This document shows, in pieces, positions 1 to 64,000 of a stretch of 64,000 nt of DNA. This stretch comes from Fimbriosthenelais zetlandica (taxonomy: Eukaryota): NCBI GenBank assembly GCA_977030845.1, contig OZ365109.1, positions 38,874,001 through 38,938,000 of the forward strand. The letters run 5' to 3'. The notes beneath the pieces are model-generated. The model had not been told where the DNA came from and did not search any database. It saw only the letters and a program-made list of their open reading frames with translations. Every line of letters begins with the position of its first letter. The first letter of the stretch is position 1. The position numbers and the translations under genes were made by a program.

Positions 1-1947
1 TATTTCGTTTCCCTTGTGTTCATGATAAGGGGGCAGGGAAACTAGAGGAATATGTGATAGTCATGCCTGATATGCGTCAATGTTACATAACACTCATTGG
101 TCACACATAGGCTATTGAGGCTGGGACTAGCATATAGACTCAATTGGCTAGCCTATAAGACAGCCTTAACATAGGCTTAGCTATTGACCCTGACAATATA
201 AATAGGCTAGCTAGACAGAGTATTTTAGGATAACCTATTATGCCTGTCAACACAATAGAATGATAATACTCGCATTTATTGGCAAATCCTTTCAGCCATG
301 CTAGATCGTAATAAAGATATGCGGGTTTTTGGGGGGGCTATTTTTCCATGTTCAAGGTCATTTCACATAAGGTCACATAATTTTCTCTTCTGATGCAGGT
401 CCCTGCCAGCTCTTATTTTACCACATTTAAAGTTAATACATGGATTCTTTGTTGAAAATTGTTAGGTAGAATCCAATTTTCTCTGAAACAGTTAATTTAA
501 ATGTTTCCATGGCAACAGTATCCAAAGGAACACAAATCCAGATGGGGACTACATCTAAAAATGACCAGAACATCAAAAAGTATCTTACTGCCATATTTCA
601 TTCTTTTATGATAAAATGCACAATTGTTTGACTAATCGACTCCACTATACAAAAAATTTGTAATAAATACGATGTTCAACGCCCTGTACAGGCTATGGGA
701 ACATAGATTTAATACATAAAATGTTAAAGTTCTTGCATGTATTACAGCTTAATATTCCAGGGCTGGGAGTATCTAGAATTCACATATATGGGGAATCAAC
801 AGTTTTCCTACACTTTCTGCTGGTTAGTTATGTTACATTCTGTTTGATTGAATAATAATGAAAGTTTGAGCATAATTATGCCGATGGTTGTCAAGGAAAT
901 GTGTGTTGCTAAGCAACAGTTAGATATATGAAGAAACTGAGATTACCATAGTAATCCTTGATGACACAATAGTGTGGGGGGGGGGGGGGGTAGGTACCAT
1001 TATTACTCAACTAGTCCTAATTTTAAATGTGGTTACTTGGGATAATCCAGTTACTAAACAATTTATATAATCCTCAATATTTGGTTGTTAGGGGTCTAAT
1101 CTGAGGTGGCTCAATATCCAATTTTTTTTCGGAATATATCCAGCTAGCTCTGTGCCAAATTTGATGCTTTTATCACAAAATGCACGATAGGTTAGCTATG
1201 CCGCCCCACTATTCACAGTTAATTACAGCATAGATCTTGATCTATAATTGTTCTCAAATTCAATTGGAGTTTTATCTGTCACTGATCATGTCATGATCAT
1301 GTCATGATTCTTGACGTTTAAAAGGAATTAGTAATACAAAATGTAGATTTTTTCATGGGAAAATAGGGTTTCTATGGACGTATGGTATCCCTGGATTTCA
1401 TTATAAGGAACTATGAGAGGGTATGGCTGTGGAGGGCGATGTGAATGATACCAAAAAAGCGCTGGAAGTCTAAGTGGGAAATGCTGTATGTTACCACAGC
1501 TGGGTTGTCTATGCTATTATATTATAACAGTTTGCAAATATTTTAAAATATTTACAAGAGAAAATGTATTCTTATTGACTTGTAACCACCCCTGGATATC
1601 ATGAATGCCGGTTCGCTGCTACAACATTGTTTCTAGTGACATAATCAGCAACAATGTTTCATTCACGTTGTGTAGGCTACACGCCATGACGTGACGTCCC
1701 AGTGGTTTGACCTAGGTCCACAGACGTCGTCGTTTTGGCAACTTCGTGATTGACAGCGTCAATCACAAAATGACGATATATGATTAGCTATGGCCATAAG
1801 GGGGCGGGGCCGATAAGTGTCGCTGGGTACCTTGTATAGGCCAGCCTATAATTATGTTATAGTTATTATAGTTATTCATGTGCTAAATAGCTCCCATCCA
1901 CCACAGATCAAGTGTCACCCAGTTAAAAACCATGTCTATGCACGTTA

Positions 1948-2032
1948 GCCAAGATAGCTCAGTCGGGTAGACTGCTGGTCTGTCAATCCAATGGAACTTT
2001 CTTCAGCATGGGTTCGAATCCTGCCTCTGGTG
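1948..2032 (+). pseudogene. Degenerate tRNA-like sequence (tRNA pseudogene or repeat head)
   Basis: A box TAGCTCAGTCGGGTAG and B box GGTTCGAATCC are present, but the acceptor, D and anticodon stems are mismatched. Confidence 0.55.
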
Positions 2033-4262
2033 TAGCTTTTACTCATTCTTTTTAAAATTAGCTAACTCCCTTAATAATTGATGGATCGTCACCAAATTTT
2101 AGATTTAGGTACATCTCATCATTCCGCACATATGTATATGATTATTTTCAAGTTTGCATCATTTTTTTTTCAAAAATATGTCATGACCTCATTTTGAAAT
2201 GTCAGTATCTCTACCAAAAAAATATTCAATTAAAAAGTCGAGTGGTTCATGCGAACAAGAAGCCTCTGATGAATAGCTAGCCGCCTCATCATTCACCTTG
2301 AATAACCAGGGTTGGAGGAGGCAGGCTTTATATGATTTCATGCTAATTAGCTAATTAGCGAAAAATAATTAGGGCACAGGTCAAATGATGGGATCAAAAG
2401 ATAGGGCATCATCGACATGTAACCTAGTACCAGTGCCATGATTTTTGGTTGGCAGATTCCTGAAAAAACTGCCATTACATTTTGCCATTTTTAAAATTCA
2501 TGACACCATTGTGATGTCACCCGATGTCACATGATGTCAATTTCACACATTATGAACACTTCTTAACATGCCCTACCTGGTGGCTAGAAACCAGATTCCT
2601 ACCTCTATTAGAAAGTCGATTTTCAGAAAAACTTCACTACAACAATTATAAAGGACACACAAGAACAGTATTTCGTCCCCCTGTCGGGGAAACGAAATAA
2701 TAAAATCGGACGTTAGGCCTATAGGCCTACTTCAAGATAAAATAATCTGGATAACACGCAATCTTCTAGGCCTATGCAATTATTACACTTTCGCAATTAT
2801 TACACTTTCGCAGGTAAAATGATATAGATCTATATTAAAATGCAAACTTGTATTTGCAAAAATTGTTCTGCATATTAATATTTTTACATAACCAGCGCCT
2901 GTCAAAGGCAGTTAGAATAGGCAATGTATCCCATGTGCTGGGTAGATCTAGACTTTTGGAATGAAAGGAGTAGGTTATTAATGTACCAGTCAATACACAT
3001 TGACTGATGCACAAGGCTACACCTCCTGCTTCTTCCTAACAACCTGTTGGTTAGGCGGCTGGTCCCATGTCATCATGTATATAACCAGGGATTGAGATTG
3101 GATTGTGATGTCGACCGTTCAGGGTGGGATTTTATGAGCGATCCATAGGCCTACACCCACTGACACAGACATGCATGTGCATAATGAGTGTTGTGAGCTG
3201 GTTGAGTAGGCCATACAGGGGGAGAGAGCTGCTCGGCAGTAGGCCTATAGATGCAGCCAGGGATCCAGGGCAGGAGGGCTCAATGTATTGTCTCCTTAAG
3301 CTGGATGAGGGAAGGGTTTTAGAGGTAACTATTGTACATAGAAGAAAGGTAAGGTAGGTAGACCCTGGGACCTCATCCGTAGACGTGGAGGATGAGTGGC
3401 TGGAATATGGATGAGCAGGGGAGAAAGCAACTATATTAGGCCTAATATCTAGCCTACTGATCTAGGCCTAGGCTAATTAGTAGCCTAATAAATAAGGGGT
3501 GAAAACGATGTTGAGGAGGACCAACCCTTAGAAAATTATTTGGTCGGTCTAACTCAAGATATGGAAATATTATGGAGCCTAGGTTTGGGCCTATACCGTT
3601 TAGGTTTAAAGCTATCAAAAGACAAAGGGCCTAGTGTCAATAAGCTGGGCCTATATATAATGCCCTGATTAAATTAAAGGATGGGATACAAAATTAATGG
3701 ATATAAATTGACGTAAAGAAGGACAGGTGAGAAGAGTGAATATACCGGTAGGCCTACCGGTAAGCCTAAAGCCTCTAGAGGCATATAAAGTAGGGCCTAC
3801 GGAAGGCATAGGCCTACCGGTATAATTATATAGGCCTACCTAGTAGGCCTAGCCCTAGGTGTGACAGGGAGAGAACGAACTTTAGGTCTAGTAGGCCTAA
3901 TCAATAGGCCTAGCCTACATGATTTAAATTAGCCTACAGTCTGATAGGCCTGGTGCAGGATATAGGCCTATACATCAGTCTATTTAGGCTAAACAGGCAT
4001 TGGACAGGCCTATCTCCATGCCACAAGTGATGGCACTTAGGCCTAGATGCCAGTTTTAGAAAATTTAGACATAGGCCTAGGCCTAGACGTCTAGGCCTAC
4101 AATGCCCTTTAGGCCTAGTTTTGGCTAGTTTGTTTTGCAAAAATGCAGTTGAAACAAAAGGAATATAAGTAGCTTATTCTATGCATAAGCCTGTAAGGGT
4201 AGCGATCACTTGGCAGTTGGGGGCAAGCACACCACATGTTCTGACAAATTTAAATATCCCAC

Positions 4263-4378
4263 CTGTCATCCTCCGGACCGTGCTCTCCCCAGATCAAGTC
4301 TCTGAATCTGTAGCGAGGTGGTAAAGGTGGTACTCCCTGATTAAATATCTCAGCTTCAGTCATTGCAACATTCGTCAT
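4263..4378 (-). CDS. KCNT2: KCNT/Slo2 sodium-activated potassium channel, N-terminal coding exon (gene continues left of the window)
   Basis: MTNVAMTEAEIFNQGVPPLPPRYRFRDLIWGEHGPEDDR then phase-2 donor AG|gtggga. It matches the KCNT2 (Slick)/Slack-A start VPPLPPRYRFRDLLLGD...NDDR. The frame is open upstream to a phase-0 acceptor (attctag) at 4496-4497. Confidence 0.88.
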
Positions 4379-4539
4379 TAAAAGCGGGTAGTTATCTTCT
4401 TCTTCTTTTTTTCTTTTTTTTAGCTCTATTCCTCCTTTATCTCCAAACGGGCTGCCTGTTGCTGCAGTCGCTCCCTGAGAGAGTGGCTCCAGAAACTAGA
4501 ATGTGAGACAGCAGGCGTGTGTGAAATGTAGGCCTACCT

Positions 4540-4919
4540 CCACCCGGGTTCCTCTCGTTCTCGCTGAATTACTGTCGGACATCAGTAGGGGAGTAGTGAA
4601 CGGTTTAAGTGAGAGAGGTGGCAGGATAGTGCTGCTGGTCTTATTTTCTCCGCACCATACACAAATCATGGAACAAGCGCTCAGGTTCAATGGAAGCCGC
4701 TCCAGCTGCAGACCGCGTGGACTGCTCTAGCTTCTCTTCCTTCCACCAGATGTCCTCTCAACGCCGGAAGTTTGAAATCCATCCCATAATTTCTAATGCT
4801 TCGCGGAGCAACATCCCATCATATCAGCAGCTTCGCGGAGCACCGAAAACAAAGCGAGTGCGCATGCGCGTCATAAATCCAACATGGTGGTCTGTGGAAG
4901 TCTGTCGAGCTTTCTGTAG
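4540..4919. promoter_or_regulatory. CpG-rich bidirectional promoter between KCNT (-) and FAM20B (+), including a probable non-coding FAM20B exon ending at 4919
   Basis: ETS site CCGGAAGT (~4764), NRF1-type TGCGCATGCGC (~4859), YY1-like AACATGGTGG (4881), duplicated GCTTCGCGGAGCA, and donor TAG|gtatgt at 4920. Confidence 0.7.
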
Positions 4920-7900
4920 GTATGTTTCGTCCCATTTATTAGTATTTCTGTGTCGGTTTATGTGTTGGCAACAGCAAACAAGTGCTTTGGTACCTGCTTT
5001 ATCGATGTGGGTCGGATTTGTGTGTGAGTTGGGATGAGGGGAGGTGTGTGCACCGCTTCTTTGAGTGTGGGTAGCAGCACTCGGGGGCGGGGTGCTATTT
5101 CTGCCCTGGGAGCCCCGGTGCCAACGTGGTCAACTCGGCTGCGGCAGCTGTGGCATACCTCTAGGCCCTATTGGCTTCAGTGATCGGTAAGGTTTGTGGG
5201 ATATCGTAAATAGGATTACTTTCCTCTTTCTACATCTATGTGAGTATTATGCATGGAGGCGTATTGATGTTTGTCAAGAATATACGGTACCGGTACGCCA
5301 TGCCCATGTGCCTAGCCCTAGCCTAGGGATAGGCCTAGGCCTAGGTCCTCTGGCGATGGGCATAGCCCCATTCCGACAGTGAAGGAAGATTATTAAACAG
5401 AATACCCTCTATGCCCATTCCCGGATATTTGGAGGGGAGAGGGTGGTGTGGATGGGGATGGGGGAGCCCATGATGGTGGATTACGATAGGCTACTTCATT
5501 GGAGTTTCCTGAAAGTTGAAACTTTGAAGGGGTTAACCCACCATTCAATGATAATTCATTCATTTGAAATTGTTGCAGTGCCTAGACAGGGGCCTACATA
5601 TGTATGTATACTGTAACTTGTAAGGCCTAACCATTTTAAACAATATGAATTTTTGTCATGCATAATATCATTCAATAAATTAGGCCTACAACTTCATGTA
5701 CATTAGGCCTATAGGCTATATTTTCCAAATCCTAGATGTATATTTTCCGAATCTTTAATGCACTGAACAGGACCTTTATAATACTGCTCGTTATAGATTA
5801 ATTATAATGGTTTAGGCCTATAGGACAGATTCTAGGCCTACGTTTTACAGCAGATAAAGAATCACTGGAAATCGACGTTATATTCTATTTTTAGTCTTAC
5901 CATAAAGCCCTCAAAGTTTTTCAAATTACACATCTTTTCAGTTCATTAGAGGCTTTAGATTTTTCTCAGCAAGATCTATAATAGACAGAATACCACAATC
6001 GATTTATACTCCATTACTTTGCCGTTACAAAATTGGATTTACCAAGACTCCTTTTATTAATCTTTTCTGTCATGCCTAACAATAAACATGAAGCGCACTA
6101 CAGACATCTGGTGAGAATTATAGGAAACAGCAGCCCTTTCGTAAATCGCAGTTTATTCATAAAATATTTCCCAAACACCTGCCAGAAATTAATCAATATC
6201 ATTTCTTTCTGATTTCAATCGAATTCCTGAATATTAGATCCCTCGGCTACATTTTAAATCTCCCACATTTCCTATTGATTTGGTATTTGTCCACCTGTTG
6301 AAGTGTTCTATTTTAATTCTCATGGAGGTTGATTTTAATATTGACTTTCCTGCAACAGTTGTGTTGCAAACTGTAAACAGATATTTCAAATATTTATACA
6401 ATCGATCAGATTAGCGAAATATGCACAGAATGAAAACACTGTACATAGAATTTAATTACCCCGTAAATCCTGGGTTGCTGCGGTTTAGCTGCACCTGATA
6501 TCAGAGTCTGAAATGTTTACTACAGACCAACACTTTCTAAGGTGATATTGGTGCCAACACATCAATATTGACGCAAATAACTAAATTAGTAAGTGAAATA
6601 TTCAGTTGGTTTAATAATCAGATATATGGACATGATCCTTGATACCCAGTACGTGTTCATGCGGGTAGGTCCTATACAAAACTCCAGGTGGCATGACAGG
6701 CAATTCTCATTTGATAAGGCACTTCTCTAGGAGGGAAAGTTACACCTGTGCCTCTCTGGAGAGCTAGCAAATCTTGATTTCATAAAAGGCCTTATCTTTA
6801 CTTACTATATATTTCTCCTGACATTCATGTATTTTTAAAACATTCTGTTCCGGTTCTAATATCGGTTTTTATCATGCTTGTTTCTGATATTAATATGAAA
6901 TCTATCTCTCTAGTCTTTCTCGGGGTGTCCAGACTTAAGTAGTTTTCTAGAGTATCTTCGCAGTGTGTCCATCAAAATAGTCCATTAATGTTTGATTATT
7001 GCCCTTTGCCCGGGGAATATAAAGGACCTGTATATTGCGTGACAACATGGGTATATATAGGATTCCCCGACACATCAGTGTGGTTGGATTAATATTAAAA
7101 CTACCTTCTTTCAAGTGATATTTTCTTTCATTTTACTATACAAAAGGAGAAAAAAATGATTGATGAGGGTATTTGTGCGGAGGGAAGGAAAGGAAAAAGT
7201 CTTTCCCTCATCTGTCACCTCCGAGTGTCTCCCCTGCCTTGTCCAGAATGTAACAAGTTTTGTCTCTGAAAAGGTTATTTACCTCCTTGGCAACATACTT
7301 TGAGGTGAAAATCTAAAAGCTAGTTTTTACTTTCATCTTTCTTTGGCAGTAAAACTTATTCATGAAAGTGGTTAAAATGAGTGAAGGGAAGGGTGGGGAG
7401 CATGACATGGGTGATTAATCTTCATTCAACTGATGGTTTTTATTTTCATAGAATGAACCAATGAAAGCTATTGTTCTCATATGATTCCATCGCGAGGAAT
7501 CCATCCATCACATTATTATAACATTGTTTTGGCAAAACTGCGGAATAAATGTTTTATCCCCAATAAGTCCTGACATTGCGATTCGCCCTTCGTTGCTCTC
7601 AGACTTCTGAGAACTCTTTCACGTCAACACATCTCATCACATTCTGTGTGATAAAACACGCTAGTGATACTAATCACCAAATGGTGATAAATTGAACGAG
7701 TGATGGATGTGTGAAATTGGAATAAGGTGTATGGAATTGGACGAGCATCACCCCCTAATCCCGCATCACGCTGGATATGGCTTTAGTGTTAGATAGAGGG
7801 ATGTCTGTCATGCCCAAAAATCAATAGGACCCAACCCTCCTAGAGCCATCACAGACATTGCCCTCTGAGACGAGAAGCATATCACAACTCGACTAAATAT

Positions 7901-8706
7901 AGGTGGGATCCATTATATAGCTAAGTCTCTAGTGGTACGCATTTACCCCTGATAGGAGATGGTCACACATTGATGCCAGTTGAATGAAGCTCAGTGTTCA
8001 TCTAGAAAGATGCGCTCTACCGTAGGCCTCTAATAGACAGACCCTTTTGAATGCACCTCTCATATTTATGGTCCCCTGTTCCCTGTTCATTTAGAGTATG
8101 TTATATTGCACCCGGCTTTCCCACAGCCATGCTGCAGGGGATGCGTACAACAGGGGATTGCGGGGAAACATTGATTTTTCCTCTAGTCTATAAGAGATCT
8201 TGCCGACCCCAAGAAGCCATGAGTACTGCCGATAGTTTATTTTCATAATGTTCCCTATGTATGAATATTCATGAAATGTTTTCTAGATTTATAAATGAGA
8301 ATCAACATACATGTACTGAGAGTGGACTCTAGAAGAGCTAGAATCAATTCTGTAAGGGATACATAAATAATGATTTTTGATATGTCCTGAAGATGATTTT
8401 TAATTCGATTCTATTCTTTTTTCAATTCAATTCAAAATTTATGTCGGATGACAAATATCAATAATATACAAAGAAAACGCATAAAATCCCCGAGAAAAAA
8501 AAATATTAACCATAACTGGCTCCAATAGTTCCAGCAATGTTTTTTTGAAATTTTATGTTTTTCGAGTGTTTGACAACTTATTAATTAACCTTTAATTGAC
8601 CATACTTTCAGGTGTTGAATGCACAACTTACTCATGACAACCTCCAATGCTTTAAGCATCCCTCCACCATCATGACCAACTGATACTGAGACAACCGTGA
8701 GGCGGC

Positions 8707-9040
8707 ATGAAGCTCAAAGTCAGGATCGTCCTCTTCATTTTCATCATATTCATCTTCTATGTTTCCTTCAAAATCCTGGAGCCGGAAATCACAGACAGCT
8801 CACTGGAGGCACGAGATTTAGACGATCTCTTATTGCCTCCAGGGAGGCCGCATTTTGACAGTGGTAAAGGTGGTCTTATACGGACCAAGAAGCACAACCA
8901 GACCACAGTGGCCCTCATTGAATGGTTTCTCAAACGGTACCAGATTGATTGGAATTACAAGCTGGAAGGCTCGCCATGGGAACTCGCGGCAAGCTGGGTT
9001 GGTTCCAGACGAATCCATCCTGACCACACTCCAGAAATGG
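8707..9040 (+). CDS. FAM20B: FAM20B coding exon 1 (signal anchor to PEMG)
   Basis: ATG at 8707 in context ggcggcATG; acceptor actttcag at 8611; donor G|gtgagt at 9041. Confidence 0.95.
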
Positions 9041-12000
9041 GTGAGTGAGAAAACAAATCCCTTCTCATCAGGTTTTTTAGTTGTTTTCTTTTCATTCCCT
9101 TACTAGGATCTGTCTTTGATCCATGTGTACACTTTTCAGTACCCAGTTTATTGCCAGGGGGAGGTCTTGGAGCATGAAATCTATTGTGTGATTGTGTCCA
9201 CGGCTGTGTTATGAAAAAAAATATTCATCTCTGTATTGTTTGACAAGTGTACAGAATTAGTAGACCATAAAGATTAGTAGACATCAAAATTAGTAGACAT
9301 GCCATTTAGTAGACATGTGTACAAATTAGTAGACATAAACATTAATTAGTAGACATAAACATTAGGAGACATAAACATAAGTATAGACATAAATATTAGT
9401 AGATCATAAAAATCAGTTATCAGTTAATCAGTTCCTTCAAATTTACATCTGCTAAACATGACTGCAAATTGCTAAAAGAAATTTGGTGTCTTTATTACTT
9501 ATTCCTAAAAGAAATTTGTGGCTAGAATTAGCCCAGCAAGACTAGACTATTTCCTGTATGTAACATACAAAGCTTTTCTCGCATTATGAAATATCCCAGG
9601 AAAGTCCATTCATGCGGGAAAGTAGTATGGAAAAGCACTGTTTTAAGCAACATCATCACTTTTGTTCTCAGAGATAATGGTCTGGTAGCCATAGATCTGT
9701 GCCGTAATTGTTATTGGCATCTTTACAGTACTTGGCACAGTGCTTTGTAAAAACACAATCTTGATGATGACAGATCTGGTTCTGAGAAAGAACAGGCCTT
9801 AGATTTATTCTATATAGACCATCGCCAGTTTGTCTTTAAACAATTTAAAACACTACTTCATACATGGGAGCTATTATTTAAATTAATATGCTCATAAACC
9901 ATAATTATTGAACCGCTGTTAGATATAAAGTACGATTTCTCTGGACTGCAGTTGTCTGCTAGTTCTCAACATTGACAGTATGCCATCTAGCTTTCCATTA
10001 GCTTTCCAACGTCAAGCATCCTCATTTTAGCGGTTGCTATTTTGTCAGTTTTCCCCCAAAAGACCTACGGCTGTACATTATTGTTGGTTTCATTTCTCTT
10101 ATCAGAACCTTGTAATAACCATTGCGTATAGTGCCTCAATACCAAGACTTCATTGAAGTCTTTCTTTTATTTCTTACTTAGAACAATGGTGAAGGAGATA
10201 AAACAATGGTGAAGGAGATAAGACCATTCCAGGCCAGACACTATTGAGACTAGCATGCTCTGAAGCATCTCGTCTGTACACAGTTACAATGGGTTTGTCG
10301 AGCTCTGCTATTTTTGAAGGCGGCTCATATGATGATTGCCTTGGGCTCTGTTGAGACAACTCTATAGAGCTTAAGACGTTTAAAACCAGACACAGACAAT
10401 CCTTAGTTAAGGCTGAGGAGATTTATATCAGATTATCTTTACAATTATCCTCACTCAAGACAACAGGAATATGAAACCAGTCGAACTTAAAATATCATAA
10501 TCTTAGTAATACTTCCAATAAATGGGCCTTATAAAAAACTATTTCCTAATATCGTATCTCATTTCTTTTTTGTGTCATAGATATCCTGGATATTGCAGGC
10601 ATATAGGCATTGTACTGATAATAATGCAATAATACGTAGGTTCCCAGAGGCTGACAGCTGGCATATAATGCATTGTACTGATAATAATGTAATAATACGT
10701 AGGTTCCCTGAGCAGGCATAGAATACATTGTACTAATAATATGCATTAATATATAGGTTCCCTGAGCTGGAATTAAGTTCCAATGTCTCACATGATAGAC
10801 TAGGAGGAGCCCAATTTGCCTACTGGTATGCATCGATGATGATCCTGCGTTCCTTGCCACATTTCTGTGGTGTATTTGGTGCAGGATCTTTCATCAGAGT
10901 TACCCTAGAGGCTACGGTGCATTATCTGATGGATTATCAGGCGCCCAAAGCCTCTTCCCAATGGCTTGGATTTACCCACTGGGTAGGATACCCGTTTCCA
11001 GGAATCTTTGATTCTTTGACTCATGGTCCCTGGCTAATAAATTGTATGAATCTTCCAAGCCTTGTACCTGATACATGGTTCTTATAGCATAGACACAAGG
11101 TATAATTTAATTTGCAAAACATGCAGAGCAATTTGCTATGCAAGTTGATTTTGCATGGGAATCAGAATCCAATCAAGTGATTTTGCATAGCAATTTCTCA
11201 TCAAATTACATCGCAAAATGTGACGTGATACCGGGTAAATTATACCCAGTAGACATATAACAAATATACATAAATTAAAAAAACATATTATTCATACACG
11301 CTAGTTCTCATGTCCAAATCCCCTTTTTCTACCTAACTGAAGAATATACCATCTTTCTTAGTAGATGCTTTGATACATCGGATTTTCTTGCACATACTAT
11401 ACTATCTCGTTTATAAAAATAATAGATTGATTATGAAGACTGCGGTATCTGCTGGGATCTTCATTGATGGATTCAGAACCAGTGAGCTTTATAAACCCAG
11501 TCAGAATGATTGACTGTAAAACTGACAAATTACCAAGGAAGAAGCAAGCATTATAACAGTGAGATATATGGGTATAGGTACTGAGCTTAATAGTTGGTTA
11601 TCCCCTCAGCTGCCTCATTCTCCTAATAGATTTCCAGTTGTCCCCTTCCCCACCACTTGGAGTGTTGAATCCCAGGGGGAATGAATAGAGTAATTACTGT
11701 TTACTCACAGTGTTTAAACAGTATGGCCTTACAAACAGTTCACATGCCATTTGACCTTTTAAAAGCAATACATTGTACTATAAGGGCAATGGGCAATGCG
11801 TTTAAAAGTCATCATTTAGGGTCATGTAAATGAGCACTGAAGTGGAAGAACTTAGTAATGAAAATACCTACTGACACCCAAAATAACTTCCATCATGCAA
11901 ATGACACTATCTTTCTGAAAATCCAAAATAAATTCCATCATACAAATGACACTATCCTTCTGAACAATTGTTTCAGCAGAGTTGATGGACTGAAAAGCAC

Positions 12001-15000
12001 TTCATTTCATACCATGGATTTTTAAGCTGAAAATTTTAAAATGAAATAGAGCCATCTTGCTGTTGGAGTCAGTGATGTGTCACGATCTCCCGCCTGCTCC
12101 TTGATTAGATGCTTATGACCCATGGACGTGCCCATTATAAGGCCCTGATAGAGAATGGAATAATCAACGTGCAGTCCCATAATCATCACTGACGTGAAGC
12201 CATCCCCCTCGTTATACCCAGGATGAATGACAGAATGAGAATCTTTCCTCTACTTGCAAAAAAACTGAAGAGGGAATAACTGCGGAGATTGCAATGCAAT
12301 TTCACTTAAGGGGGAGTCTTCAGCCGTGATATACTGCTATCTTCTAATGCTAAAACCATATTCAATGCATATGGACTGCAGACAGTGGTATTTAAGTTTT
12401 ATAATGGGTGATATAACTGCACTTATAGTCTAATATCCATCCTGATATACATGTATAATGGGTGTTTATTCTTAATGTTCATTTCACTCAGAATTTCATT
12501 TGTTCCCCCATCTACATGCTCCTTGTCATATAGGAGGGGAGTTAGCTTAGTTGGTTAGAGAGCCAGGTCATACAGGGTGATTGACCAATGATCGAAGGGT
12601 CGGCGGTTCAATCCCCCGAGCTGTCTAAGGCATTTCCAATGCCTCTCTCCTCAGGGTGTTGGTGCGTTATACATGTTCTAGAGCACATGCACCTAGAAAT
12701 ATCCATTGCGCAGAAGGCAATGTATCAATGCACATAGAAAGAGCCCCGAGCTGAAAATCATACGAAAACTTGTGTAATCAAGAGTGTGAGCTGGTATTCA
12801 CCCATAACAGGCTCTATAAAAATTCTAACTAAAAAAGAATGTGGATCTTCTCAGTGAAATCGTCAACTGTCTAGACAGGGATCTTTACCACAGAGCCATT
12901 TCATTATAATCATCCAACACGCGTGACACTTAAGACACTTCAGTCGGAATAATTGCGGCAGATAAAAATTCATTCCCAGGAGCCTGTCTCCAGCTTCCAT
13001 ATGCCATATGTTGTCTAAATTAGCCCCCGAGCCATACACCTGTCCCAATTACCTTGATTCCTACAAAAAACACGTGTCTGGTGCTGTATAATTCGGATCT
13101 CCCCTGAGACCGTCTTTCCGCAGCATTCATGTAAGTTTTGGTCATGTTTATTTGTTTTGCTTCTTGTTGGGAGTGTAACTGTCGGTGGTGGGAGTTGTTT
13201 ATTCATCATGAGTAGCTCACAAGTTGCTCTTGCCATGCCGTTTACACATTAGCTTCGTCAGCCCACCTCAACCATCCATTCCCTTTGCATGATTGTGAGC
13301 AAAGAACTACAAGCATCTCTGGCAATTGCCAAATGTACAGTTTAAGTGATGCTACCTTTTCACTTGACTCTCCATGTCTATGGCTTACTCACTGATTAAA
13401 GTTTTAATGGATGTTCTACCAATAGTCCGCCCACCTTCTATACTTTTGAATACGGTGATTTGTAACTTATCTTTTCATTAAGTTTTATCCTGATAGTCAA
13501 GGATAAGGTCAAGAATATTTGAGGGAGAATTGATTAAAGACACCTATGGTTGGACTTGCCTATGAGGCAAATTGCCATTTTAAATCAAAATTTCAATTAG
13601 ATAAAATATTTTGATATCAGGGGCCTGTTGCAGAAGCAGTACATAAGGTGCCCACACACTAACCCGATTATCCATCCGGCTCCATCCGATATTTGACTAA
13701 AACTAGTATATTTCTCTTCCCACCTTATGCTTGTAATTTTATCAGTCCTTTACAACTAGGTAAGCCTAAACTCAGACGCAATTACAATCATTAGAAATGG
13801 GGAATCGGATGGCGCCGGATTGGAGAATCGGATGAGTGTATTCCACGTTGTAGTCCAATGTCCATGCTCAATATAAGAAAAGTGTTGCACAAGAAAACAG
13901 TAGTCTACATTGAGTGACAACACGCTATTTTACGAAACGTTACCAAATTTCGGTGGAAATCCTTGAATTAAGCAACAGTTGCACTTATAGGGACAACCAT
14001 GGAAGGACTAGCACTGACCAGCTGGCTTTCAACTAAAGCCAGGTGTTAGATCCCTGTGTACACCAATCCTTTCTACTCTGGCACTTTGCTGGCATAGGTA
14101 CTGCAGCAGTGATGCTCAAAGAATGCACTCTTCCTGACTTTCATGTTTCTAGTTGGAAGCAAACAGTCAAGCCGATGTGTATTCACGTTGAAGGTACCAG
14201 ATGTACACATTGACAACACCTAGTCAAGTGGGCACCAGTTCCCTGTGTATTGCCAATATCAACCCAGGAGCCTATTTCAATGGGAATATTAGTCGTAGAC
14301 TTAGCATTGCTAATATTCCTTTAGAAACCTGCCCCAGATTCGCAGTATTTATATATCACGAGATGAAAAATATTATTGGTTATTCACAATATCTGGGTGT
14401 TAATTAACTAATGGCATGTCAAGAATGTTTTTTATTCTTGTACACGTGCTAAGTTAATTAATTAAATACGCCCACTCGGAACCTTTTATTGTCACATGTA
14501 CATTTCTCGATAAGTTGATCCAAGTCTGGTTGTGATATTCAAGAGGGTGCAAAATATTCAACGTACCTTTATAGGAGTCTTGTGAAAAATGGCTAAACAG
14601 AAAATTAGCATCGCAGATATCCAGCGTCTGCTATATAAAGCTTTGATCACACTTCCAGTTGTAGATCAGTCCCGGGGGAATGCTAGAGTGGATATTGTCT
14701 ATTCATTGCCAAGCGATTGAGCATAATTAATGACCGAGCTACTCACTTGTGATTTGACCTCTCATTTATCTTAGTTTATCCTCCCAGGATTATAGAAATC
14801 CCACTGGTGAGAATTTTCTTATGCCGGGCCCACACAGAGGCGATTTACCCAAGCGGTGCAGAGCGATAGTATATTTCTAGTCACACCGAATGCTTGTAAT
14901 TTTAACAGTCCTTTAAACCTAGCTAAGGCTAACTAACCACTGACAAAATTACAAGCATCGGGTGTGACTAGAAATATACTATCGCTCTGCATCACTTGGG

Positions 15001-18000
15001 CAAATCGCCTCAGTGTGGGCCCGGCATTATACTCTCTCTTGTTGCACGATACCCTATGCTCTGGTGCTGTGAGATTCACTTGGTGTATAAATGATCGAGC
15101 TATTATAAAGCATGGAAACTAAAGGCTCCCTCTGGGCTCTTTTATATCCCAGGGCTCTATAGATAAGACCCATTATTCTTATGCTACAACGTTAGTTTAG
15201 AAGTGTGAAAGTATTAGATTGCATTGGAAATTGATGGGGGAATTCAATCTATGCATCAGCACATGCATCACATATTTGTTATTTTATCTCAAATAAATCT
15301 GACACCTTTAGGGCCTGGGATGGATTCATTGAATTATGAACTTCCTCTGGATAATCTTTTGTAAAATAAAAGTGATTGAGTCTTTGATCTCAGTTACAGT
15401 AGCCTGAAATTGTCTTTCCATGTGGCTTGGTTCAGGCACTAATTGTATACACCATGCCAGTTAGCTTTTAGAATGGATCTCATTTCGCTCGATATTAATT
15501 AGTAAAGTTTGCCGTTGAGAACTTGGCAGGGAGTGTAGTTGGCACATAGACTGGGACTTGGCTTCTTTGCCAGTACCTTCCGGGGTGGGGTGAGAACCTG
15601 CAATCAAAGCAGCTTTATGTTGGCTTAGCTTGTATTATGGTGTTATAACTACAGTTTGCTCCCTGATTTATCACACATCCTTCATGGTTTATGTCATTAC
15701 CTGATTGTATGCTGTCAACATCACCTATGTTGGGCCTGAGTTAGGGTGGGTGCATGGTGCCTATTAGATTAGATTGAGATCGGTTCATTCGGCCCTGATT
15801 TTTCAGACATGTAGGCCTCTTAATATGCTACTCGGAGATGTGATTAAATGCCATTCATTCCTTTACAAAGTTCTACAGACAATTTTTTCTACCTGACTGG
15901 AATAAATGCCATCAGAATTTTGCCTAAGGGTCAAAAGACCTTTTAAGGTTAAAATTTAAGGTTAAATTAAAATTTCCAACCATATAGAGAAAACATCTCC
16001 CGCAATAACAGTGAAATACTTAAATTTATCCCCATGAAACCATTTTGGGTTTTGTTTTTGAATGACAGACTGGGCCCCTGAGACCCCAGTTTTTCAGGTA
16101 TGTTATGTATTATTCAGCAGGGGATTCTTCGTGTAAAATATTGATAAAAGTGCTCTTCATGCATTTTTAAATTTCAAATTTCTTTAAATAATCATTGAAA
16201 AAGCACACGAATGGCTTTTGGCTTATGTACCGATGCAAGTGCTAACCATGCATATAATATCTTATATGCCTTGACAGACATAGACATTATTTTGAAATCA
16301 ATCATTGTCATGTACAATATGTCAAGATCACAATGCCATGGCTTGTCAGATCCTCTTGTACTGGGAAGTTGTACAGAACAAACCCTCAGTAAATCAATAT
16401 ACTGTATTTCCTGTTTGTGACACCTTCCATTTACTCTGTTCATTGCCAGTCAAGACCACAGTACAATTGGCCCCTCTTGAGCATTGTAATGTAGTGGGGG
16501 TCTTCATATTTTGGCGGTCACCGGGGCCTCATAGGGCAAAGGCCTTGTAGACAGTATCTCTAGTGAAGGGTAAAGGCTGCTATATAGGGCGAAACAGGGT
16601 GAAGGATCGATGGTAGGCTGCCAGTATAATATATACTCACACCCTGCTATTCAATCAATACCTGGGCTCGCTCTACCCGATCGCACTGTCGCAATTTGCG
16701 AATAAAAATACTACTTTGCTAAAAGAAAATGACTGTTATTCGCTAATTTTGCGAAATAAAAATCACACCTAACCACCGTAAAATCGCACAAATATCAGAG
16801 TTGAAGGAAAAAACCAACTAGCAATGTTTCCTTCAAATTGGCATCTGCTAACGCCAACTGCAAATTGCTAAAAGAAATTTGGTGTCTTTAGCACTTTTTG
16901 CTAAAAGAAATTTGTGGTTAGAATTAGCCCAGAATACATAATTATATCTTTGCATTTCATTTTTACTACTTTTCTTCAAGTAGCATTCCTGAAACCATGT
17001 ACCGGTCTGAAATAGATGTTAGGTTAAGTCAAATTATTAGAATCCAGGATATAATTTATCTCGCATCGCTTTTTGCGACGTAATTTGATGTATTTGCGAT
17101 AAATAATCAAAATGGCATCGCAATTTTTGCAATACATGTGATCTGCATTCTTCTGGTGGCAAAAACGATCAACTTGCATAGCAAATTTAGCAATTGTTTC
17201 AAACCAAATTGTACCCTGGAATTCTAAGATAGGTAAATTCTAGGCTTTCCCTTGCACAGTTGTTGATGATAAATCCAGTCCTATATTAGAGGTCTAGGAG
17301 GGTGGGCAGTGAGAAGTTTCATTATCCCTCACCAAGTACTATACAGTGCCTTGTCAGCAGCTTTAGGGCCGTCTTGGGAGGCCTGACCCCAGCACAGGGC
17401 CACCTATATCACTGTACCATGGACAGGATCCACATCTGAGGCTTTCACAATAAATATTGTACACCTAACCCCATTGTAAAGTGCCCTATAGCTGCCTGAT
17501 CCTAGCCACGGATGGATTTGAATCTACCAATTCTATTATTCCCAGCATTAGAGGAATTATTGTCAGGATGAGCCATATAATCTATACGTCCCCAAATCTA
17601 GTCTTAAGCCTGGACTCCACTATTGCGATTTTTCTTGCGACACAACTGCGACAAAGGTGATGCTTGTGTTGCAATGAAAAAATTTCCACTTGAGGATGAC
17701 CACAAGGCCTTGGTCACCTCAACTACAATTTTTAAATTTTATTGCAACGCAAACATCACTGTTGTCGCAGTAGTGTCGCCAGTAAAATCTCAATCACTGT
17801 TGTCACAGTAGTGTCGCCAGTAAAATCGCAGCAGTGGAGGACGGCCTTTGGATATAACTTCTTTGAGATTATTCCCCTTCCGAGAATTTTGCTAATCTTT
17901 CACATGGATAACCTTTTCATGCACTGATGAATCGACCACTGAAACAATCAGGAATCTAGACCTATATAGGCAATATACTGTCGAACTTATATATATATAT

Positions 18001-21000
18001 TATCTTGTATCATATTTCCCTTCATATTAGAGACAATCAATATCTTTTCTTCATTTTGTATGGACAGTCATGACAGTAAAATTCATCTCCATTACTTCAA
18101 CACTGTTGCTTTACGCATACGCGCATATATTTCTGTCTGTGTATGGATTTGATTCACACCATTGTCAAACAATGTTAAAATGAAAGAAACCAAACACGAA
18201 ATGGGAGGGGAAAGGTCAATAACCTCTGTCAATGTAGTTGGGAGTTAAAGTGTTTGAAGCTGGTAGCTCCTCCATACAGACCCCCCCACTCACGTTCCTT
18301 CAAACCCCCTACTCCTATTTATAAAGCTTTCAACTTTTTTTCCTCTCTCTTTTGAGATGTTGAGAATTTTTTTTAGACTTCATCATTTTGGCTTGCCATT
18401 TTTTTTTTTTTTTTATAAAACCTGCTTAACTTTGAGCGACGCAACATTTAACTTTTAATTCAATATATCAATCAATGGGTGTTTGGAGTGATTTTAAAAC
18501 AAAAAACTAAACCCCTACATCATAAAATGATATGTTTCTTTGGTTCCAAATACAAATATCTGGTTTAGTACACACTACAGGCTACAGACATTTATAGAAA
18601 AAAGTGTTCCAGAGCTATTTTTATAGATGACTTTTGTTGCAAGTGTTTATAATAAGATACTGTGAAGTTTTCCATTGGTACTAGGAGCATAATGGCTTTT
18701 GACATGTAACAAGGCATTAGAGCGCTGCCTATTGACAATGTGTGTTTGAGGCTGACTACAGGCTCAGTTTCCGCTGACAGGCCTGACTCAGGAGTGAGGA
18801 CCTAATGCCTCACATCTTCCAATTGATGTGAAATCTAAAATGTGGGTAAAGAAAATTATTTCAGATCGATATATAATCATATCTTTTGTATTGATCTCAT
18901 TGTTGTGCAATGACATGATACATGACAGTGTAAGACAGTCCTTCCAAAATTCACATGTCCCTGAATGGGGACACCCTACTCATACTTTAACCCAAAATTG
19001 GAATCTACAGAGAAATTCCCATTGTTTCTACAGATAATTAGTAGAAAGTTCACAGTCTTGAGGATGACAGTATCTCAATAGTTGTCTGGCTCCAGTTCAG
19101 AGTTCTTCCCCTTTTGTTCCAAATGTCTATGGGGAGACATGAGAGGGCATCATTCTGCATTGTCAGCTCGTTTAGACAGCTTAAAAATAATAGACTTCCC
19201 CTTCACTAATACCGTCAAGAGCAATTAAAAGGCCTTGCCTCTCCGGAGGGAGGAACGATCGAAGTGTCTGCCTCCACTCCACACCACTCTATACCAGGCT
19301 AGTTAGACGAATCTAACACCATTCTCATGATTAAGATGGCCGTAATGAAAGGAGACACATTGACTGTTAATTGATAGGATTCTGCCCGTTAGAATGGTAA
19401 TATTCTATTTGAACATTGATTGAATTATGGCCGTTTTTATCAGTGATGTGATGTGGTGCTCTTTGAGAATGAGATTCATTTTACTCAAGCGCTCTCTCTC
19501 TATCCCAGTTTTTGCCCATATATTGAATAATAGAACGTCATAAGTGTTCCGGTAAATGCCTATATATTACATATTTAAATATACAGTGCATCCCACTTAA
19601 ACCGACCACCTTTAGGACTAACCAAGAAAGGTCTCTATAAGGAGGTGGTCGGTTAAGAGGGGTATTTTAAACCTGAAAGAAAATGGAATCAGACGAACAT
19701 GGTCGGTTTTGGGGGTGGTCGGATCTGGGGGAGCATTGTTTAATACACCAACGACAATCTGTCGATGGTTCATTGCCAATGTCATTTGGATCAATGTCAT
19801 TTCTTTCTGGGCTACACTTGATTGATAACAAGGGGCTTACACTGATCCATCTATGTCATTTCAAATAGTTATAAGCTATCCCCCGTTTCGAAAAATCCTT
19901 TCAGTCAGGTGGGCTAGATCCAGTGTATTTATTCAGTTCATGATAAAATGTACCCACACTGTATGTGCCCTCACCTTCCAGCTTCCTCCATTATAAGCCT
20001 TTCAAGGATATCAAGGATTTATTCATCCTATATAGAATCTCTTAAAAACTCTTCACCTAAAGAAGCGCTGTGACCAGACCTCATATCTAGAAGGGACATG
20101 CGCCTATATGAGATGAATTTAAGTGTCCCATATCAATTCCCCGTGCAGGCGCCTTCCAATTTCCCCGTCATTTATGAGTCACTCACCACCAGAATTACAT
20201 TAGTGCCACAGCATGAATATACAACTTAAAAGCCCTGGGCATTTTTGCCTTTGGGATGCCTCTTGTTGTCCGCTGCTAATGGTGACAGTGGGCTACTCTA
20301 TAACTTAAAACCTATTCATCTAAGGCACTGCCTCTCCATGATCGCTGCTCAAGGCATGTGTATGCTCTTGCATGGGCTGGAAGAATGAATGAAAAATATA
20401 ACTAACAATACCGGCAGATTCCCGACGTAATTAAAATTAGTAATTACTGTATAGAGTCGATGGATGAAAGATGATTTGAAGGCATGTTATGACTTTAGAC
20501 ATTGACATTCTGCTCCACCTGTGTCTGGGAAGCCTGCTTGGAAAGTGGCAAGAAAGTAATTGGCACACCCTCTGAGCCCTTGACTATGTAATTTATGCAT
20601 GGCCATTTCTTGGCTCTTGACTTGGCTCAAAGGACGACCATCACCTACATTAGCCTGAACCCTGTCCTTCTACCTCTGGCTCTATAGGGGCTCCTCCACC
20701 ATGTACAAAAGCCTTGCGGGTGCTTGTCAATGTTCTTAGCATATATTCGCAAGCATTTTTAACGTAAACATTTTTTTAGTTAGAATTTTTATAGAGCCAT
20801 ATTATTGGTGTAGCCAGCTCACGCCATATTATGGGGGAAGGCCTTTACCGTGAATTGCGGCGAATTTTCGCTACAAAATTCAAATGATTTAATTTTTGAT
20901 ATTGGATGCGATTGCTTGCGACATGAAAACTATTCGCAAGCTGGAGCTACAAGAGAATGCTTGCAAAATTGGCATGAAAAAAAAATGTCAAGCCATTTGC

Positions 21001-24000
21001 CCTGCAGTAATAGATATAATTGACTACAACTTTGTAGAGAGCTTTACCCCCAAGGATGGGCCAGATCCTGTCCATCTATATTCTAAACCCATCCTTGTAA
21101 ATTGTATAGATTCCATGACAGTGAGTGAGGTCAATTAGAGAAAATCGCCCCATTGCACAAGCAACTGTTATCCATTAGATTTGCATTGACGACAGATCGT
21201 TGTGCAATGAGCCAAATAATAAAGCACTCGACCATTGAGAACCAATTGCTCAGTGACAGAATGAGCTGGGTTGTTTACGGTTTTGCATTAAAGACATTTT
21301 ACGTTCAATCGCAGGTGTTATCTGTAACAGAACCTTCCAGCCCTTTCCCTTACTTTCGTTAATTAGAATTATATTATAGAGCCATGTTATTGGTGGATAC
21401 CAGCTCACACTCTTGATTACTCAAGTTTTTTTGATTTTCAGCTGGGGGCTCTTTCTATGTGCATTACTACATTGCCTTCTGTGCAATGGATATTTCTAGG
21501 TGCATGTGCTCTAGAACATATGTACAACGCAGGAGGCAACAGGAGGCATTGGTCCAAATTCTTTGGACAGCTCGGGGGATTGAACCGCCGACCCTTCGAT
21601 CATTGGTCAACCACCCTGTATGAGCTAGCGCTCTAAACACCAGAGCTAACTTCCCCCTCCTTCTTCAATTAAGCCCTGGTTGTAACGACTTTAGGCCTAT
21701 ACATTTTTCAACCCCATGGAAAGCGTTGAAATATAATATACTTTAAACGCTGGTAATTCACACATCATTGTATGGTTTCTCCTTACACTGATGGAGACAT
21801 TGTTGGTAGTCTATTACCGGCAGAGAGGCAGTCTGACACCCATGTACTGGAGCTCCGTTAGCCCTGCACTCGTCCCGCCCACTTGGGATGGCCTGGAACC
21901 AAGTGGTTAAACATCCACCATTGTGAGATCTGCCATATTTTGATTCCAAGTGACGCATTAGTCATGCACATATTGATGCCATTTTTCACACCTCTACGCT
22001 GTTTAAGTTGCTTCTTATTCAGTAGTCATTCCATGTGGAACCCTTGGATTACAGAAACCAAAGGAAACTCATTTGAAGCTATTCATGGGATTTTTGTTTT
22101 AAGCATTTCTTTTAATGCTGTTTATGATTGTTATATGCAGGAAAATAGTCGTGAATTTCTCACGGATTTCATGTGTGGATTTCTTGCATGTGTCGGTCTT
22201 TACCCTTCTTTCTCCTACGTTTGAGAGATTGGGAGTATTTGATTAGTTTTCTGCCTGTCCATTATCCGTATTCAAGACGGGAAACTATTGGCAAACAGTA
22301 CAGTCACAAAGCTCTAAGAAAAACAAGAAAGAGGGGGCAGGTTTTATTCGCATCCAATTATTACTGAATCTGTTACTGAATTTCTTTTACTGAATCTCTT
22401 TTACTGTGAACACTGCATGTCAGGGTTTCAAATAAATCATTTTGTTTCCTTCTCCAATTGTTAAATCCTCCCTCGTGGCTCAGCCGAGATTAGGTGCAAA
22501 ACGTTGACCTTTTTCTCCAACTTTTCTTTTTACTTCTCTGCCAGGGAATATACATTTTATGGTCTGTGACATCATGGAAAACTTGTTTGTTCCTCTTTCT
22601 TTGACGCCTTTAAAAATATCTGGAAATTAATCCGACACTCACACAGAAAACTCAGGTTTCATTTTAAATTTCATTAGAAGACACAATTTGTGGTTCATTA
22701 TTTCCTCCGTTAAACGTGGAGAAAAATGGGACTGAGGAAAAGTAGAAGAGATGGTGGCAGGAGGGAAATTGAGAAAAATCAAGATGTATGGCTAGAGATA
22801 ACTGGTGACTTATGAGCGTGCAGTTAGTGCCGAAAATCATTCACGGAATAAAGCATAGCTCTGCTAAAAATGGGAGGAAATGCCACTCTGGTATCACAAC
22901 TAGGAATGGCCTAATCAGCCCACATCTGTAGTCCATTCACCAGAAAATACCTTTACCATTAGTCCATCAATGGGCCTCTCATTCATTGCTTATATGCGAC
23001 AATAACAGTGGCTAAAGCTTAGGAAGTACACGCAAACAGATGCCTTTGTTTCTGGGGCTGGTGATTAAGTAGGTCTAAAGTTTATGGTAGAATATTGGAC
23101 AGTTTGTAGAAGGAAGGGGTGTGTCTCCATGATGTGTCATGAATGTTGATCCAGCTTTTGTTCTCCCATGGTCATTGTGAGCGTGACTTAAACCATTCCC
23201 TCACTAAAATAAGCTGGTCCCTATAACTTCCATTGAGAAGATAATAGTATTAATGCCATAATGTGGTATCTTCCATATGAGGTATAACTATGGTCATGCT
23301 ATCACATAGGACTACAAGGTAGTACGATTATTGCTTTCCCAACGTTTTGGTTGCAATCGATAGAATATCTGCATGGTTGAGAAATTTAATTATGGACTGA
23401 AATTAAGGGATGTTTCAATTTATCCCCCCCCCCCCTCCCTCCCTTTTCATTCAGACCCTTTATCTCTTTATCTTAATCCTCTTGGATGCTTCACATATCA
23501 CCAATAAATGGATGCCAGGAGATCTGTGACTTATTCCTTAATTAGCAAATTGCTAAGCACTGGTTACCATGTAGATTTCTATGGAGATTATTGCTGTCAG
23601 CATCAATATTTAATGTGTGTAGATGTCATTGATGTTCGCTACAGGAATGTGATGTCCTTTGGTGGTAGAAGCTGTGGCAATTAAATACGGCCTACCAAAC
23701 AGCTTATAGGCCGTCACAGCATGATAGAGCCATCTCCATGTGCGTGCATCACGATCAATTGTCTATGTGAACAACATCCTGGAGCAATCCATTACAAGAC
23801 TAAAGCCTGGACTCCACTGCTGCGATTTTGCTTGCGAGACAATTGCGACAAAGGTGATGTTTGTGTCGCAATGGAAAATGTACCAGTGAAGGACGGCCTT
23901 GGACATTTCGACATTTTATAAATTTTACTGCGACACAAGCATCAGCTTTGTCGAAGTTGACACAAGCATCAGCTTTGTCACAGTAGCTAGTGTCGCAAGC

Positions 24001-27000
24001 AAAATCGCAGCAGTGGAGTCCCGGCTTAAGGTGGAAATGCTGTATTGTTATATTATAACAACTTCCTTGTACATGTTCTTATTATGTGCACAATGCCTTA
24101 TTTGATAAATCTGAATTAAGTGAATGAATAACATGAACAAGCTGGCTTCACAAACAAAAGGAAACAATAACCTTGCTCTTTTCGTCATGTGTTCATATTA
24201 TAATGAACTATATGCATGCTGGTGTTCCAGAAGGCCGTATGTATTGTAATAACCTCTTGTTGAAATGTGCTGCGTGTGCCATCAGGAAAGAACCTGCCTA
24301 AAAGGTCTTGAGAAAAGGCCAGGTGAACCTGCAGCTGCATTGATCCTCCGCTAACATTAACCCACGGCACAGAAATGAGAAGATGGTGAAGGAACATAGC
24401 AAAGTAAGGGAATACTACATGGGTAGTGGTGCTATGATGAAGACCTTGAGGTTCAATGATGAACATATCATAAGGTTTCATTGGTTCTCTGAACCATTTT
24501 GTCAAGGTATGGAATAGACTATATATAGTTCTTCACTAGTTGTAAAGTCTTTGCTCAGTCATTTTAGTCTTTAGTATGGCTGTGCAGTACTATCACTCAG
24601 TTAACCCAAAAGAATCATGAGATATTAATGCCTACTGTATGGAATTTAAGCAATTAACAATTTGTGTTAAACTGCTCTTGGAAATTTGTAAGCTTGTCCA
24701 TTTGACACTTGATCATAGTACATCCAACTCAGTTCTGGGTACATGATATGATACCTCATTTATTGGTAGACTATCCTAAAGAAATACTATGTAAAAGGAT
24801 GTCAATAATAGCTCACAGCACCACGGCGGTGTAGTGGTTAGAATGTCTGCCCCGTGTGTGGAAGGTCGTCGGTTCAAACCGCAGCTGGGTCATAGCAAAG
24901 ACTGAAAAAAATGGGACAAGTGGCTCCTTCGTCTGGCACACAGCAATAAGAGGACAGTACATGTACTAGCACTGGCCAACCCGGTTATTGGTTGAGGTAT
25001 CATGCCATTTGCCTGTGACATGATACCTCAGTGAGGCAGCACTATGAAAGAGCAATGGGCTCACTAGTAGGCACATTCCTGATATAAATGGAAAATAGTT
25101 GAAAGGTGACATTAAACAAGCATAGCATCAATAATAGCTCCACCATATAACATCATACGGTAGGTACAGGTACTATGATACCATTACTGTTGTATCTTGT
25201 TACCCTTTCATACCTGTACCGTAATATAAATACGGGTTCGTCAATAAGCTCTGCACCCTGTGTCTTTAAACCACAAAGTGACATTTAAACAGAAGCTAAT
25301 ATATAGGTCATGCAATGTGGTTTGGTTCAGTTGGAAATGTCCATTAAACCAAGTAATATTATCATTATGATTGGTGTACTGCTGCAGTGATTAAGAATTT
25401 ATTTTAAACATGAGTTTCTTCTGCACATTATTAATGTTATTAAAATGGTGCGAAGAGAAAAAAATAAATTAGAAGAATGGTTTCAATTTGTATTCCTGAC
25501 CTCGAATCTGGAATTACTTTTCCTTCAAACAATTTCCAGATGGTCCAGATTGGTTTTCCCTCATTGAATTTCCACATTTTAAAATCCTGCGTGGGGAATC
25601 CATTATTGTGACAAGCAATGTTTTTTTCCACCAGCCATTGCAGGCATTATGATGCATTCTGTTCTCATGATCACAAAAACAACAGCCTCAAATTTACCTC
25701 ATGAAGGTATGAATTGTTTTAATCGCATGTCTCCACCCAGGTCCATCAAATCTCGCGTGACAGTAATATCATTGAGGATTTTTTTGGCAATTCACTTCAT
25801 CAAAATACAGTGATTTTTTCGCTATAATCACTGAGAAATATTTAGTTGCAGTTGGTTTCAACTGATTGCTTTACACTATATTATTTTTGAACTGGTTGAA
25901 ATGAAATGCAATACGGAGGAGGCGTATGATCTTGACTATTGGCAGTAGAAAGGATCTAATATGTATTCATTATCCTTGCCTGAAAGACTTGTTACAGGTA
26001 AGAGCTATATATGATGGACAAAAACATAGGTGTTCATGACCCGAGTCATTCTGAACTCCGGGCTGAACTACCTCATTATATGAGTGCAGTTCTTAACCCG
26101 TACCATACAGTTATTGATAGGTTTAACAGTACTGTAAAATGATTAACATAATACTTTCCCTATATGAAAGAAACTTGATTCTTTAGCCTAAAATTGTCAA
26201 AAATTAATTTGTCTTACTATTGATTGCATATGAAAAGACCTAGGCCTATTTTTTGCATTAGTCAGGAAGCAGAATCTAAAAAATCGAGTTTCGCTAAACA
26301 TTTTGAGTAGAGATTGCCAACAAGTAGTAACATGGAGTATATGGCCCAAACCGAAACTGAAACCGAGTCTCTGGATGTCTTTAAAACTAGAAAAATCATC
26401 TTAATATAGAAAACACCACAGATAAAAACCCCCATTGAGGATATAATACTATATCAACTTAAGATAATCACTATGTCATTGGAATGACTATTGAATGATA
26501 TCATTGTTTTACCGTTCTGTTGACTGGGCATTTGTATACAGCCGCGGACCAACCGACATCATTCAATTGTCCTCTTGTCATATATGCCGGCGAGGAATCG
26601 GAATTTAATTTCCAACCCTGAGGAGTGAATTTGAAGCAGAAACAATACCACTTTGTCCACCATTGTATATTTATCCCCCACGGGCAGACTTTATGATGGA
26701 GGTGCCGTTTGAAAAGCCTTTGTCTCTATTTGCTTGATGAATGTTGATGGTAATCTGGAGGAGGTAGGTGAAAAAATACATCTCTCTCCCAACCACTGTA
26801 GTCTGACTAAAGCCTGGAACACACTAATCCGATTCTCCAATCCGTCGCCTTCCGATACTATCCGATACCCTATTTATAATGACATCTAAAGATTAAAATT
26901 TTATCAGTGGTTAGCTTTATCTAAGTGTAATTTTTAAGTCTGTTCAAATTACAAGCATTTGATGCGAATAGAAATATAGTTTTGGACAGCTATCGGATGG

Positions 27001-30000
27001 AGAATCGGATTAGTATGTTCCAGACCTGTTAAGTCTCTCCCCCAACCACTGACCGAGTATGACTGGCTGATGGAACTCCAATCAACCATCTGAGTTCTCA
27101 TTGTTATATCGGATATTACATGATAGATTACTGTATAGCTTTTCTCTTTTCTCCATTCATGTTTCTGATGAATGGTAATATGCTGTGCACATAGTCCCCT
27201 AGTGTTTTTTTCTCCATCTTTATAACTGCTTGAGGATATTGAGTTTGCAGCTGTGTTAATTACCAATAGCTAAGCTACTATATATATGATGGCTTATCCT
27301 TTCGGATGACATGTAAAGGTTGTACTCTATTTTTAATTGATTAAATATCCAACAACACGCAAGACTAACAAACGCCAACCATCCATTAGTTTTTGTTTGT
27401 CTAAATTCCATCTGGTGGTTTGGAATACTGGTCAAAGAACCAGACAGATGGACAATTTCCGAGATAGTAAGACTAACTACTGAGAAAAAATTGGGCTAGT
27501 AGCTCCCTCGCTTGGCACTCAAGAGGACAGTACTAGGACTGGTCAACCTGGTGTCAATATAATGTGACTGGGTGAGGTATCATGTCATGTTCCTGCGCCT
27601 TGATACCTCATTGAGGCAGCACTATAAAAGACTCACTGTCACAAGTAGGCACCGTCATGATATAACTGAAACATTGTTGAAAGGTGACTTTAACAACGGT
27701 ACAAGGCTAACTAAACAAATTTATAGAGCCTGATAAATCATTGAATCATGTAAAAACCTGTTTAGTTTAGACCTATATTTTATCATACAGTTTTTTGGTA
27801 GTAATATGTCATTGGTAAGGTCATACATAGATTGCTGGGATTTGTGCTCTCCTAGTACACTAATGGGAACAGTCAGATGCCTGTGACCAGTAGTCCCTCG
27901 TTCTCTTTCTGTCTAGTCTCATATTTCGCATTGTTGGATTACTAGTTTCCATGTATTTGCTACCCCTGTCGACATAAAGGCCATGCTTGTCACTTTGTTT
28001 TCCCTCATATTGCATTGCACGTTTCTGTCTGAAACAATACTGCATGCAGAACCATGTCTGCATTTGGCATGCAGGGAAAAAACCGGCCAACATGGAAATG
28101 AGCGATTACATGTAAATTTGTTGTTTTGTTTGTTCCCCTTAAAAGGCTTTTGCCATTATAGGTGTAAAATGTCATTGGAATATCTGGGGGAATCGTATCA
28201 GTTATTTTTACGTGTACCTTATTCTAGGTATGAAGACCAAAGTTGGATATAATTCTAGTAAAATTTAATGATAACAATTGGTATGCATGCGAATAGTAGA
28301 TTAATCAAACATTGTACATACATCCATTTGCCCTTCTCGGAATATGAAATATATCGAAATATGCGGTTCCTGTCATAATTATGTAACTGAATAACAGTCA
28401 TGAAACATAGATCCGGATATTATAATTTCCCCTCGACCCTGGAAAGTAATAACCAGGCGACAGCTCTGACATCTTCTCCCATCGTTCATTAAGTTCAAAA
28501 ACCTTATATCAGTCCATGCTCATCTATATGCCAGTAAATAATGTCCTGCCCACACATACACCCAAGGCAGATATATATATCTAGAAATAAAAACTAACCA
28601 TTCCTATAAGTAGAAGGACATTACATATACCATGGCCCTGTAGATCCTTCTAGGAATGAATGAATAGACTTGTTTTTATGGCTTTTGCTTGACTTGATGG
28701 AAGGATCCTGACACTCGTTGTAGAAGATCATGTTTTTATGTAGCGATGCACGATCCATGTAAGGCATTATCTGTCACAATGTCTCGTGCCATATGTTGTC
28801 AAGCGTTCATGTAGAATAGCCCCAGCATTCAGGGTGACTTCAGATGCCGCTCCCTGTTTCCCATCAAATTTTCCCCATCAGAATCACTGACCGTAAAAGA
28901 GAGGAATGCATTTGGAAGATATCTATTCCAGTTGCTACGCCTTCCACATAATTTACTCGCTTTAATGCCTTGGCTTTCCAACATTATGACATGTACATGT
29001 ACTCTGTATGTTAGCTATCAATGCAGGAGGCCATGTCACGTCTTTCATTTGATTGCCTTGCTTTGATTTCTTCGACATAGAAGCCAGTGCATAGCGTCTT
29101 TTAGATTGCCCCACAGGGAGAATAATCGGCATAAAAGATCTGAATGTTGTGTCGGTACAAAGGATTTGATATGTGTTTGTCCTTTGTGCCCTGGACCCCT
29201 TTCAGAAGTTGATCATATAGATATACGCCGCATATACCTTACCAATGAATAGCACATACGACATACATATATCTCGGGAAACCTATTTCGGTACTGTATT
29301 ATATGTGATCATGGTAGAAAGGTCTAAAAGTCTGAATGAAGGTTAAGGTATCATTTTTGACATTTTGTTAATTTGTCTGCTGTGCACAGGCCTGCCGTTC
29401 ACTGGAAATTATCCAAACTGTCATAGTTTAAAAAACTCAGTTGTATTCACCACCGACACAGATTAACCGTATGGGAATTGTATTTAACAATTGATATAAT
29501 ATGGAGATCATTTGCAACCGGATGCAGTCCATTTTCTTCTCCAGACCTAAGTTTTCTTGCCTCATCGGGTTACATTTCTAGCCAAGGGAGACGACATAAT
29601 ATAAATGTGAGCAACCTTGTTGTATAAGGTAAAACGGTCTATATCGGCAGTGTCATATACTTCCCCACATTAATCTATCCAAAGTGAATTTTGATGATAT
29701 ATCCAAGTGCAGAGGCGGGTTGAGGAAAAGACTAGTTGGGAAATATCTATCATTCAGGGGCAGTAAGTCAATGTCTAGCAGTAAGAATCAGCATTCAAAT
29801 ATAGAGTGTTTGTCTGATATAAGACTTGTGCATTCAGAATATTCATTCTCATGTTTGTGTTAATTTGGCTAGAGGAAATTAGAAGTTGCCACTTTTTACG
29901 AGCAAACTTCATGGAGGCATCAGTGTAAAAACAGAATGTAATCTGCATCTACATATGACCAATTCCCACGCGGCAGCAATGTGATCGATGCAGGAAGGTG

Positions 30001-33000
30001 AGGATTTCAAGAAATATTTCCTCTGACTTTCAGCAGTGATATATGCCAGTGACTGTTGAATGTTTTTTTCTATCAGTTTCTGTATGTGCTGTGAAATAAC
30101 AGCCGGGCCTGCATCTTTACTCTCCTTACGTTTAGTGATTGAAAAGAACTTGGTCCTGCAGCAAATCAGGTGAAAATACCCAGATTGTTAGTACGACAGA
30201 GTGAATACTTACTGCACTCATGTTACCAAAAGGGACGTGATTCAAATACAAAAACCTCTTGTCAAATCCAATCGCGGAAGAAAAGTAAAGGCAAGGATAG
30301 TTTGCTCTTTATGTGAGAAAATAACTTTGATATTTAATAATATCTTCCCGATCTTTTCGAGGGAATAGAAGGTATTGAATCATAAAAATATCTGTAGAGT
30401 ATAATAGAGTTTCCGTTACGTTCTAGAGTACCTTGTCTAATTGCTGGTGACGTGATAGCTGAGAGAGCATTGATCTGTGAATTGTAGAGCTGTGACTAAC
30501 CTTCTATAGGTAATTGATGAATGGAGGGGGGGATGACGGGGTGCTAGCATTCACTGAACGCCTGGATGCTTATTGATAAGCCCACCATTGTCTCTTATTG
30601 ATCTAATTATCGACTCTAACTATACAGCTCAGTAAAAAATACTAGACACTCACACACTACATATTTATCACTGGTCTTGTGCAACAGATTACCCTGGTCG
30701 TTGTCATCACAATAATTATCCATGTCATCCATCTATCCATCCACCCGCCCATCCATCTATCTATCCACCCATAAATCCATACATCCATCCACCCATCTAA
30801 CCTATCCATCCATCCCTCCATCCATCCACCCATCCACCCATCTTTCTAATCCATTCATCAATCTATNNNNNNNNNNNNNNNNNNNNNNNNNNNNNNNNNN
30901 NNNNNNNNNNNNNNNNNNNNNNNNNNNNNNNNNNNNNNNNNNNNNNNNNNNNNNNNNNNNNNNNNNNNNNNNNNNNNNNNNNNNNNNNNNNNNNNNNNNN
31001 NNNNNNNNNNNNNNNNNNNNNNNNNNNNNNNNNNNNNNNNNNNNNNNNNNNNNNNNNNNNNNNNNNNNNNNNNNNNGTGTATCATCTTTCATATAATGCG
31101 TAGAAGAAGCAATTTTCTTTCAAATGACTCCAAATGATTTGTTGCCAAACTTTGATGGCAGTTTGGAATTAGCAGTAAAGTGCCTGTTGATCATTGGCTG
31201 GTGTGGTGTTCTTGCATGAATTATGCATGGCGCTATTAACAGAGCAGGCTATAATTACCTGAGGTCATGTCCCTCATGGCGGCTAGAATGTTAATAAGTA
31301 ATACGCCATCCATCCCTTCCCTCAACCCATTCTTTATCTTTTTCAATAAATTTCCTTTTTCTGAACAGCATAAGAAAACAAGGTCCCCATTTCAATTCCG
31401 GCCATTGTATAACAACGCTTTAGTCTATGGTTATACAATGGCCAGAATGTTACCGTAAAAATGTGATTATTTAATTTATTGAATTCTATGGTTGTTTAAT
31501 ATTTATAAAAAGAAACTGTCAAATTTTAGGGGGCAGGAACCAACATCATATACAGTAACGTAATATGCTAGATACATGACCCATTATAGACCTATAGACC
31601 CATAGACCTGTTTAGGCCTATACAGTCCTACACGTTCCTCTCTTACGAACCCAGCATTATGCTCTATCACTTTATGGGTTTTGTGACACTCGGCTGTTGT
31701 TAGCATAATGACCATGAAACCGCTAGGCCTTCAACTCCATGATGAATTATCTGTTTTCTAATCGTGACAGTACGACCATGATAAGTTAATTACCCACATG
31801 GGTGTAATCCCTTCACACAAGGCTATCCTCTATACAATATCTGATACGAGAACCAGTTTCCAGTTTACCACCCAGGATCTATCTCGCTCATTTCATTATC
31901 CCATAGCCGGTACTCCCTTTTCAAAAATAATGCATGAGGAGTCCAAAAATGATTTTTTTTCACATTTATTCCCTATGTACTTTTGTTACACCTCCTGTAA
32001 CAAATAAGGTTAAATTTCATTTCCTACCCATAAGAGTTTGCCGGAAGTGCAGGTTAAGAAAGTTCAGATACGTTCGCATTGGAGTGGGGACCTTGCTCCT
32101 TTCTTATTCAGTTTCCTATTTGAGTGCAGGCCTACCACTCATGTACCTTTTCACTTTTTCCACAAAGTACAACCTACTTGTCATACTGTATATAATAGAG
32201 AAATGGAACGAGACAGCAATATGGCGGGAATAATGGCACGATATCGTTTGTGCGGATGAATATTCATCCGCACAAACGATGAGTGCCATTATTCCCGCCA
32301 TATTGCTGTCGAGTTCCATTTCTATTTTATTATATGCGCTATTTAAATGAATACTTTATTCATTTTTACATCAAGACTTAGCTATTTTTTTTTTGAGACT
32401 TGCCCTTTTTTGAGACCTGCAAATTTTTTTTTTGAGACCTGCCCTTGTCAAGTCTTGGTTACCAATGTCAACAAGTCGCCCTCAACCATCGCCATCCATG
32501 TATGGCTATAACCTATACTTCTCACTTACCCATCAACTTCTACTACCAACTATGCCAACTATGCCAGAGTCACTTTCCAGTTTGAGTATACTAGTCACGC
32601 GCCCATTCGCTCTATCCTCAATGTGACTATGCCTAATATATGGTGCCAGGACCAATTTCCACTTTGACTATACTACTCATGATTACCCTGCCTATACTTA
32701 TATATGATGCCTGAACCAGATTCCACTTTGACTATACTACTCGCCCACCCATTCAGCATTTCCACATAGGGTACTACAACCAGCTTAGCCCGAGAGACCA
32801 TGACCCTTGGAAAGACCATCCCATACCAGGACTGGAGAGAGTCAGTTTTTCTCGGGCTACAAACAACAATGCCTATATATGGGGCCAGAACCAGTTTCCA
32901 GTTCACCCACATACCTTATTTATTCGTTTCATACCCTAGATGTACCATACCCTACATAGCCTATATGTCAATGTGGTGCCACGTTTTGTATATTACCCAG

Positions 33001-36000
33001 TCAGATTCTGGATATTAAGCCTATACTGTCAATCAGGGATATGTGGAAGACCCATCCATAATAGGCTTTTGGGCTGATGATCTGTTGCGTCCTATTTCCC
33101 TGTAAATGGCTCTGTACATAAAGATAATCATACTTTGGCATGTTAATCTGCCAAGGCACCCCAGAGCTATTACAGAGAACATTGGCTACAGGAACCTAGC
33201 AGGTTCAAACTATAGGTTCAATACATCTGAAGGGCAAAAGTCTTATACCGAGCCCCCATATAGGCGATTATCCAAGTGACTAGAAACTATATTTCTAATC
33301 ACACCCAATGCTTGTAATTTTACCAGACCTTTACACCTAGCTAAGGCTAACAACTGACAAAGTTACAAGCATTGGGTGTGACTAGAAATATAGTTGCACG
33401 CTGCTATCGCTTGGAGAATCGCCTATGTGGGGCCCGGAATTAGCTTAGAATCCCTTCTGTTTGTCTGTGGTACGACTTGTACACGTTGGTTGCGGGGGTG
33501 GCAACCTTACAACCAATCACCAGAACTATCTTTAAACTACCCCTGTCAATGAACTGGGCAAGTTAAACCTAGTTCCAATCAGTATTCCTCGCGGGGCACC
33601 AATAATAATCAAGTTAACACCTTGGAAGTTCAAACTTCAAATCATTATGTTGAGTGAAGACGAGAAAACATGATTAATCCAAGTTAATTTTCAAAGCAGC
33701 TGATGTAATTCGTTTTCGATACATTCTGTGAAACCAATTCCTTAACACCTGATCCCGCCTCCAAGCCTTCCATTAGCACTTTTTATGTGCAAGACTTGAA
33801 TTTCGGAAGGGAAAGAAGGTTCTCCCCTGGGTTTTTTGTTCCCGTCTCTCTCACTTCATTCCAACTGGAATGGGACTTTTGACGCCTTCTGGGATTGTTT
33901 GCCTGATTGACTGTCAATTTCAATAAGCTACATTCCTGAATTAATAGCTCTTGGCATTGACAGGCCTGGAGCCAGGACCAGAGCTGTGAATTGCAGCTAA
34001 TTTCAATCAGACTCTAGAGTAACGTTAGTTGGCCCAGAGGGAAGTAATAACTTTGACCATCTTTATGAAATGCCACTTGTGATGACTTTCGAATCACATA
34101 AATTCCCTTTCTGGACCACAGTTGTGGTAGTGGTGTAGTGGTTAGAGTGTCTGCCTCGTGTGTCGAAGGTCGCAGGTTCGAACCGCGGCCGGGTCATACC
34201 AAAGTCTGAAAAAATGAGAGTAGTGGCTCTCTTGCTTGGCACTCAGCAATAGGAGGATAGTACTAGGAATGGTTAACCCGGTGTCAGTATAATGTGACTG
34301 GGTGAAGTATCATGTCATATCATACCTCAGTGTGTTCCTCTTCTGTTTTGGAATCCTATATGGCCCGACATCTACTGTACGATCTTTGGAAAAACAGATT
34401 TTTCTGATCGGCAAAGATCAAAATAAAATTGTTCCGGATCATTTCTCTATTGATTTACCATTGAAAAATCAGCGCCGATCCCAAGATTTTGGAATCCACC
34501 AGCCCGATCATCTGTTTTTTGGGTCCCGATCGTCTGTGATCGCTTAAGATCGCAAAATCGGGATGAAAATCGGGCTGGTGGATGTCGGGCTTAACTTGAC
34601 AAACTATGACTCTGCACTTTTCCTACTTTCTAACTATACAACTTTGACAATGAGGTTTATGGATCTGGTGACAGGCTGAGTTAAGAGACTATGTTAATGG
34701 TCTATTTTGGTGATTCCCCAGTGACCTTGTTTGACTCTACAAAATTGAGTTTCAAACTGACTAGATTGCCATGACAGACCATCAATCAGCAGGCGGCCGG
34801 CGATGACTTGGCACCGGTCAGAGAAACGTGATTTACAACCTTTCACCATGGCCTATATCAAGTCAAACGACTCATCCTTCCCGCCCACTAATACAATTCT
34901 TTATTATTCGCATTATGTCGAGTGGCGACAAGAGACAGCAGGTCAGAAGTAATCGCTTTCAGCAGACAATCGTAGTAATGTCGTTATGTTTTAGTTTGGT
35001 ATGTATGGACTTGGCACAGGGGGTATAAAGCCAATGTCCTGGCTGTGATTCCAGATTAATCAGGTTAGGTGAAATGACTGTCTGGTCCTCTAGGAACTGT
35101 GTGTGTGTCATACATGCAGCCATACACAGAAGGATAACTTTAGGTTTGCGACAATTCATCTACTTCTAGTCAACTTGGATCCCAACCCAATAATTCAATA
35201 TGACACTCATATAGGTGATAGGCCTACTTTATAATATAGCCTAGCTGAAAGTGACAAGCAAGAAGTTTGGATGGAAACCCATTCATCATGTCCAGCTTGG
35301 TTTATGACCAATAAAAAGTGCTCATTTTTTAACCTAGATGACGCATCCATAATGGCCCTGCCCTATAATTGACATATCATTATGATTACCTTCCTACTTG
35401 ACAGGCTTCATTCAGGCCCTGCCCATGTTGGTATAAAGCCTGGAACACACTAATCCGATTCTCCAATCCGTCGCCATCCGAACTCCCACTTCAAATGACA
35501 TCCAAATAAATAATGTCAGTGATTAGCCTTACCTGTAGGTGAAAAGGACTGTTCAAATTACAAGCATTTGGTGTGAATAGAATTATAGTTTCGGATAGCT
35601 ATCGGATGGCGCCGGATAGAGAATCGGATTAGTGTGTCCCAGGCTTAATAATACCATGATCCTATATCTATCGCCTCAGCCACAGATTACATGACTGGAG
35701 AATAGACGTGTCTAGAATGTCCCCCAGGCTTTACCGCATCCCCTACAGCTCAATCTATCGATTGATTGGAAGAAGCCTCATGTAGAACCAGACCCGTCTT
35801 GACTTATTTGCCCAAGGTTAAGTGGTATCACATCATGTCAAGCTGTCACTATTAATATAAGGCTTGCTAATTGCCAAGTCCAATCCCCATGTCAGTACCA
35901 ACTACCTTACTTGTCTCAATCTCAGATCAGGTCTGTCAACTTTGACCAGCAGGTCGTTGTATATGCTTACAACAGTGCTTAAGCCAAACGCCCTGATGGA

Positions 36001-39000
36001 CCAATATCCAGTGAGTGGGCCAGTGAGTCTGAGATTTTATTATTTATTGTTCCCAGTGACTCCTGGAAAACCTGGAAAAAGAATTTCACTTTATCCACTA
36101 TATCCAGACAAGGAAAATTCAAGGGAATTTGAGAAAAATCAAAAAATCAGAGACAACTCAGGGAATTTCAACACTGACTTAGAAGGACAATCTTTGGGAG
36201 ATGAACGCGTACAATCCTATGTCTGCCATTGAAGTTCAGAGTGATTCATATGATTAAAATATCTCCTGTTATTTAAGTGCTTACTCAGGGAAAAATCAGG
36301 GAAAACTCAGGGAATTCAGTAATTTCATCAACTGCTGGGAGCAACGTCATTCATTACGAGTATGAGTTGAAAAGAAAAATAAAAACCATCAGAACCAGTT
36401 TAAGGTGACCTTGTCTGTATAGCTGTCTGCTTGAGACGCTGCTTCCCTTTCTGTTTGAAATTTAAGCATTGGACCCATGCCAAAATATCATTGTACTAAG
36501 TCCTACCAGTTAACGCATGAAAGCCCACAAAGGACTGAGGCATATATATCACGTTTCCCTTTACCATGCGACAAGTTTTCTCCGGTGTTCACAGTGGTTC
36601 ATGTGATTGAATTGTAAAGTGAATATTACCAAATATACTGGAAACAACAGCTTTCAAAAAACCTTTCACGGTTTGTTTTTTTTACCGAAATACAATTTTT
36701 TTTATATGATCGCAAAGGGTAAAGGTAAAAGCGCTCCTGTCCAGAAGTGACCCTTTCTTTCTTCTTCACTGCACTTGTCTCTAAAATGCAGACATTTATT
36801 CTTGCGGGGTCTGGACTCGCATAATAGACGTTTTTCCCATTCGCCTTTTTGTTTTAGCTTGACTGCGGTAGATCAATACTGATGGATTGACATAAGAAGC
36901 TATGGGGAGTTTGGCTGGTATCTGGCGGGTGTAATTGCCTCTTATACCCACTGAGAGCTGCCTCTCTTAGGAGAACCTCAGTGTTATCTTGATGAAGGCG
37001 ATCTGAGTCTTCTGATGAACAGGTTTTAGTATGATGTATTGCATGTTTGGTGTGACTAATAGCTTTGGCTACCCCAGAGTCCCTTTCCCTTTGTGAATAG
37101 GAATGAGACGCCTTGGTTTGTTTGGTTGGGTGGTCGGTCATCCTTTATTTGGCCTCTGTGGTGGTCTAGGTGGAATGCCTAATCAGTGTTTATATATATA
37201 TATATATATCCAAACAAACTTCCACGATTATGTAATGTATAAATAAACGTGCGATTTAACAATTAATTATTATCCTTGCGCTATAATGCATCAGGGTTCC
37301 CAGTGACTCTGGAAATCAGGGAAACCTGTAAAATTAGTTTCACTTTTTCCAGACAGGGAAAACTGGAAAAATCAGGGCAAACTCAGGGAATTTCCACTCT
37401 GACTCAAAAGGATATATCTCTCGGAGGTTAACGTTTACAATTCCATGCCCGCCACTGAAGTTTAGAGTGCTTCATATGACTAAAATATCTTCTGGAATTT
37501 AAGGGTTTACTCAGGGAAAACTCAGGGAATTCTGTTTTCATGAACTGCCGGGAACCCTGATATATATATGGACATTTGAACCAAAGGTATCTCATTGTAA
37601 CTTTTTATTGCTTGGGGGGTCTTTATTATATTTTGTTACGGTGTTTTATAGAATGGCTCAAGTATCATATATCGCATCATAATACATATGTGCAAGAAGG
37701 TGTTTTATATGCTTTAATAGACGCAGAAAACGTCAATACACGATGATCGATCATCCGCCGCCCCACCACTCATCCTCAGACCACCACAGGCTTATTTCTG
37801 TGTATCTTCTACTTATCTCAGTACTTCTGAGGGCGGGGGTATAGCAGTGATCACACGGGGAAGTGAGTGTAATAGCCAGAACCCACTGAGCTCCCATCTC
37901 CCTACAATCTGCTTTACCATCCAATTACGAATTTTAAAAGAATGTGGAATAAACCTACTGAAAAGTATGTGGAGTGAACCTACGACCTACGACCATGTTC
38001 CTGTGTGCTATGTGTTTTTCTCCATGGATCAGAACACTTTATTTTGAGAATGTTAACGCAGATGGTAGGGAGATAATAGCTCCGTGGGTTCAGGCTATAA
38101 TCTTACCTTGTATTCTTGAAAAAAAATTCCTCATTTTATTCCCGGTTAGAATAAAAGAATTAAATTCTTTTTTTTAAATCCTACCTTGAGAAGTACTCCT
38201 CTCCACCTAGGATACTGTCCACTGACTTCCTCTTGAGCACGGCTAGGAAACTTTGTCTCCTGTTCCCAAATCCTGGCACATCGTGAATTTGCTCCAATGT
38301 GACACGCCGGTTCACCTTTTCCCTCGTGGTGCCCGACATCACGACAAGGACGGGGGACAAGAGGGAAGAGGGGGAGACAGGGAGAAGGGAATGGAGAGAG
38401 AAAAAACGGAACAACAAAATCAAAAACTCAAGGAAGTGTAAAGTGTAGGTTTAGAACTCAGACCATGATTTCTGAACATGGGGGTATGAGAGGGAGAAAT
38501 AAAGGGGGAGAGTATCCTTGTCACATTATCTACTTGGTTAGTTTAGTAGGTGCGAGGTGTACGGGAGATAGTAGTACCAGGCGAGGGGGATCTGTTGCCA
38601 TTGGAGTTTTGGTATCCATGGAAGTGGTTGTAAGTATAAGCCGGGTTAGCTGATGGTAGTGGCAGTGGTGGTGTCAGTGATGCTGATAGAGAGATAGCTT
38701 TACTGCTTCCTATCAGACAACTCTCTCTCTCTCTCTTTCTCTGTCTATTGCTGCTACTGCTCGGAGCAGCTCCTGCAAGCTGAGGCTGGAATCCACCAGC
38801 AGGCTTGTCGCTCACAACATCATGTTCTTCTGGAGCCGGTGTGTTCGAGTACCCATCTAACCCGACCAACTGTATATATATAGCGTCCATGGGAGAAATT
38901 ACACCTTCCTAGCCTTTCCCAAGGACTTGAGTGGTTTAGTATGACAAGTAGTTCATGGGGACAAGGCCACTTGGTGCATTGTATAATAAATTACCCTAGT

Positions 39001-42000
39001 ACTTTATTCACCTTGCTGTAAACTCTTGGAATCTCAAGTACTGCAGTGGTACATAAATTGAACTTTGGAAATCTTTTACAAAGAAAAATCGAACGCACTT
39101 TCCAGCAACTGTGAAAGGGATTTTCTAAAGAAACTCGCGCTTAGTATGGACAAGGGGTTCTATGGCTGTAAAAGGTAGAGCTTACATTGCAAGACAACAT
39201 GCTGCCATCAATGTTTTAACTCTTAATATAAGTTTATCACTGGGAAAAATGTCACCCGTAAAACTGTTGGGCAGCCTGTGAATCCTTTCATTGAGCTCGC
39301 CTCCCTGTGCGTCCTTTATTTAATTGCTTTGGGAGATTGCGTGGTGGCTTCGCGTGGAGTCTTTTCTTGAAGGGATAAATCTCTTTTTGTGCCTTTTTGC
39401 CAATAAAAAAATCATGTTTCAGCTGGCATATTTCATATTCTTGTCAGTAGCTGTGGTAGAAAATGCACCTTTTGGCCTGGACTATGGATATTTTCTGCAT
39501 GTCAGTAATATTTTAATATAGGGCTTATACAGTATGAATTGACTGACCTCAGAATGGGTCAAATATAATATGAAGAAAGCCTAGACCATACATAGAACAT
39601 ACATGTGACGTGACGTATTTTCATGAAATGAGTCTAAAGTCGCACAGGGCCATTCGGAACTACATGCCTGAAAGCGTTGTAAACAAACCACTTATTTCTC
39701 TCAACATGTTCGCAATAAAAGCAAGGATACGATATTTTTTCATATTTTTTTTGTGACTGAAATTGAGAAAAGTTCTACTTTGTGCGTTATGTCCCTTCAA
39801 TATTTCTTCAGTTGGACAGATAATTGTCTGAAATGGGTATATTCTCTAGTTTCTGCAGTCACTAATTTTATGCTTTGAAATTTTATTAAAACTATAAATA
39901 TTTTTCACATCTCCTTGTACTATATATATAATAATTGAAAAGCTCATAATCTCCTCTATGCGAATCTGCAACTAATTCTATTTTGGCCTCCTGCCTTACA
40001 CATCTACTTGATATCCCTGTTATCTACTTATGTAGATGTTAACCTTCCCAGACAGGAAACTTGTGCTGACCTGAGCAATTGAGCGAGTGGTGGACCCATA
40101 ACTTAATCAGGCTACTCGTGCCAAAAGCTCGGGACATACTCTGGGACTTATCATTCTACCAAGGTCTTCTTAAAACGCTGGCATTTAAGGCCTTGTAGAC
40201 TAGGTTCTGTATTGCCTACATATACTTTGGCTCCTCTCCAATGGCTACTGTAAAATCTCTGTATTCCTGGACAGAAATAGGTCGCTTCCGGTAGTAGGAG
40301 GTTATGTGGCTCTCATATTTTTTGTATTCTTTTCTAATTCGCCCTTCCATTAAGAAAGTGCCTTTTATGGTCAGGCTTCTTGGATCATATATTGTACATT
40401 TTTCCTACAATTTAGATCCGTAGTTTTATAGTACTTTTGATTTCCCCAGACCCTTCTTACTCAGGACTGGCAGTTTACACTTCAAGGGCAGAAATGGAAT
40501 AAAGTAGTACCTTGGCCTATGTATACAAAACCCTGAAAGATATTCTATTATAATTATAGACTTGCAAATTCCTCATATATATCTGATGTGAATTATGTTA
40601 AATTGATAAGAAGTGTCCAATATTTCCCTATTTAAACTAGTGATTTTAGCTCTTTTGGTTTTTTATCTGCCTCGCAGAATGAAACTATATTTAGTTTCAC
40701 ATTTTCACATCCTCTGGCGCCGAAATTAAGCAATCACTCTCTTTGTATTTTGTGGCAGAGTAAAAAAGACTGCAAAATAATGAGTTTTCAAAAATCACTG
40801 CCAAAACCTTAGAAAAAAGATGTAGGGACCCAAAGAAAATCTGTGATCTCTGACAATTGTTTAGCTCTTTGACATGGTGCTTGTTTTTTAAAGGGAAATC
40901 TCATTAAAGGTTGCCCTTTTGAAAGGCTTCATATCTAACTGACAGACCCAATTGATTGAACCCAGTTGGTGAAAATGTCAGGTTACAATTGAGACGACTT
41001 GAGCTGTGGGTCTACTATTGAACCGGCCTTCCTTGTTATGTCCTGTAGAAAGTGGTTTGAAAGAGACTTCCCAGTCTTTTATTGANNNNNNNNNNNNNNN
41101 NNNNNNNNNNNNNNNNNNNNNNNNNNNNNNNNNNNNNNNNNNNNNNNNNNNNNNNNNNNNNNNNNNNNNNNNNNNNNNNNNNNNNNNNNNNNNNNNNNNN
41201 NNNNNNNNNNNNNNNNNNNNNNNNNCATGTCCTTAAATCACCACTCATTCATTCCCTCTCTCTCATTTTAGTTTTGTTGTCTTCTATTGATCTTGTAACA
41301 GTGTTTTGTCCTTCGCTGTGAACGAAGAAAAAGTCTTCACCATGCAATTTACTATTGTACAGTTTCCCTCTTAAATCTATTTTGGGAGGACGCACGATCA
41401 GGCAACTCTTATTATAGACACATATGATATGAAATTATAATATAATCTCGGTGATGAATATGTCAACCTGAATTATACTTATAGTTGAACCAATCTATGT
41501 CAGATTGCCAGGGAGGAAATTTCAGTTAGACTGAATGATATATTTACTTCTTATAGAAACGTGGTAATTTTATTTTTATTTTATTTTAATTTTTACAAAT
41601 CTAATTTTTAGAAAACGAACACCGACCTGAAAATACACATTTGTATTGGGAATATTTTGTGCAAAGTTCTGTCAGAAATTTCAATATTGAAAAATCTCAA
41701 TAGTAGAGAGTAGCCTTCCATGCAGATCCTAACATTAAAATGTTACTCTCTTCCAGAATGATTGAATGAGTAAAAAGATCTGTATGATGACTAATGTTCC
41801 TTCACCGCCTCATTAATCTTAACTGCTCTTTACATGCAGACGATCATGATCATCGGTCAAATTGAGTTTCATCACTCTCCTTATCTATTTCCTTTCAAGA
41901 CATAATGACTCAAAATATGATAATGTAGGTTCTTCTGAGGCAGTGTCGAGATTTGTTTTCAATTTTTCGTTAAATTCTTTTATTTTAGTCGACAAGGTTG

Positions 42001-45000
42001 GTCGGTTTTCACTTACAAACAGGAGTCTAGCAATATATTATTTAAACATCTACATGACAACTATTATAAAATGCCATCCATAATGTACACACTGGGTAAA
42101 AATCATGAAACCAATGAATGGTACAGGCATCTTGGGAACTAAATAGTACAATGTATTTTGAATCGCTTACCTGAATCTCAATTCAACAGAAGTGTCCCTT
42201 CTTAATCCCTTCATTTTTCATAGTCTCTTTTGGAAGCGATGAGTATGAATATTCCCGCCATATTTTAAGCTCCAAGTCTTGAATTATTCATTACAGAACA
42301 ATAACATCTAAGATGTCTCCTCCTTAGATTCTATGCTTCTCTATCCTTGTCCAAAAAGCAATGATGGATGTCGTGAAAGTGAATCCTCTGACTATCACTC
42401 TGACAGTGTGAAGTCATCAACGACAGTGGTGTGGAGACGGGGAGGAGCCACGGAGAGACGAGAGACTGAGAGATAAGGAGAGAGAGAGAGACAGACAGGT
42501 TATTAAAAACGATAAAGAACAAATTATAGATAGATAGAAACGAGGGAGGTACCATGGAGGGAGGCAGGGACAGACAGACGGTGGTCTTGAAATATAGAAA
42601 CAGCACGTGCGTGAAAGGGCGTTAATTTCCCATTTGCTGTTAATAATTAGAACGATTCCTATTTCGGGTCTTCTCAGAACTGACTTCTCCAGACAAACAA
42701 TTCAAAAACCCGAGGAGAACCATGCCGTCTTGTTTACCAATGCATGGCTCTATCCTAGATGCAGCTGCTATCTATATTTAGCAGGCGGAGCAGCTCACAC
42801 TGGAGGAACCCTATGAGTTGAGGTTATTATTAAACAGCTCAACCTGATATCCTACATTTAGACCTGTTGACAAGTTTACGGAAGGAAGACCTCGCGCAGG
42901 AGCAAAAAAAAAACACCGATCCTTGTCCATTTCCTTGAAGCAGGGAGGTTGTAATACTTGACGGGTCTAAATGTCAAAGTCGTACTTCTTCATCTGTCTT
43001 TCCCTGTGATGTTTGGAAGTCTTGTAGCTTGTATGTATACACTGAGGGGACCACGTCTTTGATGAGAACTGAGTCTGACCAAACTCCACTAAATGATCTC
43101 AACTGTGAAACTTCAACTGAAAGCATAATACACAGTCCTTCCCGCATTGTAGGAATCATTCAAGGGGTTAGACCAATCTTCTCAGTTTAGACACCCTATA
43201 TATTTGGACCATTCATCCCTCTAGTTGGAGGTAACCATTAGAAAGCTAGGCAGAAGGCTATATATTCATCTCGTTCAAACTTCCCATATGGACTTGAAAA
43301 AAGGCCATAATATTTAGATATAATTGATCTAGGAACTCCATTCCATTCGGGGAAACAAATACATTATATATGAGGACCATAGTTTGAAACGTACATGTAT
43401 AATAGAAATCTTTAAAAGAAAGTTGGGCTTCTCTTACATGGCCTCTTTATTTTTTTGACACATTGGCCATTTAATTAATGAAAGGCATCATTTTGATTGT
43501 GATGGCTTTTTTTATATAAATTCATTTGTGAAGGTCACTTTACAAAAGGCTAAGGTTTTTTTTAATCTAAAGACAGTGGGATTAAAATCATGGCATATTA
43601 CCACAAGCTAAAATCGTGGTTAATGTAAAGGTTTTTTATTATTTATAAAAGGTCATGAATTTAGGTTGGAAACCACTATCCTGACTATGACAGTTGGACG
43701 TGGATTCACTTTTTATAGACTGTTTGATAGGATGGGACAAAAACAGTTATAGTTGTCATGATGGTGCCTAAACGTAGAGGGATTGTGCCTTAGTCATTCA
43801 GGATTCATTGCTCCGATTGTGCATGGAACCAGCGCGTGGAAATGGCGTGGCATTTTAGTCTATCTATATACCAGAGTACTGCTGTTTATTTCCATTACTT
43901 TGATTAGCCTCCCATGTTACATGGTTATGTGTGGCCCATCAGTCCTTATAAAGATAGGAACACACATTCAGGCAAGCGAATAACAAATTTATGTCAATTT
44001 TATGAGATATTATCAATTTTGAAGAATAATTCCTACAAATTACTCCACCAATGGCTACTGATTGCTGTGGATAGTGTAGTTACTGTGTATTAATGCTCTG
44101 TGATGGGTATTTATCTGCTCAAACAGATAATATGTTAAGGTATGCCTTGCTATGTTCTATTCTCCAATTCGTTCAACCCAATAGTAAATATTAAAATCAA
44201 TAGTAACTGTTATGGCCAGGAAAAGAAAATCTTGTCTGTTCTTGATCTCTTTGTGTGTTCCTGGCCTAAGACTCAGAAAGCAAGATTGGCGTTTATATGA
44301 AGCACACATAAGCGAATTACAAGCTTTGGGCGTGATTACAAATATACTATCGTGCTGCATCGCTTGCGAAAATCGCCTTCATGCTTAAGTTTGTAAAAGT
44401 TCCTCTGCAGATTACTGGTCAACAGGCATTAGATATGAATACATTGATTCTCCCTCATTGTTTTATGTAGCATTATTATCATACCCTCCTCTGTCTATTT
44501 ATCAGGGGCTATATTGAGGAGGATGAATGAGGCTAGGATTTTGAGTGCGGATGTCGGTCATCGCGGTACTCAGCTCAAGATGTCGCTGGTACTGGAGGGC
44601 AATCAGCGGGCCGCATTTAAACCGCGATGGTACAGCCGTGACTACGTGGTTACAGGAGAGCCCTACGCCGGGGGAGACAGGCACAATGGTGAAATAGCTG
44701 CTTTTACACTCAATAGGTACGTCACATTACTTTGTTTGTGATAATTTACTTTATAATTTTTTCTCATGGTTTCCTGTTACTTTGGAAATTAGGGAGAACC
44801 TAGAAAATTAGTTTCACTTTTTCCTGACAGGTAAAACTCGGGGAATTTGAGAATGATTCGAAAAATCAGGGAAAAGTCACGAAATTTGAGAAAGATTGGG
44901 AAAATTAGGGAAAACCCAAGCAATTCCAACACTGTATACAATCCCATGCCCACTACTGAAGTTCAGAGTGCTTCATATGACTAAATTATCTCCTGGAGTT

Positions 45001-48000
45001 TAAGGGCTTACTCGGTGAAAAATCAGGGAAAACTCAGGGAATTCTGTTTCCATCAAGTGCTAGGAACCCTGTAATAAATATTCATCAACGATGGTAACAA
45101 TTATGTGCTGGGGAATCCAAGTTATAGTTAGCTGCCGTGACACCCATATCAGTGAGGTGGCACGCATAATTTCTTCCTCAACTTCAGTTACTTCAACTTC
45201 CTCAAATTTTGTTACTTGTTGCCATGAGAGTTTTCTTCTTTGTTCCACTGGTTCCTCAATGACCGTTACCGTTATGTGGTGGTGAATCCATAGAAGATGA
45301 TACAATCATTTTTATTCCATATTATTTTCAATATTGATGGATTATTTGTCTTACAGGATTTTAGGATTACACAGGTCCCCACTCGTGACTGGAAGATTTA
45401 TAGATCTGGAAAAAGAAATAGTACCAGTTGCTTCTGCTCGTTTGCTGAAAACATTCTTCAAGAAGGGTAAGTTTTATAAGACATTGGTCACAGAGGTTTC
45501 TCTTGAGTCTCTTCCCCTTTTGGGTCCCTTGCTTGCTTGGCTTGATTGCACACACTCCCCCTAACAGTAAGCTCCTTGCTATGTCCTGGCTGATCCTAGG
45601 ATTCTTAATAAAGCTGTTATTTTCGGAGTTACTCGCATGAAAGAACAAGCCCATAAAATTATACCAAATTGAAGCTAAGACTCTCAGAACGGATACAGAT
45701 ACAGAACCAAAAATGAAAATTGGGTATTTCGTGTGGAATTGGAGTTATTAACTAAACTTAACTGTGAAGTGTTCTCCCTGCATACATGTGGTGGTTTTCC
45801 AATTGATGCAACAGTCACAAAGATGGCTTTATTTCCATGTTAAAACCTGAGGTGGAGCCACTGACTTGGGTCTCTTGTTTGCTACTCCTGAAATCCCTCC
45901 TGCTGTACACAGCACAATGTCAATGTCGAGACTGATTCTCCAAGCGATAGCTGCGCGAATCTATATTTCTGGTCACACTCAATGGTTGTAATTTTTTCAG
46001 TGGTTAGCCGTAACTAGGTGTAAATGACTGTAAAAATTACAAGCATTACATGCACTTTGAGATTTTTTTCAAAGTGCGTTGAGGTGGTCCCATATTTTAA
46101 CTCACTTTGACATTTTTTTTCATAATGCGTAATCAAAGCGAGTTGTTACACCCGGCAATATTGCTGTTCAAGCTTTTGGTGTCTAACGTTTCAACTATTT
46201 TTGTTACAGATGGTAATCAGTGTTTCTATGGGAAATGCCTGTACTGTAAGAGTGAATCAGATGGGGTTTGTGCTGAGGGAAGCCGTCTAGAGGGAGCTCT
46301 CGTTCTCTGGCTGCCCGCTCAGTGGAAGTTCACAATGCACAAACATCCCTGGTCGAGAACCTACCGTACCAACCAGAAGGCAGCGTACGTATTACTGATA
46401 ATGAATGGATATCTCTCATAGTCCATACAGCCCTGTCATATACCAATGATTTTACACTCAAAGAAAATGATATATCAAAGAAAATGATATATATCATTTT
46501 CTGGTGGGGTGTAATCGAGAATGTCTTTTGATATCTTAAATTATACTCCCTTGCTCAGATATAGGCCAGGCATGTCAAATACACCCAAAATATATTTCCA
46601 TATTAATGTGAAGTGTTCTCACTAAGTGAGTCTAAAGGGACAAAACTGGATTTTGAGTTTGTTGCAGATTCTTATAGGATTACTAGCGTTACATTGATAT
46701 ACGTGTATAGCACAAGGAGATGTGAATAATATTATATTTTTAATAACATTTCAAAAAGAAGTGACGACGGAAACTCGCGATAATGACCATTTCAGACAAT
46801 TTCCTGTTCAAATCGTAAAGAGACAACACACGCAAAGTCTAAGTTTTCTCAATTTCTCTCATAAAACTAGTGAAAACATTGTACTTGCTTATAATGCGAA
46901 AATGCTAAGATAAATAAATAGCTTGTGTAGTGCTGAATGGCCCTGTGCGGCTTTAGACTCATTTAGTGAAAACACATCACCTATGACTGTATTTGATGTA
47001 TGTTTTGTATTTTTGTACTAGGTGGGAGAGTTATGATGAGTACTGTACAGCTGTGAGGACCATGCCCGCCTTCTCCTCCGGTCCGCGGCTTCTCGATGTA
47101 ATCGACGCTAGCGTCTTTGACTATCTTATCGGTAATGCTGACCGACATCACTATGAGACGTTTAGAGGCTTTAACGACAGCATGCTGGTCATGCTGGATA
47201 GTGCTAAAAGGTACACTAACTTTATGTGTAAAACTTGATTGATGAATACCCTATTTGCCGGTATATAAACCGCACTTGACTATAAACCGCAACCCCTGGC
47301 CGCTCAGGTTAAAATCCATATATAAACTGCTGCTTTGTATAGAAATCCATGCAAAAATCCCTTCGTTTTATTAACCGGGGGCTGCGATTAAAAAAAATAC
47401 TCCGGCAAATACGGTAGTTTTTTTTGCTTTACTTTTTTTTTGCTTGATGACTAGATGACAATTTGAATTTGTATACTTCTTTTTCTCTATAAATTCTCTT
47501 GGGATACCCTACTGAAGTTGAAAAACGATAGTTTCAAAACTGTGCAGAAATTTATTCAGACGATTTATAAACTTCTGAAATTGGTTCTTAATGTTTGATA
47601 CTTACAGTTTTGGAAATCCACACTGGGACGAGAGGACCATCCTGGCTCCAGTCTACCAATGCTGTGTGTAAGTGTTACATTTTACCAGTATCAGTATCAA
47701 GTATAAGAGACATTGATCATATACTCTCTCTCATCCCCCTTTGGCATGTTACCTGGGTGGGTGTGGTGGTTTACCATACTGTGTATAAGGTGACAAACAT
47801 TGACTTTGCAAAGCATGAGTTTTTTTGTGAAGAGCTGATTGAAAGGGGAGGTTCGTTCTCCTTGTATATAATTTGCTGTTCTTGAAGCTTGGTTAAAAAT
47901 GAAGCCTTTTATATATTTTATATTATGTTTATTTATTTATTTATTTATTTTATATGTATTTATTTATATTATATATCCATTTATATACATAAAACATACA

Positions 48001-48799
48001 TAATGTCCGCTCGAAATCCGTGTCGCAGGGATCGAAAATTCGTTGAAAAAACGTCATGAAATTGAAGATTTATCCCGAGAGAAATTAAAATTAATCATGA
48101 AAAATTCATATTTTATGTGACTTGTTTCCACCGAGTCCTGCCGAATTAATACTAAGCCCATATTCCTGGCACTTTGTACTTATTTGTACGCCTTCGTTTA
48201 TCCCTCACTGATGCTTGGCACTACATGCTAGAAAAACATAAGGATTATGAAAAGTGACAGACAATTTAAAGATAGATTGTCTTCCAAAAGAAATAGGGCG
48301 CACTGTTCGGTCTTCAAAGATGTCTACTCCCTGTCAAATCTTCAATCTTTCAAGTTCACTTCCTCAACTTCCCATATGTCAAGTTTGTGTTGCATAACAC
48401 ATAATTTTTGTACATTGAGAATACGACCTTGTGTAATACTTGTCTTTTATATTTTATTATATCATATTGATATGATCCATGCATGGACCGCTATACTGTA
48501 ACATGTTCGACTTATGGATGAGTCTGAAATAAAGTACATGAACAAATAACTTTACTTTATTCTTATCTAGTATAAGGCGGAAAACGTGGGAGAGACTTCA
48601 ACTACTCAGAGAGGGTGTTTTGAGTACAGTCATGAAGGAAATCCTCTCATACGAGCCCCTAGCTCCAGTCGTCACTGACATGCACTACGAGGCCATGGAC
48701 AGACGGCTGGAATTCATACTGGATATACTCGAGGATTGCATGCAGAAATATACCACAGATAGGGTCCTGATTAAAGATAAATACACTGAGCCTACATGA
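8707..48799 (+). CDS. FAM20B: FAM20B glycosaminoglycan xylosylkinase, complete spliced gene, 435 aa
   Basis: join(8707-9040,44506-44716,45357-45466,46210-46384,47022-47210,47608-47667,48571-48799) = 1308 nt, all GT-AG, phases consistent, ends TGA. The protein has a type II signal anchor ([15 protein letters not shown]), [54 protein letters not shown], catalytic [14 protein letters not shown] and [18 protein letters not shown], matching FAM20B throughout. Confidence 0.96.
9255..9410. repeat. Degenerate minisatellite of ATTAGTAGACAT
   Basis: About 9 imperfect units. Confidence 0.85.
10595..10770. repeat. Tandem repeat, 3 units of ~52-61 bp
   Basis: CATTGTACT(G)ATAATA...TAGGTTCCC(A/T)GAG repeated. 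Confidence 0.85.
12533..12836 (+). mobile_element. tRNA-derived SINE, family S1
   Basis: A box TAGCTTAGTTGG, B box GGTTCAATCCC, body, A-rich tail; a closely similar copy lies at 21374-21660 on the opposite strand. Confidence 0.85.
13647..13848. mobile_element. MITE family B, degenerate inverted copy
   Basis: CACACTAACCCGATT...GAGAATCGGATGAGTGT. Confidence 0.65.
14265..14337. mobile_element. Mini-MITE family G
   Basis: Shares GGAATATT..TAGACTTAGCAT..TAATATTCCTT with 53828-53893; flanked by CAG/CAG. Confidence 0.72.
14822..15026. mobile_element. Hairpin MITE family A (PIF/Harbinger, Tourist-like)
   Basis: Inverted arms of ~90 bp, termini TGCCGGGCCC...GGGCCCGGCA, TTA target duplication. Confidence 0.88.
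17607..17848. mobile_element. MITE family C, with an internal ~38-bp duplication
   Basis: Same left TIR; degenerate right end. Confidence 0.8.
19584..19738. mobile_element. Tc1/mariner-type MITE family E
   Basis: TA-CAGTG start; core GGTCTCTATAAGGAGGTGGTCG shared with 63535-63701. Confidence 0.75.
21374..21660 (-). mobile_element. tRNA-derived SINE, family S1 (inverted copy)
   Basis: Its reverse complement aligns along the length of 12533-12836; a tail-only fragment also lies at ~20772-20822. Confidence 0.85.
23804..24026. mobile_element. MITE family C (PIF/Harbinger-type)
   Basis: TIR AGCCTGGACTCCACTGCTGCGATTTTGCTTGCGA, TAA target duplication. Confidence 0.88.
24818..25120 (+). mobile_element. 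tRNA-derived SINE, family S2, full length
   Basis: Head GGTGTAGTGGTTAG...GGTTCAAACC; core GATACCTCAGTGAGGCAGCACTAT; tail GTTGAAAGGTGACATTAAACAA. Confidence 0.85.
26811..27026. mobile_element. MITE family B
   Basis: Aligns to 35437-35645. Confidence 0.83.
27480..27700 (+). mobile_element. SINE family S2, 5'-truncated
   Basis: Aligns to the core and tail of 24818-25120. Confidence 0.8.
30723..30866. repeat. (ATCC)n microsatellite running into an assembly gap
   Basis: Seen directly; N-run 30867-31076 follows. Confidence 0.9.
30867..31076. other. Assembly gap
   Basis: Run of N. Confidence 1.
32192..32335. repeat. Loopless long palindrome (hairpin of ~140 bp)
   Basis: Perfect 19-bp arms around the centre at 32261/32262, then a perfect 28-bp stem and a further 14-bp stem. 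Confidence 0.9.
33246..33439. mobile_element. MITE family A
   Basis: Same arms, TTA target duplication. Confidence 0.85.
34115..34332 (+). mobile_element. SINE family S2, 3'-truncated
   Basis: tRNA head GGTGTAGTGGTTAG...GGTTCGAACC and core aligning to the other S2 copies. Confidence 0.8.
34362..34591. mobile_element. MITE with TIR GGCCCGACATC(T/C)AC next to a truncated SINE
   Basis: Terminal inverted repeats; GATC-rich interior. Confidence 0.7.
35437..35645. mobile_element. MITE family B (PIF/Harbinger-type)
   Basis: TIR AGCCTGGAACACACTAATCCGATTCTC, TAA target duplication. Confidence 0.87.
36049..36342. mobile_element. Family D copy
   Basis: Aligns to 37292-37559. Confidence 0.78.
37292..37559. 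mobile_element. Non-autonomous TIR element family D (CAGGGTTCCC...GGGAACCCTG)
   Basis: TIRs plus CAGGGAAAACTCAGGGAATT subrepeats; homologous copies at 36049-36342 and 44765-45071. Confidence 0.82.
37872..38098. mobile_element. MITE family F
   Basis: TIR TAGCC(A/T)GAACCCAC(T/G)GAGCT..ATCTCCCTAC.ATCTGC; second copy at 62455-62660. Confidence 0.8.
38185..38339 (-). CDS. Candidate distal alternative first coding exon of KCNT ([12 protein letters not shown]...GGEEYFSR)
   Basis: ATG at 38339, 51 open codons plus AG, donor AG|gtagga in phase 2, the same phase as the 4263 donor. It is preceded by a long low-complexity leader. Assignment to KCNT is inferred. Confidence 0.6.
39595..39800. repeat. Interspersed repeat; inverted homolog at ~46810-46990
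   Basis: Shares AAATGAGTCTAAAG.CGCACAGGGCCATTC and GAAATTGAGAAAA...ACTTTG with the second copy. Confidence 0.65.
41086..41225. other. Assembly gap
   Basis: Run of N. Confidence 1.
42171..42214 (-). CDS. Candidate distal alternative first coding exon of KCNT ([15 protein letters not shown])
   Basis: ATG at 42214, 14 codons plus AG, near-consensus donor CAG|gtaagc in phase 2. Assignment is inferred. Confidence 0.45.
44506..44716 (+). CDS. FAM20B: FAM20B coding exon 2
   Basis: tttatcag| [25 protein letters not shown]...AAFTLNR |gtacgt. Confidence 0.95.
44765..45071. mobile_element. Family D copy in a FAM20B intron
   Basis: Aligns to 37292-37559. Confidence 0.78.
45357..45466 (+). CDS. FAM20B: FAM20B coding exon 3
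   Basis: tcttacag| [36 protein letters not shown] |gtaagt. Confidence 0.95.
45934..46047. mobile_element. MITE family A fragment
   Basis: One arm plus the central segment. Confidence 0.7.
46210..46384 (+). CDS. FAM20B: FAM20B coding exon 4
   Basis: tgttacag| [13 protein letters not shown]...[13 protein letters not shown] |gtacgt. Confidence 0.95.
47022..47210 (+). CDS. FAM20B: FAM20B coding exon 5 (catalytic loop)
   Basis: tgtactag| WESYDEYC...[14 protein letters not shown]...MLDSAK |gtacac. Confidence 0.95.
47249..47414. mobile_element. pogo/Tc1-like MITE in a FAM20B intron
   Basis: TA-CCCTATTTGCCGG...CCGGCAAATACGG-TA. Confidence 0.72.
47608..47667 (+). CDS. FAM20B: FAM20B coding exon 6
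   Basis: acttacag| [20 protein letters not shown] |gtaagt; 60 nt, missed by the ORF track. Confidence 0.93.
48571..48799 (+). CDS. FAM20B: FAM20B last coding exon
   Basis: ttatctag| [17 protein letters not shown]...[13 protein letters not shown]. Confidence 0.93.
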
Positions 48800-51484
48800 C
48801 CCATTATATAATGGTCTACTTACCTTCACTTAATGGTATTTGTATTCACAATCATCTGTTGTCAATCCTGGTTTTGTGGCATTTGCACTTGCCGAAGAAA
48901 GCCAGGATGCCTTTTCTCAGTTCATATTTATGTGGCCAATCGGGAAATGCAAGTTTTGTTATTTCAATGTATAATTCTGACTGGATATATTGTGGTTATA
49001 TCTTCCAATAATGGGACTGTAAATATATTCCTTTTTAAAGGATTTTTCTTTCAAGTGTATTAACTCTTAAGGAAGTTATGTTAGGGTTATTTTTTTCATA
49101 TCGAAAACCATGACATCAAAATATGGAATAATTGTTCAAATTCTTGTTGCCTATTTATATTTTAATTATATGTGAGTCTGGTCTGTAAGTTTCTGCTCAG
49201 ATGCAACATGAGTTGGGATCCATGTGCTACACTAACGTTAGTTCATAATATTTACCTTTATGTTACCCATTATAATGTAAATCATTTTAAGCAATATGCC
49301 TGAATGGCCCTAAATTATTTCTCTTTGATGGGTTAGATTAAAAATGTTGTGAGCAGGGTTTTTATAATTAAAACGATATACTTTTCTCAAATAACTGAAA
49401 AAGAAGATGTGAATTACATGAAGTTAAATATAAAATTTTCTCTTCATGTCACTCATGCAATATATGTTATATATTGGGACAAGTGTACTGCCATCATATC
49501 TGTAGGCTAGTTCCTATTTGTCCATTTTTGGACACTGGCATTTAAGTTATGACATTTAAGTTATGACAAGAATGATATTATCCTTTCTAGGTTATTAGCA
49601 AAGGAGTAATAATACATATCTGTATTATCAAGTGCTGATAATCTCAGACAACTCGTGAACACTGAACATTTTTCTTGATGTGTCATACATCAGCTGTTCC
49701 AAAAATAGAGACAATCGCAGATAGCAATTATATTTTCCCCTTTGACATTAGTCATTGTCAGTGGTGCCACCGTCAGTTTTATGTAGTCTGCTACATTTCC
49801 GCTTCCTGTTTCTCACCTGTCAAGTGTATGGGCCTCATATGTAGGGTGCCCATGGACAGTGATATAAATAACATGGCTCATTTGCAAGTACTGTGAGAAG
49901 AACTGAATGTAAAACTAAAAGGTATGTCATCCACTGAAAAGTGGAAGGGGGACATATACTACAGCTTTCTGGGAACCGTTTGTGTATTGAATTCCCTACT
50001 TCCATGTGTATTTTTATGGCAATACATAAACCGGAAGTAGCCATGTCTACAGGTGGACGTTTTTTTTCATGCACTAGGTGGACAATCGATTATGGCTATC
50101 TGTAACTGCCTCTATTGCCTATATTGACGTCAAGAAAGTGGCTCAGTGGACATGGGCCTTTAGGCATTCATATAATTATGAGATATTAGATTCAACATTA
50201 CAGAATTAAAATGGTGCTAGATATAGGATCGAGGTATGTCATCTATATTTTGTCATTCTTGACATCACTACTGGTAGAGGCTTATGTGATTTCCTTGTCT
50301 ATTTGGAATGTCCCACGAGACATTATCATGACTTATAATGGCGTAAGACATATTATATATATGTGAATTTCTCTTATTGACGAAATTTATACGTGGATAT
50401 TGTAATATTAGTAAATATTATCATTGTAAATGTTGGCAACGACAATCAGAAGATGGTGAACTTGTAGTACTACCCATTTTTGGCATATGCTAGTCAGCAT
50501 AGATTTTAATTGCGAATTGATTTAGTTTCTCATTTATTGTATTAAAGTTGTGGTAAAGCCTTTTCTGTTAGGGGCACCTGTCGGTTCTAATATAGATGTC
50601 AAATTGTAGCCAATAAATGCTATTGTAGAAAATAATAAGGATAACAACTTCAATATACAGTATATGTTAGTGTCACTGCCAAAATCACATAGAATGGGAT
50701 TTAAATGTTTAAAAATATGTTTAAAAATAGCTGCTTCATCTATTCATGACAAAGACAAAGGAAGCGAATCAGCTGTGATGTAAGCATATCAATTAATTTA
50801 GGAGCTTTCCGGAATAACGCCTGTCTAGTTCTGGTCTAGGCATAGTAGTGTCAACGTTGTCCCATGTGTCTATTACTAAGTTCGTAGGCCTATGTACTAG
50901 GCTTAGTATTAGGCCTATGTTTTGTGTAGGTGATCTGCAGAATAGTATCCAACAATGAATGACGTTGCTGAAAATAAGTAATGTTCTTGGTGCCAATCAT
51001 TTCGTTTTCATTCATTTAGGTTTAATAATATGGTTCCTTGGGAATTAACCTTGTACAGCTAGTCCAATAATTTTATGTTTCTTTAGGATTTCAAAGGTTA
51101 ATGCCTTGCAGGAAGAGTGAAGGAATTTGTCAGAGACTTTCTGTTTTAGTAAACTGTAAATGGAAGTCGCGCGTTCAACTTGGAAGTTTCCTGTTATTAT
51201 ACTGAATACATGTACAGAATATTCAACAGTGCTTGCCAAATAGCTCCCACATAAGCTTTTTGCAGTGAAAGTCTTTGCTTGTCAACTAAGATAATCATAA
51301 AACCGATATTCATGAAGTTAGATTAGATAGAAAAAGATTATTCCACTTGGTGGTGTCAACAATGATAATTATATACCATAATGTTATGTCCCTACTGTGT
51401 CACCTTAGAATTTTATTACGCACACGTGGAATTGAGGGTAATGTGGAAGAAATCAAATATGTGATAGTAGCTTTTACATACTAA

Positions 51485-51687
51485 TGCTGGGCCCCCATAG
51501 AGGCGATTCTCCAAGAGATATCTGCGCGAAACTATATTTCTAGTCACACCCAATGCTTGTCATTTTTGTTTAGCTCTTTACACTTAGCTAAGGCTAACCA
51601 CTGACAAAATTACAAGTATTGGGTGTGACTAGAAATATAGTTTCGCGCAGCTATCGCTTGAAAAATCGCCTATATGGGGGCCAGGCA
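51485..51687. mobile_element. MITE family A
   Basis: Same arms, TAA target duplication. Confidence 0.87.
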
Positions 51688-52141
51688 TAAAAGATATAGC
51701 CCTATAATAGAACGTTAGTTGGACATCAATTGCTTATTACAGATGGGCCGACCTGGGGTATGTCAGGATAACGACTCAGTGGGCATTGAGTGGGCTAATA
51801 TTACTCTGTTTTCTCTTGAAAATAATATAGTCATTGATTCGTCAGGTTGTAGAGATTCATGAGGTTACCGGTAAGTATTGATGAAGCTAACCTATAATTG
51901 TAAACTTTCAATAACATGTCTGGTATAGGCTATGGCTTTAAAAATCTTAGGTACAATATGACATTATCTTTGGGTTTTACATTCAGGATATTACATTAAA
52001 TACTCTTTGAGGTTAGCTATGATTTTACTATCAGTTGAACATCATTTGTGTTGTGAATGGGGTAACTCCACTGGGCTCTTTTACATTGTGAGTATGGCCA
52101 TTTTTGTTTCAAATTACTTTTCCGCGGCAAAGATTGCAATG

Positions 52142-52431
52142 CAGGGTTCCCGCGCGGCATTAAAATGTCTTAAAAAGTCTTAAATTGGTTGTGAAAAATT
52201 TAAGGCCTTAAAAAGTCTTAAATGTCGGCCTTTTTGGTCTAAAAGGTCTTGAAAAAGTCTTAAATTTGTTGACGTCACTTCCGACGATATTACTAATGAT
52301 TTATCTGGCAATTTTATCGACTATCCATTGTCAGAAAGTGTGTATTTTAGGTCTTAAAAACGAAGATCATAGGTCTTAAAAAGTCTTAAAAAAGTCTTAA
52401 ATTTTATCATCTCCAAACCGCGGGAACCCTG
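52142..52431. mobile_element. TIR element with family-D-type termini but a different interior (AAAGTCTTAAA subrepeats)
   Basis: CAGGGTTCCCGCG...CGCGGGAACCCTG, flanked by direct CAATG repeats. Confidence 0.8.
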
Positions 52432-53531
52432 CAATGGGAAATTGCAATGGGAAATTCCACTGCATCGCAAGTGTCCCAAGGCTCCAATTTTCTTCTGAGA
52501 AAGTCTTACGAGTGTTGCAGTTTTTTGCGAGTGGGTAGAAGACTCCTACATACACTAATGAACAATCGCAGTCCCTGCATAAAATCCAATGGAGGTACCC
52601 CATATTTAGGTTCTTTACCAAAATGAAATTGTCCAGGTTTATATCCAATATTTTACCATGACTATAGCATTATAATATAACTTTATCTCTTCAAGGTTCT
52701 GTCTTGAATGTATAACTAATGATGGGAACATTTAAAATTATGTTACATTACCAAAATAAATTCATTTATTTAAAAAACAATATATTGTACCGGTATGCTA
52801 TTAATATTATGTTTTAATATAATTTGGTTGGATTTGAATTTAAGTACGTTTTTATTGAACATAATCGGCACAGTGGTCGATCTTCCTAATGTACAATCAT
52901 ATCAGAATTAAGGATAGTACACTATTTAATAAAAATTATAATAGTTGGTTTATGAATTATTTTTAAGATTTTTAAATGACCATAATTATAATTATTCTCT
53001 TCAAATTGGCTAAAACTTCTCATTAGTGGGAGCCTCTGAACCAAACCGGTATTAACTTCCATTTCTATGTACGATGTTTAGCTTTCTTTCTATTTAATGC
53101 AACCATAGAACAGTTCTATGATGCAACCTACTATTTCAAGTATAGAGTTTAATACTTGTGTAATCTCAATTAGTCAAGAAAAATTTAATGATGAGATTCA
53201 CTTTTCTTTTACTTTTTTCCCATGTAGATTAGTATAAAGAATTATAGGCTGAGCCTAATTGGTTGACAACTTTAAAGGCATATCCTGACGTCACTTCCGC
53301 ATCCGCTTAATGGCTAGGACAGCTCCCACGCCAAATTTTCAGAAATTACATGAATTCTTAATCCAGACCACTTGTGATTCAGGTAAGTCTTTTTTTATAT
53401 ATATAAAATTCAGTCGAGAATTATAGACTGGAGGCTTGTCGTCGACAACTTTTCTTGGAAGTTTACCCTGATTTATCGACAATAATTGTAACAATTTAAG
53501 CATGCATTAATTAAGTCTATAAATATCATAA

Positions 53532-53832
53532 TCACATGTGGGCAGACTGAACGTCTATTCCACTGTCGATGGAGCCTTTCTGGTCCATTGATTTCAGCAG
53601 AAATGTCACTGCATTGGGATCAGATGTGGTCATTGTCAGTGACAAGTCATTTCTGGAAGAGAAAAGGTTGAAAATGGAATAGGTTTTGGACAAAATATTC
53701 TTAGGCAAAGTGCTAAACACATTTCTGTAAGAGAAAAGGTTGAAATTGGAATAGGTTTTGGACAAAATATTCTTAGGCAAAGTGCCAAACACATTTAGCA
53801 GGCCTGCCATTTTCTTGGTTTCTCCTTGGGGC
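53532..53832 (-). CDS. amt: Amt-B probable terminal exon 9 (cytoplasmic tail)
   Basis: ccttttgaaacag|G CCC CAA is the only nearby AG compatible with phase 2; 100 open codons follow to SAHM*. No homology support is available for this tail. Confidence 0.62.
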
Positions 53833-56800
53833 CTGTTTCAAAAGGAATATTGGCCTAGACTTAGCATGTCTAATATTCCTTGAAACAGGCCCCTGGGGTG
53901 TATACTGCTCAGTTTCAAATTGGTGTTGACAAAGTTAGATGCGCCGAACATGTGACACTAGCTTACTGAAGATCAACCTACTTAAAGGGGCACTATCACG
54001 GAGGCGCAATAAGTATGACTTTCCTTTTAAATATGTCCTTAAAAAGGGAGGACGTAATTAAATGTACAGACGGTATAACGTCACTCAAAATGAAGCAGGC
54101 CTTCCCGGCGCTCATTGTGCCACCGTGATAGTGCCCCTTTAAGATGTAGGTTGGGGTGTATGACCTACTACAACAGGAGTGATTCTTAACGAATTATTGG
54201 TGGTATAATAACAAAGCTGCTTACCTACAACATGACAGGGTCAAATCTAGCAGTAGTTTGTTGATTTTAGTTTTAAGTGTCGGGTCAATACCTCCATCTT
54301 CACTTAGCACAGTATCCACGGCTTCTGTTACTTCCTTCTTCTCAGAAAACATACCCACAATCCCGTGCTCCAGGAAGTCTGCCCCAAGCTCCTCCTCCTC
54401 GGCTGAGAGCCGTATTCCCATTGTTTTATCAAGCATCTGAGGTGGAATTTAGAAATACGGAAATCTATAATTATATCTGTATCTATTTTTGCGTTGATTG
54501 TTCTTTTCTCTATAGAAATAACATTTCGTGCAAATATTACTTATGCTCAAAACCCCCTCAAATTGTGCCTTTTAAGCACACTTATTATACTGAGTATATT
54601 ATAGGTTGTATAGGTTCAATATTTGCATAGGTTAACCCTGAGCAAATCATATCAATTCTATCTAGTTTGCTCTCTGTATTCATTTGCTAGAGACGTTCAC
54701 TCTTTCATCACTGGCATGCGATGTCAATATACATCTGCACAATGACAACACTTGCTATCGTCATCATATGTTTTAGTGAGGTCTCTATAATATATTGATC
54801 GGTGTATAATAATCTTCATCTTTATTACAAGTCTATATTCTCTATCATTGAACAAATATGGGGAAAGAAATGATATTTCTACTTTTGATCGCATTTTGCT
54901 TTGCCATTAATGGATTCCTTTTGTACCCGATGGAAAATTGAGAAAGCTATAATAATGCTTGTCAAATGGTATAAATAGACAGAAATTTTGCGGGTTAGTT
55001 CTGTCAGGATAGACTTAAGCTGGGACTCCACTGCTGCGATTTAGTTTGCGACACTATTGCGACAAACAAAGGTGATTCTGGTGTTGCAATGCAAAAGTAC
55101 CAATGGAGGATGACCCTAAGGCCTTGGGTACTACGACCACAATTTATGTTATTGCAACACAAACATCACCTTTATTGCAGTAGAATCGCAAGCAGAATCG
55201 CAGCAGTGGAGTCCCAGCTTTAGGTTTTAATTACCAGCAAGATGATCCCAGAAGTTAAGAAAGTCCAAGCACTGATGACCACGGCAGTGAGAGCTTGGAC
55301 GCCCAGCTGGTAGAACTGGCCTGTTTTGAACACCCCTCCATTGTTAGGAATTGTACTGTACTCAGGCTCAAGGAAAAGTCCTAGTCAAAGAAACAGTCAA
55401 ATTAGGTTAATTATAGGACTATCAGTGGTGAAATAAGTCCATATTGCCTTTGAATTCACTTCCCAATGACATGTGCGATTGACTGCCGAAATCTTATTAA
55501 TTATTCGCCTCAAAGGGGAAATGCAAGAAAGGCAATGGGCATGTGTATGATCCTTAACTACTTTGTAATTAATACATACAAGACCATTTTATGTTTAAAA
55601 AAATCCATTCTATTAAATAGGATGTCCTCTGGGTTGGACTGTTTTGCGTGCAAGCATGCCTATACATGTGAAGATCAGACATTCATTTCGGTCATTGTCT
55701 TTGAGATCAGCAGTATAAATATTGCTACAAAGAGGTCTCACATATGGCCCAGAATACACATCTGAAGCAGCAGGCAGTCCTGAAGTTTCTTGGTAAAAGT
55801 CTTGCAGAAAGAACAAGAATTGTAGAAAAGTATTTGATCTCTACTTTTCTTCAGTTCTGTAAGTTTTTTTCAACTCGGCTCTTAAACCCTAAGTTACGAT
55901 AGATATATGCCTAGAGCACCTACCTCCACAGAGCAAACCCCAAATAGCACAGACCCCGTGAACAGCAATCACACCGACTGGATCGTCGATCTTTATTTTC
56001 CAAATACCAAAATCCGACAACGCAGCGAGAATGGACCCAAAGCCGCCAGCGATAAGGGCTTCCCATGGTCGACAAGTCGTACATATAGCTGAAATACAAG
56101 AGTATCTTCATCTAAAGCTTGGACTCCACTGCTGCGATTTACCTTGCGACACTACTGCGACAAATGTTATGCTTGTCTCGCAATGAAATTAATTTATTGT
56201 GGTCCAAGTGTCCAAGGCCTTAAGGCCGTCTTCCACTGACACATTTTTCATTACCACACAAGCATCACCTTTGTCGCAATAGTGTCACAAGCAAAATCGC
56301 AGCAGTGGGGGACGGTCCCAAGTTTCATTGATGTATAACTATTTCTATACCACCTGGCCTGTTTATTCCATTGTTGTACATGCGGGCCCGTCCAGCTAAT
56401 TTTCGCTTGCAAATGTCACAGGGGAAATATCGCAGGGAAAATCCTGCTATGACCTGCGAGGTCTCCACAGCTGAGTTTTTTGTCCAAGCGTTTTCTCTCA
56501 CTGCAGGCCCAGTGAGGGCTCGCTGGACCTTCCTGCAATTTTTTTCCTGTGACAGATTCCAGAGAAAGTTCGTGTCCTGTGACAGATGCAGTTATACAAA
56601 AGGTGGAATGAATTACAGGGAGGCTTTCCCGGGTGCACTTACATGTAATAGACACAAGCGATCCAAGTACTCCATTGATTATTATCCCAATATCAAAGCG
56701 TACGGTTTTGAAGATAACCCCAAATATCATACTGGAAAAAAATAATTATATTATGTAGATGAATGGATTGTGTAAAAAAAAAAACAACAGTATTGTTTCC

Positions 56801-59235
56801 AATGCTGATGACAGCTGAAATCTGAAACGAGGATCGATGTTCTACTAATGGACTGATCTTGAGACTTGCCTGTTTATCACACCAAAGATTCCCCCAGACA
56901 TGGAAGCCACGATTGTATTCACAGCAGCTCTGAAACATATAACACATCTCCTGATGAGTCTTGCTTGCGACCCTACTGCGACAAAGGTCATGCTTGTGTC
57001 GCAATAAAATCACTATATTGTGGTCCAAATGTCCAAGGCCTTAAGGAAATCCTCCCCATGTTCATCTTTCATTGCGTCACAAACAATGCGTCACCTTTGT
57101 TGCAGTAGTGTCGCAAGCAAAATCTTTAGGCTTTATATCAGAAAAAAATAATTAACATGCATTTGCACGTACCTGACTGCAAGCCGCCATTCAGAACTAT
57201 CAGAAATTATGAAAACACTTCCTGAATTAAACCGAAGCCATCCCCACCTGCAATATTTCCACATTTATAATTACAACACTGCATTTCTAGAAAAAAAGCA
57301 GCAATGCACAAAATATAGTTTGCTAAAGTATACTCTAGCTTGCCTGGATATTAGTTCATAAATAAAAATACCATTATGATTGCAATGCATTCTTACCATA
57401 ACATGAACATTCCTAGGATGGCTTTCAGGGGCGATGGAAGGGGCTCCCTTGTCTTTTTGAAAGCGCCATTCCGTGGCCCAAGCACCATGGTGGCTACAAG
57501 CCCAGTGACCCCACCCACTAGGTGAACTGGTCCACACCCGGCAATGTCTATAGCCCCCATTTTATAAAGAAACCCTGATTCTGCCCACACCCAGTGCGCT
57601 GGAATACAGTATATGATAGTATTCAAGAGGCTGAAGATAATATAAGCCGACAATTTGGCCCTCTCTGCCATGGCTCCTGACACAATCGTTGTTGCTGTCG
57701 TAGAAAATGAGAGTTGAAAGAGGAAGAGCGCATAATCATAACCCATGTCTTCTCCGTCCGCATCAAAGAGGAATGACCCCACCCCTGTGAAGGGGTTCGT
57801 CCCTGGGTCTTCACCAAAACTGAGGCCAAAACCAACAGCCCAGTACATGATACCTCCAAACACAACATCCAAGGCGTTCTTTATCATGATGTCCACCTCA
57901 TTCTTGGAGCTGACACAGCCTGATTCAAGCAGTCCAAAGCCTGAAAAATTAACTATTCTCTTGTTAGAATGTGTGAAATCAAACAAGCACAGCCGATTCC
58001 CTGGTGGTCTTTGTGCCTATGCATTTCACCCGCAATGGGACTTTTTAGGGCCTGGTTTTGGTTTTCATTATTATTCTGTTATAAAGATATGGCATCAAAA
58101 GCAATAAAATTGAAGAATGGAGCCTACATACATGAACATGCTAATTTATAGATGGCATTTAATGTCACAGGAAGGCCTGATCTTTGCTCGAGACCCTTTC
58201 ATCTGAAGTTCAGTAGCCTTTGGTGTGACCATGACCCTGCAATCTACAGGCTTCCCCCTTTCAACTTAGGTTTGAGGGACAACTGAACTTACTTTGATAT
58301 CTCTAATGATGACCCTGCTTGCTTCTTTAATTTGACAAGGAGGGCAGCAGTGAGTAACCCTAGCTATCCATCAAAGAACAGGATGTGTGGACTTTCATGT
58401 GAACCACAACAGATCAATGAAAGCCACTGATCATCCAGGATAATTGATAGGTGCAGAAGAGATGCTTTGACATGTGGTCCAAATTAAATGATTAACTGTG
58501 GTCCAAATTAAATTATCAATCGTGGTCCAAATTATATTATGGGAAAAAATAACTTTCCACCGTTTAAAAAAACAGAGGGAGACATTACATGGAATTCACT
58601 GAGACAGGAAAATGCATTGGTTGGGATGTATTGAAGAGAAAAACATTGCATAGTGATTGCACTGAACCAGGACTTGACACCGCCCCCGCCCCCAACCATT
58701 AAGAAGATACCATTTAATGATTAGAACCTTGGTATACCAGATACTTGCATGTCAGCGACATTGATTTCCAATTGAAGTCTCAAGCAATGAAGACATGAAT
58801 ACTCCTTTTGGAAATTGGGTTTCAGGCATTTGTACTATACTTTTGTATTTCATTTGTGTATATGTATAAGGTATATTATGCATGATCCTCCAGGGACTGT
58901 ACTTTCGCTACCGTGGATATTTCCTATAAGTTTCTTGCCTGTTTTCATTGAAGACACGCTCACTTTCTTCGCGATTAACAATTGAGTTTCCGAATACTAT
59001 TTTTGTACCAGGTATTTCATTTGTAAAAAGATTTGTAAATATTATATGATCCTCCGGGGATAGTACCTTCGTTATCGTGGACATTTTCTATAAGTTTCTT
59101 ACCTGTTTGCATTGTAAATATGATGACAGCTGAAGTAAGGATCCAGGAGGCATCTTTACCTGTCATCTCTAGCTTTTTACTTGCACTATGATTGACCTCA
59201 AGAAAGGGTCCGGTGATGGTACTGTTCAAACTCAT
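53532..59235 (-). CDS. amt: Ammonium transporter (Amt family), complete spliced gene 'Amt-B', 574 aa
   Basis: complement(join(59103-59235,57397-57940,57173-57247,56870-56929,56643-56731,55924-56088,55235-55380,54225-54436,53532-53832)) = 1725 nt, phases consistent. Motifs: DASWILTSAVIIFTMQTGFGLLESG, FQLSFSTTATTIVSGAMAER, AHWVW, DIAGCGPVHLVGG, FNSGS, DDPVGVIAVHG, EEEELGADFLEHG; both pore histidines present. The last exon is less certain. Confidence 0.92.
53650..53796. repeat. 72-bp tandem duplication inside Amt-B exon 9
   Basis: Two near-identical units, period 72 (24 aa). Confidence 0.92.
53828..53893. mobile_element. 66-bp mini-MITE (family G) overlapping the Amt-B exon 9 acceptor
   Basis: GGGGCCTGTTTCAAAAGGAATATT...AATATTCCTTGAAACAGGCCCC; homolog at 14265-14337. 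Confidence 0.8.
53986..54138. mobile_element. TTAA-targeting MITE (Kolobok/piggyBac-type) in Amt-B intron 8
   Basis: TTAA-AGGGGCACTATCACGG...CCGTGATAGTGCCCCT-TTAA. Confidence 0.82.
54225..54436 (-). CDS. amt: Amt-B exon 8
   Basis: cacctcag| MLDKTMGIRLSAEEEELGADFLEHG...LSCC AG|gtaagc; an in-frame TAA follows if unspliced. Confidence 0.9.
55018..55219. mobile_element. MITE family C in Amt-B intron 7
   Basis: AGCTGGGACTCC...GGAGTCCCAGCT, TTA target duplication. Confidence 0.88.
55235..55380 (-). CDS. amt: Amt-B exon 7
   Basis: ttgactag| GLFLEPEYSTIPNNGGVFKTGQFYQLGVQ...SGIILL |gtaatt. Confidence 0.93.
55924..56088 (-). CDS. amt: Amt-B exon 6
   Basis: tatttcag| ICTTCRPWEALIAGGFG...KIDDPVGVIAVHGVCAIWGLLCG |gtaggt. 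Confidence 0.94.
56116..56324. mobile_element. MITE family C in Amt-B intron 5
   Basis: Same arms; right terminus degenerate. Confidence 0.82.
56643..56731 (-). CDS. amt: Amt-B exon 5
   Basis: ttttccag| MIFGVIFKTVRFDIGIIINGVLGSLVSIT |gtaagt. Confidence 0.92.
56870..56929 (-). CDS. amt: Amt-B exon 4 (GC donor)
   Basis: tgtttcag| AAVNTIVASMSGGIFGVIN AG|gcaagt. Confidence 0.87.
56961..57124. mobile_element. MITE family C lacking termini, in Amt-B intron 3
   Basis: TTGCTTGCGAC...GTCGCAAGCAAAA inverted arms. Confidence 0.8.
57173..57247 (-). CDS. amt: Amt-B exon 3
   Basis: tattgcag| WGWLRFNSGSVFIISDSSEWRLAV |gtacgt. Confidence 0.9.
57397..57940 (-). CDS. amt: Amt-B exon 2
   Basis: tttttcag| GFGLLESGCVSSKNEVDIMIKN...ILGMFMLW |gtaaga. 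Confidence 0.96.
59103..59235 (-). CDS. amt: Amt-B exon 1
   Basis: MSLNSTIT...KDASWILTSAVIIFTMQT G|gtaaga. Confidence 0.9.
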
Positions 59236-61619
59236 ATTGTAGGAATGGATGCCCTTTCAATCAATTGCCTTGTATATCGCCCATCATAGCTGGACACTTA
59301 ATTGTGTATTCGAACATCTATAATACAAACGTAGGCATGATTAAAATCTGAGGACAATACCGCAGCAATTATTACTAGAAATAGAACTACTTCTGTAAGA
59401 TGTTCACACCTACCTTTAATATGAGGGAGCCAGACTTCCAAAGTACTCGGCCGTGTGAATTGCTGGTGATAATTAGCAAGATGTCACGCATATGTTCCTC
59501 TGATAAGTGATATCAGAGCTAACCGTTTCCAAGCGTGGGTGGGTGTGAAGAGAGGAGAAAGAGGTAGTCTTACTAACAGCAGTTGTCTGGGAGTTCTTTG
59601 AATGTTGAAATCAATGCCAGGGTCGCTCAACAGGCGGAAGCTCCGATGAAGTTCAGTAAGCCTACTGACCTGCGAAGATAACACTTGGTTCTACCAGAAC
59701 CCGTTAAAACTATGCACAGCAATCTGATCAGCAACTATGTACAGTACAATTTCACCTGTGCTTCCAGGTACTTTTTATTGTTTCTCCCGTTTTTTGATGA
59801 TCAAGATGGTGTGATGCACCTGAATATATCTAGAAGGCCTACATCACAATAGGCTTCACTGTTGTTCAGCCGGCGGACATGCCTTCCTTACTTTGGTGTA
59901 GTGGAGAGGCCTTGAGAAGCGAGCAGCTGTGGCCGTCAGTAATCAAATGACACTGAAACTTTGGATCCTTGTCGGTGTGTATATTGGCTAGTACTCTCGA
60001 CACCAGGGGTTTATTTCAGTGACTCAATGTACTGCGTTACCCCGTAAATATACCATAGGTTAACGTTAGTCTCACTGCCGAAACCAGTTATCTTATAATG
60101 GAATACAATGAGACATTGATCTGTGAGAGCTGATGGGCCGCACGAACGGTGAAAACATGCAGATAATCGTGCATGTGGAGCCACTCACATACTCCACCTG
60201 CAGATTTGCGTGTTACAAGTGGTGTAACAAGCCAATTTGTGATATAAATCGTTTAAATGTCCTGGACTGACACTCGCATCTCCTGCGAGGCAATATTTGG
60301 ACTCATTCCTGATCTTCAAAATATCATATTGGTCTAATTGTGATCGCTTCATTGGCTCTGTCCCTATTCGTAGCATCGTCTAAGAAAACGATATAAGTCT
60401 AGCCCCCCTTTTTTGATACATGTAAATTACTTTTAAACAGGTACAATTGTAAAAATTAGCTATGTGTTATGTCTTATATAAGTCTAGGTAGTTCCCAGTC
60501 AACATTATCTTTCCCAAAAAATAACTTTCTAATGTGAATTATTTATATGAAATGAATTAATTGACATGAATATAGCTACTACTATACCTTCTCAAGTAAT
60601 CGCTGCTTTTAGCCACTTTTGTCTGGCTATACAATACATGCGTCCGAAAAAAAACCGCCCGACTTTTCATAGATTTGCCTTGTAACAAGAAGAAACCCAA
60701 GAAGTCAAACGCGCTTCCGTTGTGTCCCTACCATTATTCATGCTCAGGTATTTATTCTTTGTATGGTCTTTCTGATCTGCTCATTTTTGATACCATCAAA
60801 GTATATTAATGCTCACACCTCTTAGTTTATAATTGAGGCCGGTGTATAGTCCATGACTCATTGACAACAAAGTGCATCAATTCATTATGACAAGAACTTT
60901 AGTCCTAATTTAGATTCACACATAACGGCAAGCTTCAAAGCGCCACTGCATCAGCTCACCGTCACAGGTCCACAACTTTGTATAATGGTCTTTCATTATT
61001 GTAGAACTCAAGGAAAAGTGACTAACTTTACCCTGAGTCTGTTGGCCTTTATATCCATGGCTATCTTGTCCCAAGAATCTATTCTCTGAGACCACAGGCG
61101 ACGACCGATCGAAGTCTATTCTTCCAACGTTTTTGTTGTGAATTGTGGTTTTATATGAATGACCTTGCTGAACAAAGTGTATTGTGTTCAGTGATAATTC
61201 CTGATTGATTGTGATAGGACATTTAACCTTGGACTAACACAAAGCCATTCCTGGTTTTGATGTTGGTGTTATGATGTTCTAAAGCATCATTTTATATTTG
61301 GGCCTCACTGATCACAATGAGGTAATGGAGCTGATATACTTTGTAGTAGCAAGTTTCTATGACCATGATTAAACTTCTATGCACTATTTCTTGGCTAAGT
61401 TTGGTCTTCCATAGTTGCCTAACTTTGCAACTTCCATATGGTTTACATGGATCTATAGATATATTATATGAGGTAGTTAGGAATAGAACAGTTGCATCTT
61501 AGATAGGCATATCTTTTATTCCAATATTGCCAAGGAAAAAGACAATGATTCATTTGTTAAAAAGGTCTTGAAGATAGCTAGTTACACTTATTTCATGCAA
61601 CTAAATGGATCAGAGTGAT

Positions 61620-61725
61620 TTAGAGGCGTTTCACCGTCTCTGGTGCGGTGGCCGCCATCTTGAATGCAACGTCATGTCGAGGTAATACTCTGATTGGTCA
61701 TTTATTGGCCGACTTCCGGTTTGAT
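61620..61725 (-). promoter_or_regulatory. Promoter-like motif cluster between Amt-A and Amt-B
   Basis: On the - strand: CCGGAAGT, two CCAAT boxes, then CAAGATGGCGGC (YY1 consensus). It could instead be a repeat terminus. Confidence 0.4.
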
Positions 61726-62454
61726 TTGTATATTGTCAATGCGAGTGCATAGGCTGTGATATTGAGCATGATTATGAAACAAATCGCTATAATATAGCAT
61801 GACAGAGAATCACAGTCCAATTTATTTTTCTAAAAGGTATGTCACAGCAGTTGGAATTGAATAATTTATACACACTGAACATTATGTTAGATCGCTAATA
61901 ATAAATAAGATTCATGTTAGAATATATATTTTTCTAAATATTGTTCATTACAACGTACCTTACTCTTGCAAAAGTATAGCAATTTTATTGATTTACAAAC
62001 GAGTTTCCTCAATTATGGTTTGAGATATGGTATGTATGTCATAACCATTTTGTTGATGATGGTTTTGCAAATGATTGCCTTGAAAAATGGACGATTGATA
62101 CTGATTAGTTAGGGAGGGAGAAGAGAGTTCTTCCAATGATGTGTTTGGAGTTTGATCGATAGCGTTGTCGTTATCTGTAGAGCTTATGTCGAAACTGATA
62201 CTATTCCTTCCCCGTCTCCTTAATACTAACTGTAATTCATTCCTGAAATGTAGGAATAAAGCGAAGGATTAAAACAGGACCTCATTTATAGACAAAAATT
62301 TCCCAATGTATCTGACGGCCAGTTAATTCCTAAAAAAAAACTGGCTCATAAACAGCTGTGGTCACGCCAGACAAAATTACCTTAGGGTCAGTTAATTCCG
62401 TCTAACAGTGTATCATTCAGAAATTCCATTATTCTGAACGGTAATGTACATAAC

Positions 62455-62660
62455 ATCCTGAACCCACTGAGCTACGACCTCCCTACGATCTGCTTGAACA
62501 TGCTCAAAATAAGAACGTAGAGTGTTCCGATCCATGAAGAAAAACGCAGAGCACACAGGAACATGGTAGTAGGTTCATTCCACATACTTTTAAAATTGTG
62601 GATTGTAATTGGATCGTAAAGCAGATTGTAGGGAGATCGTAGCTCAGTGGGTTCTGGCTA
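62455..62660. mobile_element. MITE family F, 10 bp downstream of the Amt-A stop codon
   Basis: Inverted arms of ~36 bp; interior aligns to 37872-38098. Confidence 0.8.
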
Positions 62661-62669
62661 TTATTGTAC

Positions 62670-62942
62670 TCAGTGGCAGTATATAGGTACACACTTTTTG
62701 CAATTGTGCATGAATTCTCTGAAGAATATCATGTCGCTTGTCATGCCGTTGGTTTCTGCAGCCTCTGCATTGTGTTCTATAGAGCTGACATGACTCGCTC
62801 TGTCGTGGAACATGTCATCATGAGCTAACAGTTCACCCATAGACCGGCTGTACAGGTCATCCTGAACGCCATGTTCTATGACGTCACTTCCTTTCATCTC
62901 TTCTGGCCCCGAGAGACGTAAACCGATGGACAAATCGATGAT
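62670..62942 (-). CDS. amt: Amt-A exon equivalent to Amt-B exon 8 (C-terminal region)
   Basis: tcaactag| IIDLSIGLRLSGPEEMKGSDVIEHG... open to TGA at 62670. An alternative phase-2 donor AA|gtgtgt at 62694 is possible. Confidence 0.85.
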   Translation of the reverse strand: MIDLSIGLRLSGPEEMKGSDVIEHGVQDDLYSRSMGELLAHDDMFHDRASHVSSIEHNAEAAETNGMTSDMIFFREFMHNCKKCVPIYCH

Positions 62943-63312
62943 CTAGTTGAGTGAAAAAATGTTTTTAATTATTTATGTCAAAGAGATGGAAATCATTTAT
63001 GAAATATTGACAGGAAACTGTGGACAAGTACTCAGTGGAGATCAGAATCCAAAGAGATATCTAACTTGGCCATCAATTCCAATCGTTAATACGTATGTGA
63101 TAATGGAAACAGTTGTAATGGATATCGCTTCATCAATATTTGCAGAATCAATACAAATTAGCCCTACATGTATCTATAATCGCTAAAACATTGTGCAGTG
63201 CCAGCTTCATATAAGGGCACATAATATACATAATACCATTGATGAAAATGTCAAGAATTATAGATTCCACATTTTCGTTAGACAAGATGCCATTAAGAAT
63301 TGTGTCTTTTAC

Positions 63313-63458
63313 CTTGAGTAGAATATATGATGTGATGACTGTCCACACCACAAAGGAGACTGCAGCTAATGTTTGTACACCCAGCAAGTACCAGTTGCCT
63401 GTTTTGATGACTCCACCAGTCCCAGGGATAATACTGTAACGTTCATCGATAAATAATC
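63313..63458 (-). CDS. amt: Second ammonium transporter 'Amt-A' (5' part beyond the right edge), exon equivalent to Amt-B exon 7
   Basis: cactacag| GLFIDERYSIIPGTGGVIKTGNWYLLGVQ...YILLK |gtaaaa; same 146-nt length and phases as Amt-B exon 7; 27/49 aa identical by manual count. Confidence 0.92.
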
Positions 63459-63534
63459 CTGTAGTGGGAATAACATGGGGGAAAATCATGAATATACCTT
63501 GCATTTTGAGTAGACGTTTTAGTAAAGTAGGGGG

Positions 63535-63701
63535 CCTACTCCCCCTACAGTTAAACTGACCATCTTTGGTACTGACCAAAAGTGGTCTCTATAAGGAGGT
63601 GGTCGATTAAGAAGGGTATTTTAAACATAAAAGAAAGCCAGAAATTTGGCCGTTTAAAGGGTTGGTCGGTTTGTTGGGTGGTCGGAAGTAGGGGAGCACT
63701 G
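63535..63701. mobile_element. MITE family E
   Basis: Aligns to 19584-19738; ends CACTG-TA. Confidence 0.75.
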
Positions 63702-63713
63702 TAATTACATTTA

Positions 63714-63801
63714 CAGTCTGTTCACTCTAAGTTGATCCGAAACCACCATACATATGTGTACACTGTAGTTTCGGATCAACTTAATTAGAGTAAACAGACT
63801 G
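63714..63801. mobile_element. Small hairpin MITE with TA target duplication
   Basis: CAGTCTGTTCACTCTAAGTTGATCCGAAAC / GTTTCGGATCAACTTAATTAGAGTAAACAGACTG. Confidence 0.75.
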
Positions 63802-64000
63802 TACATTCCCCTATGTAGGTAGGGTTAACAAACTATTAATCCATTTTATGACCCTATAATATGTGACCTACAATACTCTTATGCTTTACGTCCCAATCCT
63901 ACAAAATGTCTTCACCAATTAGGTCACTTACGTGACTGTCAAGGTGTACAAATGGACTATTACAGTGACTAAAACCCAATTAATACATCATTGGCACCAA

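What the first reader, a model, noticed from the sequence alone, without database searches (positions are those of the whole stretch)
4263..42214. Interleaved antisense genes: a possible array of KCNT alternative first exons inside the giant FAM20B intron
Seen: the first FAM20B coding intron is 35.5 kb (9041-44505), while its other coding introns are under 1.8 kb. On the opposite strand it holds ATG-initiated open exons with good donors in phase 2 (38339-38185, 42214-42171). That is the phase of the KCNT donor at 4263, and no other minus-strand gene body was found between them and KCNT. Known: mammalian Kcnt1 uses alternative promoters to make N-terminal isoforms (Slack-A, -B, -M) with different gating, all joining a shared exon. 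Inference: KCNT transcripts start up to ~38 kb inside FAM20B, so the first two FAM20B exons and their promoter sit in a KCNT intron. This would be a neuronal promoter array overlapping a housekeeping Golgi kinase, with potential for transcriptional interference.
Basis: partly seen in the sequence, partly recalled or inferred. Interest (0 to 1): 0.8.

Follow-up and report, generated by a model that had tools for sequence, protein, structure and literature searches.

The report
Conserved alternative first exon near KCNT
One of the two hidden exons proposed inside the big FAM20B intron is a real protein-coding start exon, conserved in a distant relative, and it probably gives the neighbouring KCNT potassium channel a second N-terminus; the other looks like chance, and no RNA data could be found to prove the join.

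Summary
On sequence features alone they match chance: simulations expect about 2.8 such phase-2 ATG-to-donor stretches in this interval.

Comparative data separate the two candidates. The exon at 38339-38185 (- strand) is conserved in two gap-free contigs of a distant relative. It lies on the same strand, about 6 kb upstream of FAM20B exon 2, as it does here. The ATG and the next 12 bases are identical, the donor is conserved, and the indels are whole codons. In the last 27 codons, 12 codon differences are synonymous and 2 are not. The surrounding intron cannot be aligned. This is a real first coding exon.

The 14-codon exon at 42214-42171 shows no conservation and has two upstream ATGs. I treat it as chance, so there is no "array".

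I found KCNT exon 2 137.6 kb left of the window. Its acceptor needs a phase-2 donor, which both the known exon 1 (4378-4263) and the conserved exon supply. No other conserved exon lies within 52 kb downstream in the relative.

Assigning the exon to KCNT is the best explanation (about 0.55) but is not shown: no sequencing runs were listed, so no junction reads could be examined.

The parts
38185..38339 (-). Conserved ATG-initiated first coding exon (51 codons + 2 nt, phase 2, donor AAG|GTAGG). It is the candidate alternative KCNT N-terminus. The conserved core is [16 protein letters not shown](I/V)LGGEEYFS.
   Evidence: tblastn to relative contigs gives E 1.5e-15. blastn gives 83-84% identity over 38180-38261, against 76-77% for FAM20B exons. 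The last 27 codons have 12 synonymous and 2 nonsynonymous codon differences. dN/dS is about 0.14 over the whole exon, with pN 0.048 and pS 0.74 in the core. Alignments are A1 and A2. The exon is single copy in G000.
38428..38438 (-). Short block (CACtTCCTTGA, 10 of 11 bases invariant) about 90-100 nt upstream of the ATG. It may be a core-promoter or 5'UTR element; the evidence is weak.
   Evidence: Invariant columns in alignment A1. No ATG lies between this block and the start codon in either species.
4263..4378 (-). KCNT exon 1. It is the conserved Slick/Slack-A-type N-terminus with the motif VPPLPPRYRFRDLIWG, and its donor is in phase 2.
   Evidence: Four relatives found among short ORFs. 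Matches human KCNT1 chain 8hir_A residues 59-79. Sequence.
8707..9040 (+). FAM20B coding exon 1 (signal-anchor and stem), donor in phase 1.
   Evidence: The splice sites and the continuous frame into exon 2 are shown. Its identity rests on exon 2 and later exons and on my recollection of the human N-terminus.
9041..44505 (+). FAM20B intron 1 (35.5 kb, with two N runs). It hosts the conserved antisense exon.
   Evidence: At least 15% is interspersed repeat, judged by comparison within 264 kb.
44506..44716 (+). FAM20B exon 2.
   Evidence: Best solved-structure match is Hydra Fam20B xylosylkinase 5xom, E 5e-16. 89% amino-acid identity to the relative's ORF P0009.
42171..42214 (-). 14-codon ATG-to-donor stretch proposed as a second alternative exon. 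It is not supported.
   Evidence: Its best local alignment to the syntenic interval of both relative contigs equals the shuffled background. The one weak peptide hit has no ATG or donor. Two out-of-frame or terminated upstream ATGs lie within 50 nt. A donor this strong in phase 2 is expected by chance with p 0.14.
37900..38107 (.). Interspersed repeat of about 200 bp lying just inside the putative intron, 78 nt beyond the donor.
   Evidence: The first look found 976 candidates genome-wide; the 40 that were scored matched at 77-82% identity.
41086..41225 (.). N run between the conserved exon and FAM20B exon 2.
   Evidence: The arrangement across it agrees with the gap-free relative contigs.
30867..31076 (.). 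N run in the putative intron downstream of the conserved exon. Its left flank is a CATC/TATCCATC tandem repeat.
   Evidence: Continuity could not be tested.

Best explanation
Window 38339-38185 (- strand) is a real, conserved first coding exon lying antisense in FAM20B intron 1. Most likely it is an alternative 5' exon of the KCNT (Slo2-type, Slack/Slick-like) channel gene.

On this reading, transcripts starting near 38.4 kb skip FAM20B exon 1, the shared promoter region and KCNT exon 1. They splice over about 175.8 kb to KCNT exon 2 (G000:C1:38736415, acceptor ...ttttcag|A). This replaces the 38-codon PPLPPRYRFRDL N-terminus with a 51-codon N-terminus carrying two invariant basophilic kinase-type sites (RRQS and KRKS).

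Shown: the exon is coding and conserved; its strand, phase and position; and the location and phase of exon 2.

Inferred: the splice to KCNT, a promoter of its own, and any effect on gating or trafficking (by analogy with rat Slack-A and Slack-B).

The 42214-42171 stretch is chance.
For: Exon reality:
- ATG plus 12 further bases identical, donor AAG|GTAGG conserved, whole-codon indels only, phase 2 kept in window, L037 and L043.
- 12 synonymous against 2 nonsynonymous codon differences in the last 27 codons.
- dN 0.20 and dS 1.42 for the exon, against dN 0.12 and dS 1.52 for FAM20B exon 2.
- Apart from repeat-family matches, the only blocks of L037 that align to the 264 kb region are the FAM20B exons and this exon.
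- Same strand and a similar distance to FAM20B exon 2 in both species.

Link to KCNT:
- Same strand, upstream of KCNT.
- KCNT exon 2 acceptor found at C1:38736415; it needs a phase-2 donor and gives R-VRVEFF, as exon 1 does.
- KCNT identity of the gene body: pore exon against KCNT1 5a6e and 5u70, E 1e-20; BK_channel_a exons on C1.
- No other conserved coding block within 52 kb downstream in the relative.
- No Pfam domain in long ORFs of the FAM20B intron or of KCNT intron 1.
- Precedent: rat Slack N-terminal isoforms are driven by independent promoters (PMC3850776).
Against: - No RNA evidence. No runs were listed for this sequence, so no junction could be seen.
- Phase agreement alone has a 1 in 3 chance.
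- The donor is only moderate on a generic matrix (4.3 bits, against 5.5 for exon 1).
- The intron would be 175.8 kb and would cross FAM20B exon 1 and KCNT's own proximal promoter.
- No protein with this N-terminus appeared among 1.84 billion representatives, among short ORFs or in the PDB. These blanks are weak, because the relative's own 68-aa ORF is absent from the collection.
- In the relative, neither FAM20B exon 1 nor KCNT exon 1 was reached, so linkage of this exon with KCNT in a second species is not shown.
Confidence: 0.55

Rival explanations
1. The conserved exon is the first coding exon of a separate, so far unrecognised - strand gene, not KCNT. Its remaining exons would be short, poorly conserved or far away, for example inside the 142 kb KCNT intron 1.
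For: Nothing ties the exon to KCNT except strand, order and phase. The peptide has no detectable similarity to any KCNT N-terminus in the PDB or in the large protein libraries. tblastx would miss exons shorter than about 25 codons.
Against: No second conserved coding block was found within 52 kb downstream in the relative or anywhere in the 264 kb examined here. No Pfam hit in long ORFs. The one extra block, at about -82 kb relative to the window, is a repeat with at least 40 copies.
Confidence: 0.3
2. The block is a conserved non-coding element, for instance a FAM20B intronic enhancer or an antisense non-coding RNA exon, that merely happens to be open.
For: It is a short island (about 155 nt) in a long intron of a housekeeping gene. 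GC is locally raised, 0.47 against about 0.39.
Against: Substitutions fall overwhelmingly on synonymous positions of one frame (12 against 2; pN 0.05, pS 0.74). Indels are whole codons, including a 13-14 Gly run. The ATG and the GT donor bound the conserved stretch exactly.
Confidence: 0.08
3. Both candidates are chance ATG-to-GT open stretches in a long intron.
For: Counts, lengths and phases match the simulated expectation. This does fit the 42214-42171 stretch.
Against: For 38339-38185 it is excluded by conservation at tblastn E 1.5e-15 in a lineage whose synonymous sites are saturated and whose introns do not align.
Confidence: 0.03

Closest known systems
Rat/mouse Kcnt1 (Slack) N-terminal isoforms Slack-A and Slack-B, driven by independent promoters (Brown et al. 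2008, as reviewed in PMC3850776)
   Same: Alternative ATG-containing first exons would join one shared second exon that begins the conserved VxVEF(F/Y) segment. One N-terminus is the Slick/Slack-A type (PPLPPRYRFRDL), which here is exon 1 at 4378-4263. The other is unrelated in sequence.
   Different: The isoform here is inferred, not observed. Its peptide shows no detectable similarity to solved KCNT1 chains. It lies 34 kb upstream, inside a neighbouring gene's intron. No functional data exist.
Interleaved or nested antisense gene pairs, where a promoter or exon of one gene sits in an intron of a neighbour on the opposite strand
   Same: The exon sits antisense in FAM20B intron 1. If it belongs to KCNT, then FAM20B exon 1 and the intergenic promoter region lie within a KCNT intron.
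   Different: Such arrangements are common in animal genomes. What is notable here is only that the position, about 6 kb upstream of FAM20B exon 2, is kept in a relative with saturated synonymous divergence.
FAM20B glycosaminoglycan xylosylkinase (Hydra Fam20B, PDB 5xom)
   Same: The host gene's exons match Fam20B best (E 5e-16, against 4e-5 for Fam20C) and carry the Fam20C Pfam domain.
   Different: Nothing unusual in the coding sequence was seen. Only the first intron is long.

Membership tests
KCNT / Slo2 (Slack-Slick) channel gene, for the gene to which exon 1 at 4378-4263 belongs | K+ pore with TVGYGD; best match is KCNT1 rather than other K+ channels | tested here: met
   L023:9530-9841:- hits the KCNT1 pore (5a6e E 1.3e-20, 5u70, 8hir). 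The next family scores 1e-7. Ion_trans_2 domain found.
KCNT / Slo2 (Slack-Slick) channel gene | Cytoplasmic RCK region (Pfam BK_channel_a) on the same strand downstream | tested here: met
   C1:38716167-38716274 and 38715137-38715286 (-), 51.6 and 36.7 bits.
KCNT / Slo2 (Slack-Slick) channel gene | Slick/Slack-A-type N-terminal motif PPLPPRYRFRDL, followed by exon 2 VxVEF(F/Y)xNE..FKERL | tested here: met
   (human KCNT1 residues 59-79). Exon 2.
Alternative first exon of KCNT (claim for 38339-38185) | A real exon: coding constraint, conserved start codon and donor | tested here: met
Alternative first exon of KCNT (claim for 38339-38185) | Same strand, upstream of the shared exon, donor phase matching the shared acceptor | tested here: met
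   Phase 2 in all three sequences. The exon 2 acceptor needs 2 nt from the donor.
Alternative first exon of KCNT (claim for 38339-38185) | Transcripts joining the exon to KCNT exon 2 | not testable with these tools
   No RNA or DNA runs were listed, so read laying could not be used. No matching spliced product in the protein searches, which are weak blanks.
Alternative first exon of KCNT (claim for 38339-38185) | A promoter or transcription start of its own | tested here: inconclusive
   A TATA-like run at about 38880-38871 is not conserved. An 11-nt conserved block lies at 38438-38428. CpG o/e is low, 0.36-0.46.
Alternative first exon of KCNT (claim for 42214-42171) | A real exon: conservation in the syntenic interval | tested here: not met
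   Local alignment score 13, against a shuffled mean of 12 and maximum of 16. No homologous ATG or donor.
FAM20B (host gene) | Fam20 kinase domain, closest to the xylosylkinase subfamily | tested here: met
   5xom E 5.3e-16, against Fam20C 4e-5. PF06702 at 3.6e-23 and 1.5e-17.

The most novel reading that the evidence does not exclude
The exon marks a second, conserved promoter of the KCNT channel gene embedded antisense in the first intron of FAM20B, so that the two genes interleave. This layout would have been kept across a divergence at which synonymous sites are saturated. The resulting channel isoform would have a new N-terminus with two invariant kinase-type sites, which could tune gating or surface delivery as the Slack-A and Slack-B N-termini do in rat.
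Probability: 0.45. Interest if true: 0.5.

Novelty: new member of a known kind. Interest (0 to 1): 0.4.

Why it matters
If the join to KCNT is confirmed, N-terminal isoform switching by alternative promoters would not be a mammalian peculiarity of Slack. It would be a recurring way of diversifying sodium-activated-type K+ channels.

It would also supply a compact, conserved 25-residue module ([24 protein letters not shown]) to test for kinase control of the channel.

It would explain part of the unusually long first intron of FAM20B, and would tie the two genes together physically.

For annotation, it is a coding exon that ORF-based or homology-based pipelines would miss, because nothing like it is in the protein libraries searched.

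Tried and rejected
- Sequencing runs: two look-ups (RNA, then any) on 38.1-39.0 kb listed none, so read laying was unusable.
- phmmer of the 51-aa peptide against 1.84 billion representatives gave 0 hits.
- A word-indexed search with the 89-aa ORF gave 0 hits, and the PDB gave 0. These blanks carry little weight: the relative's 68-aa ORF is not in the collection. The positive control with the KCNT exon 1 ORF found 4 relatives.
- JGI metagenome contigs: the protein-pattern scan and a degenerate DNA pattern for [11 protein letters not shown] both found nothing.
- Rfam on the whole window gave no match.
- I walked the relative's contig ctg38966 to 52 kb beyond the exon. I found no FAM20B exon 1, no KCNT exon 1 or 2, and only shared repeats. 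No further gene calls were available to continue.
- A block matching at about -82 kb relative to the window looked collinear but is a repeat with at least 40 copies.
- A weak peptide hit for the mini exon (RDTSV..) has no ATG or donor.
- In-frame splicing of the conserved exon into KCNT exon 1 was considered. The good acceptor-like sites upstream of, or inside, exon 1 are out of phase. The only in-phase AG (..caacaggcag|CCCG) lacks a pyrimidine tract (read). Rejected as unlikely.
- Brown et al. 2008 (PMC2652154) is not held, so the genomic layout of the rat exons could not be compared.
Full report
**Setting**

The window is G000:C1:38874001-38938000 of a 447 Mb animal assembly. Median CpG o/e is about 0.5, and Amt-type ammonium transporter exons lie at 57-64 kb. 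I infer from these that it is an invertebrate; the organism was not identified.

**Checking the observation**

FAM20B:
- Exon 1 is 8707-9040, with donor ATGG|gtgagt.
- Exon 2 starts at 44506, after ...tatcag.
- The joined frame reads straight through.
- Exon 2 matches Hydra Fam20B xylosylkinase 5xom at E 5e-16, better than Fam20C. Later exons carry Pfam Fam20C.
- Intron 1 is therefore 9041-44505, about 35.5 kb. That figure is nominal because the intron holds N runs at 30867-31076 and 41086-41225.

On the - strand:
- 4378-4263 encodes the conserved KCNT N-terminus with VPPLPPRYRFRDLIWG.
- Short ORFs from four other organisms share this motif, and so does human KCNT1 chain 8hir_A at residues 59-79.
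- 38339-38185 (155 nt) and 42214-42171 (44 nt) are ATG-initiated, open and followed by GT. Like the 116-nt exon 1, both are in phase 2.

**The rest of KCNT**

Pfam BK_channel_a exons lie at C1:38716167 and 38715137 on the - strand. I fetched 200 kb left of the window and found:
- the pore exon, which hits KCNT1 5a6e and 5u70 at E 1e-20;
- exon 2 at C1:38736415-38736336, with acceptor ...ctcttttcag|A GTT CGA GTA GAA TTT TTC, reading R-VRVEFFTNEKSFKERLQLYFIKNQRS.

This acceptor needs two bases from the upstream donor, so any alternative first exon must be in phase 2. The intron from 4263 is 141.8 kb. From 38185 it would be 175.8 kb.

**Is the pattern more than chance?**

I used a generic metazoan donor matrix whose frequencies I recalled from the literature, so they are approximate. 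The donors score 5.5 bits (4263), 4.3 bits (38185) and 7.6 bits (42171).

Three hundred third-order Markov simulations of the - strand of 4379-44505 gave these results:

| Feature | Expected | Observed | p |
|---|---|---|---|
| Phase-2 ATG-to-donor stretches of at least this quality | 2.79 | 3 | not significant |
| Phase-2 stretches of at least 155 nt | 0.28 | 1 | 0.25 |
| Phase-2 stretches with a donor of at least 7.55 bits | 0.15 | 1 | 0.14 |

**Searches that came back blank**

- No sequencing run, RNA or DNA, was listed for the region.
- The 51-aa peptide found nothing among 1.84 billion representative proteins, among short ORFs or in the PDB.

**The turning point**

The FAM20B exon 2 ORF found two ORFs at 87-89% identity. 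One lies on a 2.66 Mb ENA contig (ERZ25767047 ctg38966, locus L037). A cluster mate lies on a second contig of the same sample (ctg38542, locus L043) that is about 91% identical at the DNA level, so it is a haplotype or a homeolog.

In both contigs the 38-kb exon is present:
- It is on the strand opposite to FAM20B, about 5.9 and 6.7 kb upstream of FAM20B exon 2, against 6,167 nt here.
- tblastn gives E 1.5e-15.
- At the DNA level, window 38180-38261 aligns at 83-84%. That is higher than the FAM20B coding exons (76-77%). Apart from matches to shared repeat families, nothing else in the intron aligns.
- The alignment (A1; A2) shows ATG plus the next 12 bases identical and a conserved donor AAG|GTAGG that ends the conserved stretch.
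- Indels are whole codons only: a 13 or 14 Gly run in the relative. Phase 2 is kept.
- The core [16 protein letters not shown](I/V)LGGEEYFS is invariant apart from one I/V change.
- In the last 27 codons, 12 codon differences are synonymous and 2 are not.
- Nei-Gojobori values are dN 0.20 and dS 1.42 for the exon (core: pN 0.048, pS 0.74). FAM20B exon 2 gives dN 0.12 and dS 1.52.

With synonymous sites saturated, this is strong evidence for a protein-coding exon read in this frame. In the relative an in-frame stop lies 10 codons upstream of the ATG (read), so the exon is a first coding exon.

The relative's 68-aa ORF is not in the protein collection. That explains the earlier blanks and means they carry little weight.

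The exon is single copy in G000. An interspersed repeat of about 200 bp lies just beyond its donor, at 37900-38107.

**The gaps**

No exon or frame crosses an N run. The 10 kb piece between the two N runs carries the conserved exon. Its order, strand and distance relative to FAM20B exon 2 match the gap-free relative contigs, which supports the assembly across 41086-41225. The run at 30867-31076 is flanked on its left by a CATC-type tandem repeat and could not be checked. I did not try to fill either run.

**The second candidate**

The 42214-42171 stretch has no counterpart in the syntenic interval of either relative contig:
- Its best local alignment equals the shuffled background.
- The one short peptide hit lacks an ATG and a donor.
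- Two upstream ATGs, one terminated and one out of frame, lie within 50 nt.

I treat it as chance, so there is no array.

**To which gene does the conserved exon belong?**

In favour of KCNT:
- It is on the same strand, upstream of KCNT.
- Its phase matches the exon 2 acceptor.
- There is precedent in rat Slack, where N-terminal isoforms are driven by independent promoters and change activation kinetics and Slick co-assembly (PMC3850776).
- No competing gene was found. Long ORFs in the FAM20B intron and in KCNT intron 1 have no Pfam domain.
- In the relative, no other conserved coding block occurs within 52 kb downstream of the exon. This argues for a very long intron, as expected if the partner is KCNT exon 2.

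Against:
- There is no junction evidence.
- Phase agreement has a prior of 1 in 3.
- I did not reach FAM20B exon 1 or KCNT in the relative, so conserved linkage with KCNT is not shown.

A separate unrecognised gene remains a serious rival. I put KCNT at about 0.55, another gene at about 0.3, a non-coding element at under 0.1, and chance at a few per cent.

**Promoter**

The evidence is inconclusive:
- A TATA-like run at about 38880-38871 is followed by six or more upstream ATGs and is not conserved.
- An 11-nt block at 38438-38428 is conserved, and the roughly 100 nt between it and the ATG are free of ATGs in both species.
- CpG o/e there is low. The region between KCNT exon 1 and FAM20B (4.5-5.25 kb) is the window's CpG-richest.

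**Comparison with what is known**

The arrangement works like Slack-A and Slack-B: two ATG-bearing first exons and one shared second exon. Exon 1 is the Slick/Slack-A type. The new peptide resembles no solved KCNT1 chain. Nested antisense exons are common, so this is a new member of a known kind rather than a new kind.

**Verdict**

One conserved extra first exon is real and is probably KCNT's. The "array" and the interference idea are not supported by evidence. Interest is moderate.

Noticed in passing
window 57396-58016 (-) and 63151-63588 (-): Amt-type ammonium transporter exons (PF00909, E 7e-58 and 6e-4) lie downstream of FAM20B. There are probably two tandem Amt genes on the - strand.
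   Followed up: partly
window 37900-38107: Interspersed repeat of about 200 bp, probably SINE or MITE-like. The first look found 976 candidates in G000; the 40 scored matched at 77-82% identity. It lies 78 nt beyond the conserved exon's donor.
   Followed up: partly
window 25011-25073, 27538-27628, 34187-34315; also L037:10964-11127 and 17087-17346: A second short repeat family is shared between this genome and the distant relative's contigs at 70-90% identity. The element family is therefore older than, or has been active since, the split of the two lineages.
   Followed up: no
L037 (ctg38966) against L043 (ctg38542), ENA ERZ25767047: The relative's sample holds two copies of the whole FAM20B/antisense-exon locus, about 91% identical including introns. 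They could be divergent haplotypes, homeologs or two close species in one sample.
   Followed up: no
L037:3940-3985 (-), L043 equivalent: The relative's version of the conserved exon carries a run of 13 or 14 glycine codons (GGA/GGG) that is absent here. The two copies differ by one codon, so this is an unstable in-frame repeat inside the variable half of the exon.
   Followed up: partly
window 4501-5250: This is the highest GC (0.50-0.53) and CpG o/e (about 0.8) in the window, between KCNT exon 1 and FAM20B exon 1. It is a likely shared or divergent promoter region. A FAM20B 5'UTR exon there was not verified.
   Followed up: no
window 38546-38908 (-): A 121-codon open frame, low in complexity, lies upstream of the conserved exon. 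It has no Pfam hit and no conservation in the relative, so it is probably not coding.
   Followed up: partly
G000:C1:38736417-38878262 (left of the window): KCNT intron 1 is about 142 kb in a 447 Mb genome. Several long open frames in it are tandem-repeat translations, and none has a Pfam domain.
   Followed up: partly
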